Assembly (NCBI GenBank): GCA_017559505.1
Contig: JAFYSF010000025.1
Span: 20,637-84,636, forward strand
Source: Paludibacteraceae bacterium
GTDB lineage: Bacteria; Bacteroidota; Bacteroidia; Bacteroidales; Paludibacteraceae
DNA: 64,000 bases
Direction of reading: 5' to 3'
In this document: piece after piece, positions 1-64,000 of the stretch
How the letters are laid out: every line of letters begins with the position of its first letter
Numbering within the stretch: the stretch's first letter is position 1
The notes under the pieces: model-generated
The model's database searches: none
What the model was told of the DNA's origin: nothing
The model's input: the letters and a program-made list of their open reading frames with translations, nothing else
Translations under genes and position numbers: made by a program

Positions 1-696
1 GCCATTTTTGTAGCAGCAACTACTTTGTCAACCATTTCGTGTTTTGCACTACCTTTAGTTGAGAAAGAAAGCATAGCAATACGTGGTTCTTTGTTGGCAA
101 TAGCACGCATAGTTTCGCCTGTTGCAACCGCGATTTGAGCCAACTCTTCTGCTGTTGGATTTGGCATAACTGCCACGTCAGCAACCATCAACAAGCCATC
201 TTCACCGTATTGAGGAGTTTTTGTAAACAACATCATCGCACCAGACACACAAGTCATACCAGGTTTAGTTTTCACAATTTGCAATGCTGGACGAAGCACA
301 TTACCTGTAGTATTCAATGCACCGGCCAATTCACCATCTGCATCGCCCGATTTAATCATCAAACAAGCAAGATACAACGGATCTTTAGCCAAACGTGTAG
401 CCTCTTCAATAGTCATACCTTTGCTTTTGCGAAGTTCTGCAAGCAAAGTAGCATATTTTTCAAGGTTAGGATTGTTTTCTGGGTCAACAATTGTGGCCTC
501 TTTAATGTAAGTATATCCTTTCTCTTCTGCAATACGATTGATTTCTGCAGGGTTACCAATAAGGATAAGTTTAGCAACTTTGTCACGCAATACTGAGTTT
601 GCAGCCTCAAGCGTACGAGGTTCAGTACCTTCTGGCAAAACAATGCGCTGTGGATTTTGTTGTGCGCGTTCTTTGATTTCTTGAAGAAGTTTCATA
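1..696 (-). CDS. pta: phosphate acetyltransferase, N-terminal ~232 codons (gene runs off window start)
   Basis: Absent from the ORF track because the frame is open at the window edge. Hand translation from the ATG (revcomp of 694-696) gives MKLLQEIKERAQQNPQRIVLPEGTEPRTLEAANSVLRDKVAKLILIGNP...MIKSGDADGELAGALNTTGNVLRPALQIVKT, a typical PTA_PTB N-terminus. Confidence 0.85.
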
Positions 697-750
697 ATAG
701 TGTAAAGTTAGGAGCTAAAAATTAGGTTTTTCCACCCAAATCAACCTCCA

Positions 751-785
751 AATTATTAATTATTAATTGTTAATTCTTAATTCTA
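751..785. repeat. tandem heptamer array AATTNTT x5
   Basis: aattatt aattatt aattgtt aattctt aattcta, read directly; lies upstream of the pta start. Confidence 0.85.
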
Positions 786-795
786 TAACATCTTG

Positions 796-803
796 CAAAG
801 TTA
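796..803 (-). promoter_or_regulatory. candidate Bacteroidota -7 box (TAACTTTG on minus strand) for pta
   Basis: Plus-strand CAAAGTTA matches revcomp of TAnnTTTG, ~100 nt upstream of the pta ATG. Confidence 0.4.
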
Positions 804-829
804 CTAATACTTTTCGATATAACAAAAAA

Positions 830-880
830 AATCACAAAAAAAAGAAGCACCGAATTTTATCTCGGTGCCTCTTTTTTTTA
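830..880 (-). terminator. intrinsic terminator downstream of the 891-3044 gene
   Basis: 10-bp stem gaagcaccga/tcggtgcctc (1 mismatch), flanked by an A-run and a T-run. Confidence 0.7.
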
Positions 881-890
881 TCTACTAAAA

Positions 891-3044
891 TTAGTAACAA
901 ATTTGCTCTGCTAAACTGCGAAGTTCATAATTTGACTCTGTGCGATACAAAGATACTGCACGCATCACATTTTGTGTTTGAGTTTCCAACAAAGGAAGTT
1001 TAACTGCGTCATGAACCATGCGATTAGTTGTATTTGTTATCTTACCATGCACAACAGCAACAATTTCCATATTTTCAAACACACAATCAAAAGTACCTTT
1101 AGAACCACCAATCTTAGCAGGAACTTTATATGTATATGATTTAGAATAGCTACCTCCATCAAGTGTCATAAGTTCTCCAATTTGAGAAGTTAAGAACTTA
1201 CGTGGTGCATTGTTATGAGTATATGTTCCTGTTACCCCACTTTGACTTGCACTCAAACCACTTTGTGTCACTATTACAGTAACATAAACTTCATCTACTA
1301 TAGAATTTCCTTTAACTTCCACTGTCAATGTAGAATCTTCTACATTAAATGTACGATTAAGTTCGATAGTAGAAAGAGCTGGAGTCAAAAGGTTTTTTTC
1401 AAGGATTGCTGATGTAGCATAACCCGGGTGCCAAATAAGCACTGATTGACCTGCGCCATAATCACAAGCCATACGATTAATATTACACATAGGCGCAGCA
1501 TTAACACCAAGATAATCTGCAATATACAAACTTTCATTCAATGTAAATGCATCTGTACCATATGTATGGTGCGCAACCCACACTGCTTTACTTGGATCTT
1601 TCATGCCTGCAATTGCTGCAGCCATCGTTTTTGTTCCATTTGGACAGTTAGGACAACCTTGACCTGTAAACTGCTCTATATATACACTTTGACGTTCAAA
1701 CGCATCCGCAGAAAATACTGTAAAAATAAGATCTTCATCATTATTTGTAGACACAACGTCATCTGCATATTCAGCAACTATTTCAACCGCTACTTCTTTA
1801 AATGCACCCTCAATAGCTGGAGCAGAAAAACCATCAATGTTAACCATATAAGATTGTCCATTCAATAATCTATCTGAAACTGTAACTGTTTTTTCTTCAC
1901 CTCCAAGAGTACATTTAACCACTACATTTTCTGCTGGAGTAATACCTGCATTACGCAACTCACACGATACAACAACAGGATCGCCTACTTTAAGAGTTTG
2001 CGAAATAGCACCTCTTTCAAGAAGCACATCGTGTTGACGTTCTTTAGAATAATCTCCACCAACCATAATCGCTTGAATTGACCACACATATTTACCCAAT
2101 TGATTAGATACAAGGTCCCATCCGCTTTCTACATAAATCATCTCTGTTTTAGATGTTTTGCTTGATTTTTCGCAAGCCATAAAGTCCGTTGTACCTGTTG
2201 CAATATAACCAATATATGTATCTTGTTTGAAATCATACAATTCATCAAACATGATATATTGCCAACCTCCTTTTATATATGTAAATGTTTTTTCAATTTC
2301 TGGTTTTTGATAATCTGTACCAATAAACACTTTACCAGTTTTTACTTCATTTCCAACATAAACACGAATACCTGCAACATAGCAACCCGCATTAATCAAA
2401 TTTTCTACGCTCAACAATGTAGCTCCCCCGAATGTATGTGTTTTACCATCACCATAGCCAAAAACCAACGCATCATCCATACCTGATGATTTACAGTTAC
2501 CTAAAAGTTTCACCATCTCTTTGTCACCATCTTCAAGTTGTTTGCTTTGTTTATAAACAAATTTCACTGTAAATGTAACATCCAACGAATCTCGTCCATT
2601 TGTTACCATATACTCTGTTTCACAAACCGTTCTTACATTGTCATTCAATGCTTTCAAACGGAATGAAACATCACGAGTTTCTTTTGGAGCCACTTCTCCT
2701 AATTCCCAAATTTGTTCCGATGCTGAATTAGACTCAGCCAATAATACATCACCAACTACAACAGATGAAGTAAACTTATTAACATTAAATTTACGAGTTT
2801 CATAAATATCAAAGTTATTTTTCACTTCACCATTAATGATTTCTATTTCAGCCGACATTTCTTTTGATGCATCGTCATAATCATCCATTGTAACTACAAT
2901 AACATCATTAGATTTAACTGTTTTACCATTATACTTGATAGTATAAGACATATCACCGCCTTGTGTAATATGATCATCACAAGCAGCAAATGCTACAACT
3001 AACAACAAAGCAAATAATGCTTTAAACAAATTTTTTAAGTTCAT
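891..3044 (-). CDS. Omp28-related outer-membrane lipoprotein with long N-terminal extension
   Basis: 717-aa ORF with lipoprotein signal MNLKNLFKALFALLLVVAFAAC. The C-terminal half carries a thioredoxin-like FTGQGCPNCPNG motif, as in Omp28-family proteins. The N-terminal ~440 aa are unassigned. Confidence 0.5.
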   Translation of the reverse strand: MNLKNLFKALFALLLVVAFAACDDHITQGGDMSYTIKYNGKTVKSNDVIVVTMDDYDDASKEMSAEIEIINGEVKNNFDIYETRKFNVNKFTSSVVVGDVLLAESNSASEQIWELGEVAPKETRDVSFRLKALNDNVRTVCETEYMVTNGRDSLDVTFTVKFVYKQSKQLEDGDKEMVKLLGNCKSSGMDDALVFGYGDGKTHTFGGATLLSVENLINAGCYVAGIRVYVGNEVKTGKVFIGTDYQKPEIEKTFTYIKGGWQYIMFDELYDFKQDTYIGYIATGTTDFMACEKSSKTSKTEMIYVESGWDLVSNQLGKYVWSIQAIMVGGDYSKERQHDVLLERGAISQTLKVGDPVVVSCELRNAGITPAENVVVKCTLGGEEKTVTVSDRLLNGQSYMVNIDGFSAPAIEGAFKEVAVEIVAEYADDVVSTNNDEDLIFTVFSADAFERQSVYIEQFTGQGCPNCPNGTKTMAAAIAGMKDPSKAVWVAHHTYGTDAFTLNESLYIADYLGVNAAPMCNINRMACDYGAGQSVLIWHPGYATSAILEKNLLTPALSTIELNRTFNVEDSTLTVEVKGNSIVDEVYVTVIVTQSGLSASQSGVTGTYTHNNAPRKFLTSQIGELMTLDGGSYSKSYTYKVPAKIGGSKGTFDCVFENMEIVAVVHGKITNTTNRMVHDAVKLPLLETQTQNVMRAVSLYRTESNYELRSLAEQICY

Positions 3045-3099
3045 AAAACTAATTTTTTTAAGTTATTAGATAAAAGATTGAAAATTAATAATCAGACTG

Positions 3100-3107
3100 C
3101 AAAGGTA
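3100..3107 (-). promoter_or_regulatory. candidate -7 box (TACCTTTG on minus strand)
   Basis: Plus-strand CAAAGGTA, 56 nt upstream of the start at 3044. Confidence 0.45.
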
Positions 3108-3160
3108 ATATATTTTTTTTAATCTTACTACAAAAATAAAAAAAAAATGAATCAAACGGC

Positions 3161-4336
3161 CTATTTTAGCATTATACTTGCCCTATACACTGTATTTTCC
3201 GTCACAGGGCACAATGAAAAATATCCTTTTTTAAATCTTCCACCCTCTATTTCAATCGGATTTTCCTCTGTTTGCATATAATGATCACGCAACAATTCCC
3301 CTGGAGGACAATGATCTATCATAAACATCCCTTTAGCTCCTTTACACACACAACGATCATAAACCACTCTCGCCACCATACCCATAGTCATCCTTAAATT
3401 AAATTCTACCACTGGATTTATCTTATAATTTACATCATCTTGTGTATCCGAATAAACAAACATATCCACTCCCACAAATCCAGCATAATTTTTTGCCACT
3501 TTCTCACGCAAAAAGTCAGTTAATGTTTCACGTATCCAATTCAAATAATCAACAGACACCCACTTCGACAACTCTGCCTCGATATCTTCATTCGACAACA
3601 AATAATTTCCGCGATAAATTCCACTACCCTCAGTAAAAAACAACGAGTACCCTGCAAATGTAACATCTCCACGACCCACCTTAAACTCCATTGCAAAATC
3701 TTGTACCCTATTATAAGCCACCTCTCCCATTACAGAACCCTGCTTATCTATAACACGCTTACACCACCCCGAAAGACTCGGAGTCAACTGTCCTGAAGAC
3801 CAAAAAACACCCTTACCACTACCGCTCCAAGGAGCCTTAAAAACCACCTCTTCATATTTCGCAGCAAAAGCATTAACATCGGCCATCGCAACTAACTCTT
3901 CTGCCGATTTAGGCAACAAATTAGGATTAACTACTCTCTCTCTCAAATAATCCATCGCTTCAATAGTCAACCTACGGTGAGCCAATTGCTTATATTCATC
4001 TATCCTTTCTAATGTAGGCAACAATTTTTCTGCAACTCCATTATTCAAAAAAAACTTACGCACAGCCATATCCCACCCCCAAGGCTCAACCTTAAACTCT
4101 TCTATTTTATCTTTTGAAAACAATGGAATAGTCGCAACATCTAAACCCAACACATTCAAATCGTCCGTAAATTCCTGATCGCTCAACACCTCTGAAGCAA
4201 CCTCTTCCGCAAACCAACATGGTAGCAACGACAAATCCTCAGCAAAAGCAACTGCCGATTCTGGTGCTTGAAAATGAGCATTCCCATTTGCCAAAGCCAA
4301 ATCATGATCTGGATTAAAATAATATAACCTAGACAT
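3161..4336 (-). CDS. conserved hypothetical, ATP-grasp-like
   Basis: 391-aa ORF. VVFKAPWSGSGKGVFW and VGVDMF...INPVVEFNLRMTMG resemble ATP-grasp motifs. The exact family was not recognised. Confidence 0.4.
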   Translation of the reverse strand: MSRLYYFNPDHDLALANGNAHFQAPESAVAFAEDLSLLPCWFAEEVASEVLSDQEFTDDLNVLGLDVATIPLFSKDKIEEFKVEPWGWDMAVRKFFLNNGVAEKLLPTLERIDEYKQLAHRRLTIEAMDYLRERVVNPNLLPKSAEELVAMADVNAFAAKYEEVVFKAPWSGSGKGVFWSSGQLTPSLSGWCKRVIDKQGSVMGEVAYNRVQDFAMEFKVGRGDVTFAGYSLFFTEGSGIYRGNYLLSNEDIEAELSKWVSVDYLNWIRETLTDFLREKVAKNYAGFVGVDMFVYSDTQDDVNYKINPVVEFNLRMTMGMVARVVYDRCVCKGAKGMFMIDHCPPGELLRDHYMQTEENPIEIEGGRFKKGYFSLCPVTENTVYRASIMLK

Positions 4337-4423
4337 TTTTTAAAATTAAAATTTGAAAATCACAATTCGGTAAAGTAAACTCAATCTAAACAATACCGAG
4401 CACAAACAAAACAAAAAACTTGA

Positions 4424-4458
4424 AACTTTCACATTTCAACTTTAAACTTTCAACTTTA
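4424..4458. repeat. tandem heptamer array AACTTTM x5
   Basis: aactttc acatttc aacttta aactttc aacttta. Overlaps the sufE stop and encodes its last residues (LLKLKV). Confidence 0.85.
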
Positions 4459-4870
4459 AAAGTGCATATGCCTTCATCTTTTCAACCATCGACACAAGTC
4501 CATTACTACGTGTTGGCGACAAATGTTCTTTCAAACCTATTTTATCGAGGAATCCAAAATTATATTTTACAACCTCTTCTGCCGTACAACCCGACATCAT
4601 ATTTATCAAGAGCGCAACAATACCCTTTACTATTATCGCATCACTTTCTCCTCTAAAATACAATCTACCATCTTGCTCATCACACACCAACCACACCTGA
4701 CTCTGACAGCCTTTTATCAGTGTATCATCATTCTTTTCTTCTGCCGACAAACCTTCTAATTCTCCTCCCAAATCCACAAGATATTGGTAACGATCCATCC
4801 AATCCTCATAAACCTCAAATTCCTCAAGTAATTCAATCTCTTTTTCTTCTAATGTTTTCATATATTTCAA
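4442..4870 (-). CDS. sufE: SufE-family cysteine desulfuration protein
   Basis: 142 aa with the KGCQSQVW active-Cys loop and the SPTRSNGL motif. Confidence 0.85.
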   Translation of the reverse strand: MKYMKTLEEKEIELLEEFEVYEDWMDRYQYLVDLGGELEGLSAEEKNDDTLIKGCQSQVWLVCDEQDGRLYFRGESDAIIVKGIVALLINMMSGCTAEEVVKYNFGFLDKIGLKEHLSPTRSNGLVSMVEKMKAYALLKLKV

Positions 4871-4899
4871 ATACTATTTTTTATTTCTGATTACAACAA

Positions 4900-6084
4900 T
4901 TATTTTTTAATTCTATCAAATTCATCCCAAAAATTCGGATACGACTTATTTACCACCTCTGGGTTCTCTATTTCAATCTCTCTCATTAACCCTACAATCG
5001 ACATCGACATTGCTATACGATGGTCATTATACGCATTTATATATGGCACTTTTTCGCCTTCACCTCTCTCTCCCAACCAACAAATTTTACCCTTTTCATC
5101 ATATTTCAACGCATATCCACACTTACGCATTTCCGTCATCATCGCCCCTATTCTATCACTCTCCTTCACTCTCAACGTTTTCACACCACTTATCTCAAAT
5201 TCTACTCCCAACAAACATGCCACCACTACTATATACATCACAGCGTCTGGCATATTTTCACAATTCAGCTCTAATTTATTCACCTTGCATCCACTCCACT
5301 CTATTGCAACACCACCTTCTATCTCTTTAGTTTCAACCCCTAATCGTGCAAACACCTCCACCACCGCTCTATCAGGCTGAACGCTATCTAAACTCAATCC
5401 CAAAAATCTAAACTCCCCTCTTTTCAATACCGCCATCATAGCATACCACACCGTTGCCGACGACCAATCTTTCTCTCCACTATATCCTACACCTCTTCTA
5501 TATCTTTCTATCACACTATTTGTCAATCTAATATACGATTTCGAGGCCACATCTCCCTCATATTCTATCTCAATTCCACCCTCCACTCTGTCTGCAATCA
5601 ACATCAATGCCGATGCAAACTGACTACTCAACGACGCATCTAATCTCACTCGTCCGCCCCTCAATGCCTTACCTTTTATTTTCAATGGAGCAAATCCCTC
5701 TTTATCTACATAAGAAATATCTGCCCCCATTGCAAGCAAAACATCAACCAATGGCTTTATTGGTCGCTCACACAATCTTTTCGACCCAGTCAACACAAAT
5801 TCCCCCTCACTCACAGCACAATAAGCTGTCATAAACCGCAAAGCTGTCCCCGAATGATGCAAATCTAAATTCGTAATTGTGCATTGTGCATTGTGCATTG
5901 TGCACTGTTTCAACGCCCTCGACAACACAAATATATCATCATTCTCATCTTCAACCCCCACTTCTATTCCATTCAAAGCATCTAACACCAACTCCCTTGC
6001 CCTCACACTTTTCGACAAAGGCAAACCAATTGAGAACTTACCTTCTCCTGCATTATGAATTGTGAATTGTGAACCGTAGGTCAT
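4900..6084 (-). CDS. aroA: 3-phosphoshikimate 1-carboxyvinyltransferase (EPSP synthase)
   Basis: 394 aa with the motifs LPLSKSV, HSGTALRFMTAY, GSKRLCERPI and KESDR. Confidence 0.9.
   Translation of the reverse strand: MTYGSQFTIHNAGEGKFSIGLPLSKSVRARELVLDALNGIEVGVEDENDDIFVLSRALKQCTMHNAQCTITNLDLHHSGTALRFMTAYCAVSEGEFVLTGSKRLCERPIKPLVDVLLAMGADISYVDKEGFAPLKIKGKALRGGRVRLDASLSSQFASALMLIADRVEGGIEIEYEGDVASKSYIRLTNSVIERYRRGVGYSGEKDWSSATVWYAMMAVLKRGEFRFLGLSLDSVQPDRAVVEVFARLGVETKEIEGGVAIEWSGCKVNKLELNCENMPDAVMYIVVVACLLGVEFEISGVKTLRVKESDRIGAMMTEMRKCGYALKYDEKGKICWLGERGEGEKVPYINAYNDHRIAMSMSIVGLMREIEIENPEVVNKSYPNFWDEFDRIKK
5873..5907. repeat. tandem heptamer array TGCATTG x5 inside aroA
   Basis: gtaattg tgcattg tgcattg tgcattg tgcactg. 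On the coding strand it encodes QCTMHNAQCTITN. Confidence 0.9.
6051..6078. repeat. tandem heptamer array AATTGTG-type x4 at aroA 5' end
   Basis: cattatg aattgtg aattgtg aaccgta. Encodes the aroA N-terminus MTYGSQFTIHNA. Confidence 0.8.
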
Positions 6085-6097
6085 GAGCCTTTAAGCG

Positions 6098-6118
6098 AAT
6101 ATTGTGCATTATGAATTA
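6098..6118. repeat. heptamer array x3 (aatattg tgcatta tgaatta)
   Basis: Lies between the aroA start and the stop of the 6116-7441 gene. Confidence 0.6.
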
Positions 6119-7441
6119 TCTCCTAAATCCTGGCAATGACGCATAATTCAAACCACGCCACACATCATTATTCGAACGAACCGCCGAACTCTTTCCGCCT
6201 ATCAAATAAATATATCCGTTAGGAACAACCACTGCTGAATGACCATATCGTGGCACATACAAATCACCTATTTCTGATTTCGATTTAGGCGCGCCCCAAG
6301 TCAATCCAAAATCTTTAGAAAACACTTGAGCATCTTTCACCACCACACTTTCAGATTCCGAATCTGCAACCTGCGACATACCACCAAACAACATCAATCC
6401 ACCTCCATATTGAGCCAAAGCAGCATATGCTCGTGGCGAAAAACGTTCGATTCCACCGCTCAATTCGCTCCAATATCCTCCTGTTTCACTACTCCACACT
6501 GTCGACAAAAATCTACCATTGGCATCTATACCACCAACAACAAAAACCCTCTCTTTTCCCGAAGGTGCCTTTGCCACCAAAACAGCGGCTCCTTCTACAG
6601 GAAAGTCCGAAGGCAATCTACCCAAATCTACCCAATCTGTACCATCCAAACGTGCCAAACCATGATCTGCTGTAACGCCATACACCTTGCCCTCCATCGA
6701 AAACAATAGATATTCCACCGCTATACCTGTAATAACTTCAGATGTCCATGTTGCCCCATCCGCACTTTTATACAACTCTCCATCATAATACAGACAAACA
6801 AAGTCTTCATATCCAACCAAATAATTCAAATCTATATCCGAAAAATCAATATCCAAACCCGAAACTTCTAATGCCTCCCATTTCTCGCCATCAACACTCT
6901 CATTCACAAGCAAATCATTATCTACTATAGCAAAATAAAGCAATCTATCATTGATCCACAACACCTTTTCTGTCATGGCATAACCTCCAAACACCTCGCT
7001 CTTTATTCCTTGCCAGATGAACGTGTCAGGGTCAACAGTATGAACATTAACCTTCACAAAATAATCCGCCGAAGTCTTCTCATCCGACGCAACTACCGTG
7101 AATTTCACACCATTCGTAAAATCCAAATACACCTCTGTCAAATTATAATAATCAAGCGTATCATTGATATAAACCGACGAAAATCTCGGATTTATAACAA
7201 ACGACAACGAATCAATTCGAGTGCCATAATCAATCGAATCATAATTATAAATCAACATACTATCATCGTCGATAGTAAACACATAATCATCAATCCCCTC
7301 AATACTATCACTATAAAGATAAAACGAAGTGATTTTTGCCTCATCCGAAATCGTCGTAGATGTCGTTCCTCCACTATCCAAGCACGACGTTGCACACAAC
7401 ATCAAAAACATCATTCCTAAAATATAAATACTCTTTCTCAT
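6116..7441 (-). CDS. lipoprotein with Kelch/beta-propeller-like repeats (DUF6242-like)
   Basis: 441 aa with lipobox LMLCATSC. The C-terminal half has Kelch-like motifs (PRYGHSAVV, IYLIGG, VFVVGG). Confidence 0.5.
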   Translation of the reverse strand: MRKSIYILGMMFLMLCATSCLDSGGTTSTTISDEAKITSFYLYSDSIEGIDDYVFTIDDDSMLIYNYDSIDYGTRIDSLSFVINPRFSSVYINDTLDYYNLTEVYLDFTNGVKFTVVASDEKTSADYFVKVNVHTVDPDTFIWQGIKSEVFGGYAMTEKVLWINDRLLYFAIVDNDLLVNESVDGEKWEALEVSGLDIDFSDIDLNYLVGYEDFVCLYYDGELYKSADGATWTSEVITGIAVEYLLFSMEGKVYGVTADHGLARLDGTDWVDLGRLPSDFPVEGAAVLVAKAPSGKERVFVVGGIDANGRFLSTVWSSETGGYWSELSGGIERFSPRAYAALAQYGGGLMLFGGMSQVADSESESVVVKDAQVFSKDFGLTWGAPKSKSEIGDLYVPRYGHSAVVVPNGYIYLIGGKSSAVRSNNDVWRGLNYASLPGFRR

Positions 7442-7474
7442 AAATTCTTTCTATTATATTATTATACCAAACTG

Positions 7475-7482
7475 CAAAGTTA
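7475..7482 (-). promoter_or_regulatory. candidate -7 box (TAACTTTG on minus strand)
   Basis: Plus-strand CAAAGTTA, 34 nt upstream of the start at 7441. Confidence 0.45.
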
Positions 7483-8331
7483 ATTATTATTTTCCGATTT
7501 CACGCTATTTTCACCATATTTTTGAGTGCAAATCATCAAAACCACACCTAAAAGAAACAATGGCACGCTCAACCACTGCCCCATATTCAACACCATATCA
7601 TGCTCAAAACCAACCTGAATCTCCTTCACAAACTCCACACAAAATCTAAACCCAGCTATCACCATCAATTGCAACGACAAATAAAATCCCGGCTTAACAC
7701 TCTCATATTTCAATCGCTTAAACAACCAAACTCCCACTCCAAACAGCATAAAAAAGAACAACGACTCATACAACTGAGCTGGATGACGAGGCAAATCATC
7801 TATTTCAGGGAAAACAAATGCCCACACCACATCCGTCGATGCACCAACAATCTCCGAATTCATCAAATTACCCAATCTTATAAAAGCCCCAGCCAATGCC
7901 GTCGCTATAGCCATCCAATCCATTATCGGCAATATCGCCAACTTCGACCTCCATCTAAACAACATCAATGCCAACATCAACCCCATCACAGCACCATGAC
8001 TTGCCAAACCATGGTATCCACTAAAGTAATAATTCCCCATTTCATCGACACCCACAGGCAAAAACATCTCTATCGGATGCGACAAAAAATAATCTGCTTC
8101 ATAGAATAAACAATGCCCCAATCTCGCACCCAAAAATATTCCAAAAAACGACCAAATTATCAAATTCTCAAACACCCCCTGCTCAATTCCAAACTCCTTA
8201 AATCTACCCCACACATACCATCCCGCCAATACCAAACCCAAAGCAAACAACACCCCGTACCACAACAAAGTGAAGCTCCCAACCGAAAAAATCACCGGAT
8301 TGGGCGACCATACAATCCAAAATAAATTCAT
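7480..8331 (-). CDS. lgt: prolipoprotein diacylglyceryl transferase
   Basis: 283 aa, polytopic, with GARLGHCLFYE and PRHPAQLYES motifs. Confidence 0.9.
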   Translation of the reverse strand: MNLFWIVWSPNPVIFSVGSFTLLWYGVLFALGLVLAGWYVWGRFKEFGIEQGVFENLIIWSFFGIFLGARLGHCLFYEADYFLSHPIEMFLPVGVDEMGNYYFSGYHGLASHGAVMGLMLALMLFRWRSKLAILPIMDWMAIATALAGAFIRLGNLMNSEIVGASTDVVWAFVFPEIDDLPRHPAQLYESLFFFMLFGVGVWLFKRLKYESVKPGFYLSLQLMVIAGFRFCVEFVKEIQVGFEHDMVLNMGQWLSVPLFLLGVVLMICTQKYGENSVKSENNN

Positions 8332-8416
8332 AATATTTTCTTATGGGACTTCTATAAATTACCTTGTAAATAAAATTAAAAAACGGGCAATTTATAGAAG
8401 TTCCCTTGTTACAAAC

Positions 8417-8517
8417 ACCCATTTACAGTGTGTATCAAAATCACAAATCTCTCCTTACCCTCAAGCAACCTTCAAGCAACCTTCACCGAAGAAGACTGAC
8501 ACACACTCTCATTGTGT
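8417..8517 (-). repeat. copy 1 of the GTGTCAGTCTTCTTCGRTGAAGGTTGCTTGAAGGTTGC element family (reverse orientation; full ~105-bp form)
   Basis: The reverse complement aligns along its length with 49840-49948. The core also occurs at 23676-23724 and 40460-40558. Confidence 0.85.
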
Positions 8518-8530
8518 ACTCGCATTAAAA

Positions 8531-8558
8531 ATTCCTCACTCCTCATTCCTCATTCCAA
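8531..8558. repeat. tandem heptamer array ATTCCTC x4
   Basis: attcctc actcctc attcctc attccaa. Overlaps the dusB stop codon and last codons. Confidence 0.85.
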
Positions 8559-9534
8559 CCATTCCCGGCACCGAATCAATTATACCAAACAACTCATCCA
8601 ACGTCTCAGCTCTCAACATCGCAATCCTCGTCGGCTTAAAATGATCTATACCCTTAAACACTGGCGTAACCGCCAAATGTCTTCTACTATGCACAATCCC
8701 CTTCCTCTCATCACCCAACCACTCAATCGATCTCAACACATGCTCTTTTATAATATCAATTTGCCATTGCATCTCATACGGAGTCACATATTCTCCCGTT
8801 TGCAAGTAATGTTTCACCTCCTCAAAAATCCAAGGCCTACCAATCGACCCACGCCCAATCATCACAGCATCAACACCATACTTATCAAAACACTCTCTCG
8901 CCCTCTCTGGAGTTGTAACATCACCATTTCCAATAATCGGAATTCTCATTCTCGGATTATTCTTCACCTCACCAATCAATGTCCAATCAGCCTCACCAGT
9001 ATACATTTGCGCTCTCGTACGCCCATGAATCGCCAACGCCTGAGCTCCACAATCCTGTATAGCCTCTGCCAAATCAACAATAATTTTCGATTGATCATCC
9101 CAACCCAAACGCGTCTTCACCGTAACAGGTATCTTCACTGCCTCAACCACAGCCTTCGTGATAGCCAACAACTTAGGCACATCACGCAACATACCCGAAC
9201 CTGCCCCCTTACCAGCAACCTTCTTCACTGGGCACCCAAAATTCAAGTCCAAAATATCAGGTTTCGCTTCTTCCACAATCTTTGCAGCCTCCACCATCGT
9301 ATCCACATCCTTACCATAAATCTGTATCGCCACAGGTCTCTCCTCATCATGTATAGTCAACTTCTGCTCCGTACGTTTCACATTACGTATCAAAGCATCA
9401 GCACTAACAAACTCTGTATAAACCATATCCGCTCCAAATCGTTTACACAACAATCTGAATGCCGGATCCGTCACATCCTCCATCGGAGCCAAAAACAAAG
9501 GCTCTTTACCAAACTCTACATTACCTATTTTCAT
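8536..9534 (-). CDS. dusB: tRNA-dihydrouridine synthase
   Basis: Start moved to MKIGNVEFGKEPLFLAPMEDVTD (ATG = revcomp 9532-9534). The longer ORF-track N-terminus reads through heptamer repeats. Dus/FMN TIM-barrel motifs are present throughout. Confidence 0.9.
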   Translation of the reverse strand: MKIGNVEFGKEPLFLAPMEDVTDPAFRLLCKRFGADMVYTEFVSADALIRNVKRTEQKLTIHDEERPVAIQIYGKDVDTMVEAAKIVEEAKPDILDLNFGCPVKKVAGKGAGSGMLRDVPKLLAITKAVVEAVKIPVTVKTRLGWDDQSKIIVDLAEAIQDCGAQALAIHGRTRAQMYTGEADWTLIGEVKNNPRMRIPIIGNGDVTTPERARECFDKYGVDAVMIGRGSIGRPWIFEEVKHYLQTGEYVTPYEMQWQIDIIKEHVLRSIEWLGDERKGIVHSRRHLAVTPVFKGIDHFKPTRIAMLRAETLDELFGIIDSVPGMVGMRNEE

Positions 9535-9563
9535 ACCTTTTCCAACTTTTACTTTTAAAGGTA

Positions 9564-9571
9564 CAAAATTA
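9564..9571 (-). promoter_or_regulatory. candidate -7 box (TAATTTTG on minus strand) for dusB
   Basis: Plus-strand CAAAATTA, 30 nt upstream of the start at 9534. Confidence 0.45.
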
Positions 9572-9584
9572 CAAAAAAAATTCG

Positions 9585-9592
9585 TATCTTTG
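9585..9592 (+). promoter_or_regulatory. candidate -7 box TATCTTTG for the sufT-like/lpxH operon
   Basis: Exact TAnnTTTG match, 82 nt upstream of the ATG at 9674. Confidence 0.5.
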
Positions 9593-9599
9593 CACAAAA

Positions 9600-9665
9600 A
9601 AATTGAGAATTGAGAATTAAGAATTAAAAATTCAAGCATTCCTCACTCCTCACTCCTAATTCCTC
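9600..9665. repeat. two abutting heptamer arrays: GAATTRA x5 (9600-9634) and AYTCCTC x4 (9638-9665)
   Basis: aaattga gaattga gaattaa gaattaa aaattca / attcctc actcctc actccta attcctc. Confidence 0.85.
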
Positions 9666-9673
9666 ATTAAACT

Positions 9674-9985
9674 ATGAACGAATTTCTCGAACTTGAAGAA
9701 CGCATTGTTGCAATGCTCAAAACCGTTTTCGACCCAGAAATCCCTGTCAACATCTACGACCTCGGACTCATCTATCGCATTGACGCCAACGATGGCAACG
9801 TCATTCTCGACATGACCCTCACTGCGCCCAACTGCCCTGCTGCCGAATTCATTATGGAAGACGTCAAAATGAAAATCGAATCAGTCGAAGGCGTAAAATC
9901 AGTAACAGTCAATCTCGTATTCGAACCCGAATGGGATCGCTCAATGATGTCCGAAGAAGCCCAACTCGAACTCGGATTATTATGA
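9674..9985 (+). CDS. DUF59/SufT-like Fe-S assembly protein
   Basis: 103 aa with DPEIPVNIYDLGLIY...TLTAPNCP. Confidence 0.8.
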   Translation: MNEFLELEERIVAMLKTVFDPEIPVNIYDLGLIYRIDANDGNVILDMTLTAPNCPAAEFIMEDVKMKIESVEGVKSVTVNLVFEPEWDRSMMSEEAQLELGLL

Positions 9986-10749
9986 AACACTATTTCGTAG
10001 CAGATGCCCATCTTGGCTCACGCCTATTTGATGACAATGACGCAAAAATCGCCCATTTCATCGAATGGCTCAGTATGGCTACTGCCGAAGAATCCGAAAT
10101 ATATCTCCTCGGCGACATTTTCGACTTTTGGTTCGAATTTGCCCACGCCATTCCTCCCGGATTCGACCTCTTACTCAATACTCTCCGCCAAAAAACAGAG
10201 CAAGGCACCCGCATCCATTTCTTCTGTGGCAATCACGACCAATGGACCTATGGCCACCTCCACAACTATTGTGGACTCATCATTCACAAAAAAGGCGATT
10301 TCATCGACATCGAAGGCAAACGCTTCTATCTCGCCCACGGACATGGTCTTGGCGAAAAACGTCGCTCAACTCTCATTCTGAATCGCATATTCGAAAACTC
10401 AATAACCCAATGGCTTTTCCGCCATTTAATGATACCCCACCTTGGCTACGCCTTTGGCTATCGATGGAGTGCGCGCAATCGCAAAAAGCACGATTCCATC
10501 ACAAACACCAACCGCCACCACAACTACTATGAGGCTCACACCTCCGATTCCAATGCCTTCCAAGTAGAATGGGCAAAACAATTCACCACACAACACCCCG
10601 ACACCGACTATATCGTCATGGGCCACCTACACCAAGAAATCAATATGCGATTATCCACAGGTTGCCAACTCCTAATTCTCGATGAATTCTATCAAAACTA
10701 TGGCTACGCCATCTACGATGGCACCTACCTCTGGCCCGAAAACTTCTAA
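9982..10749 (+). CDS. lpxH: UDP-2,3-diacylglucosamine diphosphatase
   Basis: Start at ATG 9982 overlaps the upstream stop (ATGA). Metallophosphoesterase motifs DAHLG, GDIFDFW, GNHD and GHLH are present. Confidence 0.85.
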   Translation: MKHYFVADAHLGSRLFDDNDAKIAHFIEWLSMATAEESEIYLLGDIFDFWFEFAHAIPPGFDLLLNTLRQKTEQGTRIHFFCGNHDQWTYGHLHNYCGLIIHKKGDFIDIEGKRFYLAHGHGLGEKRRSTLILNRIFENSITQWLFRHLMIPHLGYAFGYRWSARNRKKHDSITNTNRHHNYYEAHTSDSNAFQVEWAKQFTTQHPDTDYIVMGHLHQEINMRLSTGCQLLILDEFYQNYGYAIYDGTYLWPENF

Positions 10750-10812
10750 AAACATTTAGCCTAATAAACGAAAAACAAGCTTATTAAAATTTCTTACGGA
10801 TATAAATTAACA

Positions 10813-10843
10813 AATAAGAGGCGCAAATATTGCGCCTCTTATT
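10813..10843 (+). terminator. intrinsic terminator after lpxH
   Basis: Perfect 13-bp stem aataagaggcgca/tgcgcctcttatt with a 5-nt loop. Confidence 0.75.
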
Positions 10844-11155
10844 GCTTTTCAACATACTCACATCGTGCATTATTTTGTAGGTTTTCTTGCTTACACCTTG
10901 CTTGAAGGTATAAATAATATGGTAACATCACTCCCACTTTGTACATACGAGAACACTCTTGGGATGTCACTCTACTTAGGCACACATAAGGAGCAGCTAT
11001 GGCTCACTATCTTGGCTCTATTCTTAAACTTGCTATTCGCAAAATTCAAATTTTACGAAATTCAAGAGAGTAAACCTACATTTCCAACTTAAACCTCCAA
11101 CGCACTTTCAAGATGTTGTATCTTTGCAAAAAATTGAAGGAGGGCAAATAAAAAA

Positions 11156-11187
11156 ACATCCTCCGACCCAAAAGAGTCAAAGGATGT
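11156..11187 (-). terminator. hairpin with T-runs on both strands; probable nqr operon terminator
   Basis: Stem acatcct/aggatgt plus an inner gac/gtc pairing. On the minus strand it is followed by TTTTTTT. Confidence 0.55.
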
Positions 11188-11295
11188 TTTATTATAATAA
11201 ATATGCAATTTATTATTAAGCACCAAAGTTATTCACTAAAGTTCATGACTTTGGTTACACTCGGTAGAGTTTAAATAAATTTAACTCTACTCTCA

Positions 11296-12582
11296 TTAAG
11301 CACCAAAGTTGTCGAACATAAGGTTTTCGCGTGGAACACCAAGTGAATAGAGCATATTTTCAACTGCTTTACTCATTGGGCCAGGACCACACATGTAGTA
11401 TTCGATATCTTCTGGAGCATCGTGGTCTTTGAGGTATGTTTCGTAGATCACGTTGTGTACGAATCCAGGAGTATATTTAACACCTGCAGCATCAGCAGCA
11501 GGGTCTGGACGGTCGAGTGCCAAGTGGAAGTGGAAGTTAGGGAACTCTTTCTCAATAGCCATGAAATCTTCCAAATAGAACACTTCATTCAACGCACGTG
11601 CACCATAGAAGTAGTGCATTTCGCGGTCAGTAGTTTTCAATGTCTTAGTCAAGTGCATGATTTGAGCACGGAGAGGAGCCATACCAGCACCACCACCTAC
11701 CCACATCATCTCAGCTTTTGAGTCGAAGATTGGGTGGAAATCACCGTAAGGACCTGACATGATAACTTTATCACCTGGTTTGAGTGTAAAGATGTAAGAA
11801 GAAGCAATACCAGGCATTACATCCATAAAGCCACCACCTTGTTCTTTTGGTTTGAAAGGAGGAGTAGCAATACGCACTGTAAGCATGATACGGTCGCCCT
11901 CAGCTGGGTAGTTAGCCATAGAGTAAGCACGGATAGTTTCTTCAGTATTTTCGCATTTCAAGCCAAAGAGACCGAAGTTTTTCCAAGCATCGAGATAACC
12001 CTCGCCGATGAGAGATTTGTCGATGTCTTTATCATAATCCATTTTGAATTTAGGGATTTTGATTTGAGCATACGAACCTGGGATGAAGTCCATGTGTTCG
12101 CCTGGAGGCAATGCAACAATAAACTCTTTGATAAACGTAGCAACGTTTTTGTTAGAGATAACTTCGCATTCCCACTCTTTAACGCCAAGAACTGATTCGT
12201 CAACTTTAAGAGCCATATCACCCTTAACTTTTACTTGACAACCAAGACGCCAGTGGTCTTTAACTTGTTTACGTGAGAAGTGAACTGTTTCAGTAGGGAG
12301 AATTTCGCCACCACCTTCAGTCACTTGGCAACGGCATTGACCGCAAGAACCTTTACCACCACAAGCTGATGGAAGGAATACACCTGCATTAGCCATAGCA
12401 TTGAGGAGTGAGCCACCTGCTGCAGCCTCTACCTCTTTTTCGCCATTAAGGGTAATTTTTACATTACCTGATGCTACTAAGTAGCGTTTAGCGATAAGCA
12501 ACACAATTACAAGAAGGATAATCACCAAAAGGAATACTGCCAAACTTGTAAGAGTCGCCACTGTATTGATTTCTAATAACAT
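11296..12582 (-). CDS. nqrF: Na+-translocating NADH:quinone reductase subunit F
   Basis: 428 aa with an N-terminal TM helix, a 2Fe-2S ferredoxin Cys cluster (CGGKGSCGQCRC) and an FAD/NAD-binding domain. Confidence 0.95.
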   Translation of the reverse strand: MLLEINTVATLTSLAVFLLVIILLVIVLLIAKRYLVASGNVKITLNGEKEVEAAAGGSLLNAMANAGVFLPSACGGKGSCGQCRCQVTEGGGEILPTETVHFSRKQVKDHWRLGCQVKVKGDMALKVDESVLGVKEWECEVISNKNVATFIKEFIVALPPGEHMDFIPGSYAQIKIPKFKMDYDKDIDKSLIGEGYLDAWKNFGLFGLKCENTEETIRAYSMANYPAEGDRIMLTVRIATPPFKPKEQGGGFMDVMPGIASSYIFTLKPGDKVIMSGPYGDFHPIFDSKAEMMWVGGGAGMAPLRAQIMHLTKTLKTTDREMHYFYGARALNEVFYLEDFMAIEKEFPNFHFHLALDRPDPAADAAGVKYTPGFVHNVIYETYLKDHDAPEDIEYYMCGPGPMSKAVENMLYSLGVPRENLMFDNFGA

Positions 12583-12594
12583 AATTCTTTAAAA

Positions 12595-12736
12595 AGTTTA
12601 GAGTTTAGAGTTTAGAGTTTAGAGTGAAAATTGTCTATAACTCATAAGTCTTAACTCGAATAGTTAATAGTTAATTGGTTTTATGTAAAGTAAATATATA
12701 GTGAATCTCTATACACTATACTTTACACACTATACA
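12595..12736. repeat. nqrE-nqrF spacer built of heptamer blocks
   Basis: AGTTTAG x4 (12595-12625), TAACTCA-type x3 (12638-12658), AATAGTT x3 (12659-12679), CTATACA-type x4 (12709-12736). Confidence 0.85.
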
Positions 12737-12740
12737 TTAA

Positions 12741-13385
12741 TTAGATTTTCAAGCCTGAGAAGCACATGAATGCCATTGCCATAAGACCTACGATGATGAA
12801 AGTAATACCAAGGCCTTTCAATGGTGCAGGCACATCAGAATACTCCATACGTTCGCGGATAGCAGCAAGACCAACGATAGCCAAAAGCCAACCAATACCA
12901 GAACCGAGAGCATAGAATACTACGTCAACAATACCAGTAAGAGCTTTAGGGTCAGTACCTTCGAGAATTACGCGTTGTTGCATGAACAACGAGCCACCCA
13001 TGATAGCACAGTTTACAGCGATAAGAGGCAAGAAAATACCCAATGACGCATACAAAGAAGGCGAGAATTTTTCGACAATCATCTCAACCAATTGTACGAT
13101 AGCAGCAATTACAGCGATGAAAAGAATCAAGCTGAGATAGCTGAGGTCCAAATCAGCAAAGCCTTCGCCCAACCATGATAAAGCACCTTTTTGGAGGATA
13201 CCAGTATAAAGGTAATAGTTAACAGGAAGGGTGATGAGAAGCACTGCTGTTACAGCAATACCAAGACCAACAGAGGTCTTCACATTTTTCGATACTGCAA
13301 GGTATGAACACATACCAAGGAAGTATGCGAATATCATATTGTCCGAAAAAATCGAACTCATAAATAAACTTAATGCGTGTTCCAT
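12741..13385 (-). CDS. nqrE: Na+-NQR subunit E
   Basis: 214 aa, polytopic; matches the NqrE/RnfA family N-terminus and sits in the expected operon position. Confidence 0.95.
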
Positions 13386-13400
13386 ATTTCAAATATTTTT

Positions 13401-13470
13401 GTCAACGGTCAACGGTCAACAGCTGATAGTCATTAGACTGTTGTCTGTAGACTGTAGACTTTCGACATTT
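13401..13470. repeat. nqrD-nqrE spacer: ten in-phase heptamers
   Basis: gtcaacg gtcaacg gtcaaca gctgata gtcatta gactgtt gtctgta gactgta gactttc gacattt. Paralogous to 16116-16185. Confidence 0.9.
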
Positions 13471-13472
13471 TA

Positions 13473-14093
13473 TTATTTTTCTTGAAGGTCTTTGTTGATT
13501 GAACGGTGAACCCAAATGATACAAGCCACGATGATAAGCGCCATAGCAGGCATCATCATCATACCATTGTTTACATAACCCATTTCGTAGAACGAAGCAG
13601 GAATTACACGGAAACCAAAGAGTGTACCTGAACCGAGCAATTCACGGAAGAACGCTACAACGATTAAAACCCATGCATAACCAAGACCGTTACCGATACC
13701 ATCGAGGAACGAAGGCCAAGGTTTGTTTGCCATAGCAAATGCTTCAAGACGGCCCATAAGAATACAGTTAGTAATAATCAAACCGATATAAACCGAAAGT
13801 TGCACGCTAAGGTCGTACATGAAAGCTTTCAAAACTTCTGACACTACAGTTACGAGAGCAGCAACAACAACCAATTGCACGATGATACGTACACTGTTAG
13901 GAATAGTGTTGCGGATAAGAGATACTACAACGTTAGCCATAGCCACGATGATAGTAACCGAAATACCCATAACGATAGCAGGTTTCAATTGTACTGTTAC
14001 AGCTAAAGCTGAACAAATACCAAGTACTTGGATAGCTACAGGGTTGTTCTTGTTAAGAGGGCCAAGTAGCGCATTTTTCAATTCTTCTTTCAT
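13473..14093 (-). CDS. nqrD: Na+-NQR subunit D
   Basis: 206 aa, polytopic; NqrD/RnfE family and expected operon position. Confidence 0.95.
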   Translation of the reverse strand: MKEELKNALLGPLNKNNPVAIQVLGICSALAVTVQLKPAIVMGISVTIIVAMANVVVSLIRNTIPNSVRIIVQLVVVAALVTVVSEVLKAFMYDLSVQLSVYIGLIITNCILMGRLEAFAMANKPWPSFLDGIGNGLGYAWVLIVVAFFRELLGSGTLFGFRVIPASFYEMGYVNNGMMMMPAMALIIVACIIWVHRSINKDLQEK

Positions 14094-14094
14094 A

Positions 14095-14838
14095 TTAGTT
14101 GCCTCCTTCGATTACAGGTTCAACAATAACACTGTCGGCTACTTCTTCTACTACGATAGCAGCAGGGGCAGTGAGGAAATTTTCGTAATTTACAAGACTT
14201 GAAGAAAGCATAGCTTCAACACCTTTAGAAGTAATAGTACCACCAGAGATAGCGTCAACTTGGTCGCGACCTTCTACTTTAGTACCAGCTTTTTCGATAG
14301 CGATAGAAGCGAATTTGCCATTTTTCAAGAGTTCTTTACCGATGAATGGGTTACGGAATTTTTCAGTAACGATTTCAGCACCAAGACCTGGAGTTTCACC
14401 TGCGTGGTTAAAGAACACACCAAATACAGTATTGCGGTCGTCGTTGAGAGCCATATAACCCCAGATGGCACCCCAAAGACCAGCACCATTCATAGGAAGG
14501 ATATATTTAGTTTCGCCATCAATTTCAGCTACATACATAGGGAATTGTCCCTCTTCAGCTTTGACGTCGAAATCAGCCACAGGGTCGAGAGTTTTCACTA
14601 CGTTACCTTCAGCATCGAGCATGTTATACTCTTTGATAGTTGCTGCATAAGTAGCTGCTGCATCTTCGCCCAATTCGATGCCTGGCAACGAATTAAGGAT
14701 TTGCTTTTTAGTGTCGAGACGCACGTTGTCTTCTTGGAAAGAACGAAGAGACCCCGAAGTAATCGACAATAGCAACGATACGATGGTAATGATTACCACC
14801 ATATATATTAACGTATAACTATTTTTATTTGTATTCAT
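14095..14838 (-). CDS. nqrC: Na+-NQR subunit C
   Basis: 247 aa with an N-terminal TM helix and an FMN-attachment-type motif SGGTITS. Confidence 0.9.
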   Translation of the reverse strand: MNTNKNSYTLIYMVVIITIVSLLLSITSGSLRSFQEDNVRLDTKKQILNSLPGIELGEDAAATYAATIKEYNMLDAEGNVVKTLDPVADFDVKAEEGQFPMYVAEIDGETKYILPMNGAGLWGAIWGYMALNDDRNTVFGVFFNHAGETPGLGAEIVTEKFRNPFIGKELLKNGKFASIAIEKAGTKVEGRDQVDAISGGTITSKGVEAMLSSSLVNYENFLTAPAAIVVEEVADSVIVEPVIEGGN

Positions 14839-14847
14839 AATTAATTC

Positions 14848-14924
14848 AGTTGAAAGTTGAAAGTTGAAAGCTGAAAGTTAGGTCATATAGAATATCTAAC
14901 CTTTAACCTCTAACCTTTAACCAT
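14848..14924. repeat. nqrB-nqrC spacer: eleven in-phase heptamers
   Basis: agttgaa x3, agctgaa, agttagg, tcatata, gaatatc, taacctt, taacctc, taacctt, taaccat. Confidence 0.9.
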
Positions 14925-14927
14925 TAT

Positions 14928-16097
14928 TTATTTTGCACGTTTGAGACGTTTGTTGATATTAGCTTGAACTACGTAGTAGTCGATCAAGTTTGCGAAGATG
15001 TTCATAAGCAAGATAGCAAGCATCATACCTTCTGGATAACCAGGGTTAAGAACGCGAACTACAATTGCTACAACACCAATCAAGAAACCATAGATCCATT
15101 TACCACACTCTGTGCGAGCAGAAGTAACAGGGTCAGTAGCCATAAACACAGCACCAAAAGCAAAACCTCCGAGTACGAGGTGCATATACCAAGGCATATT
15201 AGCAACTGCTGTATCAGGACCAAATTGGTTGAACAAGAATGCAGTGAACGCACCACCTACAAATACAGATAACATAGTTTTCCAGCTTGCAACACGAGTA
15301 ACAAGAAGAATAACAGCACCGATAAGGATAGCCAATGTAGAAACTTCACCTACTGAACCAGGGATGAAACCAAGGAATGCATCCATAAATGAAACTGGAT
15401 CAGTATATTCAGAAGCTACTGCTACTTGACCAAGAGGAGTTGCACCAGAGAAACCGTCGATTTTTTCACCTGCACCATACCAGAATGCGTCGCGTGTACG
15501 TACCCATACTTGGTCGCCCGACATTGCTGTAGGATATGCAAAGAAAAGGAATGCACGTGTAACCAAAGCCACGTTGAATACGTTGTAACCAGTACCACCG
15601 AATACTTCTTTAGCGAAGATAACTGCAAAAGCAGTAGCGATAGCAACCATCCAAAGTGGAGTGTCAACTGGCACAATCATAGGAATAAGGATACCTGATA
15701 CAAGGAAACCTTCTTGAATTTCATGACCTTTGAATTGAGCAACAGTAAATTCGATGCCAAGACCTACGATGTAAGAAACAAGAAGGATAGGCAATACAGC
15801 CAAAAGACCGAAAATGAATTGTTGCCAGAAAGTAGCATCTTGACCAATAGCCAAGAAGTGTTGGTAACCAACGTTCCACATACCAAAAAGGAGAGCAGGA
15901 ACGAGAGCAAGTACCACCATAATCATTGTACGTTTCGAGTCAGTAACGTCGTGGATGTGAACACCATGTTTTGCTGTATCGTTAGGCACAAACAAGAATG
16001 TTTTGAATCCATCGAACACCGAGTGAAACATATGAAGTTTACCACCTTCAGAGAAAGTAGGTTCAACTTTGTCTACGATGTTTTTTAAAAATTTCAT
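14928..16097 (-). CDS. nqrB: Na+-NQR subunit B
   Basis: Start moved to MKFLKNIVDKVEP (ATG = revcomp 16095-16097). The ORF-track extension reads into the heptamer spacer. Confidence 0.9.
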   Translation of the reverse strand: MKFLKNIVDKVEPTFSEGGKLHMFHSVFDGFKTFLFVPNDTAKHGVHIHDVTDSKRTMIMVVLALVPALLFGMWNVGYQHFLAIGQDATFWQQFIFGLLAVLPILLVSYIVGLGIEFTVAQFKGHEIQEGFLVSGILIPMIVPVDTPLWMVAIATAFAVIFAKEVFGGTGYNVFNVALVTRAFLFFAYPTAMSGDQVWVRTRDAFWYGAGEKIDGFSGATPLGQVAVASEYTDPVSFMDAFLGFIPGSVGEVSTLAILIGAVILLVTRVASWKTMLSVFVGGAFTAFLFNQFGPDTAVANMPWYMHLVLGGFAFGAVFMATDPVTSARTECGKWIYGFLIGVVAIVVRVLNPGYPEGMMLAILLMNIFANLIDYYVVQANINKRLKRAK

Positions 16098-16115
16098 ATT
16101 TCTTTTATTGATTAT

Positions 16116-16185
16116 GTCAACAGTCAACGGTCAACGGTCGATAGTCAAATAGACTGTAAACTTTAGACTGTAGACTTTAGACATT
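16116..16185. repeat. nqrA-nqrB spacer: ten in-phase heptamers
   Basis: gtcaaca gtcaacg gtcaacg gtcgata gtcaaat agactgt aaacttt agactgt agacttt agacatt. Confidence 0.9.
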
Positions 16186-17538
16186 TTATTCAAGTTCTTT
16201 TCTCATATAGTTGAGGGCTTCGCGTACGATACGTTGTGTTTCAATTTTTGAAGTACAAACGAATTCGCAGAGGGCAAAATCTTCAGGAGCCACTTCGTAT
16301 GCACCGAGTTGTTCCATTTTCTCAAGGTTACGAGCAATCATAGCTTTAACCAATTGTTCTGGCATAATGTCCATTGGGAATACACGGTCGTATTCACCAC
16401 TTACGATGAATGCACGTTCTCCACCAAGGATACGAGCATCGAAATCGAATTGTTTTTTAGGACAAAGCATGCGTTGCAATTTTGTAAGGAAGAGGCATGA
16501 ATTAGAGAATTTGTTGAAACGTGGCATTGCCCAACCGAGAAGTTCGTCAGCTTCATCACCTTCTGCAATAACAGTTACTACATTTGCAAATGGTGAAAGG
16601 AACGATTTTTCATCAGTTTTCAAACCTGTAAGAACGTTACCGTTGATTACACGAATGTGTTCATCGAGGTTAAGGTTACCTTCTGTGATGTTGTTGACAA
16701 CTGTACCACTGATTGTTTCAACATAAACAGGGTGTTTTACTTTTGGACCAGCAACTGCTACTTTACGAGCAAAGTCGAGTTTACCTGTGTTTACATAACG
16801 GCCAAGCATTGCTACGTCCATAATGTTCATTGTCCAAACTGCTTCTTCTTTGTTCACTGGATTGAGGTGGTTGATTTGCACACCTACGTTACCAGCTGGG
16901 TGAGCACCGATGAATTCGTTGATTTCAACGCCTTTCATGTTACGCAATTCTGCCGATGTTGCAGGAGATACTGAATAGTAAGTTTTAGCAATAGCAGCCA
17001 AAACATTCAAACCTGCTTGTACATTAGCCTCTTCGCCTTTCAATACGAAATTGTAGTCAGCAGCCAAAGGAGCAGAATCAAAAGCAGATACGAAGATTGC
17101 TTTTGGAGCAACTTTAGGGTTAGCAACTACATCGTAAGGACGTTGACGCAACATAGCACCGAAACCAGCAGCCAACATAGCAGCGAGAATAGACTCTTTG
17201 CCTGCTTTAAGATCCATTGTAGGAAGCTCAGCTTGCTCTGTTTTACCGTTTTGTTCGATGAGCACGTAGAGTAGTTTACGGCGTTCGCCGCGTGCTACTT
17301 GCTTGATTGTACCACAAACGGGAGATACAACCTTCACCTCTGGGTGATTTTTGTCAAACAAGATAGGTGTACCGACTTTTACTTCGTCACCTTCTTTGAC
17401 AGCCACCTTAGGTGTCATACCTTCAAAATAATCAGGAACGATACCTACCTCTTGCGAGATAACTTTGCCAGCTACTTTAGCTTCAGCATCGCCTGAAATT
17501 TTGATGTTTAAACCTTTTTTTAATTTGATTGTTGTCAT
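16186..17538 (-). CDS. nqrA: Na+-NQR subunit A
   Basis: 450 aa; first gene of the nqrABCDEF order and full-length NqrA-like. Confidence 0.95.
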   Translation of the reverse strand: MTTIKLKKGLNIKISGDAEAKVAGKVISQEVGIVPDYFEGMTPKVAVKEGDEVKVGTPILFDKNHPEVKVVSPVCGTIKQVARGERRKLLYVLIEQNGKTEQAELPTMDLKAGKESILAAMLAAGFGAMLRQRPYDVVANPKVAPKAIFVSAFDSAPLAADYNFVLKGEEANVQAGLNVLAAIAKTYYSVSPATSAELRNMKGVEINEFIGAHPAGNVGVQINHLNPVNKEEAVWTMNIMDVAMLGRYVNTGKLDFARKVAVAGPKVKHPVYVETISGTVVNNITEGNLNLDEHIRVINGNVLTGLKTDEKSFLSPFANVVTVIAEGDEADELLGWAMPRFNKFSNSCLFLTKLQRMLCPKKQFDFDARILGGERAFIVSGEYDRVFPMDIMPEQLVKAMIARNLEKMEQLGAYEVAPEDFALCEFVCTSKIETQRIVREALNYMRKELE

Positions 17539-17728
17539 ATAACTAAAAGTTAATATAATAATTTGTTATATTTTTGTTATATTTTGGACGTATTTATGGC
17601 TCGAATACACACAACTTACCCACCAATAATCTATACGTTACTGATGTGTAAATAAAGTGATTTTCAGCCTGTTATATTGTATTTATTTAACATTCAATAC
17701 TACTTGTGTAGTATAAATTTCAACTTGG

Positions 17729-17736
17729 CAAATTTA
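17729..17736 (-). promoter_or_regulatory. candidate -7 box (TAAATTTG on minus strand) for the nqr operon
   Basis: Plus-strand CAAATTTA, ~190 nt upstream of the nqrA ATG. Confidence 0.35.
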
Positions 17737-18085
17737 CAACTTTATTTTCTAATAACCAACAGAATAGCAAAAAAATGTAAAAACTTTAGCATAAAACAAC
17801 TTAAGCAAAACAAATCTAAAATTATCTTAAAAGCAAATTCCAATATACAACAATAGACAATATATCACTAAAAACCAATCTTTTAAGTTAATGTCTAAAA
17901 AACAATTAATACTAATTAAATATAATATCAATGAACAATCCAGAATATCTATTAATTTTCAAAAACCATATAAACTTTTTTTATAAATTTGTAGTAATTT
18001 AAAAGTTGCTTTTTGATATCGAATCTATCAAATAAAACAAAATAAAACAATATTACATAGATTTTGTATTATCAACTAAAATGAG

Positions 18086-18093
18086 TATCTTTG
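18086..18093 (+). promoter_or_regulatory. candidate -7 box TATCTTTG for the C10 peptidase gene
   Basis: Exact motif, 105 nt upstream of the ATG at 18198. Confidence 0.5.
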
Positions 18094-18197
18094 CAAATCG
18101 AAAGAAACATAGTAATACAAGAGATAACTACTCATAAACCTAACTATTACCTTAGTTACTAAAAAATCAATAAAAATAATAACTAAATATAATAACT

Positions 18198-20738
18198 ATG
18201 AAAAAAAATCTATTCTCGCTAACAATGATATCGCTATTGCTCATTGTTAGCATCAATCTATCTGCTAAAGAAATAACAGAACAAGAAGCACAAACTGTCG
18301 CTTATCAGTTTCTAAGTAAACAAAAATATAAATCGCAAAAAAAACTTGCACCAAACAAATCATTAACACTGGAATACACTAAATTTCACTCTACAAACAA
18401 CACCCCTCTATACTACATTTTCAGTCAAGCTGAGGAAGGATTTGTTATTGTTGCAGGTAACGACCAAATAGAGCCAATCATAGGCTATTCAGACAATGGC
18501 AAATTCGATATAAATAATCTACCAGATAACTTCAAAGCATACCTCGAATGTTGCAATAAAAAAATAGAATTAGACATCAACAATAACAAAAAAATCGAAC
18601 AAGCAGAAGAAGATGAAAACGAAACAGAAAATACGTTTGCGCCTTATATCGCTCCATTGTTAGGGGATATATGTTTTACACAATCAAGCCCATACAACAA
18701 TCAATGTCCAGAACAAAACGGAGTAAACACCGTAGTTGGATGTGTTGCTATATCAATTGGTCAAATAATGACATACTACAAATACCCAACAGAAGGAACA
18801 GGTTATAATTCTTACACAACATCATCAAACAAAATAAAATTAAGTGTAAACTTCGCAGAAGCTACATATAATTGGGACAACATCCTACCAACCTATAGAA
18901 AAGGATCATACACAGAAGAACAAGCCAATGAAGTAGCAAAATTACTTTTCCATTGCGGAGTAGCAACTAACATGGATTATGGAGTAGGTTTTAGTGGTAG
19001 CAACAACACATACGCAATGATAGCTTTAACAAGCTACTTTGGCTATGACAAAGGGATAAGATTGGAAAATCGTATACTTTACACACAAACCGAATGGGAA
19101 AAACTAATTAAAAAAGAACTAAACGAAAATAGACCTATCGTATATAGCGGCATCAGTGCAACAACAGGAGGACATGCATTCAACTGCGATGGATACGATG
19201 AAAATAATATGTTCCACATAAATTGGGGTTGGGGTGGATATTGCAACGGATACTATAGCCTACGTCTATTGGATGCCGATATAACAAACCCTGAAAACTT
19301 ACATTCAGGCTATGCCCTACGCCAAAATATGATTATCGGTATTCAACCAGCAAAAGAAAACAGCCCAAAAGAACTTCAACATCAAATAGAACTAAAAGAT
19401 GGACTTTTCTATAATGAACAATTAGACGAAATAAGTTTCGAATGTTGTAATTATGGGCTAAAATCATTTAACGGAGAAATTGCATTAGGACTATATGACG
19501 AAAATAATAATTACATAGGTATTTGCGAAGAAACAAAAGAACAAGTAACATTAGGTATTTTACGAACTAAAATATATAAAACTAATGGTTCAAAAATAAT
19601 TTCACACCAAAAAGGCTATCGCATCATGCCAATGTACAAAGAAAACAATAAAGAAGAATGGCAACTTATACCCGGAGGACCAAACACACCAACATCTTTA
19701 ATTGTTGATTACGATGAAAATTCAAATGTAATCTTTAAAAACTTAGAGCAATTTGAAAAATCACAATTACAAGTAATATCATTGAAACCGATAGGTAATG
19801 TCTACCAACAACGCACTGCTCGTTTCACTGCAAAAGTGAAAAACATAAGCTCGTTAGAATATTATGGACCTATCGCAGTTTACATGGCTAATATCAACAA
19901 AGAAAATGAAAAAATCATATCAGAAGATTTTCCTGTAACACTAAAAAGTGGTGAAGAAGCAGAATATGAAATTCATATTGAAAATGTAAACGTATCATTA
20001 GGAGATTACTATTGCTATATCGTTTATGATGCATATGATGGACGTTGGACTACACTATATGGCGACTACTATAATAGTCCAGATATAAACTTCTCCGTCA
20101 TTGCTCCGCCAACAGAAGAGCCTCAATTAACTCTTGCAAAAGGGCTTTCATTCAAAAACACCACTACAAACATTTTTAATAATAAAGAGACTCCAATAAT
20201 AACAACAACTATATCAAATAAAGGAGGATATGCACAAATAAATGTAGCCGCGGTTATATTAGACAAAGACAAAAAACCTCTTTATTCTTTTGCTACAAAA
20301 AAAGTAATGTTAGATAAAGATGAAAGTACAGAACTTTCTTTTGTTTGTGATTTCCTAGAATTGAATAATGGTAAACATTATCTCAACCTACAATACTACG
20401 ACCCATTTGACGGAACTCAAAAATGGAAAATGCTAACGCCAACTACCAGAAATCTATTAGCATTCACAATTTCTGATGACGAACCAAATGCTATTGAAAA
20501 CACAAAAGAAACAGGAATAATCGCTTTCCCTTCACATGCAAAGGATTTTATCAATATAACAGCAGAAGATGAAATAAAAAATGTTACAATATATAGTGTA
20601 ACAGGCATGAAAATAGCATCAATCAAACCAAATTCAAACATAGCAACCATTGATGTTCAATATTTTGAAAATGGAGTCTATCTACTTGTAATAGAAACAA
20701 CAAAAAACAAGCAAACTATAAAAATAAACAAAATATAA
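18198..20738 (+). CDS. C10-family (streptopain/PrtT-like) cysteine peptidase with T9SS C-terminal sorting domain
   Basis: 846 aa with a signal peptide and an inhibitor-like propeptide (EITEQEAQTVAYQFL). Catalytic motifs are VGCVAISIGQIMTYY and GGHAFNCDGY..FHINWGWGG. The C-terminal ~80 aa are beta-rich and CTD-like (NVTIYSVTGMKI...GVYLLVIET). Confidence 0.8.
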   Translation: MKKNLFSLTMISLLLIVSINLSAKEITEQEAQTVAYQFLSKQKYKSQKKLAPNKSLTLEYTKFHSTNNTPLYYIFSQAEEGFVIVAGNDQIEPIIGYSDNGKFDINNLPDNFKAYLECCNKKIELDINNNKKIEQAEEDENETENTFAPYIAPLLGDICFTQSSPYNNQCPEQNGVNTVVGCVAISIGQIMTYYKYPTEGTGYNSYTTSSNKIKLSVNFAEATYNWDNILPTYRKGSYTEEQANEVAKLLFHCGVATNMDYGVGFSGSNNTYAMIALTSYFGYDKGIRLENRILYTQTEWEKLIKKELNENRPIVYSGISATTGGHAFNCDGYDENNMFHINWGWGGYCNGYYSLRLLDADITNPENLHSGYALRQNMIIGIQPAKENSPKELQHQIELKDGLFYNEQLDEISFECCNYGLKSFNGEIALGLYDENNNYIGICEETKEQVTLGILRTKIYKTNGSKIISHQKGYRIMPMYKENNKEEWQLIPGGPNTPTSLIVDYDENSNVIFKNLEQFEKSQLQVISLKPIGNVYQQRTARFTAKVKNISSLEYYGPIAVYMANINKENEKIISEDFPVTLKSGEEAEYEIHIENVNVSLGDYYCYIVYDAYDGRWTTLYGDYYNSPDINFSVIAPPTEEPQLTLAKGLSFKNTTTNIFNNKETPIITTTISNKGGYAQINVAAVILDKDKKPLYSFATKKVMLDKDESTELSFVCDFLELNNGKHYLNLQYYDPFDGTQKWKMLTPTTRNLLAFTISDDEPNAIENTKETGIIAFPSHAKDFINITAEDEIKNVTIYSVTGMKIASIKPNSNIATIDVQYFENGVYLLVIETTKNKQTIKINKI

Positions 20739-20769
20739 AGAGTTTAATATAATCATAATACTTGATACT

Positions 20770-21474
20770 ATGAAAAAAATATTGCTTGCATTATTGCTAA
20801 TGATAATGATTGCATGTTCTACCAAAAACAGTATTATAACTCTCAATTACATATTAATAGACAAGAAACACGAAACGACTCTCACGTTTGATGGAAATCT
20901 AGATTTATCAAATAAGCAAATAAATAAATTGTTACGTGACAGCATCATAACTACTGTATTAGGCCGTGATTTTACAAAATATAGCAACAGCAAAGTTCTC
21001 AAAAAATATGCAAAAGCCTCACTGAAAACATTTGTTGAAACAACAGATTCGACTCTAATAGGTATGTCATTATACACAAAAATAGATGGCGAAATTGTAT
21101 ATGCCAATGAAAATTACATAACTTTCAGACGCATTATGTCAACAAATATTGCACCTGAAAGCCAAGGATTGATGACTACATGTAATTACTATGTATTCGA
21201 TGCGAAAACAGGAAGACATCTACAAGAAAAAGATCTATTCTCACAACAAGCAATGAATTCAATGCGAAAATTACTCGTCAAACAAGCGAAAGAGATGGCT
21301 ACGCAAAATGAGATTGACATTTACTTAGATAGAGTGCGACCTAATGGTAATTTTGCAATTATGAGTTCATCAATTGTATATACATTCAACCCATATGAAA
21401 TTGCACATCCGGAAATTGGATTTATTGATATTATAATAACAGAAAAAGAGAAATATCTACAAATTGAACCATAA
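20770..21474 (+). CDS. lipoprotein, DUF3298/DUF4163-like
   Basis: 234 aa with lipobox MIMIACS. The C-terminal FNPYEIAHPEIGFIDIII resembles the DUF3298 signature. Confidence 0.45.
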   Translation: MKKILLALLLMIMIACSTKNSIITLNYILIDKKHETTLTFDGNLDLSNKQINKLLRDSIITTVLGRDFTKYSNSKVLKKYAKASLKTFVETTDSTLIGMSLYTKIDGEIVYANENYITFRRIMSTNIAPESQGLMTTCNYYVFDAKTGRHLQEKDLFSQQAMNSMRKLLVKQAKEMATQNEIDIYLDRVRPNGNFAIMSSSIVYTFNPYEIAHPEIGFIDIIITEKEKYLQIEP

Positions 21475-21488
21475 AAAAAGAGAAAACT

Positions 21489-23651
21489 ATGAAAACAGAA
21501 AAAGAGAAAAAACCAGAAAAACGTCGTTTTACAAAAGAAGCAATTACAAAAGATGTGTTGAATTTTTTTAACGAAAATTCGACTAAGCCATTCAATTACA
21601 AACAAGTGTCGGCGGCTTTAGGTTTGAAGAAGTCGGTAATGAAAGAGCGTGTAGTTGATGCTATGTTTGACCTTGAATCTGCTGGTAAAATTCAACGTAT
21701 AAGCGCAGGTAAATATAAAGCTAATATGCGCCGACAAACAGTGACGGGTGTACTTGACCGCGAGTCGGTGGCTAAAAAGACCTATCTTATACCCGATGAT
21801 GGAGGAGAACGTGTGTGGATTGCAGAACGTTCGATGGGGTGCGCACTAAATGGCGACAAAGTAGAAGTTGTATTATTTCCTCGTCGTAAAGGTAAGGAGC
21901 AAGAAGGAGAGGTGGTGAATGTACTTGAACGCAAAAAGACTGAATTTGTCGGTATATTGGAAGTTAAGCCTACTTTTGCATTTCTCAATATTGACAAAAA
22001 GTTATTGACACACGACATGTTTATTCCTCTCGAAAAATTGAATGGAGGGAAAGATGGTCAACGATGTGTGGGTCGTATTGTTGAGTGGTCGAGCAAAGAG
22101 AAAAACCCTATTGGTGAAATTGTTGCCGTGCTGGGCGATGTGGGCAACAACGATGCTGAAATGCATGCCATATTAGCTGAATTTGGATTGCCATATTCGT
22201 ACCCACAAGAGGTAGAAGATGCTGCTAACGAGATTTCGGATGTCATTGATGCAGAAGAAATTGCTCGCCGCAAAGATATGCGAGAGGTGCTTACTTTCAC
22301 TATTGACCCTCGCGATGCAAAAGACTTTGATGATGCATTGTCAATCAGAAAATTAGAGAGTGGATTGTGGGAAGTTGGCGTGCATATTGCAGACGTAACT
22401 CACTATGTAACACCAAATTCTATTATTGACAAAGAAGCCTATAAACGTGCAACTTCGGTATATTTGGTGGATAGAACGATACCGATGTTGCCTGAACGAT
22501 TGTGTAATAATATTTGTTCATTAAGACCAAATGAGGATAAATTGGCTTATTCAGTTGTATTTCAATTAGATGAGTTTGCAGAAGTGAAAAGTTATGAGAT
22601 TTGTCGCACTGTGATAAATTCGAATAGACGATTTACATACGAAGAGGCACAAGCAATAATTGAATCTGGCGAAGGCGATTATGCTACTGAATTATTGAAA
22701 TTGAATGAGTTGGCGAAGATATTGAGAGTTAAGAGATTTGCGAAAGGGGCTATTGCGTTTGACCGAGTGGAAGTGAGATTTGAAATTGACGAAAAAGGCA
22801 AGCCACTGAGCGTATATTTCAAAGAAGCAAAAGAGGCTAACAAATTGATTGAAGAATTTATGTTGCTGGCTAATAAGACAGTAGCCTCACACATAGGTAA
22901 ACCGAAAGGCGTGAAAGGAGCGAAAGCGAAGCCTAAGACATTCGTGTATCGCGTGCATGATGTGCCTAATCCTGATAAATTGGAGAATTTCAGTACGTTT
23001 ATCAAACGATTTGGGTATAAATTGAAAACTACGGGTAAGAACCAAGAGGTGTCGTCGGCTATCAATAATTTGCTCGACCAAGTGGTAGGCAAACGTGAAC
23101 AAAATTTGATTGAAACACTTGCAGTTAGATCAATGGCTAAGGCTACTTATACGACCGAAAATATTGGACACTATGGATTGGCGTTTGATTATTATTCGCA
23201 CTTTACGTCGCCTATTCGCCGATACCCAGACATGATGGCTCACAGATTGTTGACTCGATATTTGTTTGAAGAGGGACACTCGGTAAATAAAAATGAGTAT
23301 GAGGAGTATTGCGAACACTCGTCGGATATGGAGCAGTTGGCTGCATCGGCGGAACGCGCTTCGATAAAATATAAACAGGTGGAATATATGAGCGAACGAT
23401 TGGGTCAGGTGTATGATGGTGTGATTTCGGGCGTTACGGATTGGGGTATTTATGTTGAATTGAATGAAAATAAATGTGAGGGTATGATTCCTATTCGATG
23501 CTTGGATGATGATTACTATGAATTTGATGAAAAAAACTATTGCATAGTGGGCCGCCACACTGGCAAAAGATACCAATTGGGCGATGAATTGACTGTGAGA
23601 ATTGCAAAAACTGACCTTGTGAAAAAACAGTTGGATTTTGAGTTGGTGTAA
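21489..23651 (+). CDS. rnr: ribonuclease R
   Basis: 720 aa with an RNB catalytic domain (FTIDPRDAKDFDDAL) and a C-terminal S1 domain. Confidence 0.95.
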   Translation: MKTEKEKKPEKRRFTKEAITKDVLNFFNENSTKPFNYKQVSAALGLKKSVMKERVVDAMFDLESAGKIQRISAGKYKANMRRQTVTGVLDRESVAKKTYLIPDDGGERVWIAERSMGCALNGDKVEVVLFPRRKGKEQEGEVVNVLERKKTEFVGILEVKPTFAFLNIDKKLLTHDMFIPLEKLNGGKDGQRCVGRIVEWSSKEKNPIGEIVAVLGDVGNNDAEMHAILAEFGLPYSYPQEVEDAANEISDVIDAEEIARRKDMREVLTFTIDPRDAKDFDDALSIRKLESGLWEVGVHIADVTHYVTPNSIIDKEAYKRATSVYLVDRTIPMLPERLCNNICSLRPNEDKLAYSVVFQLDEFAEVKSYEICRTVINSNRRFTYEEAQAIIESGEGDYATELLKLNELAKILRVKRFAKGAIAFDRVEVRFEIDEKGKPLSVYFKEAKEANKLIEEFMLLANKTVASHIGKPKGVKGAKAKPKTFVYRVHDVPNPDKLENFSTFIKRFGYKLKTTGKNQEVSSAINNLLDQVVGKREQNLIETLAVRSMAKATYTTENIGHYGLAFDYYSHFTSPIRRYPDMMAHRLLTRYLFEEGHSVNKNEYEEYCEHSSDMEQLAASAERASIKYKQVEYMSERLGQVYDGVISGVTDWGIYVELNENKCEGMIPIRCLDDDYYEFDEKNYCIVGRHTGKRYQLGDELTVRIAKTDLVKKQLDFELV

Positions 23652-23675
23652 AGGGAATCTTAATTTCTTTGTATG

Positions 23676-23724
23676 GTGTCAGTCTTCTTCGATGAAGGTT
23701 GCTTGAAGGTTGCTATTGGGTAAA
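23676..23724 (+). repeat. copy 2 (core only) of the GTGTCAGTCTTCTTCGATGAAGGTTGCTTGAAGGTTGC element
   Basis: gtgtcagtcttcttcgatgaaggttgcttgaaggttgctattgggtaaag. Confidence 0.85.
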
Positions 23725-23759
23725 GAAAAGTATAATAGAGATTTTTTAATTTTTTTGAT

Positions 23760-24221
23760 ATGAAAAATTTTGATATAAAAGAGAGAGCAGAAAAGGCTAA
23801 GGCTTATTTTCAAGATGGATATAACTGCTCGCAATCGGTGTTTATGGCATACGCTGATTTGTTTGATTTGGATGTAGAATTGGCATCGAAATTTGCATCA
23901 AGTTTCGGTGGTGGTATGGGTAGATTGCGCGAGGTGTGTGGCGCATGTACCGGTATGTTTATGGTGGCATCGATGGCTATACCAGCAGATAATAAAGACG
24001 CAGAGGCTAAAAAGGCTAATTACGCACTCGTACAAGCTGTTGCTGAAGATTTTAGACAAGAAAATGGGTCAATTATATGTCGTGAGTTATTAGGTTTGAC
24101 TTGCCAAAAAGAAGAGCCTACACCATCGGCTCGCACACAGGAATATTATAAAAAACGTCCTTGTGGAGAGTTGATTTATTTGGCAGCAGAGATTGTTGGT
24201 AAAAGACTTTTAGAACTATGA
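23760..24221 (+). CDS. C_GCAxxG_C_C family redox-active protein
   Basis: 153 aa with GYNCSQSV and VCGACTG motifs. Confidence 0.8.
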   Translation: MKNFDIKERAEKAKAYFQDGYNCSQSVFMAYADLFDLDVELASKFASSFGGGMGRLREVCGACTGMFMVASMAIPADNKDAEAKKANYALVQAVAEDFRQENGSIICRELLGLTCQKEEPTPSARTQEYYKKRPCGELIYLAAEIVGKRLLEL

Positions 24222-24670
24222 GACTTGTTATACAAAGGGTTACGCATGCCTCGGTGACGATTGAGGGTGTGTTGAAATCGAAAATAGGCAATGGCTTGTT
24301 GATTTTGGTTGGCATTGAAGATGCTGACACGGATACTGACATAAATTGGTTGGCACAGAAAGTGGTGAATTTGAGGATTTTCGACGACGAGAATGGAGTG
24401 ATGAATCGTTCGGTGGTGGATGTAGATGGAGAAATATTGATAGTCAGCCAATTTACGCTACACGCAATGACGGCTAAGGGTAATCGCCCAAGTTATATAC
24501 GCGCATCGAAACCTGATTTTGCAATACCTATGTATGAGAAATTCTGCACAAAAGTGTCGGAATTGTTGGGCAAAGAGGTTGGTACTGGACAATTTGGAGC
24601 AGATATGAAAGTGGAATTGCTCAATGACGGACCCGTTACAATATTGATTGATTCACAAAAAAGAGAATAA
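24218..24670 (+). CDS. dtd: D-aminoacyl-tRNA deacylase
   Basis: 150 aa with MRLVIQRV...SQFTLHA...GNRPSY. Confidence 0.95.
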   Translation: MRLVIQRVTHASVTIEGVLKSKIGNGLLILVGIEDADTDTDINWLAQKVVNLRIFDDENGVMNRSVVDVDGEILIVSQFTLHAMTAKGNRPSYIRASKPDFAIPMYEKFCTKVSELLGKEVGTGQFGADMKVELLNDGPVTILIDSQKRE

Positions 24671-24675
24671 ATATT

Positions 24676-25557
24676 ATGGAAAAATTAAAACAACTTTACA
24701 ACGAGTATGACTTCAACTTTACAGATGATAGTGTGGCTGAAGCAGTAAAAGAAATTCTTGCAAAAAACTTCGACAAATATAATAACGTTGAGGTGTGGAA
24801 ACAATGTTTTAATCAAATAGACCTCACATCACTAAATAGCACTGATACAGAAGATAAAATCGGTGGTATGATGGAGCAAGTAAATGAATTCAAGGAAAAA
24901 TATCCTGAGATGCCTAATGTGGCTGCTGTGTGCGTATATCCAGCATTGGTGCCTGTTGCAAAGGCTACGCTTGAAGCAGAGGGCGTAAATATTGCCGCTG
25001 TATCAGCAGGTTTTCCTTCGTCGCAAACATTTATTGAAGCAAAAATTGCAGAAGTGGCATTGACAGCAGTAGCTGGAGCTAATGAAATAGATGTTGTTAT
25101 TTCAGTAGGCAAATTTTTCAGTGGATTCCACACTGAAGTGTATGAAGAATTGCAAGAAATCAAAGATGCTTGCCACGGCGCACACTTGAAAGTTATACTC
25201 GAAAGCGGACTTCTACGTAACACAAAAGAGATTAAACAAGCTTCGCTATTGGCTATGGCTGCAGGAGCAGACTTCATAAAAACATCGACAGGAAAAACAG
25301 AACGTTCGGCTACATTGGAAGGTGCATACGTTATGTGTCAGGCAATTAAAGAATATCACGAAAAGACAGGCATTAAAGTAGGATTTAAACCTGCAGGAGG
25401 TATATCTACAACTAAAGAAGCTGTGGAATATTATACTATCGTACGCACAGTGCTTGGAGAAGAATGGATTAGCAATGAGTTATTCCGCTTCGGAGCTAGC
25501 CGTTTGGCTAACAATTTATTAACAAGCATTTATGGCACAGAAGTGAAATACTTCTAA
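24676..25557 (+). CDS. deoC: deoxyribose-phosphate aldolase (long form)
   Basis: 293 aa with IDLTSLN, VCVYP and the Schiff-base region FIKTSTGK. Confidence 0.85.
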   Translation: MEKLKQLYNEYDFNFTDDSVAEAVKEILAKNFDKYNNVEVWKQCFNQIDLTSLNSTDTEDKIGGMMEQVNEFKEKYPEMPNVAAVCVYPALVPVAKATLEAEGVNIAAVSAGFPSSQTFIEAKIAEVALTAVAGANEIDVVISVGKFFSGFHTEVYEELQEIKDACHGAHLKVILESGLLRNTKEIKQASLLAMAAGADFIKTSTGKTERSATLEGAYVMCQAIKEYHEKTGIKVGFKPAGGISTTKEAVEYYTIVRTVLGEEWISNELFRFGASRLANNLLTSIYGTEVKYF

Positions 25558-25604
25558 TTAAGCAAGTTATTTTTACTGTTTGCAATTTGTTGCTTACCAC
25601 TTTT

Positions 25605-25979
25605 ATGATAAAATATCTCCCAACCATATTGGTATGTACCTTTGTGTTGATACTTTCGGTTATCAACATAGGGGTATTGCCTAAAACAGACGTGCCAAGT
25701 GCTGATAAAATTGTACATGCGATTATGTATTTTGGCATAACTGGAATGCTAATGCTAAATCAAACATCGTATTTTCGCAATCAGATAACAAAAGTTCAAT
25801 TATATTTTGCCTTTCTGTTTTCTGTGGGTTTTGGCATTTTGATGGAGATAATACAGTATTTTTTGCCTTGGCGATCTGGTTCGATATATGATTTAATTGC
25901 TAATGCGTTTGGAACCATAATCGCTATTATCATTATGCTCATTGTTTCTCACTATTATAATCCTAAATATGAACAATAA
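25605..25979 (+). CDS. VanZ-like membrane protein
   Basis: ATG at 25605 preferred over the TTG at 25587. Four TM segments and DKIVHAIMYFG. Confidence 0.6.
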   Translation: MIKYLPTILVCTFVLILSVINIGVLPKTDVPSADKIVHAIMYFGITGMLMLNQTSYFRNQITKVQLYFAFLFSVGFGILMEIIQYFLPWRSGSIYDLIANAFGTIIAIIIMLIVSHYYNPKYEQ

Positions 25980-27084
25980 TTTATTATACGATATTGCTCT
26001 CACACAATTATTTATGGTTGGACCTCGTACTGCTAGAACATTGACAGAACATCTTGGATCGGCAGAAGCAGTGTTCAAAGAATCGGCAGAGGTATTGCGA
26101 ACCATTGGTGGAGTTGGAGCATATATTTCGGATGATGGATATAGACAAGAGGCATTGCGTAGAGCAACAGAAGAAATAGAATTTATTACAAAGAATAAAA
26201 TTAAAGCTATTCCTTGGGGTTCAGATGACTACCCTACTAAACTTGCTCAATGTGGAGATGCACCACAGATATTATATCAATATGGCAATTGCGATTTGAA
26301 TACTCAAAAATTTGTTGCCATAGTAGGCACTCGTAATGCCACAAAATATGGGCGAGACTTGACAAATGAATTGGTAAGAACTCTTGCAACATCAAACCCA
26401 GACACTGTTATTATCAGCGGATTGGCTTATGGCATAGACATAGCAGCACATAAAGCAGCCCTTGAATATGGACTGCCGACAATAGGAGTTGTTGCTCATG
26501 GACTTGACCGAATTTATCCCCATGTACACCGACAATATGCATCGCAAATGATACAATCGGGAGGAGCTATAATAACAGAATATCTCTCAAAAACCAACCC
26601 CGACCCTCAAAATTTTGTACAACGCAATCGTATAGTGGCAGGAATGAGTGATGTAGTGGTTATTGTTGAATCTGCAATTAAGGGTGGATCACTTATAACT
26701 GCTAATATAGCAAATGATTACAATCGAGATGTGATGGCATTCCCAGGACGCATAGGAGATAAAACATCGGAAGGTTGCAACAAATTGATACGCCAACACA
26801 AAGCTGAAATTATTACTTCAGCAGAAGATTTAATAAATCTAATGGGATGGAATGCCCCTCAAAAAAATGCAGTGCAACAAACACTGTTTAACAACTTAAC
26901 ACCCGAACAACAATCGGTAGTAGATTTGCTAAAAACAGGACCTCAACACATTAATGTAATAAGTACAAACCTTGATTTATCAATACAAAAAACATCGGCT
27001 TTACTTACTGAAATGGTTTTTGATGAACTAATAGACCAACTACCCGGAGATGTTTATACTTTAAAACTGAGAATTGAAAATTGA
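25969..27084 (+). CDS. dprA: DNA-processing protein DprA
   Basis: Start at MNNNLLYDIALTQL (ATG 25969). Rossmann-like core VAIVGTRNATKYG...GLAYGIDIAAH. Confidence 0.9.
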   Translation: MNNNLLYDIALTQLFMVGPRTARTLTEHLGSAEAVFKESAEVLRTIGGVGAYISDDGYRQEALRRATEEIEFITKNKIKAIPWGSDDYPTKLAQCGDAPQILYQYGNCDLNTQKFVAIVGTRNATKYGRDLTNELVRTLATSNPDTVIISGLAYGIDIAAHKAALEYGLPTIGVVAHGLDRIYPHVHRQYASQMIQSGGAIITEYLSKTNPDPQNFVQRNRIVAGMSDVVVIVESAIKGGSLITANIANDYNRDVMAFPGRIGDKTSEGCNKLIRQHKAEIITSAEDLINLMGWNAPQKNAVQQTLFNNLTPEQQSVVDLLKTGPQHINVISTNLDLSIQKTSALLTEMVFDELIDQLPGDVYTLKLRIEN

Positions 27085-27087
27085 AAA
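27067..27087. repeat. heptamer array TTGARAA x3 at dprA 3' end
   Basis: ctgagaa ttgaaaa ttgaaaa. Encodes the dprA C-terminus LRIEN and its stop. Confidence 0.6.
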
Positions 27088-27104
27088 ATCGCATTCAACA
27101 ATAT

Positions 27105-28952
27105 ATGAAACAAAGAATTAAAATATTATCACTAATTGCATTTTGTGTATTTACCATTCTTGGTTGCGCTAGTAGAGGCAGTGGACCTCAAGGAGGGCCT
27201 AAAGATACTACACCGCCAAAATTATTAAAATGCACACCAGAAAATGGAGCTACAAATGTATCAACAAATAAAATACAACTAACATTCGACGAAATTGTAC
27301 TCGTACAAAGTACATTTGAAAAAGTTATTATTTCACCACCTCAAACCAATATTCCTATTATCAAAACTTCTGGGCATAAAGTAAATGTAAATTTGCAAGA
27401 TTCCCTCAAGTCAAATACTACATATACAATTGATTTTACAAACTCTATTATCGATAATAATGAGCGCAATGAACTCGATGGATTCACATTTAGTTTCGCA
27501 ACAGGTGATTTTATTGATACATTGAAGCTGTCTGGCACGATTATTGATTCCGAAACATTAAACCCAATACCTAATCTTATCGTCGGTATTCATAGTAATC
27601 TCAACGATACAGCCTTCACATCTATACCTTTTGAACGTATTACAAAAACAAATAATGAAGGTAAGTTTACCATAAACAATATAAGAGAAGGTCAATACCA
27701 TGTTTTTGCTCTTTCTGATATTGGTAGCAATTATTATTTTGATATTCCTACGGAGCAAATTGCTTTTGATGATAGCATTTACACACCTATCTGCACAACA
27801 GAAACTATCTACGATACAATATCTCATTATGCTATCATTGATTCAATAAACAATATAATTGACTCTACACAACTCATTATTGACTCGGTAATAACAAAAT
27901 ACAATCATACATACACCCCTGATGATGTAATATTATTTGCTTTTACTGAAAAAAATAATCGCCAATATTTATCAAAATCAACACGCACAGAACGACATAA
28001 ACTAACATTAGAATTTGGCAATCCATGTGACTCTTTGCCAATTCTTAAGCCACTAAATTTTGCCGATAGTATCTTCACATATATGCTACAAGAATCAGCC
28101 AATAGAGACACTTTAACTTATTGGCTTACAAATACTATTGTATGGCAACAAGACACATTACAGATAGAAACAACTTATCAAAAACGCGATGACTCAACTT
28201 ATTGGCAAACAGATACAATCACATTTTTGTATCGCGCTCCAAAAACCAATAAAAAGAAAAATAATGAAATTGAGCAAGAAATTAAATATCATCCAATAAA
28301 CTCAAATAAATCAACATCATTTGATATATATGTCCCATTTATTCTAACTTTTGATGTACCTACAACAATTACACCAAACGATACGACATGGTATAGATTA
28401 CAAGAAAAAGTTGATACAAATTGGATTGATTTGGATGCCAAATTGATTAAAGGTGATAGCATCGGATTAAAATATCAAATAGAATATAGTTGGAAAGCTG
28501 CAACTGACTATCAGCTAATTGTAGATTCAGCACTATTCACCTCTTTTGTTGGTTTAGCAACCCAAGAAGAGATATTTAGTTTTAAAACAAAATCGCTTGA
28601 AGAATACGCTGTTTTAATATTTGAGTTAACAAACTATACAGGGAAAGAGGTTATTCAAATATTAAACAAAGATGATAAAGTTGTAAAGCAACAAATTGCC
28701 ACAGAAGAAAAAGTGAAATTTGAATATATGAAACCTGACACCTACTATGCACGATTATTTATTGATGAGAATGGTAATGGCAAATGGGATACAGGTAATT
28801 ATAAAGAAAAACGTCAGGCAGAAAAAATATATTATTATCCATACGATATAGAACTTCGCGCTTTTTGGGATGTTGAAGAAGTTTGGAATGTTTATGAATT
28901 GCCTATTCTCGAACAAAAACCAAAAGAATTGAAAAAAGCAGGGAATAAGTAA
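27105..28952 (+). CDS. lipoprotein with SbsA-type Ig-like domain
   Basis: ATG 27105 (MKQRIKILSL..ILGCAS). PPKLLKCTPENGATNVSTNKIQLTFDE matches the Ig-like Big_5-type N-terminus. Confidence 0.55.
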   Translation: MKQRIKILSLIAFCVFTILGCASRGSGPQGGPKDTTPPKLLKCTPENGATNVSTNKIQLTFDEIVLVQSTFEKVIISPPQTNIPIIKTSGHKVNVNLQDSLKSNTTYTIDFTNSIIDNNERNELDGFTFSFATGDFIDTLKLSGTIIDSETLNPIPNLIVGIHSNLNDTAFTSIPFERITKTNNEGKFTINNIREGQYHVFALSDIGSNYYFDIPTEQIAFDDSIYTPICTTETIYDTISHYAIIDSINNIIDSTQLIIDSVITKYNHTYTPDDVILFAFTEKNNRQYLSKSTRTERHKLTLEFGNPCDSLPILKPLNFADSIFTYMLQESANRDTLTYWLTNTIVWQQDTLQIETTYQKRDDSTYWQTDTITFLYRAPKTNKKKNNEIEQEIKYHPINSNKSTSFDIYVPFILTFDVPTTITPNDTTWYRLQEKVDTNWIDLDAKLIKGDSIGLKYQIEYSWKAATDYQLIVDSALFTSFVGLATQEEIFSFKTKSLEEYAVLIFELTNYTGKEVIQILNKDDKVVKQQIATEEKVKFEYMKPDTYYARLFIDENGNGKWDTGNYKEKRQAEKIYYYPYDIELRAFWDVEEVWNVYELPILEQKPKELKKAGNK

Positions 28953-28980
28953 TAAAAAAGTAAAATTAAAAAAGAGAAAA

Positions 28981-29008
28981 CACTAATAACTAATCATTAA
29001 TAACTAAC
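28981..29008. repeat. tandem heptamer array AACTAAT-type x4
   Basis: cactaat aactaat cattaat aactaac, immediately upstream of the ATG at 29013. Confidence 0.8.
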
Positions 29009-29012
29009 TTTT

Positions 29013-30164
29013 ATGGCACGTATATTAGTAGTAGATGATGAACGTTTTATACGTAACACCATCAAAGATATTCTTGAACATGAAAAATATATAGTGGATA
29101 TAGCAGAAGATGCAACTCAAGCTTTTGAAAAGGCAAAAACTAAACACTACGATTTAATTCTTACTGATATAGTAATGCCAGGTATTAGTGGTATTGTTCT
29201 TCTTGAAAAACTTAAAGAAGATGGGTTTGAATCGCCAATCATGATTATGTCGGCTCATGGTAATATAGAAATAGCCGTTGAATGTATCAAAAAAGGAGCA
29301 TTCGATTTTCTTGAAAAACCATTAGATTTAAATCGTTTACTTGTATCGACCCGTAATGCCCTTGATAAAAACAAATTGGTGAAAGAGACCAAAACTCTTA
29401 AAAAGAAAATACAACGTAACTATGAAATGATTGGAGAGTCGCCTTGTGTCAAAAAATTACGCCATTTAATTGAGTTGATTTCTCAGACAGATACTAGAGT
29501 ATTGATTACTGGCGATAATGGCACTGGTAAAGAAGTTGTTGCTAGACAAATATATCAAAATTCACCACGTGCAGATAAACCATTCATAGAGGTTAACTGT
29601 GCTGCCATTCCATCAGAACTAATTGAAAGTGAGCTTTTCGGTCATGAGAAAGGTGCTTTTACTTCTGCAGTAAAACAGCGTATAGGCAAATTCGAACAAG
29701 CAGATGGTGGCACGATATTTCTTGACGAAATTGGCGATATGAGTCTTTCAGCACAGGCAAAGGTATTACGTTGCCTACAAGAGAATGTGATTTCGCCAGT
29801 TGGTAGTGATAAATTGATAAAAATCAATGTACGCGTAATAGCAGCTACTAATAAAAATTTAGAACAAGAAATTGAAAATGGTAATTTCCGTGAAGACCTT
29901 TTCCATCGCTTAAACGTTGTTCCTATCCATATTGACCCACTTTCAAAACGAATAGAAGATATTCCTTTGCTTGTGGAATATTTCACGCAAATTATCTGTG
30001 AAGCACAAGGTAGATCTATCAAAACTTTTTCGAAAGAGGCTATTGAAAAACTCCAGCAATTGCGATGGCGAGGCAATATTCGCGAGTTGCGCAACATTGT
30101 GGAACGGCTTATTATTCTTTGTGATAATACAATTACAGCTCAAGATGTTGAAGAATATGCATAA
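29013..30164 (+). CDS. sigma-54-dependent response regulator (receiver + AAA+), no C-terminal HTH
   Basis: 383 aa. The receiver has D in TDIVMPG. Walker A is GDNGTGKE, with the GAFTSA loop and FLDEIGDM. The protein ends ~25 aa after the AAA+ sensor II region. Confidence 0.85.
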   Translation: MARILVVDDERFIRNTIKDILEHEKYIVDIAEDATQAFEKAKTKHYDLILTDIVMPGISGIVLLEKLKEDGFESPIMIMSAHGNIEIAVECIKKGAFDFLEKPLDLNRLLVSTRNALDKNKLVKETKTLKKKIQRNYEMIGESPCVKKLRHLIELISQTDTRVLITGDNGTGKEVVARQIYQNSPRADKPFIEVNCAAIPSELIESELFGHEKGAFTSAVKQRIGKFEQADGGTIFLDEIGDMSLSAQAKVLRCLQENVISPVGSDKLIKINVRVIAATNKNLEQEIENGNFREDLFHRLNVVPIHIDPLSKRIEDIPLLVEYFTQIICEAQGRSIKTFSKEAIEKLQQLRWRGNIRELRNIVERLIILCDNTITAQDVEEYA

Positions 30165-30170
30165 CAAAAA

Positions 30171-30201
30171 AGATGTTGATTGACAATCAACATCTTTTTT
30201 T
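30171..30201. terminator. bidirectional terminator between convergent genes
   Basis: Perfect 11-bp stem agatgttgatt/aatcaacatct with a 3-nt loop, flanked by an A-run and a T-run. Overlaps the recQ-family stop. Confidence 0.75.
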
Positions 30202-31896
30202 ATTTGCTATACAAACATCACATCGGCCACATGGTTGAGCATCGGATTGTCCGAAATAACGTGCGAGTTGCACTGAGCGACATGTATTTTTAGTTGAATA
30301 ATCATATATAGAAACAAGCCGTGCGTACATTCGGTCTATTCTATTCTCATATGCCACAGGAGGTATATAGAGAGTTTCGGCATCGAGACGATCGGTGTTA
30401 TAAATGAGTAGGGGTGTACGTTTAAATGGCACATAAGTAACTACTCCAACACGGTGAAGCCAAATAAGATAGGCATATACTACCTCGCGCGTGGTATGCG
30501 CTAAAATGGCTATTTTATCTTCGTTTATATGTTTTGCATCAGTAAATATCCCAGTGTAAGTACGTAATATGGTCTCAAGTATTTCGTCTTTTTCGGGATG
30601 CTCCATACGCCATTCATAGAGTTTCGATGGATGCATAACAACTTTCAGTTTACTTGGACTCTCCATTTCTTCAGTTAAGGTGATATAGCCTGCCCATTGC
30701 AAGATGTTGAGCGCCCCCATCGTTTGAGAATAGGAGAGGCGACAAACATGACAAAATTCCTCCAACTTGAATGGATAAACAGAACCATTGCCTGAACCTT
30801 CTCCAATAATATAGTAATTGGCAAGATGCTGGTATATAGAGCGGACGTACTCTTTAGGAGGGAATACTTTTTCGTGACGACGCACTAATTGTTCAACCGA
30901 ACTTGGAGTTGTGAGCAATACAGCATACGACTTCTGCCCATCGCGACCGGCACGCCCAGCCTCTTGATAATATTGCTCGAGAGCATCGGGTATGTCGTAG
31001 TGAATTACTAATCGCACATCCGACTTGTCAATACCCATGCCGAAAGCATTTGTAGCACATAGTATTCGTGTATCACCTGACATCCAACTATTTTGACGTT
31101 CTTTACGCACATTTGCCTCTAAACCTGCATGATAATAATCTGCAGATAGGTCCATTGATTGTAGCATTTTGGCTACCTTCTCGGCTCCATCGCGAGTGCG
31201 AGTATAGACAATAGTGGAACCATTTACGGCATTGAGTATTTTGAATAGTTGCGCATCTTTATTATCTGACATGCGCACAACATAGTGTAGATTTTGACGT
31301 TCGACACTCGCCTGAAACATATTGCTTGGCACACGGAAAGCGAGTTTGTCTTTTATGTCAGTAACAACATCGGGAGTGGCAGATGCAGTCAGCGCCATAA
31401 TCGGCACATCGGGATACATCGTGCGTAATTCGGCAATTTTCAGGTAAGAAGGGCGGAAATCGTAGCCCCATTCTGATATACAGTGAGCTTCATCGACAGC
31501 AATGAAACTGAGTTGTAGGAATTGTAACCGTTTGAGAAAGAGATCTGACTGTAGGCGTTCGGGAGCGACATAGAGCATTTTGAATGCGCCATATTGGGCT
31601 TGTTCGAGTATGCTGAACACCTTGTCGCGATTCATTCCAGCATGAATCACTTCGGCGCGGATGCCTCGCTTTCGTAGATTTTGAATTTGGTCAGTCATCA
31701 AAGCAATTAAAGGCGAAATAATGAGAGCCATACCTTCCATTGCAAGAGCAGGCACTTGATAGGTGATGGATTTACCTCCCCCCGTTGGTAATATGGCAAG
31801 GGTGTCATGTCCCGAGCCAATGCTTTCGATAATATCTAATTGCAATGGTCGGAATTCGTCGTAGCCCCAGTTTTCCTTTAATATTTTTTTATACAT
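30187..31896 (-). CDS. RecQ-family ATP-dependent DNA helicase
   Basis: 569 aa with GYDEFRPLQ, PTGGGKS, DEAHCISEWGYDFRPSY and a C-terminal CGRCDVC. Confidence 0.85.
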   Translation of the reverse strand: MYKKILKENWGYDEFRPLQLDIIESIGSGHDTLAILPTGGGKSITYQVPALAMEGMALIISPLIALMTDQIQNLRKRGIRAEVIHAGMNRDKVFSILEQAQYGAFKMLYVAPERLQSDLFLKRLQFLQLSFIAVDEAHCISEWGYDFRPSYLKIAELRTMYPDVPIMALTASATPDVVTDIKDKLAFRVPSNMFQASVERQNLHYVVRMSDNKDAQLFKILNAVNGSTIVYTRTRDGAEKVAKMLQSMDLSADYYHAGLEANVRKERQNSWMSGDTRILCATNAFGMGIDKSDVRLVIHYDIPDALEQYYQEAGRAGRDGQKSYAVLLTTPSSVEQLVRRHEKVFPPKEYVRSIYQHLANYYIIGEGSGNGSVYPFKLEEFCHVCRLSYSQTMGALNILQWAGYITLTEEMESPSKLKVVMHPSKLYEWRMEHPEKDEILETILRTYTGIFTDAKHINEDKIAILAHTTREVVYAYLIWLHRVGVVTYVPFKRTPLLIYNTDRLDAETLYIPPVAYENRIDRMYARLVSIYDYSTKNTCRSVQLARYFGQSDAQPCGRCDVCIANKKRC

Positions 31897-31918
31897 GCGT
31901 TTTTGGATTTTGTAGATG

Positions 31919-31926
31919 CAAAGGTA
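31919..31926 (-). promoter_or_regulatory. candidate -7 box (TACCTTTG on minus strand) for the recQ-family gene
   Basis: Plus-strand CAAAGGTA, 23 nt upstream of the start at 31896. Confidence 0.45.
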
Positions 31927-31966
31927 GTAATTTTTTTTTGATTTTGAAATATATGTGCAGATTAGA

Positions 31967-32032
31967 TTATAGTATGTTTATAGTATATTTATCCTATATT
32001 TATAGTATATTTATGGTATATTTATAGTATAT
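31967..32032. repeat. 6 x 11-bp tandem array (TTATAGTATAT family), module copy A
   Basis: ttatagtatgt ttatagtatat ttatcctatat ttatagtatat ttatggtatat ttatagtatat. Paralogous to 62150-62215. Confidence 0.9.
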
Positions 32033-32123
32033 TGAAGGTATGAAGAGGATAGGGTGAGGGGAGGGGGGATTGTGTGTGTATTTATGGGGTGGTGGGGGTG
32101 GAGGGTGTAATGTGTTGGGTGTG
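32033..32123. repeat. G/T-rich low-complexity tail with G-runs, roughly 7-nt phased
   Basis: tgaaggt atgaaga ggatagg gtgaggg gaggggg ... ggggtggtgggggtggaggg. Confidence 0.6.
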
Positions 32124-32241
32124 ATTATTGTTTTGGGTTTAATTTATTGATTTTTAGGTTGATTTTTGTTGGATTTGAGGCGATGGTGTATTTTATTGTA
32201 AAATTGCATGAAAAATTGATAAAAAAAAGATAATTTTTTAT

Positions 32242-32249
32242 TAACTTTG
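32242..32249 (+). promoter_or_regulatory. candidate -7 box TAACTTTG
   Basis: 28 nt upstream of the ATG at 32277. Confidence 0.5.
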
Positions 32250-32276
32250 TAGTCGGAAAATTTTAACGTTTAATTT

Positions 32277-34097
32277 ATGGATTTTGGTTTAATTGATTTA
32301 TTGACCCTCATTGGTTCTATCGGACTTTTCTTGTACGGTATGAAGTTGATGAGTGAGGGTTTGCAGAAGGCTGCGGGTGACCGTTTGCGTAACATTTTGG
32401 CTTGGATGACAAACAATCGTTTGGTCGGAGCTTTGACCGGTATTCTTGTTACTGCGCTCATACAGAGTTCGTCGGCAACTACTGTGATGATTGTTAGTTT
32501 CGTTAATGCCGGATTGTTGTCTTTGGGACAATCTATGGCTGTGATTATGGGTGCTAACGTTGGTACTACTGCTACGGCATGGATTCTTTATTTAGGTGGT
32601 TTCAAAGTAAATCTTGCGGCAGCAGCTATTCCTATTGTTGCTTTCACGTTGCCTATGATGTTTTCGCAAAAGAATTCATGGAAAAGCTGGGGTGAAGTTT
32701 TATTGGGTTTTGCCTTCTTGTTTATGGGCTTGGACTTGTTGAACCACTCGGTGCCTGATTTGCGCTCGAATCCTGAACTTTTTGCTGCTATACAAAATTA
32801 TGCTGATATGGGGTGGATTTCTGTGGTGTTGTTTGCCTTTATCGGTATGATTATTACGATTGTGGTACAATCATCGAGCGTGACTTTTGCTATTACTCTT
32901 GTAATTTGTAGCAAGGGTTGGATTTCGTTTGAGATGGCAGCGGCATTGGTGCTTGGTAGCAATATTGGTACTTGTATTACGCCTATCATTGCATCGGCTT
33001 CGGGTAATATTTGGGCTAAGCGTTCGGCTATGGGACACTTGTTGTTCAATGTTTTAGGCTCTGTTTGGGTGTTGGCTCTATATTATCCGTTTATGAAATT
33101 GGTGATTTGGTTGTCGACTCTCGGTCAAGGCGATCCAACGGCGTTGCTCTCTTTTGTGAATAACACAGACCCTACTATTATCAATGCATTGAACGAAGGA
33201 ACGCTTGATTTGGCTGACCCAGTAAATCAACAACTTGCTACTACATTTACGGCTAATCAGGCATACGTGTCGTTTGGATTGTCGATATTCCATACGCTCT
33301 TTAATGCAATCAATATCTGCGTTATGATTTGGCTTACAGGCTTGTATGTGAAAATAGTAACGAAACTTATTCCAAGCAAACCTACTGAAGAAGAGGGTGA
33401 ATCGCACCTTAAATTTATCACAGCGGGTATGCTCTCTACATCGGAGCTTTCTATACTACAAGCGCGTAAAGAAATCCAACTCTATGGCGAACGTACACAA
33501 CGTATGTTTGGCCTTGTGCGTGATTTGTTCCACGAAACAGATGACAAGGAATTTACAAGCAAATACTCTCGTATTCAGAAGTATGAGAATATTTCTGACC
33601 GCATGGAGATGGAGATTGCTGAGTATTTGACAAAGGTTTCGGCAGGTCGTCTTTCGGATGAAAGTAAACACCAAGTGCAGATGAAGCTTCGTGTTATCTC
33701 TGAAATTGAGAGTGTTGCCGATTCATGTTACAATCTTGCTCGTACGTTGCAACGTCGTTTCCAACAACCTGAAAAATTCCCAGAAGATATTAATGGCAAT
33801 ATCGAATTGATGTTTAACCTCATCGAAAGCGGTTTGCAAAATATGTGTAATGTGCTCTGCGAGGAACATATAGATCAATCGTACGTAAATTCGGCGCAAA
33901 ATATTGAAAACGAAATCAATAACTATCGCAATCAACTTAAACTACAAAATGTTATTGCTGTGAATGAGGGCTATTATAATTACCCTGTGGCAACTACATA
34001 TATGGACACAATCGTTGAATGCGAGAAAATGGGCGATTATATCGTGAATGTGGTTGAGGCTGTAGCTGACTCAAAACTACATCCAACAGCTGAATGA
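32277..34097 (+). CDS. Na/Pi cotransporter family protein with PhoU-like C-terminal domain
   Basis: 606 aa with LFLYGMKLMSEGLQKAAG, QSSSATTVM and GANVGTT repeats. Confidence 0.85.
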   Translation: MDFGLIDLLTLIGSIGLFLYGMKLMSEGLQKAAGDRLRNILAWMTNNRLVGALTGILVTALIQSSSATTVMIVSFVNAGLLSLGQSMAVIMGANVGTTATAWILYLGGFKVNLAAAAIPIVAFTLPMMFSQKNSWKSWGEVLLGFAFLFMGLDLLNHSVPDLRSNPELFAAIQNYADMGWISVVLFAFIGMIITIVVQSSSVTFAITLVICSKGWISFEMAAALVLGSNIGTCITPIIASASGNIWAKRSAMGHLLFNVLGSVWVLALYYPFMKLVIWLSTLGQGDPTALLSFVNNTDPTIINALNEGTLDLADPVNQQLATTFTANQAYVSFGLSIFHTLFNAINICVMIWLTGLYVKIVTKLIPSKPTEEEGESHLKFITAGMLSTSELSILQARKEIQLYGERTQRMFGLVRDLFHETDDKEFTSKYSRIQKYENISDRMEMEIAEYLTKVSAGRLSDESKHQVQMKLRVISEIESVADSCYNLARTLQRRFQQPEKFPEDINGNIELMFNLIESGLQNMCNVLCEEHIDQSYVNSAQNIENEINNYRNQLKLQNVIAVNEGYYNYPVATTYMDTIVECEKMGDYIVNVVEAVADSKLHPTAE

Positions 34098-34205
34098 ATA
34101 ACCTGAGTTCGATATAATTTTGCTCTCACGGAACCAAAGGGCTTTGAACGTAGCGATAAAATGCGCGGAATACTTATATCGAACTGACGTTAAATACCAA
34201 AAACT

Positions 34206-34739
34206 ATGACACTTACAGAACAACAATTCGACAAATCAGCGGCAGAATGCCGTTCGATATACGAAAAAAAATTGAAAGACTACGGGGCTGCATGGCGAAT
34301 CATGCGCCCTGCAAGTCTTACAGACCAAATATTTATTAAGGCTAATCGTATTCGCTCGTTGGAAATCAAAGGCACGTCGATGGTGAATGAGGGAATTCGT
34401 CCTGAATTGATTGGGATTATCAATTACTGCATTATCGCATTGATACAGTTGGAGTTGGGTTATGCAGAGACTGATGACCTCCCTGTTGAGCGTGCGCTTG
34501 AGATGTATGATAGATATATGCTTGAGGCTAAGAATTTGATGATTGCTAAAAATCATGATTATGATGAGGCTTGGCGTCAGATGCGTACACAATCATATAC
34601 TGACCTTATTCTCATGAAGATACATCGCACCAAACAAATCGAAGACAATAATGGAAAAACCCTTATTTCAGAAGGTGTGGATGCTAACTATTTCGACATG
34701 CTCAATTATGCTGTATTCTATATGATTCAGCAAGTTTAA
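34206..34739 (+). CDS. DUF1599 domain protein
   Basis: 177 aa, a duplicated helical module (KDYGAAWR...; HDYDEAWRQMR). The usual Bacteroidota neighbour of the next gene and tpiA. Confidence 0.65.
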   Translation: MTLTEQQFDKSAAECRSIYEKKLKDYGAAWRIMRPASLTDQIFIKANRIRSLEIKGTSMVNEGIRPELIGIINYCIIALIQLELGYAETDDLPVERALEMYDRYMLEAKNLMIAKNHDYDEAWRQMRTQSYTDLILMKIHRTKQIEDNNGKTLISEGVDANYFDMLNYAVFYMIQQV

Positions 34740-34741
34740 TC

Positions 34742-34769
34742 CATAATTCATAATTACAATGCATAATTG
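34742..34769. repeat. heptamer array CATAATT/ATAATTG x4
   Basis: cataatt cataatt acaatgc ataattg. Overlaps the start codon at 34759 (MHNC...). Confidence 0.75.
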
Positions 34770-35862
34770 CCTCGCATTTCGCATTTTATACTTGATATCG
34801 CGACTTGTGGTCGGTTTGACATTTCTTTTTTCGGGATTCGTTAAAGCAATTGACCCACTTGGCACGACTTATAAGATTCAAGACTATCTTGAAGTGATGG
34901 GCTTGGCTTGGTTCAACGAATTGGCTTTGGTTGCTTCGTTCGCCCTTATTACAGCTGAATTTTTGGCTGGAGCATTGCTTATTACAAACATCAATTCCAA
35001 ATTAGGACTTTGGCTTTCAACGCTATTGATGGTGGCAATGACGCCACTCACATTGTGGATTGCAATTGAAAATCCTGTTACCGATTGTGGTTGCTTTGGC
35101 GATGCAATAATCCTTTCGAATTGGGCTACATTTTGGAAGAATATTATACTTGACCTGTTGATTCTTGCAATATGGTTATTGCAACGTCGAGTGTATCGTC
35201 CTTGGCTAACCCCATTCCCTTCTTGGACAATGACCATTACCTTTTCACTCATCACGATAGGTATAGGCATACATTCGCTTAACAATCTGCCATTTATAGA
35301 TTTCAGACCTTATAAAATAGGCAACGATATTCTTGAAGGCATGGAATTGCCAGAAGGTGCGCAACGCGACCAATATCGCACAACGTTTGTTTATAGTCGA
35401 GATGGTGTAAAACAAGAATTCGAATTGCAAAATGCACCATACAACGACTCCACTTGGACTTTCGTTGAACAACGCACTGAATTGATAGCCAAAGGCGAAG
35501 AGCCTCCAATCCACGATTTCTCTATAGTTACGCCAGAAGGCGATGATTTGACTTACGATATTCTTTATAGCGAAGGGCGCACCTACTTGTGTGTAATGTA
35601 CGATTTGCATAAGTCAAAGGTGAAACATCTCGATAATATACGTAAAGTCTATGAACAATCACAGGCCGAAGATGCTGAATTTTTGGTACTTACCTCATCG
35701 TCTGATATGATTGATTCGTTCAAACAAGAGCATAACTTGCCTTATCAATTTGCTCTCACCGACCCAATACAATTGAAAACTATGGTGCGCGCCAATCCGG
35801 GAATCGTAATTCTTGAAGGGGCTAAGGTTATCGATAAATTCAATGCTAATAAAGAAAAATAA
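34759..35862 (+). CDS. DoxX-like membrane protein with C-terminal thioredoxin-like domain (BT_3928-type)
   Basis: 367 aa. The N-terminal half has ~5 TM helices and a DCGCFGD motif. The soluble C-terminal half is unassigned in detail. Confidence 0.55.
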   Translation: MHNCLAFRILYLISRLVVGLTFLFSGFVKAIDPLGTTYKIQDYLEVMGLAWFNELALVASFALITAEFLAGALLITNINSKLGLWLSTLLMVAMTPLTLWIAIENPVTDCGCFGDAIILSNWATFWKNIILDLLILAIWLLQRRVYRPWLTPFPSWTMTITFSLITIGIGIHSLNNLPFIDFRPYKIGNDILEGMELPEGAQRDQYRTTFVYSRDGVKQEFELQNAPYNDSTWTFVEQRTELIAKGEEPPIHDFSIVTPEGDDLTYDILYSEGRTYLCVMYDLHKSKVKHLDNIRKVYEQSQAEDAEFLVLTSSSDMIDSFKQEHNLPYQFALTDPIQLKTMVRANPGIVILEGAKVIDKFNANKEK

Positions 35863-35904
35863 ACACCTCTTTTCTAAAATTAATATAACTAAATATCTGA
35901 AAAT

Positions 35905-36654
35905 ATGAGAAAAAACATTGTAGCAGGCAACTGGAAAATGAATAAAAACCTGCAAGAAGGCGTAGCTTTGGCTGCTGAATTGAAAGAAAAAGTATCTAAT
36001 CCAAATTGTGATGTGATAATAGGCACTCCATTTATTCACCTTGCAACTGTGGCTGAATTGCTCAAAGATTCACCAATCGCTGTTGCTGCTGAAAACTGTG
36101 CCGACCACACATCTGGCGCATACACAGGCGAAGTTTCTGCCGAAATGGTAGCTTCGACAGGCGCAACTTACTGCATTATTGGTCACTCAGAACGTCGTAC
36201 ATACTATGGCGAAACATACGAAATCCTTCGCGAAAAAGTGCAATTGGCATTGGCTAACAACCTTCGCCCAATCTTCTGCATCGGCGAAGTGAAAGAAGAA
36301 CGTGAAGCAAACCGCCAAAACGAAGTTGTTAAAGCACAACTCGAAGGTTCGGTATTCAACCTTTCGGCTGAAGAATTTGGCAAACTCGTTATTGCTTACG
36401 AGCCAGTTTGGGCTATCGGCACAGGTCTTACTGCTACACCAGAACAAGCACAAGAAATCCACGCTTATATCCGTAGCCTTATCGCTGAAAAATATGGCAA
36501 CGAAGTGGCTGATAACACATCAATCCTCTATGGCGGTAGCTGCAATGCTAAAAATGCAGTAGGTCTATTCGCCAACCCAGATATTGATGGTGGTCTTATC
36601 GGTGGTGCATCACTCAAAGCTGACGATTTCTGCGCTATTATTAGTGCATTTTGA
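35905..36654 (+). CDS. tpiA: triosephosphate isomerase
   Basis: 249 aa with AGNWKMN, IGHSERR and [11 protein letters not shown]. Confidence 0.95.
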
Positions 36655-36671
36655 TTCGTAAATTTAATTAT

Positions 36672-36710
36672 AAACTCTCCATTAGGTATATGCCGAATGG
36701 AGAGTTTTTT
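36672..36710 (+). terminator. tpiA terminator; first copy of the CTCCATT...GAATGGAG hairpin
   Basis: 12-bp stem aaactctccatt/aatggagagttt with a 12-nt loop and a T-run. Confidence 0.75.
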
Positions 36711-36753
36711 GTTTTTTAACTTAATTTTATTTGCATAATTGGAATAAAAGCAT

Positions 36754-36761
36754 TATTTTTG
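36754..36761 (+). promoter_or_regulatory. candidate -7 box TATTTTTG
   Basis: 25 nt upstream of the ATG at 36786. Confidence 0.45.
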
Positions 36762-36785
36762 CAGTGCATATTAAAAATTAACAGT

Positions 36786-37016
36786 ATGACATCAAAAGAA
36801 AAAGAGTATCGGAAATTACATTTTGCTATTATGGTGATTGAAGCGAGCGCAAGAAAGCAAAATATTGAAAGCCGTGAGATGTATCGTCGTCTAAAACAAC
36901 AAGATTTAATACGTCTTCGTCTGTCTCGCCATTATGAAACATTACACACTCAAAGTCTTGATTGGGTGGTTGATGATACAATAGAAACTCTTCATAACTG
37001 GGAATCAGAAAATTAA
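36786..37016 (+). CDS. DUF3791 domain protein
   Basis: 76 aa from MTSKEKEYRKLHFAIMVIE. Small and helical, in the typical position upstream of DUF3990. Confidence 0.65.
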   Translation: MTSKEKEYRKLHFAIMVIEASARKQNIESREMYRRLKQQDLIRLRLSRHYETLHTQSLDWVVDDTIETLHNWESEN

Positions 37017-37023
37017 TAGTTAT

Positions 37024-37527
37024 ATGATTACACTCTATCATGGTTCAAATATTGAAGTTGTTGCTCCTTTTGCAAGGGTAGGACGTAAGAATTTAGATTT
37101 TGGTCAAGGTTTTTACTTGACTAAAATAAAACGTCAAGCAGAGGATTGGGCGACAGTTATCGCTAGTCGCAAAGGTCGTAATAGTGTCGGTGTTATCTCA
37201 GAGTTTAGTTTTGAAAAAGAGCAAGCGGTTAAAGATGGATTTCGGTTTAAAATATTTAATGTGTATGATATCGAGTGGTTAGATTTTGTTGTTAATTGTC
37301 GAAAAGGAAAAGATTTTGCATCAAAGTATGATGTTATTGAAGGAGGTGTTGCAAATGACAATGTTATTGATACTGTTGAAGATTATGAAAAAGGGATTAT
37401 TACAGCAGAGCAAGCATTAGGTCAATTGCAATATAAGAAGGTGAACCATCAAATTTGTATTCTTAATCAGAAAGTTATAGATGCATATTTGACTTTTGTT
37501 AAATCATATATTGTGGAGGAGAAGTGA
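37024..37527 (+). CDS. DUF3990 domain protein
   Basis: 167 aa with LYHGS...DFGQGFYLT...DVIEGGVANDNV, the characteristic DUF3990 motif pattern. Confidence 0.75.
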   Translation: MITLYHGSNIEVVAPFARVGRKNLDFGQGFYLTKIKRQAEDWATVIASRKGRNSVGVISEFSFEKEQAVKDGFRFKIFNVYDIEWLDFVVNCRKGKDFASKYDVIEGGVANDNVIDTVEDYEKGIITAEQALGQLQYKKVNHQICILNQKVIDAYLTFVKSYIVEEK

Positions 37528-37528
37528 T

Positions 37529-37729
37529 ATGCGTGATTCTGTATTATGGCGCAAACAAAGTTTTATTGTTATTTTGCTCGCAAAAAGGCTTAGTATAGAC
37601 GTTGATAGAGCTTTGGATTTGTATTATTCAACAGAAACAGCTCGTCAATTATCCGATGCAAAAACAAAGTTATATTTAATGAGTGACCAATATATAGTAG
37701 ATAATATTATTTCTGAACTAAATAAATAA
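37529..37729 (+). CDS. DUF3791 domain protein (second copy)
   Basis: ATG 37529, 1 nt after the DUF3990 stop. 66 aa, MRDSVLWRKQSFIVILLAKRL. Confidence 0.6.
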   Translation: MRDSVLWRKQSFIVILLAKRLSIDVDRALDLYYSTETARQLSDAKTKLYLMSDQYIVDNIISELNK

Positions 37730-37740
37730 GAATAATTAAA

Positions 37741-37780
37741 AAAATCTTCATTCGCATTATTGGTGAATGGAGATTTTTTT
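37741..37780 (+). terminator. terminator hairpin, cassette copy 2
   Basis: Stem atcttcattc/gaatggagat (one U-G pair) followed by TTTTTTT. About 90% identical to 39218-39263. Confidence 0.7.
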
Positions 37781-37781
37781 A

Positions 37782-37789
37782 TATCTTTG
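37782..37789 (+). promoter_or_regulatory. candidate -7 box TATCTTTG, fused to the preceding terminator
   Basis: Exact motif, 84 nt upstream of the ATG at 37873. Confidence 0.5.
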
Positions 37790-37790
37790 C

Positions 37791-37873
37791 ATCGAAAATG
37801 TGATTTTTTACACATAAAAACATCTAAAAATGTGATTTTTTCAAACAAAAGACAACTAAAAATGTGATTTTTA
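37791..37873 (+). repeat. 2.6 tandem copies of a 32-bp unit, each containing AAAATGTGATTTTT
   Basis: ATGTGA occurs at 37798, 37830 and 37862 (32-nt spacing). The third unit runs into the CDS start. Confidence 0.85.
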
Positions 37874-39210
37874 TGCTTAAACGTAAGATTGACAACTTTT
37901 TGGCAGAATGGAAGCAAAAAAAGGATAAAAAACCTCTTATAGTAAAAGGAGCTCGTCAAATAGGCAAAACTGCGTCTATTGAACATTTTGCTAAAAATAA
38001 TTATGTCCATATTGTAGAAATAAACTTTGCATTACAACCAAAGTTCAAGCGTATTTTTGATGATGGTTTTGAAGTTGATATAATACTTAAGAATATTTCG
38101 AGAATAGATCCATCTTTAGTTTTTTCTCCCGGCGAAACATTATTATTTTTTGATGAGTTACAAGATTGTCCAAATTGCGCTACAAGTTTGAAGTCGTTTA
38201 AATTGGATGGTCGTTATGATGTCATATGTTCTGGCTCGTTGATGGGACTTTATTATCAACAAATAGAATCTAATAGTGTAGGTTATAAAGAAGATTATGA
38301 AATGTATTCTCTTGATTTCGAGGAATTTTTGTGGGCTAGTGGTTATGGAGATGATTTTATTGATGAACTATATGATAGTATGATTAATCTACAACCTCTA
38401 TCATCAATTACATTTGATGTTTTGAGTTCGATTTTTCGTGATTATATGATTATTGGAGGTATGCCTGAGGTGGTTAATCGTTATGCTGAAACTAAACAAT
38501 TTTCAGGAACACTTCAATTACAGCAACAACTTTTACGAGATTATGAAGAGGATATAACAAAGTATGCATCTGGATTTGATAAAGCAAAAGTATTAGCAGT
38601 TTATCGTCATATATCTACATTTCTTGCACAAGAGAATAAAAAATTTCAGGTAACCAAGATTGCACGTGGAGCTCGTAATCGCGAATATATGGGAGCGGTA
38701 GAGTGGTTGTCTAATGCAGGGATTGTAAATGTTTGCTATTGCATAGCTACATTAGAATTACCTCTGAAAGGTAATTACGACCCAAAACAATATAAACTTT
38801 ATTATGGTGATACTGGATTGTTGATTGCTTCGCTTGACGATGAAGCACAAGATGATTTACGTTCGAATAATAACTTTGGAACATATAAGGGCGCAATTTA
38901 TGAAAATATAGTCGCTGATATGTTGGTCAAGCAGGGTTATGATTTGTATTATTATAACAACAATTCTCCAAGTTTAGAAATGGATTTTTTTGTGAGAGAT
39001 ACTAATTCGCTTATACCTATTGAAGTTAAAGCAAATAATAATGCAACAGTTTCACTTAATCGCTTAATTGATAGTGATGCAAATAAATATTCTGACATTC
39101 GCTATGGCATAAAACTTTGTAATAACAATATAGGTTTTAATGGTAAATTTTATACTTTTCCTTACTCTTTGACCTTTTTGCTTAAGCGTTTTCTTAAAAA
39201 CAAAAAATAA
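37873..39210 (+). CDS. AAA_14 ATPase with C-terminal DUF4143 (PD-(D/E)xK-like) domain
   Basis: 445 aa from MLKRKIDNF. Walker A is GARQIGKT and Walker B is LLFFDELQ. The C-terminal EMDFFV...IPIEVKA is a nuclease-like D..E.K motif. Confidence 0.8.
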   Translation: MLKRKIDNFLAEWKQKKDKKPLIVKGARQIGKTASIEHFAKNNYVHIVEINFALQPKFKRIFDDGFEVDIILKNISRIDPSLVFSPGETLLFFDELQDCPNCATSLKSFKLDGRYDVICSGSLMGLYYQQIESNSVGYKEDYEMYSLDFEEFLWASGYGDDFIDELYDSMINLQPLSSITFDVLSSIFRDYMIIGGMPEVVNRYAETKQFSGTLQLQQQLLRDYEEDITKYASGFDKAKVLAVYRHISTFLAQENKKFQVTKIARGARNREYMGAVEWLSNAGIVNVCYCIATLELPLKGNYDPKQYKLYYGDTGLLIASLDDEAQDDLRSNNNFGTYKGAIYENIVADMLVKQGYDLYYYNNNSPSLEMDFFVRDTNSLIPIEVKANNNATVSLNRLIDSDANKYSDIRYGIKLCNNNIGFNGKFYTFPYSLTFLLKRFLKNKK

Positions 39211-39217
39211 ATAATTC

Positions 39218-39263
39218 AAAAAAATCTCCATTCGCATTATTATTGCCGAATGGAGATTTTTTT
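39218..39263 (+). terminator. terminator hairpin, cassette copy 3
   Basis: Perfect 14-bp stem aaaatctccattcg/cgaatggagatttt with a 12-nt loop. Confidence 0.75.
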
Positions 39264-39264
39264 A

Positions 39265-39272
39265 TACCTTTG
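39265..39272 (+). promoter_or_regulatory. candidate -7 box TACCTTTG, fused to the preceding terminator
   Basis: 37 nt upstream of the ATG at 39309. Confidence 0.5.
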
Positions 39273-39308
39273 CGTTCAGAAATACTAATTTTTAAATCTA
39301 ATTTAGTT

Positions 39309-40382
39309 ATGAAAATCATTAATGTTGATGCACCTAAGCATCTTTTAAAAAAAATTGAACACAACAGAATTTATGATTTTATTCTTGATGTAGTTCGACC
39401 ATTAGAGTGTTGTTATTACGAACATTTTTCTCGTCATAGCTACCCATTATCTCATTATCATCACTATCACTCATGTCATTTTAATGCTTATGAAAGCATA
39501 GCAATTCTGTTACATACAATGCCGATTTTTCTTCGTGATTCAGCATCTCGAAGCCGTGATGATAATGCTATTATTGACCCATTGGGTGCATATTTTTCTA
39601 ACCGAAAAAGTGATAGTGCGTACATTGAGTTGTATTTGTCTAACATTGATGATGAGGCTAAAAATGATGAACATTTTAAATGGTTATTCACAAAAGTTTT
39701 AATACACGAGTTGGCTCATGCTACTATGGATGTTTGGGATGAAAAAGTGTCTTATCATACTGAATTTGGTAGATGGCGTGAAGAATCAATGGCAAATGCT
39801 ATAGCCCTTAGAATAATAAAAGAATATGCTGACCAAGATTTCTATGATTATGCTAAAATATTTATGCAATCACAACCTGCAGAATATGCACTCGGTGTAT
39901 TGATGGTAGATTTAGAATATTGGGATTTTAGTGATGTTGTACGTTCTAAATATCATGGGGTTAATCTTGATTTACAAAAAGAATGGCTTAATTATGTAAA
40001 AGGATCTCCAAATTTGGATGGATTAAAAACATGGAATGATTTATTATCTAGAGCTGATGTATATTATTTCCAATGTAAATATTATACTTCAGAAGAAGAT
40101 CTTGTATATGATATTGTAAACGAGGTTCTTTCTGATTATGAAGCTAACAATGGAGAAAATATGGATTATGCGAAATTTAGTTCTTTATTCCCTTGTATCG
40201 AAATGAGTGAAGACGAAATGTCGTATGAACCAGCTAACAAAGTAGAAGGTAATGATAGTTATGAAACCAAAATAGAACTAAAAGACGGTGATTATTATTT
40301 ATATGACTGTTGGACTAACAAAGAACTTCATGAGTTTATAAAAAATGTAAAAGTAGATTTAAAAGAGTTTACTAATTGGTAG
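39309..40382 (+). CDS. hypothetical protein with HExxH zinc-metallopeptidase motif
   Basis: 357 aa from MKIINVDAPK (the ORF-track start lies inside the terminator). VLIHELAHATMD is followed by EESMANA ~24 aa downstream (gluzincin-like spacing). The N-terminus has a Cys/His-rich patch CCYYEHFSRHSYPLSHYHHYHSCH. Confidence 0.5.
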   Translation: MKIINVDAPKHLLKKIEHNRIYDFILDVVRPLECCYYEHFSRHSYPLSHYHHYHSCHFNAYESIAILLHTMPIFLRDSASRSRDDNAIIDPLGAYFSNRKSDSAYIELYLSNIDDEAKNDEHFKWLFTKVLIHELAHATMDVWDEKVSYHTEFGRWREESMANAIALRIIKEYADQDFYDYAKIFMQSQPAEYALGVLMVDLEYWDFSDVVRSKYHGVNLDLQKEWLNYVKGSPNLDGLKTWNDLLSRADVYYFQCKYYTSEEDLVYDIVNEVLSDYEANNGENMDYAKFSSLFPCIEMSEDEMSYEPANKVEGNDSYETKIELKDGDYYLYDCWTNKELHEFIKNVKVDLKEFTNW

Positions 40383-40459
40383 TTTCTGCTCAATGTGGAT
40401 AATAAAACATACAAAGTTGCAATGTAATTTTAACCCTATATAAATACCATCGTTGCTAT

Positions 40460-40558
40460 GTGTCAGTCTTCTTCGATGAAGGTTGCTTGAAGGTTGCTTA
40501 CAGATAAGGAAAGGTTTTATCTTATCCATCAGCAAAGTACAAGCAACCTTTAAGCAAG
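40460..40558 (+). repeat. copy 3 of the GTGTCAGTCTTC... element core, extended into a long hairpin
   Basis: The core is followed by a 15-bp stem (40485-40499 with 40541-55, one G-U pair) that encloses an inner gataag/cttatc hairpin. Confidence 0.8.
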
Positions 40559-40917
40559 AAAACAGCCATCTTTACACCCTACATTTACAAAGTCTGCAAA
40601 ACAAATAAAATCCACTTGACCAAGTTTATTTTCCTAAAAAATAGACAATTTTTCTACTTTTTTCCTAAATAAATAGACGAACTTTGCAATTGCAAAGTTG
40701 CAAAGTTAATCTAAAGTTCTGATTATTAAAGCTAAAGCCTCTTTGCATTGTAATCAATCCTAATAAATATTTAGCATGTAACTCAAAGAATACCACCGTG
40801 TTGTCTTAATTTTATAAACTTTGTAAACTTTGCAACTCCTTATAAGCAAAAAATCTTATGTTAATATCTTGTTAATATTTTTAATAAAAAACAGCGTGGA
40901 ACATTCGAAAAAAAATG

Positions 40918-40925
40918 CTACTTTT
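40918..40925 (+). promoter_or_regulatory. candidate -7 box TACTTTTG
   Basis: 47 nt upstream of the ATG at 40972. Confidence 0.45.
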
Positions 40926-40971
40926 GTATTTTATTTGCATGGGGTTCTATGTAAATACTAAATGAGTAATT

Positions 40972-42003
40972 ATGAGAGTGTTGATAACTTGTTTTTCGTC
41001 TATTAGCAATGTTGCTGCAATTGTTCCACAGCTTTATGGACTTGTGAATGACTATCCTCAGCACGAATTTGTTGTGCTAAGCCGTAGTTTTTTGAAGCCA
41101 TTGTTCGACAAATTGCCACGTGTGACTTTTGTCGGTGCTGACATTCGTGGCGAGCATAAAACAATCGTTGGGGTATATCAGTTATTCAAACAATTAAAGG
41201 CTATGAGGCCAGATGTTGTATTAGACATGCAACGCTCGTGGCGCACGAAGTTGATAACTCGCCTTTTTACATTGTTAGGTACTAAAACTTTACAAATTGG
41301 ATTTGCTCGAAGCGAACAAAAACATTTGATTAAACAAGGAGCAAACAAGTATCACCCAATTCCTACAATATTCGACCGCCAAGCACGTTTATATGCTAAA
41401 ATAGGGCTGAAAGTAAACGATGATTTCCATAAACTCTATGACCCAAACATGGAGCAAGTGGCAAAAATCAAAGAATTGTATGGGGAGAAACTTGGACATT
41501 GGATTGGCATTGCTCCATTCTCGATTGCAAGAGGTAAAACATTGCCACTCCGCAAGATGAAGAATGTTATTGCTCATTTTGACAAGCAACCAAATACAAA
41601 AATTTTCTTGTTCGGCGCAGGAGAAATGGAGAACGAGTTGCTCTCTGATTGGCAATCGCTCTACAACAATGTTTATGCGGTGCATACAAATTTGAAACTT
41701 GACGATGAATTGATATTGATGAATTTTTTGGATGTTATGTTGTGTATGGACTCGGCTAATATGCACTTAGCGTCGTTGATGGCTGTACCTGTGGTGAGTG
41801 TTTGGGGCGCAACGCATCCTTATTCGGGATTTCTTGGATGGAAACAGTCTGTGGATAATTGCGTAGGAGTAGATTTTTCGTGCCGACCTTGTACGGCTCA
41901 TTCCGACAAGAAATGTAAATATGGCGACTATCGTTGCCTCGAAAGTCTCCATTCAAGCAAAATAATAGAAATAATTAATCAATGCATAATGCACAATGCA
42001 TAA
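40972..42003 (+). CDS. glycosyltransferase family 9 (heptosyltransferase-like)
   Basis: 343 aa with a two-Rossmann GT-B layout. Its size and motifs resemble LPS heptosyltransferase-type proteins. The C-terminus (QCIMHNA) is encoded by a heptamer array. Confidence 0.6.
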   Translation: MRVLITCFSSISNVAAIVPQLYGLVNDYPQHEFVVLSRSFLKPLFDKLPRVTFVGADIRGEHKTIVGVYQLFKQLKAMRPDVVLDMQRSWRTKLITRLFTLLGTKTLQIGFARSEQKHLIKQGANKYHPIPTIFDRQARLYAKIGLKVNDDFHKLYDPNMEQVAKIKELYGEKLGHWIGIAPFSIARGKTLPLRKMKNVIAHFDKQPNTKIFLFGAGEMENELLSDWQSLYNNVYAVHTNLKLDDELILMNFLDVMLCMDSANMHLASLMAVPVVSVWGATHPYSGFLGWKQSVDNCVGVDFSCRPCTAHSDKKCKYGDYRCLESLHSSKIIEIINQCIMHNA

Positions 42004-42015
42004 TGCACAATTGCC
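41981..42015. repeat. tandem heptamer array AATGCAY x5
   Basis: aatgcat aatgcac aatgcat aatgcac aattgcc. Confidence 0.9.
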
Positions 42016-42054
42016 ATTCGGTATTTGTTTAATTAATAATAAAAAGATAATTAA

Positions 42055-42089
42055 GATTATGCATTGTGCATTTAGCATTGTGCATTGAA
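42055..42089. repeat. tandem heptamer array CATTGTG-type x5, inverted relative to 41981-42015
   Basis: gattatg cattgtg catttag cattgtg cattgaa. Confidence 0.9.
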
Positions 42090-42098
42090 ATAAGAATT

Positions 42099-42860
42099 AT
42101 GGGAAAAATTATAGCAATAGCAAATCAAAAAGGTGGTGTAGGTAAGACAACCACAAGTATAAATCTTTCGGCATCGTTGGCTCGTGAAGGCAAAACTGTG
42201 TTGCTCATTGATGCTGACCCTCAGGCAAATGCTTCATCGGGTTTGGGTGTTGACGTGAAAGATTTGAAAACAACGGTTTACGAGTGTATGATTGGCGAAG
42301 TGAAAGTGGCTGATGCCACTTTTGACACTGAAATCGAGGGGCTAAAAATTGTACCTTCGCATATCGACCTTGTAGGTGCTGAAATAGAGATGCTTAATCT
42401 CGACAATCGTGAGAAATGTATGCGTAATATGTTGGTGACAGAAAAAAGCAAATATGATTATATCATTATTGACTGCTCGCCATCGTTGGGGCTTATTACA
42501 GTAAATGCCCTTACAGCTGCCGATTCGGTTATCATACCTGTGCAATGCGAATATTTTGCACTTGAGGGTATTGGTAAGTTGTTGAATACCATTAAAATTA
42601 TCAAAAGCGGACTCAATCCTGCACTTAACATAGAAGGCTTCTTGCTCACTATGTTCGATGCTCGTCTTCGCTATGCTAATCAAGTAGCTGAAGAGGTGCG
42701 TAAACACTTCGGCGATATGGTATTCAAAACCTCTATTCAACGTAATGTGAAATTGTCAGAAGCAACATCGTATGGTCAGCCTGCGATTGTGTATGACCCT
42801 GATTCGCGTGGCGCACAAAATCACATTGAACTTGCTAAAGAATTGATTAACAAGAATTAA
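42099..42860 (+). CDS. parA: chromosome partitioning ATPase ParA/Soj
   Basis: Start at MGKIIAIANQKGGVGKTTT (ATG 42099), which contains the deviant Walker A motif. Confidence 0.9.
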   Translation: MGKIIAIANQKGGVGKTTTSINLSASLAREGKTVLLIDADPQANASSGLGVDVKDLKTTVYECMIGEVKVADATFDTEIEGLKIVPSHIDLVGAEIEMLNLDNREKCMRNMLVTEKSKYDYIIIDCSPSLGLITVNALTAADSVIIPVQCEYFALEGIGKLLNTIKIIKSGLNPALNIEGFLLTMFDARLRYANQVAEEVRKHFGDMVFKTSIQRNVKLSEATSYGQPAIVYDPDSRGAQNHIELAKELINKN

Positions 42861-42985
42861 ATATTTCCTACAAATAACACAAATATTCACAAATTTATAA
42901 TTTATTTGTGGGGATAAAGGATGGTAAATAAAATATTAAGAGCGAGCAGTATATCTATCGCTACTCGCAACTAAATGTCTATTAT

Positions 42986-43858
42986 ATGAAAAAACAAGTT
43001 TTAGGTCGTGGACTCAGTGCTTTGATTGAAACAGAGCCAGTGGCAGCAGTGGGTTCTACTATATTTAATGAAATAGAAATCAGCAAAATATATCCAAATC
43101 CTAATCAGCCTCGTACTGATTTTGATGACGACGCTTTAGAGGAATTAGCTACATCGATTCGAGCAAATGGCATCATTAGCCCTATTACTTTACGTAAAAT
43201 TTCTGATGACAACTACCAAATTATAGCTGGTGAACGTCGTTATCGTGCATCTAAAATGGTGGGATTAGATAAAATTCCAGCTTATATTCGTGATGTTGAT
43301 GATGGTCAAGTCATGGAAATGGCTCTTATCGAAAACATCCAACGCGAAGACTTAAATGCAATAGAAATTGCGTTGAGCTACAACAGTCTTGTGGCTACAC
43401 TCAATCTCACACAAGAAGCATTGGCAGAGCGTGTTGGCAAAAAACGTGCAACTATTACCAACTATCTTCGTCTTCTCAAACTCCCTGCAGAAATTCAAAT
43501 GGGATTGAAAAACAAAAAGATAGATATGGGTCATGCGCGTGCGCTTGTCAGTGTCGAAAATCCTGAGGTATTGCTAAATATCTATGCTCAAGTGCTTGCC
43601 GAAGGTGCATCTGTGCGTCGCACCGAAGAGTTAGTACGTTTGGCATCAACTAACGAAATTGTAGAAAAACCCCTCAAAAAAGAAAAACAACACACTTTCA
43701 TCCCAGAAGAATATGAAGCACTTTGCAAAGAATTAAACGATAAATTCAATGCTAAAGTAAAACTTTCGTACAACGAAAAAGGCAAAGGCAAAGTAACAAT
43801 TCCTTTCGATTCTGACGACGATTTGATGCGCCTAATGTCATTGTTCGACAAAATATAA
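42986..43858 (+). CDS. parB: chromosome partitioning protein ParB/Spo0J
   Basis: 290 aa with PNPNQPRTDFD, the IIAGERRYRA arginine patch and an HTH region. Confidence 0.9.
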   Translation: MKKQVLGRGLSALIETEPVAAVGSTIFNEIEISKIYPNPNQPRTDFDDDALEELATSIRANGIISPITLRKISDDNYQIIAGERRYRASKMVGLDKIPAYIRDVDDGQVMEMALIENIQREDLNAIEIALSYNSLVATLNLTQEALAERVGKKRATITNYLRLLKLPAEIQMGLKNKKIDMGHARALVSVENPEVLLNIYAQVLAEGASVRRTEELVRLASTNEIVEKPLKKEKQHTFIPEEYEALCKELNDKFNAKVKLSYNEKGKGKVTIPFDSDDDLMRLMSLFDKI

Positions 43859-43866
43859 GACTTAAA

Positions 43867-44598
43867 ATGCTGAATTGTTGCAAATTGTATATATTACTAT
43901 TTTTTGTGTTTGTAGCAGGTTTGCTACAAGCACAGTCCGACAATTCACAACTATTATCCGACACGACACTGTTTTCTACTCAATCAACATTAATCTCTAA
44001 CTCTCAATTCTCAACCCTAAATTCACAGTTAGAGATACAAAATGTAGAATCACTACAAAAAGATTCTCTTCGTTTAGCTAAACAAATGCGTCGAGAGCAA
44101 CGAGCATTAGCTCAAGCTAATTTCAAACCCGACCCAAACAAGAGCCTTTGGTTAGGACTAACTTTTCCTGGTGCTGGTCAAATTTATAATCGTAAATATT
44201 GGAAACTACCGATAATATATGGTGGTGCAATGGGCGTAGCATATGCGGTTTCCTATTATGGTGGGCATTACAACGACTATATGAAAGGATATCGCGATTA
44301 TTTAGATTCTGACCCTAATACAAATTATCATCTTCAATTAATACCTCAAGGCTATCCCGAGTCAAGTGCTGGAAATTATGTAAAAAATCGTGTAAACTCA
44401 TATCGACGTTATCGAGATATATTCATTGTAGTTGGCGTAGCAGTATATGCCTTATCTGTGATAGATGCCTATGTCGATGCCCAATTAGCTGATTTTGACA
44501 TTAGTACAGACTTATCTATGAAAGTACGCCCTAAATTAGATGTAGAACAACATACAGGCACTCCAACAGCTGCTTGTCAAATGCAAATTTATTTTTAA
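43867..44598 (+). CDS. DUF5683 domain protein
   Basis: 243 aa with LGLTFPGAGQIYNRKYWKLPIIYGG. The usual Bacteroidota neighbour downstream of parB. Confidence 0.7.
   Translation: MLNCCKLYILLFFVFVAGLLQAQSDNSQLLSDTTLFSTQSTLISNSQFSTLNSQLEIQNVESLQKDSLRLAKQMRREQRALAQANFKPDPNKSLWLGLTFPGAGQIYNRKYWKLPIIYGGAMGVAYAVSYYGGHYNDYMKGYRDYLDSDPNTNYHLQLIPQGYPESSAGNYVKNRVNSYRRYRDIFIVVGVAVYALSVIDAYVDAQLADFDISTDLSMKVRPKLDVEQHTGTPTAACQMQIYF
43993..44027. repeat. tandem heptamer array AYTCTCA-type x5 inside the DUF5683 gene
   Basis: atctcta actctca attctca accctaa attcaca. Encodes ISNSQFSTLNSQ. Confidence 0.85.
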
Positions 44599-44613
44599 CT
44601 AACACAAATTTTT

Positions 44614-45888
44614 ATGATGAAAAAAATCTTATATATAATACTCTCTTCCCTCTTGTCTATCAATGCTATAGCACAAGATTCTCTCTTCATTGAATCGGAT
44701 TCTATTCTCGCTATTTCAGATTCAACTCTCCTCTATCAAATAGACACAACTATTGATTTTCAATTAAATGCACAATATATTACCCCTCTGCCATTAGATA
44801 CTATACTTCACGACTATTTCATCGAAAAAGCCTTTCAAATAAATTGCGAACGCACTGATAGTGGAGCTGTATATTATTCCGACTCAGTGTATATAGCACG
44901 TCTACAATCACTACCTCATGTCATAGAAATGACTTATAATAAAATAGTTAAGTCATGTATCGAACGATATGCTCGTTGCCCTAAAGATGTAGGCTACATG
45001 CTCGGCATAGGCAATACCTATTACTTCCCATTGTTTGAAGAGGCTTTAGAGCGTCATAATCTACCCCTCGAACTCAAATATCTTCCTGTCATCGAGAGTG
45101 CCCTCAATGCAAAAGCAAAATCACCCGTAGGAGCTATGGGCTTGTGGCAATTCATGGTTGGTACAGGCAAAATCTATGGTCTTGAAGTGAATAGCATGGT
45201 CGACGAACGTCGCGACCCTCGTAAAGCTTCCGATGCAGCAGCTCGTTTTCTCGCTGATTTATACAAACTTTATGGCGACTGGCATCTTGTTATTGCAGCA
45301 TATAATTGTGGCCCAGGCAATGTTGCTAAAGCAATTCGCATATCTAATGGCAAACGCAATTTCTGGGAAATTTACCCATATCTCCCTCGCGAAACACGTA
45401 GCTATGTACCACTATTCATCGCAGCCAACTACATCATGAACTTCTACGAACATCATAATATGTGCCCAGCCACACCACTTTTCAATTATGCGACAGACAC
45501 AGTGATGATTTCAGATCGTGTTCACCTTCAGCAAATTGCCGAAAAAGTAAACATTCCATTAGACGAACTAAAATTCCTCAATCCTCAATATCGCTACGAC
45601 ATCATTCCTGGCAACATTAAGCCATACCCCCTTGTCGTACCTTTCGAACATATCAACTCGTATGCCCTCAATCGCGATAGCATTTTAGCACACAAACCTG
45701 AATTAGCTAAACGTGAAATAAAATTCGAACCATCTGAAGGTGAGGTCGTTTACTATAAAGTAAAAAGTGGAGATACTCTCGGTGGCATTGCAAAAAAATA
45801 TAAAGTTTCAGTCAAAAATCTCCAAAAATGGAATAAACTTAGCTCCACAACAATACATATAGGACAAAAACTTCGAATTTATAAGTAA
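44614..45888 (+). CDS. lytic transglycosylase (SLT domain) with C-terminal LysM
   Basis: 424 aa with the SLT motif IESALNAKAKSPVGAMGLWQF and the LysM segment YKVKSGDTLGGIAKKY. Confidence 0.8.
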   Translation: MMKKILYIILSSLLSINAIAQDSLFIESDSILAISDSTLLYQIDTTIDFQLNAQYITPLPLDTILHDYFIEKAFQINCERTDSGAVYYSDSVYIARLQSLPHVIEMTYNKIVKSCIERYARCPKDVGYMLGIGNTYYFPLFEEALERHNLPLELKYLPVIESALNAKAKSPVGAMGLWQFMVGTGKIYGLEVNSMVDERRDPRKASDAAARFLADLYKLYGDWHLVIAAYNCGPGNVAKAIRISNGKRNFWEIYPYLPRETRSYVPLFIAANYIMNFYEHHNMCPATPLFNYATDTVMISDRVHLQQIAEKVNIPLDELKFLNPQYRYDIIPGNIKPYPLVVPFEHINSYALNRDSILAHKPELAKREIKFEPSEGEVVYYKVKSGDTLGGIAKKYKVSVKNLQKWNKLSSTTIHIGQKLRIYK

Positions 45889-45959
45889 ATATTTATTAGA
45901 TGGTATAATATTTGTTAATTATAAGTTAGATTAAGAAAACTTTTTGAAGTTATAATCGT

Positions 45960-46316
45960 ATGAATGAAAAAAAATATTATTCTATAAAAGAAGTATCTGA
46001 AATGCTCAATTTGCCTCAATCCACTTTACGATTTTGGGAAAAAGAAATAGATATTCTTGAACCAAACAAATCAAAAGGAGGCACACGTCGCTATATACAA
46101 AAAGATATAGACCTTTTACAGCAAATTAAGTTCTTAGTAGAAGAACAACATCTAACCCTTGCAGGTGTCAATGAGCGTTTATCCAATCACCGCGAAGTAG
46201 ATGAAAAACGCATAAAAGTAATAGAAACTCTAAAGACAGTACGCAAAGAACTAATGGCAATACGCCTCGAACTAAACGAACATGAAGCCCTCGCTTCCGA
46301 AACTATAGTTGACTAA
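45960..46316 (+). CDS. MerR-family transcriptional regulator
   Basis: 118 aa with an N-terminal HTH (YYSIKEVSEMLNLPQSTLRFWEKE) and a C-terminal coiled coil. Confidence 0.75.
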   Translation: MNEKKYYSIKEVSEMLNLPQSTLRFWEKEIDILEPNKSKGGTRRYIQKDIDLLQQIKFLVEEQHLTLAGVNERLSNHREVDEKRIKVIETLKTVRKELMAIRLELNEHEALASETIVD

Positions 46317-46383
46317 CTTTTACCTTACTTCTCCATACCTTCTTCATAGGATAACCCTACCTTCAAAACAAATTCAACGCTAT

Positions 46384-47463
46384 ATGAAAAAAGCATTATT
46401 CTTATTTTTCTCGCTCGCCATATTAGTAGGTTGTACCCCAAAAACCGAGCAAACTTCATCTTCTAAACCTCGTAAACCAAAAAATATCATCTATATGATT
46501 GGTGATGGTATGGGTCTAAACCAAGTATATGCAGCCATGACAGCCAATGGAGGAACACTCAATATCGAACGTTGCACATACACTGGCCTATCAAAAACCT
46601 ACTCTGCCAATTCCTATATAACTGATTCAGCCGCAGGAGGCACAGCCCTTGCCACAGGCTCTAAAACCAACAATGGCATGATTGGTATGAACGCCGATTC
46701 CGCAGCAGTAAAATCAATATTAGAATTAGCCGAAGAAAAAGGTATGGCTACAGGTCTCATTGCAACAGTTCGCATTACACATGCCACACCTGCATCATTC
46801 TATGCTCACCAAATCAATCGTGGGATGTACGAAGAAATTGCTACCGAAATGCTTACCTCTGGCGTAGATTTCTTTATTGGAGGAGGGCGCAACAATTTCG
46901 AAAATCGCAAAGATTCACTCAACTATTCCGACTCTCTCCGCAATGCTAATTACAACATAGTCTATTCAATTGACTCAGTCGAAGCTCCAGTTTTATTACC
47001 TTTTGGAGCCCTTTGTGCCGATGTAGATATGCCACAAGCACACGAACGTGGAGATTTTCTTCCACAAGCAGTAGATTTAGCTATAAAATCATTAGATGCG
47101 CGCGGCGATGGCTTCTTCCTTATGGTAGAAGGCTCACAAATCGATTATCAAGGTCATGGCAATAATACAGAAGGCGTTATCAATGAAACATTAGACTTTG
47201 ATAGTGCCATCAAAGTAGCTCTCGACTTTGCTGAACGCAACGGCGAAACCCTTGTAGTAATCACTGCCGACCACGAAACTGGCGGTATGACCATCATGAA
47301 TGGCTCATATTCCGACAAAACAATAGAAGCCCAATTCAACACAGGAGGTCACACAAGCACAATGGTCCCAATCTACTCTTTTGGACCTCAAGCCGACAAA
47401 TTTACTGGTATTATGGAAAATACAAAAATACCACTCCTAATAAAAGAAGCTTTAGAACAATAA
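46384..47463 (+). CDS. alkaline phosphatase (lipoprotein)
   Basis: ATG 46384 (MKKALFLFFSLAILVGC). Motifs are DGMG, TDSAAGGTA (Ser nucleophile), DHETGG and GGHT. Confidence 0.85.
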   Translation: MKKALFLFFSLAILVGCTPKTEQTSSSKPRKPKNIIYMIGDGMGLNQVYAAMTANGGTLNIERCTYTGLSKTYSANSYITDSAAGGTALATGSKTNNGMIGMNADSAAVKSILELAEEKGMATGLIATVRITHATPASFYAHQINRGMYEEIATEMLTSGVDFFIGGGRNNFENRKDSLNYSDSLRNANYNIVYSIDSVEAPVLLPFGALCADVDMPQAHERGDFLPQAVDLAIKSLDARGDGFFLMVEGSQIDYQGHGNNTEGVINETLDFDSAIKVALDFAERNGETLVVITADHETGGMTIMNGSYSDKTIEAQFNTGGHTSTMVPIYSFGPQADKFTGIMENTKIPLLIKEALEQ

Positions 47464-47465
47464 AC

Positions 47466-47498
47466 AAAAGAGGTGCAATATAATTTGCACCTCTTTTT
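47466..47498. terminator. bidirectional terminator between convergent genes
   Basis: 9-bp stem gaggtgcaa/ttgcacctc flanked by an A-run and a T-run. Confidence 0.7.
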
Positions 47499-47520
47499 AT
47501 TTTAATACCCATTATAAAGC

Positions 47521-48393
47521 TCATACGTTAGCTCTATTGAAGTCTTTTCTTATTTGCTCACGAAGGTTCTCAAGAGAAGAAAAACGTTGCTCATGGCGCA
47601 AAAAACGCAAAAAACGCAACTCTAACTCCTCACCATATAACTCTACACCTTCATATCCTATAATATGAACTTCTATAGTGCGCTTATCGCCAGAAACAGT
47701 AGGTCGTGTACCTATATTCAATACACCCCTATATTCTTTACCTCTCACAACAACTTCTACAACATAAACTCCATCAGATGGTATCAATTTAAACGAATCA
47801 ACCTGCAAGTTTGCTGTAGGAAATCCTATTTGACGACCTATTTTTTGACCTTCTACTACCCTACCTTTAACAAAATATTTATAACCTAAAAACTTATTAG
47901 CCAAAGGTATATCCCATAATTCTAACGCACGACGCACTTTTGAACTACTCACCATCACTTCACTCTCACTAAAACCATCGCAGCGTTTAATCTCTAAACC
48001 TAATTGCTTGCCATACGCAATATACTCGTCGAAAGATGTACTTCTATCGCTGCCAAATCGATGGTCATACCCCATCAACAACACTTTAACTCCATAATTC
48101 TCAACAAGTAATTGCATAAATTCACGCGATGTAAGTTTTGATAACTTATCATCAAATTGCAACATAACTACCTCATCAACACCTTTTTGTTTAAGTAAAT
48201 CAACTTTCTCGTCTGATAGAGTCAACTGCTTCAATGCACAATTAGGGTCGAAAAACAATCGTGGATGATTGGCAAATGTAACAACTACAGATTGCATACC
48301 TCTTTGTTGTGCTTCTGTTTTTAATTGCTCCAACAAATAGTTATGCCCTAAGTGTACACCATCGAAAAATCCAATAGTAGCTACTTTACTCAT
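47521..48393 (-). CDS. ribF: bifunctional riboflavin kinase / FMN adenylyltransferase
   Basis: 290 aa with GFFDGVHLGH and GFPTANL. Confidence 0.9.
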   Translation of the reverse strand: MSKVATIGFFDGVHLGHNYLLEQLKTEAQQRGMQSVVVTFANHPRLFFDPNCALKQLTLSDEKVDLLKQKGVDEVVMLQFDDKLSKLTSREFMQLLVENYGVKVLLMGYDHRFGSDRSTSFDEYIAYGKQLGLEIKRCDGFSESEVMVSSSKVRRALELWDIPLANKFLGYKYFVKGRVVEGQKIGRQIGFPTANLQVDSFKLIPSDGVYVVEVVVRGKEYRGVLNIGTRPTVSGDKRTIEVHIIGYEGVELYGEELELRFLRFLRHEQRFSSLENLREQIRKDFNRANV

Positions 48394-49805
48394 TATTTTT
48401 TAGCATCAATACGTTTTGTAATTATCTCATAAAGAATGAGTCCAATAGCAGCAGCAACACCAATGGCAGCAAAATAATACCAAATGTAATGTGCATTGGC
48501 AGATGCTTCAAGCCAAGCCTCACGAGTTTCAAACAATTTTGGGTCTGGACAATATTTTTGCAACAATACGCCTGACAAACCAAAACCTATGATAGATGAG
48601 AAGAATGAATCTAACTGACTAAAACCAAGATACATACCCTCTTCACCTTTAGGTGCTTGAAGAGAGAAATACTCTAAATAGCGCGGAGTGATGAAACACT
48701 CACACAAACCTTGTAACATAATACCTACGACCAACATAAGTGTGATAGGGTGCATTCCAATAATAGGCTCACTACCAAGAAGATTGCCTGTTGACATAAC
48801 CAATGCCGCTACTGGTACTAAAATCATACCTACAACCATAGAGGTTAGGGCAGTGTAGCGCGACATCCATTTAGTAATTAAATTAACCATCAAGACTACA
48901 ACCAATGGGTTGACGTTGGCAATCCAACCAGGTTTAGCTGCCTCGCCTGCCATACGGATAACATATTTAGGCATAGTAGCATACAACTGTTGCTGACACA
49001 TCCAGAAACCAGAGGCAATAAAAATAAAAATCAATAAACGTTTGTTAGTCAAACCTTTCCACAAACCTTGCCATACTTCACGCATTGTTTTATTCTCACC
49101 TTCGGTATTCACCGAATGATACATAAATATAATTAACAACAAAGCAATGAGACACAATGCTGTAGAGAAGAAATTGACATAGATATAAGCACGCTCGCCA
49201 ATCCAAGAACGTAGTGGGTCTATAACTGTTTTACCACTGAAAGCACCAATATTGACTAAAGTGTAGAAAATAGAGTAGCCTCGAGCGCGTGTTTCAGTAG
49301 TTGTTTCACGTGCAACAGAAGCACGAATAAGACTACGAATGAAACTACCACCTACGACCATAATCAACATAATTGGTATAACTAACCATTTGAGTGGACT
49401 TTCGTGCAATCCAAAATATTGGTTTTCGGTAATAACATTTGCTACGAGTGCTTTTGCACCTTCAGGTGCATCGGCATAATGAACTAATCCAAGACCTTCG
49501 AGCATAAATGGCAATACACCCAACAAGAGATAGCCAATAGGCATCATAGTGAAGGCAATAATCATAGCTTTGCGATAACCAATTTTGTCGGCATAGGCAC
49601 CTGTGAAAATTGGTAGCAAATACATCAACGCAGAAAATCCACCAGAAATGAACCCTGCCTCAATATCGCTAAATCCAAGAATATTCGACAAATAAAAAGT
49701 AATGGCTATAAAAAGCGCATAATAAGCCGTACGCTCGAGCATCTCGGCAACATTGGCTGTCCAGAAAGCAGCTGAAAATTTTAATTTTTGAGTTTGTTGT
49801 TCCAT
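48393..49805 (-). CDS. POT/PTR2-family peptide MFS transporter
   Basis: Start moved to MEQQTQKLKF (ATG = revcomp 49803-49805). EMLERTAYY is an ExxER-type motif. The ORF-track N-terminal 50 aa read through the repeat element. Confidence 0.8.
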   Translation of the reverse strand: MEQQTQKLKFSAAFWTANVAEMLERTAYYALFIAITFYLSNILGFSDIEAGFISGGFSALMYLLPIFTGAYADKIGYRKAMIIAFTMMPIGYLLLGVLPFMLEGLGLVHYADAPEGAKALVANVITENQYFGLHESPLKWLVIPIMLIMVVGGSFIRSLIRASVARETTTETRARGYSIFYTLVNIGAFSGKTVIDPLRSWIGERAYIYVNFFSTALCLIALLLIIFMYHSVNTEGENKTMREVWQGLWKGLTNKRLLIFIFIASGFWMCQQQLYATMPKYVIRMAGEAAKPGWIANVNPLVVVLMVNLITKWMSRYTALTSMVVGMILVPVAALVMSTGNLLGSEPIIGMHPITLMLVVGIMLQGLCECFITPRYLEYFSLQAPKGEEGMYLGFSQLDSFFSSIIGFGLSGVLLQKYCPDPKLFETREAWLEASANAHYIWYYFAAIGVAAAIGLILYEIITKRIDAKK

Positions 49806-49839
49806 ATAATAGATTTTTTTATTTTTATCAAGAATAAAT

Positions 49840-49948
49840 ACACACAGTGAGTGGGTGTCAGTCTTCTTCGGTGAAGTTTGCTTGAAGGTTGCTTGAGAGG
49901 GTAGGAAGATATTTGGATTTTGAATATACACTGTGAATGGGTAGTCAG
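49840..49948 (+). repeat. copy 4 (full ~105-bp form) of the GTGTCAGTCTTC... element, with ~20-bp terminal direct repeats
   Basis: DR-L is acacagtgagtgggtgtcag (49842-61) and DR-R is acactgtgaatgggtagtcag (49928-48). The core is gtcttcttcggtgaagtttgcttgaaggttgcttgagagggtagg. Confidence 0.85.
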
Positions 49949-50030
49949 AAAACAATTTTTTTTAGAAAAACTATTAAATCTACACTAAAAATCAAGCACA
50001 GATACTAAGCATTAGAAAAATATTCGATTC

Positions 50031-51848
50031 TCAAGGCTCTATTTTTGGATGAAAATGAGTGTAAACTACTGATGCTCTTGATTTTCCTATAACTTCGGAA
50101 ATTTCGATTTCAGAAGCCAAAGAGATTCGTTTTACCGATTTAAAGTGCTTTAAGAGCAAATTTTTTGTTTTTTCGCCCACACCAACAATTTTATCGAGCT
50201 CGGACTGTGTTTGACTCTTACTACGCTTGTCGCGATGAAATGTAATAGCAAATCGGTGCACCTCGTCTTGCACAGAGGCAAGAAATTTGAATAACACGTC
50301 GGTTGGTTTCAATCCAACTGAACGCGGTGGAAAACCAACCAATACTTCAGACGTATGGTGTTTATCATTTTTAGCTAAACCTGCAATTGCAATATTTAGA
50401 CCTAACTCGTCTTCAACAACTCGACGTACTACCTCCATCTGACCTTTACCCCCATCGGTCAAAATCAGATCGGGTAGGGTAGTGCCTTCTTCAATCATAC
50501 GACTATAACGACGATGCACAACCTCTGCCATTGAGGCATAGTCATCAGGACCTTCTACCGTTTTTATAATATATTTTCGATAATCTTTTTTCGATGGTTT
50601 CGCCATTTTATAAACAACACATGCTGCTACGGCATCGCTACCAGAAATATTAGAATTATCGAAACACTCGATATGTTGAGGTAATTTTTCGAGATATAAT
50701 CGTTCTTGTATTTCTTTTAACAAGCGTACTTGACGTTGCTCTGGATTCAACTTCTCACTTTGCTTATATTTATCTACACGATATTGCTTAACATTCTGAA
50801 TACTAAGATCTAAGAGTTTTTTCTTATCTCCCTTTTGAGGTATAATGAAATTAACCTTATCTAACTCAATATCAGGCATAAAAGGTACAATAACCTCACG
50901 AGAAATACTCTTAAAACGCTCGCGTAACTCGACAATAGCTAATGATAATATTTCTTCTTTAGGTTCATCAAGTGTTTTTTTATATTCAATTGTGAATCCT
51001 TGAACTACTGAGCCACCAGCTATACGCAATATATTGATATAAGCTGAACTTTCATCTTCGTCGTAACCAAAAACATCTATGTCATTATCACTCGTAGTAG
51101 TGATAACAGTTTTTAATTGATATTTTACGATTAAATCATACTTTTCTTTAATTTTTTGAGCCTCTTCAAATTTATATTCAGCAGCTAATTGTTGCATCTG
51201 CTGCATAAGATAATCAGTAATAATATGAGAGCGTCCTTTGGCTATTTCACGAATTTCATCAATAAATTTTCTATATTCTTCCTGCGATTGACGACCAACA
51301 CATGGAGCCAAACAATTTTTTATATGATATTGTAAACATACATCATACTTGTGAGATGCGATACCTTGTTCTGATAATGGATGCTTACAAGTGCGGATAG
51401 GGTAAAGCTCTCGTATCAATTCGAGTAATAAATCGAGAGTCCAACTACTTGGATATGGTCCGAAATAATCGGCACCACGCACTACATTGCGAGTTTTAAA
51501 AACTCGAGGAAATGGTTCTTTTGTAATACACAACCAAGGATATGTTTTACCATCTTTAAGTAAAATATTATATCGTGGTTGATATTTTTTTATAAGATTA
51601 TTTTCTAAAAGTAGAGCATCAGCTTCGGTATTTACACATATGTATTTTATATCAGCAATATTACTTACTAATATATTAGTTTTAGCTGAATCATGTTGTT
51701 TATTAAAATACGATGAAACCCGACGTTTTAGATTTTTTGCTTTACCTACATAGATAATTTTACCTTCTGAATTAAAGTATTGATATACTCCAGGCGTAGA
51801 AGGCATCACAGAAATAATCTGTTTTAAATTATCTTTTATAGTAGTCAT
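50031..51848 (-). CDS. uvrC: excinuclease ABC subunit C
   Basis: 605 aa with a GIY-YIG N-terminus (GVYQYFNSEGKIIYVGKAKNLKRR), a UVR domain and a C-terminal HhH. Confidence 0.95.
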   Translation of the reverse strand: MTTIKDNLKQIISVMPSTPGVYQYFNSEGKIIYVGKAKNLKRRVSSYFNKQHDSAKTNILVSNIADIKYICVNTEADALLLENNLIKKYQPRYNILLKDGKTYPWLCITKEPFPRVFKTRNVVRGADYFGPYPSSWTLDLLLELIRELYPIRTCKHPLSEQGIASHKYDVCLQYHIKNCLAPCVGRQSQEEYRKFIDEIREIAKGRSHIITDYLMQQMQQLAAEYKFEEAQKIKEKYDLIVKYQLKTVITTTSDNDIDVFGYDEDESSAYINILRIAGGSVVQGFTIEYKKTLDEPKEEILSLAIVELRERFKSISREVIVPFMPDIELDKVNFIIPQKGDKKKLLDLSIQNVKQYRVDKYKQSEKLNPEQRQVRLLKEIQERLYLEKLPQHIECFDNSNISGSDAVAACVVYKMAKPSKKDYRKYIIKTVEGPDDYASMAEVVHRRYSRMIEEGTTLPDLILTDGGKGQMEVVRRVVEDELGLNIAIAGLAKNDKHHTSEVLVGFPPRSVGLKPTDVLFKFLASVQDEVHRFAITFHRDKRSKSQTQSELDKIVGVGEKTKNLLLKHFKSVKRISLASEIEISEVIGKSRASVVYTHFHPKIEP

Positions 51849-51891
51849 ATAAAAGGTAGAAACGCAAAAAAGTGCGTCTCATTTTTTATCA

Positions 51892-52416
51892 TTAAAAATG
51901 TATTAAAGATTCAACCTCTATTTCAGAATCGAAAACTTTACGACCCTCAAGAAAATCTAATTCAACAAGGAAGTTAACATAGATTTTTTTTATACCAAAT
52001 TTTTTAACCAAATCACAAGCTGCTTTCATAGTTCCACCTGTTGCAAGAAGATCATCATGAATAAGAACTACATCGTTTTCATCGAGAGAATCAGCATGAA
52101 TTTGTATAATATCTTCACCATATTCCTTACCATAAGAAATTTCTATAACATCGGCAGGAAGTTTACCTTTTTTACGAATAGGCACAAATCCAACTCCAAG
52201 TTTATTACCAAGCACAGGAGCCATAATAAATCCACGTGATTCAATACCTACAACTTTAGTAATACCTTTATCCTTATAAAGACGATATAATTCATCTTCA
52301 AAAAATTTCATACAATCAGGATTTTTAAAAGCTGTTGTTAAATCCTTAAACACGATTCCCGAAATAGGAAAATCTATTATATCACGAATATTAGCTTTTA
52401 CTTCTTCAATTGTCAT
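51892..52416 (-). CDS. apt: adenine phosphoribosyltransferase
   Basis: 174 aa with the PRPP-binding motif VVLIHDDLLATGGT. Confidence 0.9.
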   Translation of the reverse strand: MTIEEVKANIRDIIDFPISGIVFKDLTTAFKNPDCMKFFEDELYRLYKDKGITKVVGIESRGFIMAPVLGNKLGVGFVPIRKKGKLPADVIEISYGKEYGEDIIQIHADSLDENDVVLIHDDLLATGGTMKAACDLVKKFGIKKIYVNFLVELDFLEGRKVFDSEIEVESLIHF

Positions 52417-52475
52417 AATATATTATTTTTTTATAAATAGTTTTTCGTTACACTCAAGATTTTTGCAACTACAAA

Positions 52476-52491
52476 AGTTCCACGTGGAACA
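52476..52491. promoter_or_regulatory. candidate parS centromere site AGTTCCACGTGGAACA
   Basis: Perfect 14-bp palindrome GTTCCACGTGGAAC, 14/16 to TGTTNCACGTGAAACA. Intergenic between mnmG and apt, ~9 kb from parAB. Confidence 0.6.
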
Positions 52492-52500
52492 TAAATATTT

Positions 52501-54378
52501 TTATCTACCTAACATAACAAGTAATACATTTATATCATTTGGAGATATACCCGGAATACGACTTGCTTGTCCTATAGTTTGTGGTTTTATTTTATTTAAC
52601 TTTTGACGTGCTTCAGTTGATAAAGATTGAATAATAGAGTAGTCGAATTTATCAGAAATATTAATATAATCTAAACGCTGAAGTTTATCAGCAACCATAC
52701 GTTCACGATCAATATAACCAGAATATTTAATAAGAATTTCGGCTGCTTCAAGAATTTCTTCACGACGCGATTCTTCTATAAAATCAGTTTGACGACGAAG
52801 CTCTGGTATTATATCTAAAAGATTATTTATGGTTAATTGTGGACGTAACAAGAAATCGAAAAGTCGCATAGTTTGACGTGCTGGAGTAGAACCAACAGAA
52901 ACAAGAAAATCATTTATCATATCTTGTCGTACCGAATAGTTGCGAGTGAATTCTATAAAATTAGATATAGCTTCACGTTTTGAAATCATTAAATCGTATC
53001 TATCTTTTTTAGCTAATCCAAGTTTATATGCTTTTTCAGTTAATCGCATATCAGCATCATCTTGACGAAGAAGAATACGATATTCTGCACGCGATGTAAA
53101 CATACGATATGGTTCGTCAACACCTTTAGTTACTAAATCATCTATCAATACACCTATATATGCTTCATCACGACGAAGAATAAATGGTTCGCCACCATGA
53201 CAATTTATATGTGCATTTACACCTGCAATTAAACCTTGACCAGCTGCTTCTTCATAACCAGTTGTACCATTAACTTGTCCAGCAAAGAAAAGATTTTTTA
53301 CAAGTTTTGTTTCAAGTGTATGATAAAGTTGAGTAGGATCGAAGAAATCGTATTCAATAGCATAACCTGGACGATAAGCTTTCATATTCTCAAGACCTGG
53401 TACAGTACGCAAAGCAGCAAATTGCACGTCCATAGGAAGAGATGATGAAAAACCATTGATATAATACTCTTGTGTATTATATCCCTCAGGTTCTATAAAT
53501 AATTGATGTTGATCTTTATCAGCAAAAGTTACAATTTTAGTTTCAATACTTGGACAATAACGTGGACCTATACTTTGTATTTGACCATTATATAGAGGTG
53601 AATCTTTTAATCCACTACGAAGTATATCATGAGTTTCAGTAGAAGTATATGTTATCCAACAAGGTTGCTGTGGAAGAGGACGTGGTTTGAAGTCAAGAAA
53701 AGAAAATTTATGAAAGTCGTTTTCTCCATCTTGACGTTGCAACTTATTGAAATCTATTGAATTACCATTAATACGAACAGGAGTACCTGTCTTCATACGA
53801 TCAGTTGTAAACCCTAAAGATTTTAATTGCTCAGTAACACCAAAAGATGAAGGTTCAGATATTCGACCTCCAACAATTTGAGTACGCCCAATATGCATCA
53901 AACCATTAAGGAAAGTACCTGCAGTAAGAACAACACTATTAGCTTGAAAATCAACACCTAACGTTGTTTTTACACCTTTTACTACATTATTTTCTATTAT
54001 TAATTCAGTAACAGTATCTTGCCAAATATCAAGATTAGGAGTAGTATCCAATATCTCACGCCATTTCATAATAAAATGCATACGATCAGATTGACTACGT
54101 GGACTCCACATAGCTGGACCTTTACTTCTATTCAACATACGGAATTGAATAGCAGTCATATCAGTAACAATACCCATATAACCACCAAGTGCATCAATTT
54201 CACGAACAATTTGACCTTTGGCAATTCCACCAACAGCAGGATTACAGCTCATTTGAGCTATCTTATTCATATCCATGGTAATAAGTAAAGTCTTACTACC
54301 CATATTTGCTGAAGCACAAGCTGCTTCGCAGCCTGCGTGTCCTGCTCCTATAACAATAACATCATATTGAAAATTCAT
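52501..54378 (-). CDS. mnmG: tRNA uridine 5-carboxymethylaminomethyl modification enzyme MnmG (GidA)
   Basis: Start at MNFQYDVIVIGAGHAGCEA (ATG = revcomp 54376-54378). Confidence 0.95.
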   Translation of the reverse strand: MNFQYDVIVIGAGHAGCEAACASANMGSKTLLITMDMNKIAQMSCNPAVGGIAKGQIVREIDALGGYMGIVTDMTAIQFRMLNRSKGPAMWSPRSQSDRMHFIMKWREILDTTPNLDIWQDTVTELIIENNVVKGVKTTLGVDFQANSVVLTAGTFLNGLMHIGRTQIVGGRISEPSSFGVTEQLKSLGFTTDRMKTGTPVRINGNSIDFNKLQRQDGENDFHKFSFLDFKPRPLPQQPCWITYTSTETHDILRSGLKDSPLYNGQIQSIGPRYCPSIETKIVTFADKDQHQLFIEPEGYNTQEYYINGFSSSLPMDVQFAALRTVPGLENMKAYRPGYAIEYDFFDPTQLYHTLETKLVKNLFFAGQVNGTTGYEEAAGQGLIAGVNAHINCHGGEPFILRRDEAYIGVLIDDLVTKGVDEPYRMFTSRAEYRILLRQDDADMRLTEKAYKLGLAKKDRYDLMISKREAISNFIEFTRNYSVRQDMINDFLVSVGSTPARQTMRLFDFLLRPQLTINNLLDIIPELRRQTDFIEESRREEILEAAEILIKYSGYIDRERMVADKLQRLDYINISDKFDYSIIQSLSTEARQKLNKIKPQTIGQASRIPGISPNDINVLLVMLGR

Positions 54379-54398
54379 AATACAAAGGTACAAAAAAA

Positions 54399-54433
54399 AG
54401 TTGAAATGTAAAATTTGAAAATTGAAAGTTTTT
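54399..54433. repeat. heptamer array ARTTGAA-type x5
   Basis: agttgaa atgtaaa atttgaa aattgaa agttttt. Confidence 0.65.
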
Positions 54434-54753
54434 TACTTTTATTTTATTAACAATAGTTATTAACAAATATGTGAATTAGTTGTGGAAAAATAATAACAAA
54501 TATTTTGAAAATGGTATTGTAATTGTAAAAAATAAAAATATATGAAAAAAGTTTTTTAATAACAATGCACAACAGTTATAAATTTATTATCTATTTTTTC
54601 AACATAAAACTAACATAGCTAAATTATTAAAAAACAATAATATAAATATAATTACTAACATTTTCCACACCATATAATTATTATCATTTTTTATTTTATT
54701 AAAAAGAAAAAATTAAATCTAAATAATAGTTTGAGAGGAAATGTGTAATTCTA

Positions 54754-55743
54754 CTATTCGTTACAATTTCTACATATATCAAATGATTTACGATTACTTA
54801 AAAGAGTATTACGAAAATCATATGCTTTTTCACTTTTCCATATTTTTTCAATTTTATTTTCTTTTATGTTTCCATAAATATATTTTTCTTGTTTATCAAA
54901 ACAACAAGGTAAAATATTTCCGTCAGCTGAAACTACTATTCCATACCAGGCACGAAAACATGCTTTTGAAAAATCTTTTTTAATTTTCCATTCATTATTT
55001 ATTTTATGATATCTACTATATTTATTTATGGTAGGTATAATTTCTGAATTTTTATTTGGAGAATGAATTTGTGCTGATTTAATCGAAATTTTATCAGCAC
55101 CCCATATTGGTGCTAATTGTTTAAATTCATCTATTTGATGTTCGTTAAATTTAAAAACTATAAATTGAGCTTCTATGCAAGGTGTTTTACTATTAAGTTC
55201 TGTTTTTGCTTCTTTCAAAAATTTTATAGTTTCAATAGCTTTTGATAATAATCCACCTTTACGATATTTTTCATATATTTCTTGAGTAGTTCCATCTATT
55301 GATATAATTATTCTATCAAGACCTGATTTTACAATTTCAATGGCAATATTTTTATTTATAATTTGGGCATTTGTAGATGTAATTGTATAAATATTATATT
55401 GTTTAGCATAAAATATGTAATTTGTAAAATTTTTATTTAAAAAAGGTTCACCTTGAAAATAAAATATTGCATCAAGCATTGTAGTACCTATTTCATTTAT
55501 AATTTTACAATATTCATCATAGTTAAGAAAATTATTTTTACGATTAGTTAAATTATTACCGACGTCACATTGTGGACAATTAAGATTACAGCGTGAAGAT
55601 AATTCAAAAGAAGCAAAAGATGGTTTACCATATACATATACTTTTTTAGTTATACGCGATAATAAGAATGCTATTATGTTATTAAAAAAGTTATAAAATT
55701 TATAAATGTTAATTTTACAAAAATATTTCATAAAAAAACACAT
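54754..55743 (-). CDS. radical SAM protein with SPASM-like C-terminal Cys cluster
   Basis: 329 aa with the CNLNCPQC (CxxxCxxC) motif. The C-terminus has CFRAW...PCCFD...CRNC. The N-terminus is hydrophobic. The gene is very AT-rich. Confidence 0.8.
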   Translation of the reverse strand: MCFFMKYFCKINIYKFYNFFNNIIAFLLSRITKKVYVYGKPSFASFELSSRCNLNCPQCDVGNNLTNRKNNFLNYDEYCKIINEIGTTMLDAIFYFQGEPFLNKNFTNYIFYAKQYNIYTITSTNAQIINKNIAIEIVKSGLDRIIISIDGTTQEIYEKYRKGGLLSKAIETIKFLKEAKTELNSKTPCIEAQFIVFKFNEHQIDEFKQLAPIWGADKISIKSAQIHSPNKNSEIIPTINKYSRYHKINNEWKIKKDFSKACFRAWYGIVVSADGNILPCCFDKQEKYIYGNIKENKIEKIWKSEKAYDFRNTLLSNRKSFDICRNCNE

Positions 55744-55815
55744 TAAAAATATTATGTTAAATATTTAAATATCAATAGTTTAATAAAAAATAAAGATATT
55801 ATATAATTTTTGTTG

Positions 55816-55823
55816 CAAATTTA
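55816..55823 (-). promoter_or_regulatory. candidate -7 box (TAAATTTG on minus strand) for the radical SAM gene
   Basis: Plus-strand CAAATTTA, 73 nt upstream of the start at 55743. Confidence 0.4.
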
Positions 55824-55848
55824 GTAATAATATTTTAATTTTTATTTG

Positions 55849-55856
55849 TATATTTG
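55849..55856 (+). promoter_or_regulatory. candidate -7 box TATATTTG
   Basis: 82 nt upstream of the ATG at 55938. Confidence 0.45.
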
Positions 55857-55937
55857 CAAGGAATTATAAGTTTGGATATCTATGTACTTAAATATCTTAA
55901 AATCAGATAATAATCAATTATTTAATATTATTTAATT

Positions 55938-57614
55938 ATGAAAAAGCAATCATTAATTTTGACTTTAGCACTCGTTGTGCTTACTTTCTTTGGTTGTAAA
56001 CCTCCAAAAGAATTTATTGACAGTATTAAAGCTACTCCAAATCCAGCGGAGTATAAAGGTGGTAAAATTGAAGTAGTATTTGAAGGTAATTTTCCTAATA
56101 AATACTTTGGTAAAAAAATGACAATGCAAGTTGTTCCTGTATTAACAACTGCTGATGGTAAAGTTTATAAAGCTGAACCTGCAAATTATCAAGGTGAAAA
56201 AATTAAAGACAATAACGATGTAATTAAATACAAAGTTGGTGGTAAATATACACAAACTGCTGTATGGGATTATGTAGAAGGTATGGAAACAGGTGTTATC
56301 ACTCTTGAAGCTTCAGGTAAATATGGTAAAAAAGAGTATACACTTGATCCAATTAAAGTTATTGAAGGTGTTAATATTACACCTCTTTTGGTAACTGTAA
56401 AAGCTGGTACTGAGGATTTGAAACCTGCAATTGCAGCTGATAAATTCCAACGTATTATCGAAGAAACTACAGATGCTCAAATTAAATTCTTGGTTAACCA
56501 ATCAAATATTCGTGGTTCTGAAAAGAAAACAGAAGCTATTGTTAATTTGACAAAAGCTATTAAAGAAGCTAAAAAAGCTGAAAATAAAGAATTAAAATCA
56601 ATTGAAATTAGTTCATATGCTTCTCCAGAAGGTGAACTTGATTGGAATGAGAAACTTTCTAACCGTCGTGGTGAAGCTTCTTCAAAATATATCAACCGTG
56701 AGTTGAAAAAATTGAAAGCTTCTGTAAATATTGATTCTAAATTTACAGCTGAAGACTGGGATGGTTTCCAAAAATTAGTTGAAGCTTCTTCTATTGAAGA
56801 TAAAGCAGTTATTCTTCGTGTTCTTTCTATGTACACTGATCCACAACAACGTGAACAAGAAATTAAAAATATTGCTGTAGCTTATAAAGCAATTTCTGAA
56901 GAAATTCTTCCAGAACTTCGTCGTTCAAAAATGACTTTGACAGTTAATGTAATTGGTAAATCAGATGAAGAAATCAGTGCTCTTGTAAAAGAAAATCCAG
57001 CACAACTTAATGTAGAAGAACTTCTTTATGCTGCTACATTGGTAGCTGATAATGCAGCTAAAGCTGAAATTTATACTAAAGCAACTGAAATTTATGCTAA
57101 TGATTATCGTTCATTCAATAACCTTGGTATGGTTCTTTATGCACAAGGTAAATCTGAAGAAGCAGCTCGTTGCTTTGCTAAAGCATTAGAAATGGCTCCT
57201 AACTGTCCTAGCGTAAACTATAATAATGGTCTTATAGCTCTTTCTAAAAATGATGTAGCTAAAGCTGAAGAATTCTTCGGTAAAGCAGGTGGTGTAGGTA
57301 AAGATCTTGATTATGCAAATGGTGCAATTGCTATTTTGAAAGGTAACTATAAAAAAGCTGCTGAATTGTTTGGTGCTGCTGCAACTAACAATGCTGCTCT
57401 TGCAAATATCCTTAACAAAAATAATGGTGCTGCTCGTAAAGCATTGGAAAATGTTGCTACTCCAAATGCTATTACTGCTTATTTGAAAGCTATTGTTGCT
57501 GCTCGTACTAACAATGCAGCTGAATATGAAGCAAATATTGCTGAAGCTTCTAAATGTGCAAAACTTGCTGAACGTGCTAAAACAGATGTTGAATTTGTAA
57601 ATGTACGTAAATAA
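55938..57614 (+). CDS. lipoprotein with OmpA-like segment and C-terminal TPR repeats
   Basis: 558 aa with lipobox LTFFGC. SYASPEGELDWNEKLSNRRG is OmpA-like, followed by TPR-like repeats (NNLGMVLYAQGKSEEAARCFAKALEMAPN). Confidence 0.5.
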   Translation: MKKQSLILTLALVVLTFFGCKPPKEFIDSIKATPNPAEYKGGKIEVVFEGNFPNKYFGKKMTMQVVPVLTTADGKVYKAEPANYQGEKIKDNNDVIKYKVGGKYTQTAVWDYVEGMETGVITLEASGKYGKKEYTLDPIKVIEGVNITPLLVTVKAGTEDLKPAIAADKFQRIIEETTDAQIKFLVNQSNIRGSEKKTEAIVNLTKAIKEAKKAENKELKSIEISSYASPEGELDWNEKLSNRRGEASSKYINRELKKLKASVNIDSKFTAEDWDGFQKLVEASSIEDKAVILRVLSMYTDPQQREQEIKNIAVAYKAISEEILPELRRSKMTLTVNVIGKSDEEISALVKENPAQLNVEELLYAATLVADNAAKAEIYTKATEIYANDYRSFNNLGMVLYAQGKSEEAARCFAKALEMAPNCPSVNYNNGLIALSKNDVAKAEEFFGKAGGVGKDLDYANGAIAILKGNYKKAAELFGAAATNNAALANILNKNNGAARKALENVATPNAITAYLKAIVAARTNNAAEYEANIAEASKCAKLAERAKTDVEFVNVRK

Positions 57615-57631
57615 TAAAAAATAAATTAAAT

Positions 57632-57667
57632 AAAAAAGGTTGACTTTTTTAAGTCAACCTTTTTTTA
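57632..57667. terminator. bidirectional terminator between convergent genes
   Basis: 9-bp stem ggttgactt/aagtcaacc with a 4-nt loop, flanked by an A-run and a T-run. Confidence 0.75.
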
Positions 57668-58660
57668 TTTCCAATGTGGATTATTTTTTTTGTAAAATAA
57701 TATTGATATTATTATTGTTAATATGTATAGAGGATAGAATAATGACATTAAAGGGAAGAATATTGGATAGTATTTTAATATTTTATGTTGTTTATATTTA
57801 AATAGATAAGGCAACATTATTATATTTTCAATAATGAAAATTATTAAAAATATAGGAAGTATAAAATGAGGAATGAGAAATATGAATATTAGTAATAAAA
57901 TATTGATGATTGCAACTGAAAAAGCAACTAATATTGTTGTAAAATCTTTATAATTTATTGATTTAGATGCCCAACGAGTGCGTTGGATGATGAATTTTTT
58001 AAATGAATTTGTGCCTTTAGTTTTAATTATATAGTTGCTATCATATAGATAATTTATTTTTGCCTTGCTTTTTTTGAGTGCATGTAACATAAACATATCA
58101 TCACCTGAAGCAATATTTTTGTTTATTTTGTCTATATACTGGATATATATATTGCGCTTTATAATTAAATTAGCACCATTACACATAATAGGATTATTGA
58201 GTAGGGCTGTGTAAGCAGTAATTGCTTGAAGAGAAGAAAATTCTATTTTTTCTATTATATTAAAAATACCTTTTTCATCAATAATATCTACAGCGCCAAG
58301 TAGCATATCACTATTATTTTTATTGAGATATTGTAGTGCTAATTCACAATGATTATTATTTAAGCAACAATCGGCATCGGTAAATATTAGATATTTAGAT
58401 GTTGCTATTTTAGCTGCTTCTATTAGTGCTGATTTTTTACCTTTACCACTATTTTTAATTACCTTTATTTTATTATATTTTTTTGAATAATTTATTAAAA
58501 AATTGTAGGTTTCATCGGTAGAATTGTCATCAACAAATATAACTTCATCTGGCTTGAATGTTTGGTTTTTTATAGATTCAAGCAAGTTAGTAAGATTGCT
58601 TATTTCATTGCGACAAGCAATTATAATTGAAAGTTGAGAATTGAGAGTTGAAAATTGCAT
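57665..58660 (-). CDS. glycosyltransferase family 2 with C-terminal TM helices
   Basis: 331 aa with IIIACRNE...VIFVDDNSTDET and TDADC. The N-terminal MQFSTLNSQLS is encoded by a heptamer array. Confidence 0.75.
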   Translation of the reverse strand: MQFSTLNSQLSIIIACRNEISNLTNLLESIKNQTFKPDEVIFVDDNSTDETYNFLINYSKKYNKIKVIKNSGKGKKSALIEAAKIATSKYLIFTDADCCLNNNHCELALQYLNKNNSDMLLGAVDIIDEKGIFNIIEKIEFSSLQAITAYTALLNNPIMCNGANLIIKRNIYIQYIDKINKNIASGDDMFMLHALKKSKAKINYLYDSNYIIKTKGTNSFKKFIIQRTRWASKSINYKDFTTILVAFSVAIINILLLIFIFLIPHFILPIFLIIFIIENIIMLPYLFKYKQHKILKYYPIFFPLMSLFYPLYILTIIISILFYKKNNPHWK

Positions 58661-58661
58661 G
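58627..58661. repeat. tandem heptamer array TTGARAR x5 at the GT2 5' end
   Basis: ttgaaag ttgagaa ttgagag ttgaaaa ttgcatg. Confidence 0.85.
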
Positions 58662-58694
58662 ATATATGTTCTTATAGAAGCTATAAATGAAAAG

Positions 58695-58702
58695 CAAAGA
58701 TA
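58695..58702 (-). promoter_or_regulatory. candidate -7 box (TATCTTTG on minus strand) for the GT2 gene
   Basis: Plus-strand CAAAGATA, 35 nt upstream of the start at 58660. Confidence 0.45.
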
Positions 58703-58745
58703 ATATATTTTTTTTATATGAGATTGTTATATGCTAATTTTTTAG

Positions 58746-58753
58746 TAAATTTG
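58746..58753 (+). promoter_or_regulatory. candidate -7 box TAAATTTG for recG (would give a near-leaderless mRNA)
   Basis: Only 8 nt upstream of the ATG at 58761. Confidence 0.3.
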
Positions 58754-58760
58754 CACTGTT

Positions 58761-60857
58761 ATGTTAACTCTTGATACTCCTATAGAATATCTATTGGGTG
58801 TTGGTCCTAAACGGGCTGATACTTTGATAGTTGAACTTGGCATTCGTTGTGTCGAGGATTTGGTTACGCATTATCCTTATAAATACATAGATAGAAGTAA
58901 ATTTTATACTGTTAGAGAGTGTACAGAAGATTTGGCATACGTGCAATTGAAGGGTAGAATATTGCAATTTGAGATGAAAGGAGAAGGTCGTGCGAGGAGG
59001 TTGACAGCTACTTTTGCCGATGGAACGGGGTTTATAGAGTTAGTTTGGTTTAAGGGTTGGAAATATGTGGAGGAGAAATTGCGTGTAAATGTTGATTATA
59101 TTATTTTTGGTAAGCCATCAAAATTTGGTGAGAGATTGAATATTGCTCATCCAGAAATAGAGGAATATAGTGAAAAGAATTTAGAAAAAAACAGTGGTCT
59201 TCAAGGGCATTATAATACATCTGAGAAGATGAAAACACGATTTCTTAATTCGGCTGGGATACGTAAATTGATGTACACTGTTTTTAGTGATAGAGAATTT
59301 TATATACCTGAGAATTTACCCGATGAAATCGTTAAAAATTTTGGTTTAATGTCGCGTAGTGATGCTATGCGTCAGGCACATTTTCCACAGAATTTTGATT
59401 TGTTGCGCCGTGCTCAAGCTCGATTGAAATTTGAAGAGTTGTTTTATATTCAACTTTCTATTATGCGACAGAGTAAGTTGCGTGAAATGAAGTATCAAGG
59501 GTTTGTATTTGATAAAGTAGGGGAGTATTTTAATCGATTTTATCGAGAATGTTTGCCATTTGAATTGACTGATGCACAAAAACGAGTGATACGTGAGATA
59601 CGCACTGATATGAATACAGGTAGGCAGATGAATCGTTTGTTGCAGGGTGATGTGGGTAGTGGAAAGACTATGGTGGCGTTGATGACTTCGTTGATAGCAT
59701 TAGATAATGGTTATCAGGCATGTATAATGGCTCCAACAGAGATTTTGGCAACGCAACATTATCAGAGTATATCAGAACAGGTGAAGTCGTTGGGTGTTAG
59801 TGTGAGATTGTTGACGGGTAGTACGCGTAAGAAAGAGCGTGAAGAGATTGATGAGGGGTTGCGAGATGGTACGTTGCAGATAGTGATTGGCACACATGCA
59901 TTGATTGAAGATAGTGTGCAATTTAAGAATCTTGGTTATGTAGTTATAGATGAGCAACATAGATTTGGAGTAGCGCAGAGGGCTAAGTTGTGGACAAAGA
60001 ATATACGTCCGCCTCATGTGTTGGTTATGACTGCTACGCCTATACCGCGTACGTTGGCAATGACTATATATGGCGATTTGGAGGTTAGTGTTATAGACCA
60101 ATTGCCTCCAGGAAGAAAACCTATTGCTACGTATCATTATTTTGATAATAAGCGCGCTGCATTGAATGGATTTTTGGCGCGTGAGATAGAAAAGGGGCGT
60201 CAAGTGTATGTTGTGTATCCTTTAATTCAAGAGAGTGAGAAGTTGGATTTGAAGGATTTGGAGCAGGGGTATCAGGCGATGGTGGAGACTTTTCCTAAAT
60301 ACAATATAGTGATGGTGCATGGGAAGATGAAACCTGCGTATAAAGATGCTGCTATGCAAAGGTTTGCATCGGGTGAGGCGCAAATAATGGTGGCTACTAC
60401 GGTGATTGAGGTGGGGGTGAATGTGCCTAATGCGAGTGTTATGGTGATAGAGAGTGCTGAGAGGTTTGGACTTAGTCAGTTGCATCAGTTGCGCGGGCGA
60501 GTTGGTCGTGGTGCAGATCAGAGTTATTGCATCTTGATGTCGAAATATGAATTGGCTAATGATACGCGTAAGCGATTGCAAATAATGTGCGATTCCACCG
60601 ATGGTTTTGTGATTGCTGAAGCAGATTTGAATCTTCGTGGGCCGGGTGATATTGATGGTTTGCAACAGAGTGGTTTGCCGTTTGATTTGAAAATAGCTAA
60701 TTTGGCTACTGATGGGCGTTTGTTGCAGACGGCTCGTTCGGTGGTTAAGGAGTTGTTGGAGCGTGATCCGGAATTGAATTTACCGGAACATAGTGTGTTG
60801 TTGAGGCAGTTGAGTAGATTGCAGAAAGGAAATATTAATTGGGGATCTATTTCTTAA
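58761..60857 (+). CDS. recG: ATP-dependent DNA helicase RecG
   Basis: 698 aa with a wedge domain, GDVGSGKT, DEQHRFGV and QLHQLRGRVGRG. Confidence 0.95.
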   Translation: MLTLDTPIEYLLGVGPKRADTLIVELGIRCVEDLVTHYPYKYIDRSKFYTVRECTEDLAYVQLKGRILQFEMKGEGRARRLTATFADGTGFIELVWFKGWKYVEEKLRVNVDYIIFGKPSKFGERLNIAHPEIEEYSEKNLEKNSGLQGHYNTSEKMKTRFLNSAGIRKLMYTVFSDREFYIPENLPDEIVKNFGLMSRSDAMRQAHFPQNFDLLRRAQARLKFEELFYIQLSIMRQSKLREMKYQGFVFDKVGEYFNRFYRECLPFELTDAQKRVIREIRTDMNTGRQMNRLLQGDVGSGKTMVALMTSLIALDNGYQACIMAPTEILATQHYQSISEQVKSLGVSVRLLTGSTRKKEREEIDEGLRDGTLQIVIGTHALIEDSVQFKNLGYVVIDEQHRFGVAQRAKLWTKNIRPPHVLVMTATPIPRTLAMTIYGDLEVSVIDQLPPGRKPIATYHYFDNKRAALNGFLAREIEKGRQVYVVYPLIQESEKLDLKDLEQGYQAMVETFPKYNIVMVHGKMKPAYKDAAMQRFASGEAQIMVATTVIEVGVNVPNASVMVIESAERFGLSQLHQLRGRVGRGADQSYCILMSKYELANDTRKRLQIMCDSTDGFVIAEADLNLRGPGDIDGLQQSGLPFDLKIANLATDGRLLQTARSVVKELLERDPELNLPEHSVLLRQLSRLQKGNINWGSIS

Positions 60858-60874
60858 TTGTATAAAAATGGTAT

Positions 60875-60908
60875 AAAAAAAAGAGGCTTATGAGCCTCTT
60901 TTTTTTAT
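60875..60908. terminator. bidirectional terminator between convergent genes
   Basis: Stem gaggct/agcctc with a 4-nt loop, flanked by A8 and T8 runs. Confidence 0.7.
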
Positions 60909-62035
60909 TTGTTATATCCGAAGATGTCTACTTCGATGATGTAGTTGGCTACGCCTTCGCCGTGAAGGTCGTTGACTTTAGAGTTGAAACGGTCGAGGTC
61001 GAAGTCGATAGTGAGGTTGCCGTCTTTAGGGAGATTGTGGATTTCGAGCCAATCTACTTTGAGAGGTAGGCCTGGTCCCCAGTTGGCACGGTCGTATTTG
61101 TAGGTGCCGGCTTGTTTGTAGGTGCTATCGTTTTCGTAGAAGATGTAGCCTTCATAGGTTTGTTTGCCATTGAGGATTACGCGGTAGAAGTTTTCGTCGA
61201 ATTCTGCTGCGTTGTTTGCGCGTTTGCCTTTGCCTGTTGTGCCACGGTCAGGGAATACGCCACGGTCGGCACCGTGTCCGCTGATGCTGACTTTCATGAG
61301 AAGTGATTTAACTTCTTGAGGTAGTTGTACGTTACGAATGCCTAAGCGTTCGATGTCTTCGATGTCGTTGCTACCGAGTGAGTCGGGAGATACGCCATAC
61401 GCCCATGAGCGATAGCCAATGTTGCTTGATGCGCGTGAGTCGTAGATTTTTTTGTAGAATATTGTTTCTTTGTCTTTTTTGCCTTCGTAGAAGTCGAATG
61501 TGAGTGTGACGGTGTGTGCTTTTTTGTCAGTTGCATCCCAGCCACCGTAGTAGATGTGGAATTCTACTTCGCCATTGAGCATTGGGAGGTATTCGGTGAT
61601 GTCCATGTAGTAGAGTTTTTCCCAATTGATGTCGAAATAGCCACCGTAAGGGGTGAATGCGCGTACGAGTTCGTAGAATTCGCCTGTGTGTGGGTTTTTG
61701 AGCATAATCATTGTGGTCATATCCCAATCAGCAGGTCCTTCGTTCCAACCTCCCATGCGATATGTGAGGATAGCGCGGTTGTATTGGTCGGTGGTTTCAG
61801 GGAATTTGACAGTGATTACAGAGTCTTCGTCGAGTCCCCAGCCGTAGAAATGGAGGCGTACGGCATCGGTTTTGACAGAGAAATCAGCTTCGGTGCCAGC
61901 CATGGGGTGTTCGTTGTACCATGCTGGGCGAGTGCTTTCGCGTGTGTAACATTTGTCGTTAGGAATTTCGGGATTGCATCCTACGAAAATAGCAGTTAGA
62001 ATTGCTAATGTGAATAGTTGTCTGAGTGTTTTCAT
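60905..62035 (-). CDS. lipoprotein, possibly peptide-N-glycosidase F-related
   Basis: 376 aa with lipobox IFVGC. ISGHGAD...NNAAEF...ILNGKQ resembles the PNGase F C-terminal domain pattern. This rests on recollection only and is not verified. Confidence 0.35.
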   Translation of the reverse strand: MKTLRQLFTLAILTAIFVGCNPEIPNDKCYTRESTRPAWYNEHPMAGTEADFSVKTDAVRLHFYGWGLDEDSVITVKFPETTDQYNRAILTYRMGGWNEGPADWDMTTMIMLKNPHTGEFYELVRAFTPYGGYFDINWEKLYYMDITEYLPMLNGEVEFHIYYGGWDATDKKAHTVTLTFDFYEGKKDKETIFYKKIYDSRASSNIGYRSWAYGVSPDSLGSNDIEDIERLGIRNVQLPQEVKSLLMKVSISGHGADRGVFPDRGTTGKGKRANNAAEFDENFYRVILNGKQTYEGYIFYENDSTYKQAGTYKYDRANWGPGLPLKVDWLEIHNLPKDGNLTIDFDLDRFNSKVNDLHGEGVANYIIEVDIFGYNK

Positions 62036-62087
62036 AGATTTTATTTGTTTAATTGTGTGTTAATTATTCGTTCAATTGTTTGGAATG

Positions 62088-62095
62088 CAAAGATA
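62088..62095 (-). promoter_or_regulatory. candidate -7 box (TATCTTTG on minus strand)
   Basis: Plus-strand CAAAGATA, 53 nt upstream of the start at 62035. Confidence 0.45.
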
Positions 62096-62149
62096 ATAAA
62101 AATTTGTAATATAGGGGCGAGTGTGTGTGTTTATTTTTTGCAGATAAGG

Positions 62150-62215
62150 TTATAGTATATTTATAGTATGTTTATAGTATATTTATCCTATATTTATGGT
62201 ATATTTATAGTATAT
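62150..62215. repeat. 6 x 11-bp tandem array (TTATAGTATAT family), module copy B
   Basis: ttatagtatat ttatagtatgt ttatagtatat ttatcctatat ttatggtatat ttatagtatat. Confidence 0.9.
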
Positions 62216-62299
62216 TGAAGGTAAGGAGAGGTTAGGGAGCAGGGAGTAGGAAATAAGGAGTAGGGAGCAGGGAGTTGAAGTGAGAGTTGAGGGATTTGT
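62216..62299. repeat. purine/G-rich tail made of 12 in-phase heptamers
   Basis: tgaaggt aaggaga ggttagg gagcagg gagtagg aaataag gagtagg gagcagg gagttga agtgaga gttgagg gatttgt. Confidence 0.8.
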
Positions 62300-62363
62300 A
62301 ATGGAAATGGATTTTATAAATTTGTTTTTTTGTTGTTTTATTGTAAGAGTTGTAATTTTTTAG

Positions 62364-62371
62364 TAACTTTG
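62364..62371 (+). promoter_or_regulatory. candidate -7 box TAACTTTG for metG
   Basis: 40 nt upstream of the ATG at 62411. Confidence 0.5.
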
Positions 62372-62410
62372 CAGTTTGATAGAAAAATAATCAGAAAACA
62401 AATAAAAAGA

Positions 62411-64000
62411 TATGAAAGATTTTAAACGTACGTTGGTTACTACGGCATTGCCGTATGCAAATGGTCCGGTGCATATTGGTCACTTGGCAGGTGTGTATGT
62501 CCCAGCAGATATTTATGTTAGATATTTGCGATTGAAGGGTGAAGAGGTGTTGTTTATTGGTGGTTCGGATGAGCACGGGGTGCCTATCACAATCAAGGCT
62601 AAGAAAGAGGGTGTTACGCCTCAAGATATTGTTGACCGTTATCATGGTATTATTAAAAAATCGTTTGAGGAGTTGGGTATTTCGTTTGATATTTATTCTC
62701 GTACTACTTCGAAGATTCACTATGAGACTGCGGCTGAATATTTCAAGAATTTGTATGAGAAAGGTGAGTTTGTGGAGAAAACTTCGGAACAATATTATGA
62801 TGAAGAGGCTGGTCAATTCTTGGCAGACCGCTATATTACAGGTACTTGCCCTCATTGTAAGAATCCTAATGCATACGGTGACCAATGTGAGGCTTGCGGT
62901 ACGAGCTTGAGTCCGCTTGATTTGATTGATCCAAAATCGGCTATTTCGGGTTCGAAACCTGTGTTGCGTGAAACAAAACACTGGTATTTGCCATTGGATA
63001 AACATGAAGAGTGGCTTCGTCAGTGGATTTTGGAAGACCACAAGGAGTGGAAGACTAATGTGTATGGTCAATGTAAGTCGTGGATTGACATGGGCTTGCA
63101 ACCACGTGCGGTGAGTCGTGACTTGGATTGGGGTGTGCCAGTGCCAGTGGAGGGAGCTGATGGTAAGGTGTTGTATGTGTGGTGTGATGCGCCAATTGGT
63201 TATATATCAAATACTAAGGAGTTGTTGCCAAACGATTGGGAAAAATGGTGGAAAGATCAATCTACTCGTATGCTTCACTTTATTGGTAAAGATAATATTG
63301 TGTTCCACTGCATTGTGTTCCCAGCGATGTTGAAAGCTGATGGTTCTTATATTTTGCCAGACAATGTGCCTGCAAATGAGTTCCTTAACCTTGAAGGTGA
63401 CAAGATTTCTACTTCACGTAACTGGGCTGTTTGGTTGCACGAATATTTGGTGGAATTCCCAGGTAAACAGGATGTGTTGCGCTATGTGTTGACAGCTAAT
63501 GCGCCTGAGACTAAGGATAATGACTTCACATGGAAAGATTTCCAAACAAGAAATAATAGCGAGTTGGTGGCTATCTTTGGTAACTTTATCAATCGCGCTT
63601 TGGTGTTGACTCACAAATATTTTGACGGTGTGGTGCCTGCTTTGGGCGAATTGACTGACTATGACCGCGAAACATTGAAAGAGTTTGCTGATGTTAAAGC
63701 TGATGTAGAGTCGTACCTTGATAACTTCCGTTTCCGCGATGCACAGAAAGAGGCTATGAACTTGGCACGTATTGGTAATAAATATCTTGCTGATACAGAG
63801 CCTTGGAAGTTGGCTAAAACAGATATGGAGCGTACGGCTACTATCTTGCATATTGGATTGCAAATTGCGGCTAACTTGGCTATTGCATTCGAGCCATTCT
63901 TGCCATTCTCGGCTAAAAAATTGCGTGATATGTTGGGTATGGAGTCGTTTGCATGGAACGATCTTGGTAGCATCGAACTCTTGAAAGAGGGTGCAAAACT
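62411..64000 (+). CDS. metG: methionine--tRNA ligase, N-terminal 530 codons (runs off window end)
   Basis: Absent from the ORF track (no stop in window). Hand translation gives [60 protein letters not shown], including the HIGH motif. Confidence 0.95.

Follow-up and report, generated by a model that had tools for sequence, protein, structure and literature searches.

What kind of element are the tandem 7-nt repeats that recur at gene junctions in the genome of this gut bacterium (Candidatus Aphodosoma), and what keeps them there? Within the window (the whole 64-kb stretch of DNA analyzed), TRF identified 23 period-7 tandem arrays. When arrays scoring at least 11 were counted, 14 were found in the window and 0.0 in 20 dinucleotide shuffles, and the same scan gave 0 arrays in the window for periods 3-6, 8 and 12; thus, the excess is confined to period 7. 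Ten of the 23 arrays had 4.6-4.7 units, in line with the 4-5 units given in the preliminary description. It should be noted that the same arrays were present in independent assemblies of other samples and are therefore not assembly artefacts.

A start or stop codon was located within 20 nt of 20 of the 23 arrays, whereas random placement (5000 trials) put 2.3 arrays there on average and never more than 9. This bears out the earlier claim that arrays lie at gene starts or ends. On the other hand, the statement that most junctions carry an array was exaggerated, as only 16 of 52 do (36%, or 16/44, in the backbone, and 44% where the backbone spacer is at least 15 nt). The two AT-rich islands, both variable among strains, had been described as free of arrays, and indeed 0/8 of their junctions carried one as against 16/44 in the backbone, although with eight junctions the difference is weak (one-sided Fisher P=0.04). 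The arrays outside the nqr operon are as follows:

751..784, no strand assigned: single array AATTATT x4.6 between convergent genes, ~50 nt from the bidirectional terminator at 834-881
4416..4461, minus strand: AAACTTT/AACTTTC x6.4, across the sufE stop codon and in the spacer that separates sufE from the next gene
5876..5908, minus strand: ATTGTGC x4.7, an in-frame segment of 33 nt (11 codons) within aroA
6049..6118, minus strand: two short ATTGTGA/ATTGTGC-type arrays (6049-6073 and ~6096-6118) flanking the aroA start codon and the upstream gene's stop
8531..8556, minus strand: ATTCCTC x3.7, overlapping the dus stop codon
9598..9668, no strand assigned: adjacent pair AATTGAG x4.6 and TCCTCAC x3.9 in the divergent spacer between dus and an FeS-assembly gene
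27063..27087, plus strand: GAGAATT/GAAAATT x3.6, overlapping the dprA stop codon; next start codon 18 nt on
28982..29007, plus strand: single G-free array ACTAATA x3.7, its end 6 nt from the downstream start codon (sigma-54 activator gene)
34737..34786, plus strand: TCCATAA/TTCATAA plus TCGCATT x2, spanning the DUF1599 stop and mauE-like start codons
41977..42090, plus strand: family F4 element, reaching from the GT9 stop codon to within 13 nt of the parA ATG
54397..54432, minus strand: weak period 7/8 array AAAGTTG/AAAATTG upstream of mnmG, 17 nt from its start codon
58625..58657, minus strand: AATTGAA/AGTTGAG x4.7 in the first 11 codons of a GT2 ORF, read from its only upstream ATG
62233..62287, plus strand: G-rich TAGGGAG/CAGGGAG x6, directly after an 11-mer array at 62150-62216

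Period-7 arrays were thus recovered at, or a few bases off, each position listed previously, and the recurrence of motif families in both orientations was also seen. Three positions need qualification: the repeat at 6098 comprises only ~3 degenerate units, the array assigned to 54399 was found at 54410 and is weak (period 7/8), and 62216 is itself the end of the 11-mer array, with a heptamer array nearby at 62233-62275. The aroA array at 5876-5908 was absent from that list; it codes for ..QCTMHNAQCT.. in a poorly conserved surface segment. At the divergent spacer, the FeS-assembly gene ATG is at 9674 and the dus start lies near 9534 in the relatives' gene call.

Arrays occupied the spacer from a stop codon up to the final ~14 nt ahead of the next ATG, the first or last few codons of genes, or variable protein segments, where they were in frame. 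Array and hairpin ends fell 6-19 nt upstream of start codons, and an unpaired A/T-rich leader always remained. The arrays are not terminators: no overlap between an array and a terminator-like site was found in the window, and the classical terminators with a GC-rich hairpin and T-tract (834-881, 10813-10843 and 11153-11190) sit apart. The densest set lies between cistrons within the nqrABCDEF operon, where TRF confirmed eight of the arrays noted before. Selection at transcript boundaries, as originally worded, is therefore not a fitting description. The elements in the nqr spacers are:

12583..12740, minus strand: nqrE-nqrF spacer, 158 nt, two predicted hairpins (minimum free energy -32.9 kcal/mol), with arrays AGTTTAG x4.4 (12595-12625) and CTATACA x4 (12709-12736)
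13386..13472, minus strand: nqrD-nqrE spacer, 87 nt, predicted F1 hairpin, sense strand (AGTCTAC)n, loop, (GTTGACC)n
14839..14927, minus strand: nqrB-nqrC spacer, 89 nt, predicted F3 hairpin, (AAGGTTA)4, loop, (CTTTCAA)4
16098..16185, minus strand: nqrA-nqrB spacer, 88 nt, second F1 element

Inverted pairing into hairpins, polymorphism among strains and in-frame coding copies had all been missed in the preliminary description. Many arrays form the two partly complementary arms of an imperfect predicted hairpin, in which each heptad typically has 6 paired positions and 1 mismatch, as in the 6-bp helices of the F3 element. All 18 spacer alleles folded better than their shuffles (z -2.5 to -8.9). 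The hairpin began 0-10 nt past the stop codon in 17 of them (20 nt in the remaining one), and 7-18 nt (median 14) stayed unpaired between hairpin and ATG. The GT9/parA element, with the layout (CAATGCA/TAATGCA)4.6, a loop containing GCCATTCGGT, and (ATTATGC/ATTGTGC)4.6, had a minimum free energy of -44 kcal/mol (z -6.9), and the pair at 9598..9668 gave a weak predicted hairpin on the minus strand. The sense strand was the more stable one in only 7 of 18 alleles; thus, the alleles carry no G-U signature that would indicate RNA-level selection.

Comparison with sister species L003 (NqrD identity 92%) and with other strains revealed extensive turnover. The L003 nqr spacers were 1-42 nt long (42, 11, 1, 6 and 38 nt, with 11 nt at nqrB-nqrC and 6 nt at nqrD-nqrE), versus 87-158 nt in four of the five spacers of the window, and none of the five L003 spacers had a paired hairpin, nqrE-F alone having a single array. 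On this sequence comparison, the arrays are insertions relative to L003. Among strains with 100% identical NqrD, the same nqr spacer held different array families, orientations and unit numbers. Other strains had F1 in place of the window's F3 at nqrB-nqrC and F4 or F5 in place of its F1 at nqrA-nqrB, and nqrC-nqrD contained a clean 74-nt element in L085 and taaTatg in all other strains. The F1 arm pair (AGTCTAC/GTTGACC) occurred in four nqr spacers (nqrA-B, B-C, D-E and E-F) in both orientations, F2 in nqrC-D, D-E and E-F, and F4 in nqrA-B of L082/L089 as well as at GT9/parA in the window. The two F1 copies of the window (nqrA-nqrB and nqrD-nqrE) were ~80% identical, loop and flank included; it should be noted that copies assigned to one family were often alike in the repeated arm units only, with unrelated loops. 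Strain L220 had an unrelated GTATAGA-type array at the DUF1599/mauE-like site.

Otherwise near-identical strains gained or lost units in 7-nt or 14-nt steps. The GT9/parA arms had 4.6/4.6, 4.6/2.6, 2.6/2.6 and 2.6/3.6 units across strains with identical ParA, a 14-nt change in the left arm shifting the GT9 stop codon (343 or 348 aa), and the F1 element at nqrB-C had 2+2 or 4+4 units, giving a spacer of 55 or 83 nt. Units also changed in concert (CTAAACT x4 in the window versus CTATACT x3 elsewhere, with the partner arm altered to match). Copies inside ORFs preserved the reading frame (33 nt; 21-nt steps): RNase R of relatives contained AGTCAAC in 1.7 or 4.7 copies, an in-frame 21-nt difference, and that of L082 a 33-nt (CAATGCA)4.7 block whose empty allele had no seed. 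Filled and empty sites were clean, and no target-site duplication was found at the pairs examined.

Array length peaked at 30-33 nt (~4.5 units) in this lineage rather than decaying monotonically. In 80 unrelated metagenome contigs, ATTGTGC-family arrays and the remaining period-7 arrays alike showed the same mode, whereas lengths of period-5 and period-6 arrays in unrelated contigs decayed monotonically; the length limitation proposed earlier thus gained support. Array density was 0.22 per kb, ~9x that in 77 other Bacteroidales species (0.023), whose arrays (period 7/8, ~32 nt) likewise hugged junctions. In Prevotella, Alistipes and rumen Bacteroidales MAGs, the same nqr spacers contained similar period 7/8 arrays of ~32 nt.

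Taken together, we lean towards the view that the arrays are simple-sequence elements of the host lineage, non-coding, quick to evolve and of the STRR/LSSR kind, which slippage creates, which spread by copying from site to site and which persist only where the damage is slight. They would be generated and resized by replication slippage in steps of 7 nt, intra-strand template switching or ectopic gene conversion may copy arms or maintain their complementarity, and homologous recombination through flanking genes could carry alleles between strains. Bacteroidota depend on an unstructured A/T-rich translation initiation region. Purifying selection would purge insertions harming this region, promoters or coding sequence, which may be why arrays sit exactly at cistron boundaries. 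Because the L003 operon makes do with spacers of 1-42 nt, the arrays are probably dispensable, and recently acquired islands may lack them because of their short residence in this repeat-prone genome, an argument based on eight junctions (P=0.04). Predicted stem-loops between cistrons of a polycistronic mRNA may slow exonucleases, an effect that is probably small; hairpin stability has no sense-strand bias. Several observations fit slippage less well. Plain slippage predicts monotonic length decay, not the mode observed, the recurrence of the F1 arm pair at four spacers in both orientations requires a copying mechanism, and the seedless arrays (the RNase R block of L082 and the nqrC-D element of L085) look as if a finished block had been inserted rather than built up in place.

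A seedless block such as that in RNase R would be expected if the paired arrays were non-autonomous mobile palindromes (REP/REPIN- or MITE-like) moved by a transposase that is encoded elsewhere and recognizes the hairpin, heptamer periodicity being a feature of the recognized structure and slippage altering copies only after insertion. The occurrence of F1, F2 and F4 at different junctions in both orientations, the similarity of the two F1 copies beyond their arms and the clean filled and empty sites also agree with such mobility, as does the finding that, in unrelated contigs, GCACAAT was always the 5' arm of paired ATTGTGC-family arrays (14/14 matches, ~8 independent pairs). However, 78 of 92 arrays in unrelated contigs were unpaired, no transposase gene was found within the 64-kb window, target-site duplications were absent from the pairs examined, loops often differ between copies of one family, and dozens of unrelated units in one genus are hard to square with one recognizing enzyme. 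We give mobility a modest chance of being right.

The preferred size and the precise spacing before start codons could instead point to selected cis-acting mRNA or DNA sites, at which a protein (cold-shock-domain or S1-domain proteins, or ribosomal protein S1) binds one unit per 7 nt and, where the genes of an operon meet, tunes translation initiation, mRNA half-life or the decoupling of cistrons. Bacteroidota do not use Shine-Dalgarno pairing. Similar arrays in nqr spacers of other Bacteroidales fit this idea, and PMC4679880 refers to CspB, which binds at a ratio of one protein to each heptamer, and puts forward S1, Csp or Csr proteins as readers of TAACTGA. We consider such a role improbable: the unit sequences are too diverse for a single sequence-specific reader, in an essential respiratory operon, the corresponding junctions of the sister species and of some strains have no array, hairpin stability is not biased to the sense strand, and ORFs and the spacers of convergent genes contain arrays as well. 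It is very improbable that the arrays are contingency loci switching neighboring genes on or off. Unit numbers do differ among strains, the GT9 stop codon does move, and heptanucleotide phase variation has a precedent in the Haemophilus HMW adhesins, as touched on in PMC8262952 and PMC12721329; but the neighbors are housekeeping genes (nqr, aroA, dus, parA and dprA) rather than surface or restriction genes, arrays follow stop codons or precede a free leader instead of lying between promoter elements, copies inside ORFs preserve the frame, and the imperfect units should lower slippage rates.

The favored reading, slippage-made and tolerated repeats, does not call for a new system, since heptamer repeats of this kind are already known in other bacteria; by analogy, the arrays appear to be of one kind with the STRR/LSSR repeats of cyanobacteria, Xanthomonas and Beggiatoaceae. 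In cyanobacterial RNase P RNA, an extended helix can have both of its arms made of STRRs. REP/BIME/REPIN sequences are short imperfect palindromes dispersed in operon spacers in either orientation and polymorphic among strains, and Rickettsia palindromic elements insert in frame into genes; both have a conserved family sequence and arms that are not tandem heptamers, and REP/REPIN have a cognate RAYT transposase. Our elements resemble them as dispersed, polymorphic spacer palindromes that occasionally lie in frame in genes, but differ in having no conserved family-wide sequence, no RAYT within the 64-kb window and clear slippage in unit number (REPINs are among the elements described in PMC3116915).

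In Beggiatoaceae, Cyanobacteria and some Bacteroidetes, including Paludibacter, direct repeats of TAACTGA lie a few nt upstream of start codons in all functional gene classes, not excepting essential genes (those for ribosomal proteins, for example); spacers in relatives are shorter and free of repeats, and orientation is constrained by stop codons (MacGregor 2015, PMC4679880). Placement and short repeat-free spacers in relatives are common to our arrays, whereas TAACTGA is a single unit, predicted to be unstructured, with copy numbers decaying monotonically in the BOGUAY genome (68, 40, 19, 1 and 1 sets with 2-6 copies; PMC4679880), and our arrays have many units, hairpin pairing and a mode of 4.6 copies. 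Intergenic heptamer SSRs that lie near ORF ends, vary in length and sequence between relatives and include inverted pairs have been described before (PMC4692102). The Xanthomonas GGGAATC repeats are 89-93% intergenic and very close to the end of a neighboring ORF (Rehm et al. 2015, PMC4692102), mostly between co-oriented genes and extensively variable among close relatives, and paired repeats are by implication commoner there than in Nostoc (PMC4692102). Our arrays share the intergenic position near ORF ends and this variability; however, one quadruplex-capable G-rich motif dominates a Xanthomonas genome, whereas our units are diverse, rich in A and T and, with the possible exception of 62233-62287, not G4-forming, and strains differ by the exchange of entire elements at a single site. 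Cyanobacterial STRRs are tandem 7-nt units in few to several copies, mostly intergenic, one of them between pecE and pecF within an operon (PMC4692102), and one Calothrix genome has three heptanucleotide families according to work cited there. In copy number and location, our arrays are like these and the Nostoc GGGGAYT repeats, but they belong to another phylum, use other unit sequences, dozens per genus, and in the nqr operon commonly take the form of a predicted heptad-mismatch hairpin filling the gap from stop codon to leader, where Nostoc has few inverted pairs (PMC4692102).

TRF identified 23 period-7 arrays (tandem heptamer repeats) of at least 2.9 copies in the window. In a period-specific scan, 14 arrays reached a score of at least 11 at period 7, compared with 0.0 in 20 dinucleotide shuffles, and none was found at periods 3-6, 8 or 12; the signal at period 14 is that of the period-7 arrays again, and period 11 represents a separate set. 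In this window, which is 89% coding, 20 of the 23 arrays were located at ORF boundaries, with a start or stop codon within 20 nt (random placement: mean 2.3, maximum 9 in 5000 trials). The arrays are therefore real and boundary-placed, as had been proposed from inspection of the sequence. However, the proposal that most gene and operon junctions carry them was overstated, as only 16 of 52 junctions do (13 co-directional, 2 divergent and 1 convergent). Every position at which the preliminary description placed an array has one, but that at 6098 consists of only about three degenerate units, and what finishes at 62216 is an 11-mer array, the heptamer array nearby being at 62233-62275; an array inside aroA (5876-5908) had been missed. 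The fairly uniform array length noted at the same time is both correct and general, with a mode of about 32 nt here and in unrelated contigs. An assembly artefact could be ruled out, because separately made assemblies contain the same arrays and assemblers use k-mers much longer than 32 nt.

Two metagenome-assembled genomes named Candidatus Aphodosoma sp., a genus within Bacteroidales, encode an NqrD with 100% identity to the one in the window. Pfam scans of all 53 large ORFs revealed a housekeeping backbone that includes, besides the nqr operon, aroA, sufE, lgt, dus, RNase R, dprA, recQ, tpi, parAB, uvrC, mnmG and recG. No Rfam match at gathering score was found in the whole window, so that the arrays match no curated structured RNA family, and ARAGORN detected no tRNA or tmRNA. 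The main loci assigned by Pfam are:

11296-17538, minus strand: nqrFEDCBA
18198-20738: C10 protease gene
36.7-40.9 kb: block with DUF3791/DUF3990, an AAA_14 ATPase and a hypothetical gene

The last two loci form islands in which arrays had been reported to be missing. None of the 8 island junctions carries an array, compared with 16 of the 44 backbone junctions, but the statistical support is weak (one-sided Fisher p=0.04) and the depletion is suggestive only. Both islands are genuinely strain-variable. The C10 gene is absent from the related-strain contigs L001 and L081-L087, where about 360 nt separate DUF3298 from nqrA; in the window, the C10 (streptopain-family) protease gene is an insertion (17783-21518) and carries a Spi inhibitor domain and a T9SS sorting tail. 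The other island (36655-40971) encodes DUF3791/DUF3990 proteins, an AAA_14/DUF4143 ATPase and a 379-aa hypothetical protein; it is missing from strain contig L220, in which the GT9 gene directly follows tpi with 174 nt between them, and is replaced by different genes in L217. Its junctions contain hairpin cassettes, with repeated CTCCATTCG...CGAATGGAG stem-loops and a T tract followed by a TAnnTTTG-like sequence, which look like terminator-promoter units, not heptamer elements:

36680-36720: hairpin cassette
37710-37790: hairpin cassette
39190-39273: hairpin cassette

Many arrays proved to be the paired arms of one hairpin. In the nqrB-C spacer, (AAGGUUA)4 and (CUUUCAA)4 pair as 6-bp helices with single mismatches between them, and the nqrD-E, nqrA-B, nqrE-F and GT9/parA spacers fold in the same manner (-44 kcal/mol and z -6.9 for GT9/parA). 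Across the window and related strains, each of 18 spacer alleles was more stable than shuffled sequences (z -2.5 to -8.9). The distance from stop codon to hairpin is 0-10 nt in 17 of these alleles, and a stretch of 7-18 nt (median 14) stays unpaired ahead of the ATG. The arrays are not intrinsic (Rho-independent) terminators: none of 27 terminator-like sites within positions 1-20000 overlaps an array, and array hairpins precede A-rich leaders, not T/U tracts. Classical terminators, each a GC-rich hairpin with a T tract, occur elsewhere:

834-881: terminator
10813-10843: terminator
11153-11190: terminator, after nqrF

Thus, the arrays mark cistron boundaries and not transcript ends.

Comparison of strains and species showed how fast these spacers change. 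In a sister species (L003, 92% NqrD identity), the nqr spacers A-B, B-C, C-D, D-E and E-F measure 42, 11, 1, 6 and 38 nt, compared with 88, 89, 1, 87 and 158 nt in the window, and they contain no paired arrays and one single array, in nqrE-F. Since sister taxa lack arrays, the arrays are dispensable. Ten contigs from other samples have an NqrD identical to that of the window, yet display a mosaic of spacer elements, which we grouped into families F1-F5 by their arm units. The nqrA-B alleles are F1 (AGTCTAC/GTTGACC), F5 (AAGACAG/CATGTCT) or F4 (TTCATAA...ATTGTGC), the last of which is also the GT9/parA element in the window; nqrB-C contains F3 (AAGGTTA/CTTTCAA) or F1 with 2+2 or 4+4 units; and nqrD-E contains F1 in both orientations or F2 (TAATAAG/CTTACTA). 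A clean 74-nt F2 element lies between nqrC and nqrD in one strain (L085), where every other strain reads taaTatg. Among strains with identical ParA, on which the GT9/parA comparison was anchored (an exact Tpi match returned the same strain only), the two arms have 4.6/4.6, 4.6/2.6, 2.6/2.6 or 2.6/3.6 units; the left-arm change shifts the GT9 stop codon to give 343 or 348 aa. Units also change in concert, CTAAACT x4 in one strain set being CTATACT x3 in another with the partner arm altered to match.

Some arrays lie inside genes. The 33-nt array in aroA is in frame, falls in a gapped variable segment and is kept in a strain of 98% nucleotide identity; it is not a net insertion, as alignment to PDB sequences indicated no added length. 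An apparent homology of its flank to the loop of F4 (inverted repeat I4) was treated as chance, since outside the array the matching bases fall on the conserved aroA LDxxxSGT motif. RNase R of relatives differs by 21 nt according to whether AGTCAAC is repeated 1.7 or 4.7 times, and that of strain contig L082 has a 33-nt (CAATGCA)4.7 block with nothing similar in other strains; the array-bearing proteins have 727-731 aa, compared with 720 aa in the window. The in-frame RNase R arrays are:

L081, 2318-2350: heptamer array
L083, 2573-2605: heptamer array
L082, 2008-2040: heptamer array
Window, 21489-23651: equivalent RNase R gene

In addition, mechanically called ORFs for dus (8536-9639) and GT2 (57665-58660) begin within or upstream of arrays. 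Dus has 331-332 aa, not 367, in the gene calls of relatives, and both N-termini are probably over-extended in the window. In two unrelated metagenome contigs (L101 8090-8200 and L143 150-260), predicted signal peptides (MKKIFLIILCIVHCALCI...) owe their hydrophobic core to an (ATTGTGC)4.6 array; thus, heptamer arrays can enter coding N-termini.

Several other repeats were observed in the window and in related strains. An 11-mer array (TTATAGTATAT x6) is present in two copies 30 kb apart (31945-32105 and 62117-62290), both in long non-coding regions adjoining gene starts; a purine- and G-rich tract comes after each (GGGTGAGGGGAGGGGGG at one site, TAGGGAGCAGGGAG at the other). A related-strain insertion of about 133 nt in the merR/alkaline phosphatase spacer (window ~46316-46380; L218 5745-5946 and L221 4017-4229) contains two or three copies of AGATATACGAA 11-mers. 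A dispersed 60-80-nt element (GTGTCAGTCTTCTTCGRTGAAGGTTGCTTGAAGGTTGCT...) has four hairpin-folding copies, and its 11-nt unit TGAAGGTTGCT is single instead of double in strain L214:

8437-8518, minus strand: dispersed element
23676-23736: dispersed element
40460-40520: dispersed element
49839-49920: dispersed element

Gene orientation and GC skew change sign near 17.5-21 kb, with parAB and mnmG (gidA) nearby, and the 26%-GC spacer upstream of mnmG (54.4-54.75 kb) has two inverted TTTTCCACA boxes at 54481 and 54661. No DnaA-box cluster above chance was found to support a replication origin at the strand switch (17.5-18.2 kb), and the window-wide count (29 vs 23 expected) is at chance level.

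To place these arrays among known repeats, we note that they have the features of LSSR/SSR loci (units of 1-11 nt in head-to-tail copies beyond chance), and that they are polymorphic by whole units at GT9/parA (2.6/3.6/4.6), nqrB-C (2+2 or 4+4) and RNase R (1.7 or 4.7). Like STRR-type repeats, they have a 7-nt unit, several families (over 20 unit classes when the window and same-genus strains are taken together) and a mainly non-coding location. Cyanobacterial STRR units are CCCCAGT, TTGGTCA and CAACAGT. None of these was found among the array consensus units, and, judged from the sequences, the likeness is in kind and not one of homology. We therefore consider it somewhat probable, and the best-supported account, that the arrays are STRR/LSSR-type heptanucleotide repeats of a repeat-prone lineage, shaped by slippage, copying and a selection filter. 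Slippage in a 7-nt register would create arrays and alter their length, consistent with the whole-unit steps between strains; template switching or gene conversion might carry copies from arm to arm and from site to site, and recombination could pass them between strains. Selection would let arrays persist in three settings only: the stretch from a stop codon to the next gene's free leader, terminal codons that a protein can do without, and variable protein loops, where they stay in frame.

A transposase-driven REP/MITE-like element would also account for blocks that emerge without a local seed, for families that recur in both orientations and for the constant order of the two arms wherever unrelated contigs carry a pair. 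The elements are palindromic and dispersed, as REP/REPIN sequences are, and their arms are inverted repeats, as in a MITE. But copies often have only arm units in common, no target-site duplication is visible between filled and empty nqrC-D, nqrD-E and nqrB-C sites, and no transposase was found in the Pfam scans of the 53 large ORFs of the window; such an origin seems unlikely. A periodic protein-binding site on the mRNA appears more doubtful still. The sense and antisense strands fold equally well, the sense strand having the advantage in only 7 of 18 alleles, and the G-U vs A-C asymmetry thus gives no signature of RNA-level selection. Phase variation is very improbable: a contingency locus does not fit the imperfect units, the housekeeping neighbours or the in-frame position of arrays within ORFs, and only the C-terminal tail of GT9 changes.

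Beyond the genus, period-7 and period-8 arrays at the nqr loci of 77 other Bacteroidales species were nearly all non-coding and adjoined gene ends, many being exactly 32 nt (for example, AATTGACAATTGACAATTGATAATTGACAATT); period-6 and period-9 arrays at the same loci were mostly coding. At least one array was present in 12 of the 77 species, and the density was 0.023 per kb, compared with 0.22 per kb in the window. At least 120 metagenome contigs contain (ATTGTGC)3, and the 80 examined had a GC content of 30-69% and no flanks in common; about 15% of their arrays had an inverted partner, with the GCACAAT arm 5' every time. Array length was non-monotonic in the Aphodosoma and Bacteroidales loci, where 38 of 92 distinct arrays measured 30-33 nt with a peak at 32. 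ATTGTGC-family arrays in unrelated contigs were mostly 31-33 nt (n=45; 24-26 nt, n=13; 38-40 nt, n=5), and 25 of the 131 other period-7 arrays there were 31-32 nt; period-5 and period-6 arrays showed plain decay with length. The mode is not universal, because TAACTGA sets of a Beggiatoa genome decay monotonically (PMC4679880). A more speculative reading, to which we give little likelihood, is that heptamer arrays do not evolve as freely as microsatellites but are set to a quantised length of about 32 nt (four units plus 4 nt, roughly three helical turns) by a step shared across very different bacteria. Arrays might be born at full length through a single stutter or template switch, or the size might reflect a polymerase-and-clamp footprint. 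In Bacteroidales, such arrays would then be built into heptad-mismatch hairpin modules able to spread copies from one cistron junction to another with no need of a classical transposase.

These observations have several consequences. Gene callers run ORFs into arrays, for example at the N-termini of dus and GT2 and the C-termini of GT9, dprA and sufE, and start and stop calls in Bacteroidales metagenome-assembled genomes will therefore be off by a few codons. Because spacers vary where proteins are identical, the arrays provide strain markers of high discriminating power for gut metagenomes. They also offer a natural experiment on the intercistronic structure tolerated by Shine-Dalgarno-independent translation, with about 14 nt free before the ATG in every allele. 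If the ~32-nt mode common to unrelated bacteria holds genome-wide, it would give a testable handle on the dominance of 7-nt units among long bacterial SSRs, an old unanswered question.

Our literature search found no paper on heptamer tandem repeats in Bacteroidales as its subject, and the kind of repeat is already known. In Xanthomonas and Nostoc, intergenic heptamer SSRs lie near ORF ends, vary between relatives and include some inverted pairs (PMC4692102). Heptamer repeats also occur upstream of start codons in Beggiatoaceae, Cyanobacteria and some Bacteroidetes including Paludibacter, and in relatives of the TAACTGA-repeat carriers the spacers are shorter and free of repeats (PMC4679880). 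For the excess of 7-nt units and the polymerase-footprint idea, both papers refer to Mrazek et al. (2007). To these systems, the present analysis adds many unit families, hairpin modules that extend from stop codon to leader and a strain-level mosaic of alleles.

Follow-up and report, generated by a model that had tools for sequence, protein, structure and literature searches.

Four of the five junctions of the nqrABCDEF operon carry period-7 arrays, and the explanation we favour, at a probability of roughly 55%, is that these spacers are slippage-prone, STRR-like hairpin cassettes that are sometimes copied between spacers and are transcribed as intercistronic stem-loops. The operon, which forms the coding context of the spacers, lies on the minus strand at 11296-17538 of the window, meaning the whole 64-kb stretch of DNA analysed, whose host is the gut bacterium Candidatus Aphodosoma (Bacteroidales). 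It comprises nqrA (16186-17538), nqrB (14928-16097), nqrC (14095-14838), nqrD (13473-14093), nqrE (12741-13385) and nqrF (11296-12582), all on the minus strand, and its Pfam families are NQRA, NQR2_RnfD_RnfE, FMN_bind, Rnf-Nqr (twice) and Fer2/NAD_binding_1.

Heptamer arrays in the operon and the window

Period-7 arrays were called with TRF, and self-match at each lag was compared with 300 dinucleotide-preserving shuffles. All four nqr spacers contain period-7 arrays of 2.4-4.7 copies, and their lag-7 self-match is 0.596 as against 0.292 +/- 0.022 after shuffling (z 13.9), a value that 0 of 300 shuffles reach, so that the arrays reported in the initial annotation are real; at lags 5, 6, 8 and 9 the self-match of the same spacers is not elevated. 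The array-bearing spacers measure 87-158 nt and not 58-158 bp as had been stated, no 58-nt spacer being present, and with three or more 7-nt units arranged head to tail they are heptanucleotide SSRs. The remaining intergenic DNA of the window has a lag-7 match of 0.336 as compared to 0.305 in shuffled sequence (z 5.9), and the coding DNA displays period 3 alone. Sixteen arrays of period 7 were called in the window, as against 0, 4, 1, 3 and 2 at periods 5, 6, 8, 9 and 10, and 14 of the 16 are found at gene boundaries, while two are inside ORFs or at an ORF edge.

Nine of these period-7 arrays lie outside the operon, and the feature is consequently not particular to nqr, to which it had been ascribed. 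They include a heptamer-armed hairpin between a GT9 glycosyltransferase gene and parA (41979-42088, plus strand) with arms of four AATGCAY and four GTGCATT units around a 44-nt loop, AAAGTTG-type and TTTCAAA-type arrays in the spacer between sufE and the next gene (4338-4461, minus strand), and two adjacent arrays, GAGAATT x4 and TCCTCAC x4, between the divergent dus and Fe-S assembly genes (9601-9666, no strand assigned). Further entries are found at 27063-27087 (plus strand), at the 5' end of a GT2 glycosyltransferase gene (AATTGAR x4.7, 58625-58657, minus strand) and within the aroA (EPSP synthase) ORF, where an ATTGTGC x4.7 array runs in frame (5876-5908, minus strand) and a second array, of ATTGTGA, occupies the 5' end of the ORF (6052-6073). 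At least eight unrelated heptamers, mostly AT-rich, are used in the host genome.

In 78 other nqr loci, whose labels are almost all Bacteroidales or relatives, 16 arrays have period 7 as against 0-6 at other periods. Period 7 is thus strongly preferred in the host genome and more weakly in the nqr loci of other Bacteroidales. Some of the latter (L037, L049, L055) carry a single array of four AATTGAC or AATTGAA units directly before the ATG of nqrE or nqrC.

Layout and folding of the spacers

All four window spacers fold into long imperfect hairpins in which both arms are heptamer arrays (z -2 to -5 on the better strand), which bears out the partial dyad symmetry that had been described, lends support to the suggestion of a structured intercistronic element, and shows the arrays to be inverted pairs with hairpin potential between genes of one operon. 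In the nqrA/nqrB spacer (16098-16185, minus strand, 88 nt) the hairpin spans 16114-16184, with plus-strand arms of three to four GTCAACR and five AGACTGT/AGACTTT units, and an unpaired, A-rich leader of 18 nt precedes the nqrB ATG. The nqrD/nqrE spacer (13386-13472, minus strand, 87 nt; hairpin 13400-13467) has three GTCAACG and four GACTGTA-type units on the plus strand, where 26 pairs form, five of them G-U, and leaves a 15-nt unpaired leader. The ten G-initial units read at 13401-13470 are exact, nine of the ten having C at position 3. A heptamer register kept across blocks of different motif was likewise claimed and holds in D/E, but in A/B it slips by 1 nt, and for unrelated motifs it is undefinable. 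The nqrB/nqrC spacer (14839-14927, minus strand, 89 nt; hairpin 14855-14922) has mRNA-sense arms of four GGTTARA and four to five CTTTCAA units and is more stable in the mRNA sense (-18.0 kcal/mol) than in the antisense (-11.2); of the eleven units proposed for 14848-14924, four or five and another four are repeats, but the three heptads between them are non-repeat loop. The nqrE/nqrF spacer (12583-12740, minus strand, 158 nt) is a composite of two hairpins, the first at 12682-12729 with GTATAGT/GTGTAAA units and the second at 12601-12657 with a 3' arm of four ACTCTAA units in the mRNA (AGAGTTT x4 on the plus strand, 12595-12625), and a short AACTATT x2 array is found at 12659-12675. The nqrC/nqrD junction (14094, minus strand) is a single nucleotide (TAATATG) and has no array.

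The same architecture is found in all 38 distinct alleles of at least 40 nt, each folding into a single long imperfect hairpin (the composite E/F alleles into two) for which one strand or both give z values of -2 to -6. After the stop codon a cassette has 0-10 nt, then a 5' heptamer array, a loop, a roughly complementary 3' array and a leader that ends at the ATG; this leader of 9-20 nt is A-rich and non-repetitive, and it is unpaired in nearly every fold. The arrays of Aphodosoma are mostly base-paired with each other, and their complementarity is imperfect, with mismatches recurring every 7 nt.

These folds could be taken to indicate specific functional RNAs under purifying selection, such as processing sites, terminators of antisense transcripts or small RNAs, given that they reach z values down to -6, that their architecture is kept in all alleles and that T-rich sequence follows the hairpins on the antisense strand, for example ATTTTATTATTTTT after D/E. 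We nevertheless regard this as very improbable, since the sequences are not conserved among closely related strains, the next Aphodosoma species lacks them, and Rfam yields zero matches at gathering score in the whole window and zero at E-value <=1 in 12500-16300. Furthermore, of 41 base pairs predicted for the E/F allele family a single one shows compensatory change and several are broken. This weak covariation counts against the favoured explanation as well, since the hairpin form could be a by-product of how the cassettes originated, for example by inverted duplication, and not itself selected. Another point against the favoured explanation is that the better-folding strand is not constant (antisense for A/B and D/E, mRNA for B/C and E/F), so optimisation at the mRNA level is unsupported. 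Neither are the spacer hairpins intrinsic terminators, as none was called in a terminator scan of the mRNA strand, where each is followed by A-rich sequence free of T-runs; the operon's own terminator lies at 11153-11190 (minus strand) and is canonical and non-heptameric, with a 17-bp stem and a subsequent T-run, in contrast to the spacer hairpins.

It is likewise improbable that the arrays are phased binding sites, an option raised in the initial annotation, with one protein per 7 nt. They do adjoin start codons, as do the single pre-ATG arrays of other Bacteroidales mentioned above, and the recurrence of period 7 across phyla otherwise has no explanation. S1, Csp or CsrA have been proposed by MacGregor to act on TAACTGA repeats (PMC4679880), and evidence cited in that paper has CspB binding heptamer repeats with one protein per heptamer. 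However, the number of unrelated heptamers in this one genome and the unrelated alleles at one and the same junction (below) imply that recognition could not be sequence-specific, the orientation of the arrays relative to the gene varies, and the arrays mostly pair with each other while the stretch directly before the ATG is non-repetitive.

Alleles, copies and the origin of the cassettes

Each of the window spacers has exact copies in independent assemblies, at 8 loci for A/B, 9 for D/E and 16 for E/F, and one locus (L238) carries all four together. As identical spacers thus recur in 8-16 independent assemblies that differ in samples and pipelines, an assembly artefact is excluded. The concern is a natural one, the data being MAGs and metagenome contigs and repeats being troublesome for assemblers, yet together with the shuffle test this result already refutes chance or artefact as an explanation, and we accord it practically no weight.

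Comparison of 33 Aphodosoma nqr loci shows that arm lengths of related strains differ in steps of exactly 7, 14 or 28 nt, the two arms changing independently of each other, in support of the slippage process that had been put forward as one option. One unit in a single arm separates the 88-nt from the 81-nt A/B allele, and the 55- and 83-nt B/C alleles differ by two units per arm; another pair measures 95 and 81 nt, and in versions of 60 and 52 nt the 5' arm is shortened too. The arms of the GT9-parA hairpin have 4/4, 4/2, about 2/3 or 2/2 units across contigs with identical ParA. In the 3' arm of E/F the window has four ACTCTAA units and the L081 type three ACTCTAT and one ACTCTAA, from which it follows that arms are homogenised internally and that a base change can spread through one arm. 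By alignment, alleles at the same junction are unrelated (z -1.5 to 0.9 relative to shuffles), and in the next Aphodosoma species (L003) cassettes are absent, the spacers being 42, 11, 1, 6 and 38 nt long. The nqr spacer hairpins are fast-changing; spacer alleles mostly track the flanking synonymous haplotypes, and part of what looks like turnover may be long-standing divergence redistributed by recombination, a point against the favoured explanation.

Cassettes also resemble each other across junctions. The paralogy of A/B and D/E noted earlier extends over their full length including the loop (85% identity, z 19.6 relative to shuffles), and similar relations exist between the L086 C/D cassette and D/E (z 12.1), between E/F of L087 and the window D/E (z 12.3) and between the A/B allele of L083 and the GT9-parA element of the window, some 26 kb apart (z 11.0). 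Since the homology of the paralogues runs from the stop codon through the leader to the ATG, the copied unit is the entire spacer. The GTCWACR family occupies A/B and D/E in the window, B/C in L001 and E/F in L087, and at D/E of L082 and L088 it is inverted and has a different loop. At the C/D junction of L086 there is a 74-nt heptamer-hairpin cassette where the window has 1 nt, 80 nt standing in place of 12 nt and target-site duplication being absent. Fresh copies tend toward neighbouring spacers within one operon, each family has 2-6 diverged copies within 64 kb, and a Pfam scan of about 50 window ORFs from a crude ORF map detected neither transposase nor reverse transcriptase. In a metagenome scan, 39 of 135 GTCAACG arrays had an inverted partner array at most 160 nt away, on contigs with a GC content of 0.34-0.72, and the paired architecture is also found in unrelated high-GC soil contigs.

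The dispersal of GTCWACR over several junctions, the likeness of the L083 allele to the GT9-parA element, the empty and filled states of C/D, the inverted D/E family and the unrelated alleles at one site may all suggest MITE- or REPIN-like mobile elements that are non-autonomous and are inserted intergenically by a transposase whose gene lies in another part of the genome, such as a Y1/RAYT enzyme acting on single-stranded DNA hairpins, with the heptamer arrays as its subterminal binding or folding sites. We consider this unlikely, since there are no target-site duplications or defined termini, the C/D event is a replacement of 12 nt and not a clean insertion, homology continues through the leader to the ATG, the units are highly diverse and variable in number, new copies favour the same operon, no transposase was detected among the scanned ORFs of the 64-kb window and unrelated soil contigs have matching architecture. 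The 12 to 80 nt replacement without duplication and the homology up to the ATG speak against MITE identity in particular. Dispersed paralogous families with presence/absence polymorphism would also be expected of an element mobilised in trans, a point against the favoured explanation, and the enzyme search covered 64 kb of the genome.

With slippage-prone cassettes as the preferred reading, units would be gained and lost by replication slippage, and the periodic mismatches would stem from amplification of one variant unit within an arm. Now and then a whole cassette would be copied into another spacer, near or far, through template switching or through ectopic gene conversion and not by a transposase, and homologous recombination would then reshuffle such cassettes among strains. 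They would be transcribed as stem-loops between the nqr cistrons, and selection would mainly maintain an unstructured leader ahead of each ATG. If they have a positive role, it would most likely be protection of upstream mRNA from 3' exonucleases or uncoupling of cistrons, roles already put forward for REP sequences and for the STRR hairpin between hupS and hupL of cyanobacteria, and any such role would be modest and dependent on structure rather than on sequence. As to the unit length, one hypothesis, relayed in PMC4692102, equates about 7 nt with the stretch of DNA that the polymerase accommodates in its active site. Simple slippage predicts that shorter units be preferred, which counts against the favoured explanation.

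A more speculative and rather doubtful idea is that a dedicated mechanism, perhaps transposition of single-stranded DNA or a synthesis that is templated by the hairpin and advances in 7-nt steps, writes and exchanges whole cassettes between operon junctions, with unit number serving as a contingency "rheostat". If so, unit number would set hairpin stability and thereby tune the relative output of adjacent cistrons in the population, and a conserved molecular ruler would underlie the recurrence of period 7, and even of one GTCAAC-type unit, in Bacteroidota, cyanobacteria and high-GC soil bacteria.

Relation to known repeats

The notion that no described element class has these properties does not hold, as heptamer-repeat classes have been published (PMC4692102, PMC2670836, PMC4679880). 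Heptameric intergenic SSRs are over-represented in many bacteria, Xanthomonas having 70-75 inverted pairs of GGGAATC arrays with the potential to form stem-loops or cruciforms and Nostoc a 26-unit GGGGATT array between pecE and pecF; these repeats are mostly transcribed, and close relatives differ in their length and keep the single or paired type (Rehm 2015, PMC4692102). Xanthomonas GGGAATC and Nostoc GGGGAYT share with the Aphodosoma arrays that they are over-represented intergenic heptamer arrays of variable length, with inverted pairs in Xanthomonas, but they are G-rich, have a single consensus and are G-quadruplex-capable, none of which applies to Aphodosoma.

The cyanobacterial genes hupS and hupL are co-transcribed and have between them a 7-bp STRR that forms a hairpin, which has been suggested to affect transcript stability or translational coupling (PMC2670836). 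Both systems place tandem 7-bp units in intergenic DNA and a hairpin between genes for subunits of a membrane redox enzyme. However, STRRs have few genome-wide consensus heptamers where Aphodosoma has many unrelated, mostly AT-rich units, phylum and habitat differ, the arm mismatches of Aphodosoma repeat every 7 nt, and whole cassettes are replaced between its strains, for which we found no published STRR report. We take STRR3 to be CAACAGT, a cyclic permutation of the window unit GTCAACA. The spacers are nonetheless not STRRs in the strict sense (STRR1-3 of heterocystous cyanobacteria), the host belonging to the Bacteroidales and most units being unrelated to the consensus.

TAACTGA repeats are known from Beggiatoaceae, cyanobacteria and five Bacteroidetes, where they sit no more than a few nt from start codons, with strain indels in 7-nt steps and shorter, repeat-free spacers in relatives, and some Bacteroidetes spacers are "assemblages" of differing heptamer repeats (MacGregor 2015, PMC4679880). 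Proximity to start codons, indels in 7-nt steps, shorter array-free spacers in relatives and spacers that combine several heptamers are common to TAACTGA-type repeats and Aphodosoma, but the former are nearly all direct repeats of a single unit (with one inverted case) and the latter mostly inverted pairs of many units.

The REP, BIME and REPIN elements of Proteobacteria are likewise extragenic imperfect palindromes, often within operons, dispersed and variably present among strains; however, a REP family is characterised by a single conserved sequence some 20-35 nt long instead of tandem heptamers, and REPINs are tied to a RAYT transposase, of which none is found among the ORFs of the 64-kb window. 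REP stem-loops in mRNA reportedly stabilise the upstream message, as Newbury et al. are said to have described in 1987. REP or REPIN identity needs many near-identical copies and can be rejected for families of so few, diverged copies with heptamer arms. MIRUs, too, are tandem repeats in the intercistronic spacers of operons with copy-number polymorphism among strains, and their units are 40-100 bp long with small ORFs overlapping the flanking stop and start codons and no hairpin-arm architecture.

Intergenic heptanucleotide repeats are therefore a type of repeat already described, from cyanobacteria, from Xanthomonas and from a small number of further bacteria, and what is added here is the comparison of alleles across the Aphodosoma nqr loci, with arms that change independently, cassettes that are paralogous and a layout that is kept.

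Heptamer hairpins between the nqr cistrons

The nqrABCDEF operon runs along the minus strand of the window (11296-17538; GC content of the window 36.7%), and apart from the nqrC/nqrD junction of 1 nt its genes are separated by long spacers, namely nqrA/nqrB (16098-16185, 88 nt), nqrB/nqrC (14839-14927, 89 nt), nqrD/nqrE (13386-13472, 87 nt) and nqrE/nqrF (12583-12740, 158 nt), here called A/B, B/C, D/E and E/F. Tandem Repeats Finder calls period-7 arrays in all four long spacers, and the self-match at lag 7 over their 422 nt is 0.596 (z 13.9), whereas shuffles that preserve the dinucleotides give 0.292 +/- 0.022 and 0 of 300 equalled the observed value, so that the period-7 enrichment proposed in the initial annotation is borne out. 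Lag 14 is raised too, and lags 5, 6, 8 and 9 are not. The heptamer units listed in that annotation are likewise correct, and at 13401-13470 each of ten heptads indeed begins with G and nine of the ten have C at position 3, a pattern that reflects a G-W-C core which is a near-complement of itself. The claim of a strict 7-nt register is true only in part, since the phase of A/B slips by one base at the loop.

The partial dyad symmetry described earlier corresponds to long imperfect hairpins in all four spacers, one each in A/B, B/C and D/E and two in E/F, the arms being the two heptamer arrays and the mismatches recurring every 7 nt. The best folds of A/B (-26.0 kcal/mol, z -5.1) and D/E (-30.1 kcal/mol, z -5.1) are on the plus strand and those of B/C (-18.0 kcal/mol, z -2.0) and E/F (-31.3 kcal/mol, z -3.3) on the mRNA strand; the better-folding strand is thus inconstant relative to transcription, and strand-wise folding of the window spacers and their alleles therefore gives no sign that selection acts on the mRNA strand. 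A long imperfect hairpin is formed by every allele of at least 40 nt, with z between -2 and -6 on one strand or both, and nearly all allele folds leave the final 9-20 A-rich nt ahead of the ATG unpaired. Covariation is weak, with 1 of 41 pairs compensatory in an RNAalifold analysis of four E/F alleles, and since these alleles shift register we do not claim support from it. In most cassette families, a cassette being the whole spacer with its stop codon, hairpin, A-rich leader and ATG, purines appear to predominate in the 5' arm of the mRNA (GGTTAAA, AGTAATA, GAAGACA, GAGTTAA), and the 3' arm on the side of the start codon appears pyrimidine-rich and G-poor (CTTTCAA, CTTACTA, CATGTCT, ACTCTAA). 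That the arrays serve a protein binding single strands periodically is a less likely alternative, given the great diversity of the heptamer units.

Intrinsic terminators can be dismissed, since the spacer hairpins have no T-run on the mRNA strand and none was called there; the true terminator of the operon is an ordinary hairpin with a T-run at 11153-11190. Furthermore, promoter-like matches are no commoner than in shuffles, Rfam gave no match in the window at the gathering score and none in the nqr region at an E-value of 1, and neither tRNA nor tmRNA was found in the window. The layout of stop codon, hairpin, free leader and ATG is conserved and terminator features are absent. We infer that the cassettes are transcribed within the mRNA as stem-loops, whose effect would depend on structure and be modest at most. 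Each of the four long window spacers furthermore has an ATG 1-6 nt past the upstream stop codon (on the mRNA strand TAAAATG at 16182-16185, TAAATAATG at 14919-14921, TAATAAAATG at 13463-13466 and TAATTAATG at 12732-12734), opening mini-ORFs of 4-17 codons that enter the 5' arm, but read by eye only about half of all spacer alleles have it, and the mini-ORFs are a post hoc and unproven observation.

Variation among Aphodosoma strains

The NqrD protein of the window is identical (100%) to that of Candidatus Aphodosoma sp. MAGs (Bacteroidales), and exact-protein look-ups of NqrD, NqrE and NqrC, together with two loci from a genome-collection scan, gave 33 Aphodosoma nqr loci, window counted. Across these the Nqr proteins are 90-100% identical and the flanking coding DNA is 0.3-9% different, nearly all of the changes in nqrD and nqrE being synonymous. 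The same loci hold 8 distinct spacer sequences at A/B, 12 at B/C, 2 at C/D, 11 at D/E and 7 at E/F, which by inspection fall into 3, 3, 2, 4 and 4-5 unrelated families, respectively. The window's own spacers recur base for base in 1-16 other loci each, and all four jointly in one (L238), which rules out an assembly artefact.

Alignment of orthologous spacers from these relatives reveals both whole-unit indels and unrelated alleles at one junction. The A/B alleles of 88 and 81 nt differ by a whole-unit indel, and of the B/C alleles of 55 and 83 nt the longer has two units more on each arm. The element between the GT9 glycosyltransferase gene and parA (41979-42088; arms AATGCAY x4 and GTGCATT x4), a clear second example of a heptamer-armed hairpin, has arms of 4/4, 4/2, about 2/3 or 2/2 units in contigs that share an identical ParA, and the non-heptamer neighbour spacers are conserved in the same contigs: that of parA-parB (124-145 nt) shows point changes and one roughly 20-nt indel only, and those of parB-DUF5683 (8 nt) and DUF5683-SLT (15 nt) are nearly invariant. 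Units of one arm moreover change together, the E/F 3' arm being ACTCTAA x4 in the window as opposed to ACTCTAT x3 plus ACTCTAA in the L081 type. Whole units are thus gained and lost independently in the two arms and homogenised within an arm, and slippage would be the engine of this expansion and contraction.

Alleles of the same junction can be entirely unrelated (alignment z -1.5, 0.0 and 0.9), and cassettes of different junctions are paralogous. The proposed kinship of A/B with D/E in the window is upheld by 85% identity over the full length, loop included (z 19.6 versus shuffles), and further pairs are the C/D and D/E cassettes of locus L086 (z 12.1), E/F of L087 and D/E of the window (z 12.3), and A/B of L083 and the GT9-parA element of the window (z 11.0). 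The homology between junctions spans from just past the stop codon up to the ATG. A trans-mobilised, MITE- or REPIN-like origin of the cassettes is still the main rival, because the enzyme was searched for in 64 kb of the genome only; against it, neither a transposase nor a RAYT (the Y1-type transposase tied to REPIN elements) nor a reverse transcriptase was found when about 50 window ORFs were scanned against Pfam, and the sole empty/filled site, C/D in L086 with 80 nt in place of 12 nt, has no target-site duplication. We rather favor that whole cassettes are copied between spacers by template switching or ectopic conversion, not transposition, and that the copies would then be shuffled among strains by homologous recombination, since spacer alleles mostly track flanking haplotypes.

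Unit gain and loss, arm homogenisation, copying between spacers and allele replacement are all found within one essential, highly conserved operon of a group sampled in dozens of metagenome assemblies, and these population data make rates and mechanisms measurable, and testable with simple two-cistron reporters. The nqr spacers are also hypervariable strain markers and likely break points of metagenome contigs, and heptamer arrays lead to miscalled starts and stops, several window ORFs running into them.

Arrays elsewhere in the window and in other genomes

Period-7 arrays of at least 16 nt number 16 in the window, compared with 0, 4, 1, 3 and 2 for periods 5, 6, 8, 9 and 10, and 14 of the 16 are found at gene boundaries (9 of 39 co-directional, 1 of 5 divergent and 0 of 5 convergent junctions have arrays). 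Non-nqr intergenic DNA of the window likewise shows a lag-7 excess (z 5.9), and coding DNA has period 3 only. The arrays and the lag-7 excess elsewhere rule out a feature specific to nqr. The minus-strand aroA (EPSP synthase) ORF (4900-6084) contains an in-frame array at 5876-5908, GCACAAT x4 on its coding strand, which encodes ...KQCTMHNAQCTITN... in a segment that aligns poorly to solved EPSP synthases, and a second one (6052-6073, minus strand) covers the first codons of the ORF; either arrays are tolerated within coding DNA or the aroA start codon is miscalled.

Canonical terminator hairpins are found at no fewer than 4 of the 5 convergent junctions. Several such terminators (39218-39263, 37737-37781, 36672-36707) have a common CTCCATTCG / CGAATGGAG stem, and CCATTCGG occurs in the loops of AATGCAY-type heptamer hairpins (42012-42024 and the L083 A/B allele), which hints that some terminators and hairpin cores share an origin. 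Other intergenic sequences recur as well. One of them is a conserved sequence, GTGTCAGTCTTCTTCGRTGAAGGTTGCTTGAAGGTTGCT, of about 37 nt, in which an 11-mer occurs twice and for which Rfam has no match. It is present in four intergenic copies (23678-23714, 40462-40498 and 49857-49893 on the plus strand and 8464-8500 on the minus strand), is part of a 48-nt imperfect inverted repeat at 40461-40568 and has a related sequence downstream of nqrF in L002. A two-copy module (31967-32070 and 62150-62250) is composed of (TTATAGTATAT) x6-7, then TGAAGGTA..AGGG and G-rich tracts; 150-250 nt downstream of each copy is a TAACTTTG motif that resembles the Bacteroidetes -7 promoter box. Period-11 arrays recur in the related loci L081-L090 too. 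The window also carries parA, parB and mnmG (gidA), at 42099-43858 and 52501-54378, and a 375-nt AT-rich gap (54379-54753) lies in a stretch with windowed GC down to 27-28%, so a chromosomal replication origin may be nearby; GC skew at window scale tracks gene orientation only. Pfam has no match for the long minus-strand ORFs at 62391-63005 and 63414-63851, which are probably spurious, and the plus strand from about 63000 to the window end looks coding, an aminoacyl-tRNA synthetase being suspected there as a candidate only.

A set of 78 further nqr loci, nearly all of which carry the label of Bacteroidales or a relative, has junctions with a median of 16.5 nt, only 15 of 352 reaching 60 nt or more; in L003, of the next Aphodosoma species, NqrD is 92% identical and the spacers are 42, 11, 1, 6 and 38 nt long. 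Period 7 is by our own count the commonest array period also in the 78 loci (16 arrays versus 0-6 for each other period), with AATTGAC x4 preceding the start codon of nqrE in L037 and L049, AATTGAA x4 before nqrC in L055 and an AATGAAG/CTTCATT hairpin in the A/B spacer of L069, and we estimate that array density is roughly 10-fold higher in Aphodosoma loci. An exact scan for GTCAACG x3 gave at least 120 loci of GC 0.32-0.77 among the matches listed for a metagenome collection. An inverted partner array is at most 160 nt away in 39 of 135 GTCAACG array occurrences among the matches listed, and many paired loci are high-GC soil contigs with GTCAACG x3-4, a loop and CGTTGAC x3-4; one contig carries GCGATCGC sites, which are typical of the cyanobacterial HIP1 repeat. 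In a viral collection GTCAACG x3 had 10 matches and two permuted heptamers had 1 and 10, which gives no sign that GTCAACG is a special heptamer. Of the other controls there, a coding-compatible hexamer array had 46 matches and an octamer array 2; with n=1 per class, these counts weakly support a period-7 preference.

Relation to known heptamer repeats

Heptamer repeats have been recognized as over-represented in the intergenic DNA of bacteria since the work on the cyanobacterial STRR (7-bp tandem repeats) around 1990, and later genome surveys show this too; to our knowledge neither the reason for 7 nt nor the function of such repeats has been settled. A literature search with the array sequences returned unrelated primers only. 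The suggestion of an undescribed element class must be abandoned, since such repeats, including the form of a hairpin between cistrons, are already published (PMC4692102, PMC2670836, PMC4679880). According to Rehm et al. (2015, PMC4692102), who cite Mrazek 2007, many bacterial genomes have an excess of heptameric SSRs; the authors also relay the hypothesis that 7 nt matches the stretch of DNA at the active site of the polymerase, whereby slippage would be favored. The same paper describes a 26-unit array between pecE and pecF of Nostoc and about 185 GGGAATC arrays in Xanthomonas, 70-75 of them in inverted pairs with possible stem-loops or cruciforms; most of the repeats are transcribed, and among close relatives array lengths differ and the type (single or paired) is kept (PMC4692102). 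Between hupS and hupL of four cyanobacterial taxa an STRR, "usually made up of 7 bp repeats", forms a hairpin for which a role in transcript stability or translational coupling was suggested (Devine et al. 2009, PMC2670836). TAACTGA repeats adjoin start codons in Beggiatoaceae, cyanobacteria and five Bacteroidetes and have indels in 7-nt steps, with S1, Csp or CsrA as proposed binders (MacGregor 2015, PMC4679880).

The observation of period-7 nqr spacers is thus confirmed and extended, and it concerns a known but poorly understood kind of repeat with unusually rich population data. The spacers are filed as STRR-like heptanucleotide repeat hairpins: they are heptamer hairpins between cistrons like the hupS-hupL STRR, they carry inverted pairs of heptamer arrays like the GGGAATC arrays of Xanthomonas, and their alleles differ by whole 7-nt units as do the TAACTGA repeats.

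Follow-up and report, generated by a model that had tools for sequence, protein, structure and literature searches.

In a 64,000-nucleotide stretch of a Paludibacteraceae bacterium genome (the window), a run of short tandem units fills part of the spacer between two divergent genes, a recQ-like gene and a gene for a Na/Pi transporter. The locus raises the question of whether this run, here called module A, serves its two neighbors or is present for reasons unrelated to them. A preliminary description favored the former, and proposed a promoter module composed of a helically phased array and a G-rich tail with G-quadruplex potential, with a near-identical second copy elsewhere in the window. 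We find that module A is one copy of an approximately 100-bp interspersed repeat that is specific to an uncultured gut lineage of Paludibacteraceae and confined to spacers. Our best reading, to which we assign a probability of about 0.6, is that the repeat is a new mosaic element, comparable to BOX, BIME, and STRR sequences, which is relevant at the level of DNA and is not a gene-specific regulator.

Two copies in the window

The array at 31967-32032 (plus strand) consists of six contiguous 11-bp units of the form TTATNNTATRT, in the order TTATAGTATGT, TTATAGTATAT, TTATCCTATAT, TTATAGTATAT, TTATGGTATAT, TTATAGTATAT, so that NN is AG, AG, CC, AG, GG, and AG. TRF reports 6.1 copies of TTATAGTATAT at 31967-32033 (score 106, 87% matches) and an equal array at 62150-62216, where a second set of six units occupies 62150-62215 (plus strand; NN = AG, AG, AG, CC, GG, and AG). 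Three successive units in degenerate form (TTATNNTATRT x3) match the window at these two arrays only, and 0 of 100 dinucleotide-preserving shuffles of the window contain a match. The six-unit array first described at 31967 is thus confirmed, and its head-to-tail copies exceed chance, as in a tandem repeat of the minisatellite type.

Further 11-mers flank both arrays. In copy 1, the element starts with a left unit of the TGNAGRTWnnn type, TGCAGATTAGA (31956-31966, plus strand), and ends with two right units, R1 (TGAAGGTATGA) and R2 (AGAGGATAGGG), at 32033-32054 (plus strand). The corresponding units of copy 2 are TGCAGATAAGG on the left (62139-62149, plus strand) and R1 (TGAAGGTAAGG) and R2 (AGAGGTTAGGG) on the right (62216-62237, plus strand). 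The left unit and R1 are repeated in direct rather than inverted orientation. The copies can be aligned from 31956/62139 to 32054/62237, and the shared 99 nt (89% identity) are built of 11-nt units throughout (left, six core, R1, and R2). Both arrays include one ATGT, one CC, and one GG unit type in slightly different order. Because they contain identical variant units, reordered, the two are homologous copies that differ by unit gain or loss. A paralogue had been proposed at 62150-62299; the homology is real, but near-identity as far as 62299 is not, as the similarity amounts to these 99 nt.

Past 32054/62237 the copies resemble each other in composition only. The tail of copy 1 (32055-32125, plus strand) is G-rich, C-free, and locus-specific. 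That of copy 2 (62238-62300, plus strand) is an unrelated, equally locus-specific series of purine-rich heptamers (AGCAGGG, AGTAGGG, and similar), for which TRF gives periods of 7, 14, and 28 at 62233-62287, with heptamers of the GGGAG type. The G-rich tail noted earlier is therefore present, but it falls outside the family consensus and is not part of the repeated module. The G-run tail would be filler specific to its locus, of the C-depleted kind typical of spacers in this lineage. Assemblies of the same strain break within the tail stretch of copy 1 (32055-32125). The window is rich in 7-bp tandem arrays, and C-free spacers are common in the lineage.

Copy 1 is flanked on the left by the recQ-like ORF (DEAD/Helicase_C/RecQ_Zn_bind; 30187-31896, minus strand) and on the right by the Na_Pi_cotrans+PhoU ORF (32277-34097, plus strand). 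Copy 2 lies between an N-glycanase-like ORF (60905-62035, minus strand) and metG (from 62412, plus strand). Both spacers contain outward -7 boxes of the Bacteroidetes type (TAnnTTTG). For copy 1 these are TACCTTTG at 31919-31926 (minus strand), the putative box of the recQ-like gene, with the array beginning 40 nt to its right, and TAACTTTG at 32242-32249 (plus strand), which belongs to the Na/Pi-cotransporter gene and lies 209 nt beyond the right end of the array. For copy 2 they are TATCTTTG at 62088-62095 (minus strand; N-glycanase-like gene) and TAACTTTG at 62364-62371 (plus strand; metG). These genes and boxes bear out the divergent setting originally reported for the recQ-like and Na/Pi genes. 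A conserved metG promoter module starts near 62326, and a promoter-proximal stretch upstream of the Na/Pi gene is common to the window and three orthologous loci (L113-L115). The distance from array to start codon is 198-244 nt. On the plus strand, the copy 1 spacer (380 bp) has 2.6% C versus 26% G, and the copy 2 spacer 3.5% C versus 24% G.

A dispersed family of intergenic elements

We searched for the three-unit pattern in a set with one genome for each GTDB species and recovered at least 107 loci. Among the matches listed, approximately 100 of these come from eight MAGs classified as Candidatus Aphodosoma sp. or Paludibacteraceae bacterium, and five remaining matches are unrelated AT-rich sequences. 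The single richest MAG has at least 22 copies of the element, and overall the element is found at >100 non-orthologous sites in at least eight Candidatus Aphodosoma and Paludibacteraceae MAGs. Synteny with the window at 20.9-26.8 kb (77% identity) is seen at one Aphodosoma locus.

The family set comprises 105 copies among the matches listed, including both copies in the window. Array length in the listed matches ranges from 3 to 10 units, with a mode of 6 (48/108) followed by 5 (27), and core unit types are heterogeneous (AG, CC, GG, and CA). The consensus of the right flank in these 105 listed copies is TGTAGnTAGGG AGAGGTTAGGG; on the left, conservation extends over approximately 11 nt. Non-orthologous pairs of listed copies lose homology 0-22 nt beyond the left edge of the array and, mostly, 11-33 nt beyond its right edge, limits that define an element of approximately 100 bp. 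Its parts are a single left unit (TGNAGRTWnnn), a core that usually has five or six units (TTATNNTATRT), and a right pair (TGTAGnTAGGG and AGAGGTTAGGG), and it has been copied into many unrelated spacers of Candidatus Aphodosoma and Paludibacteraceae genomes. Among the matches listed, the many non-orthologous intergenic copies with defined end modules have the form of an interspersed mosaic repeat such as BOX or BIME.

The surroundings of the element have features of their own. C makes up 4-6% of its G strand within 50 nt on either side of the listed copies, and 15-18% by approximately 250 nt. In 21 of 100 copies among the matches listed, TTCTTCGTCAGTTTAGTTGAAA comes immediately after R2; nine of these 21 cassettes have an inverted partner 170-470 nt further on, and cassette interiors match the Rfam family Acido-Lenti-1.

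By blastn, module A had no match in plasmid and phage collections. A pattern scan of IMG/VR gave 57 matches, mostly in giant-virus MAGs, all of which are homogeneous AT-only 11-mers that lack the L, R1, and R2 flanks. Iterons of plasmid or phage replicons were rejected on these grounds. No account of the element turned up in the searchable literature, where the unit sequence occurred only by chance and a search for skew and repeats in Paludibacter or Bacteroidales returned nothing relevant.

Genomic context and orientation

A search for further arrays and their contexts had been suggested as a check on the promoter module. Of the 105 copies among the matches listed, none lies within an ORF of at least 100 aa. 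Neighboring genes were called as crude longest ORFs. Among the listed matches with two called neighbors, 47 of 79 are in divergent, 29 in co-directional, and 3 in convergent spacers; a second count of the listed matches that excluded ORFs running off locus ends gave 27 of 60 divergent, 28 co-directional, and 5 convergent. Relative to available spacers at the listed loci, the element occupies 52% of the divergent, 14% of the co-directional, and 9% of the convergent ones in the second count. Divergent spacers are thus enriched, and the divergent promoter setting seen at the first locus holds across the family. Outward TAnnTTTG boxes of the listed copies pile up 25-150 nt from the array edges, with a peak at 50-125 nt, and the distance is not fixed.

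The orientation of the element follows strand composition. For 81 of 101 listed copies, GC skew in the far flanks is positive on the element's G strand (mean +0.14; binomial p = 7e-10). Among the matches listed, skew of the top strand is positive beside minus-strand neighbors (45/57 on the left, 14/16 on the right) and beside plus-strand neighbors (20/22 and 61/66, respectively), and in co-directional contexts the element points with the genes in 17 cases and against them in 12. The G/T-rich strand of the element therefore tracks local strand composition and not the direction of neighboring genes, which argues against a promoter-directional role. A detection bias through loss of G or C cannot explain the orientation, because the skeleton of the core is made of A and T alone.

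That the G/T-rich strand coincides with the strand that is locally rich in G suggests that spread or retention may be linked to the replication strand, as with single-strand transposons. GC skew in the window switches sign every few kb, and the equation of skew with present replication direction is unproven. A more specific proposal, which we consider quite unlikely, is that module A is a hairpin-less, strand-polar repeat whose orientation is fixed by replication, either as a polar protein-binding array with a part in chromosome handling or through copying of single-stranded DNA at the fork by an unrecognized mechanism. If that were true, a replication-fixed polar repeat, the heptamers, and the extreme, patchy GC3 skew would together mark a strand-biased DNA transaction peculiar to Paludibacteraceae and Aphodosoma.

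RNA structure, G-quadruplexes, and mobility

Folding of the 170-nt and 162-nt modules on either strand was no better than that of shuffled sequences (z = -0.37, -0.28, and +1.52), and the array as single-stranded DNA gave z = -0.25. Rfam has no match to the module, whether at the gathering score or with E <= 1. The element is neither bounded by inverted repeats nor contains any, and the only inverted repeats of the two window spacers are the divergent -7 boxes and A/T runs. With fold z-scores near 0 and no Rfam match, module A is not a structured non-coding RNA, and with fold z-scores of -0.4 to +1.5 and no inverted repeats, it does not contain the palindromic or stem-loop modules characteristic of BOX and BIME.

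An unstructured transcript is a separate possibility. The left unit (TTTGCAG...) could be a degenerate -7 box or start, and the array an unstructured A/U-rich leader or small RNA, in one version a sequence that binds S1 or loads Rho. Many left flanks of the listed copies read TTTGCAG or TGTGCAG, resembling the 3' part of TAnnTTTGCAG promoters; heptamer arrays of the lineage are found in 5' UTRs; and an RNA from the bottom strand would have much C, little G, and no structure (-2.9 kcal/mol over 170 nt). However, an exact inward TAnnTTTG that ends within 25 nt of the left array edge occurs in only 3 of 105 copies among the matches listed, each downstream gene is separated from the element by a canonical promoter of its own, the element is oriented without regard to gene direction, and neither structure nor an Rfam family was found. 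We regard a transcribed element as highly improbable. Because there is no fold and no fixed promoter, and orientation is indifferent to neighboring genes, any action of module A would be exerted as DNA rather than as RNA.

The tail had been credited with G-quadruplex potential. There is no canonical motif (G3+, loops of 1-7) in the window. One relaxed motif (loops of up to 12) occurs at 32086-32119, in the copy 1 tail, and copy 2 has none; the quadruplex potential is weak. Among 103 right tails of the listed copies, 5% contain a motif with loops of up to 7 and 9% one with loops of up to 12, frequencies above those in shuffles. As a family feature the G-quadruplex was rejected because the motif is not conserved across copies, and module A is not a G-quadruplex element. 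The G-run tail could still act as a non-template-strand quadruplex that modulates transcription or replication beside the array, and the dense G-runs of copy 1, its relaxed motif, and the assembly breaks there are consistent with this. Given that the window has no canonical motif, that copy 2 has none of either kind, that so few listed tails contain one, and that the conserved element does not include the tail, which differs among strains, we give this explanation the least credence of all.

The element shows no terminal inverted repeats, target-site duplication, HUH hairpin, or clean pair of filled and empty sites. MITEs were rejected as a class for the first two reasons, and REP/REPIN elements mobilized by a RAYT because module A has no hairpin and the Y1 gene of the lineage, which scores 77 bits as an IS200-family transposase versus 19 bits as a RAYT, is not a RAYT. 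The IS200-family tnpA of the lineage adjoins a different, hairpin-bearing 105-bp repeat. The lineage has an active single-strand transposase of the IS200 family and active REP-like units, and module A is without the hairpins that such enzymes use.

Evolution within species and among relatives

Arrays are kept at some orthologous sites and absent from others. Retention between species at approximately 83% nucleotide identity, with flanking genes approximately 82-85% identical, was seen for several groups of loci (for example L013/L035/L040, L032/L046, L056/L065, L025/L052, L076/L078, L066/L103, and L067/L090). At these sites unit number shifts by one or two, and changes fall at NN and at position 10.

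The metG locus permits comparison within a species. Conspecific sequences of the same arrangement (94-97.5% nucleotide identity in metG) have six units each. Over seven sequences the array varies at 0 of 48 skeleton positions, 0 of 6 instances of position 10, and 4 of 12 NN positions; R1R2 varies at 2 of 22 positions and the promoter plus 5' UTR at 0 of 111. The tail varies at 13 of 63 positions and by the presence of one heptamer. Contingency or phase variation was rejected, as all seven conspecific sequences have six units.

Larger changes affect the same spacer. In conspecific L215 and L223 (98.1% nucleotide identity), everything past R2 is replaced by a TTCTTTGTCAAGTTAGTTGAAA cassette, and in conspecific L220-222 (98.4-98.7%; contigs start past the array position) a third cassette follows R2. 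Among relatives at approximately 90% nucleotide identity, L212 has a degenerate five-unit module at the metG locus, and L193-201 and L231 have the same flanking genes with a 142-bp spacer that lacks the module; there, ATAATTC heptamers separate the promoters, and the 5' UTR has AATGCAT x4. Comparison of the window and L212 with the module-free L193-201 shows that the whole inter-promoter stretch differs, and no insertion boundary can be read. Other relatives have different genes to the left of metG, including Por_Secre_tail, Zn_ribbon, and AAA_14 genes. The constant unit number within the species, together with absence from relatives at approximately 90% identity, indicates that the element is stable over short times and dispensable over longer ones. 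Spacers that carry it are rearrangement hot spots.

At the first locus, orthologues of the Na/Pi transporter (89-91% amino acid identity) have no array and a different upstream gene, and a short, C-poor repeat peculiar to each of them occupies the corresponding position (for example GAGTATAGAGATTA x3 in L113). More distant Na/Pi relatives have plain spacers. Module A is thus not conserved with its present neighbors. The claim of a gene-specific promoter module fails on these orthologues and on the array-free metG relatives, and we consider module A unlikely to be a regulator dedicated to recQ, metG, or the Na/Pi transporter. A Pho box at copy 1 was also rejected, because the Na/Pi orthologues lack the array and the family adjoins unrelated genes.

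These comparisons also bear on whether copying is needed at all. Under extreme strand-biased mutation, local slippage might generate arrays and tails independently in C-depleted spacers. Seven-bp arrays and C-free spacers are abundant in the lineage, its GC3 skew is extreme, close relatives have other short repeats at the same site, such as that of L113, and unrelated 11-bp AT-rich arrays exist in giant-virus contigs. We nevertheless consider slippage very unlikely, because it would not yield common L and R 11-mers, shared unit types (AG, CC, GG, and CA), and a narrow length range over more than 100 non-orthologous copies; in addition, unit number is invariant among conspecific strains.

Curvature and protein binding

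The 11-bp phasing had been expected to produce curvature, and the calculation agrees. A wedge calculation of the Bolshoy type, with provisional parameters, predicts a bend of approximately 87 degrees over the 66-bp array (99.4th percentile of the 66-bp stretches of the window), versus 34 +/- 18 degrees for composition-matched shuffles and 123 degrees for a phased A-tract, an estimate to be read with the limit that 11-bp repeats of any kind sum their per-unit bend. In the mosaic-repeat reading, an intrinsically bent AT-rich segment between divergent promoters would be the main physical effect of the element, and may attract a nucleoid protein.

The strongest rival to the mosaic repeat gives this bend a selected function. 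As an architectural cis-element, the phased units would form a bent AT-rich platform, or six protein sites on the same face of the helix, that insulates or co-activates the divergent promoters; possible binders, tentatively, are a nucleoid-associated protein or a ribbon-helix-helix or winged-helix protein. A predicted bend in the top 0.6% of the window is in keeping with this, as are enrichment in divergent spacers, with outward -7 boxes 50-125 nt downstream, a 9-nt core (TATRTTTAT) around a free NN, with a skeleton that is invariant among strains while NN varies, the six-unit mode among the matches listed, and the arrays kept at orthologous sites across species. Against it, the distance to the promoters is variable, close relatives with the same gene pair lack the element, and orientation tracks strand skew and neither promoter. 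A pure A/T skeleton would in any case be spared by AT-biased, C-depleting mutation, and no candidate binding protein was identified; we found no linked gene for a cognate DNA-binding protein beside the arrays. We judge an architectural role, and these binders with it, to be somewhat unlikely. Retention of the AT skeleton, the six-unit mode, and conservation at orthologous sites across species are nevertheless features that could reflect selection, for example for protein binding.

Comparison with known repeats

Modular interspersed repeats are known from Streptococcus pneumoniae, where BOX elements have the structure boxA-(boxB)n-boxC, and from enterobacteria, which have BIMEs. Like these, the module A family consists of short, non-coding, intergenic mosaic repeats in tens to hundreds of copies, with a tandem middle module, conserved end modules, and patchy presence among close relatives. 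Its units are 11 nt in length, versus about 45-60 nt in BOX and BIME, it has no palindromes or stable hairpins on either strand, and it is strongly strand-asymmetric, with an orientation tied to local GC skew. The combination of 11-nt units, lack of palindromes, strand asymmetry, and polarity relative to GC skew sets it apart from known repeats.

Repeats of 11 bp also occur as protein-binding sites: parC of plasmid R1 has two sets of five 11-bp ParR sites, and Pho boxes of the PhoP type contain 11-bp direct repeats. Module A shares with them 11-bp direct repeats that place sites on one DNA face, five or six units, and a location at promoters, and copy 1 happens to adjoin a Na/Pi-PhoU gene. In contrast, it has tens of chromosomal copies beside unrelated genes and no linked partner gene, there is no sequence similarity, orthologous phosphate-transporter loci lack it, and plasmid and phage collections contain no match. 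The comparison can be taken as a functional analogy only.

Tandem repeats of heptamers are known from cyanobacteria as STRR sequences. Module A resembles STRR, TAACTGA repeats, and LSSRs in having short tandem intergenic units, often near gene starts, with a patchy phylogeny, and the window is full of 7-bp arrays of this kind. It differs from all three in its conserved end units, heterogeneous core units within a fixed skeleton, and narrow range of copy number, in its distance from the start codon (198-244 nt), and in behaving as a copied element and not as a simple-sequence tract. TAACTGA heptamers have been described in Beggiatoaceae, cyanobacteria, and some Bacteroidetes, including Paludibacter (PMC4679880). 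LSSRs are taken here as they are cited in that paper (Mrazek et al. 2007, in PMC4679880).

Similarity to mobile elements is partial. The module is multi-copy, intergenic, about 100 bp in length, and non-autonomous, as are MITEs and REP/REPIN sequences; its bias in orientation with respect to strand asymmetry is similar to the one seen in IS200/IS605 single-strand transposons; and the lineage has an IS200-family tnpA and REP-like units. Unlike MITE and REP elements, it has no terminal inverted repeats, target duplication, or hairpin, and no clean insertion polymorphism was seen for it, whereas one was seen for a true MITE at the metG locus.

REP, BOX, and STRR repeats serve as strain markers, shape assembly quality, and can alter expression. 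To our knowledge, almost nothing has been described of the interspersed repeats of uncultured gut Bacteroidales. The module A family breaks metagenome assemblies and marks spacers in which gene order has changed between close relatives. If its link to skew is mechanistic, it would provide a handle on spread without hairpins or inverted repeats and on the driver of extreme skew. In practical terms the result for the flanking genes is negative, as module A is unlikely to be their regulator.

Strand asymmetry of the lineage

Per-gene GC3 skew in the window ranges from approximately -0.8 to +0.8 and flips every 2-8 kb, following the region and not the strand of the gene. An absolute GC3 skew above 0.5 was found in 43% of 280 genes from loci of array-bearing genomes, versus 1% of 192 genes from other Bacteroidales loci. 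The C-free tails, the heptamer arrays, which in this lineage are located in 5' UTRs, and the orientation rule of module A may be facets of one skew regime. Recent C-to-T hypermutation as the cause of the skew over the 5' end of the Na/Pi gene was rejected, as changes on the window branch are mixed (T>G 8, A>G 6, and C>T 6). In metG, C at third codon positions (C3) is 0.12 in the window versus 0.23-0.24 in L205 and L206, and the window differs from these two loci by 64-70 C>T versus 7-9 T>C differences.

Module A and its surroundings

Module A, an interspersed repeat of about 99 nt in which a left unit is followed by six core 11-mers and two right units (R1 and R2), occurs in the window in the spacers upstream of metG and of an ORF with Na_Pi_cotrans and PhoU domains (NaPi). 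At the junctions between core units, both copies read TATATTTA (or TATGTTTA), matching the Bacteroidetes -7 consensus TAnnTTTG at all but one position. On the + strand, the array thus holds several near-consensus -7 boxes in phase.

Cassettes lie directly after R2 in 21 of the 100 module A copies listed from Candidatus Aphodosoma and Paludibacteraceae genomes, and their ends consist of TTCTTCGTCAGTTTAGTTGAAA and its inverse. R2-following cassettes at four of these loci (L011, L039, L062, and L067) contain matches to the Rfam family Acido-Lenti-1 (RF01687) with scores of 39-45 bits. Acido-Lenti-1 is a motif known from other phyla.

Both spacers, 31897-32276 upstream of NaPi and 62036-62411 upstream of metG, are breakpoints of gene order. 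NaPi orthologues with 89-91% amino acid identity have an upstream gene that differs from the one in the window, and among MetRS variants with 97-99% amino acid identity, the position upstream is taken by at least five different genes. Public assemblies of the same strain (L110-L112 and L109) stop 190-270 nt upstream of NaPi, within the G-rich tail that follows this copy of module A, and one of these scaffolds carries a chimeric join exactly at GGGTGGTGGGGGTGGAGGG.

Other repeats and mobile elements

A second small repeat family was identified at 23676-23714, 40460-40498, and 49855-49893, with a reverse complement at 8457-8510 and a related sequence at 10876-10909. Its layout is GTGTCAGTCTTCTTCGA, then two TGAAGGTTGCT 11-mers, then R-like units, and it contains a short UUCG-loop hairpin. 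This family looks like an array-less relative of module A, made up of 11-nt units of the same type.

At 34098-34200 lies a MITE whose terminal inverted repeats are GAGTTCGATATAA and TTATATCGAACT. Upstream of metG, a longer copy of this element displays a clean filled-versus-empty polymorphism among related strains (L237, L241, and L243 versus L235). Downstream of metG, relatives (L206-L211, L227, L228, and L230) have REP-like units (CTGCAGGTAATTTTTGC...GACGCTTTCAGCGTC), each about 105 bp long and arranged in tandem. Their first bases, CTGCAGGTAAT, are similar to the left unit of module A. In some genomes, a gene for a 150-aa IS200-family transposase (NF033573, 77 bits) is inserted among these units.

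The window also has many 7-bp tandem arrays in spacers, with four to five copies each (12595-12739, 13397-13483, 14848-14926, 16112-16199, 41980-42087, 9598-9666, 58625-58657, and others), often immediately 5' of a start codon and as pairs that are complementary in part. They are similar to the TAACTGA/STRR phenomenon (PMC4679880). Both the sequence and the presence of the arrays at one 5'UTR vary among close relatives; the metG 5'UTR has four copies of AATGCAT in L193 and none in the window. Two further arrays (5876-5908 and 6045-6076) are in-frame parts of the ORF for EPSP synthase (aroA) at 4900-6084(-), where the + strand reads ATTGTGC/ATTGTGA and the encoded segments are QCTMHNAQCTITN and residues 4-12.

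Strand asymmetry

As a separate observation, strand asymmetry is extreme and patchy at 2000-11000 and 58700-64000, where the genes affected are ordinary housekeeping ones: aroA, lgt, dus, recG, and metG. Across the window, GC skew per kb has extremes of -0.58 and +0.41, and GC3 skew by gene, which reaches about +/-0.8, tracks region rather than gene strand. For instance, the ORF at 9931-10749(+) has C3 of 0.47 and G3 of 0.07 versus C3 of 0.02-0.06 in the surrounding - strand genes, and the ORF at 60905-62035(-) has C3 of 0.49 versus 0.03 in the adjoining recG(+). Lineage-wide, |GC3 skew| exceeds 0.5 in 43% of genes, compared with 1% in other Bacteroidales loci.
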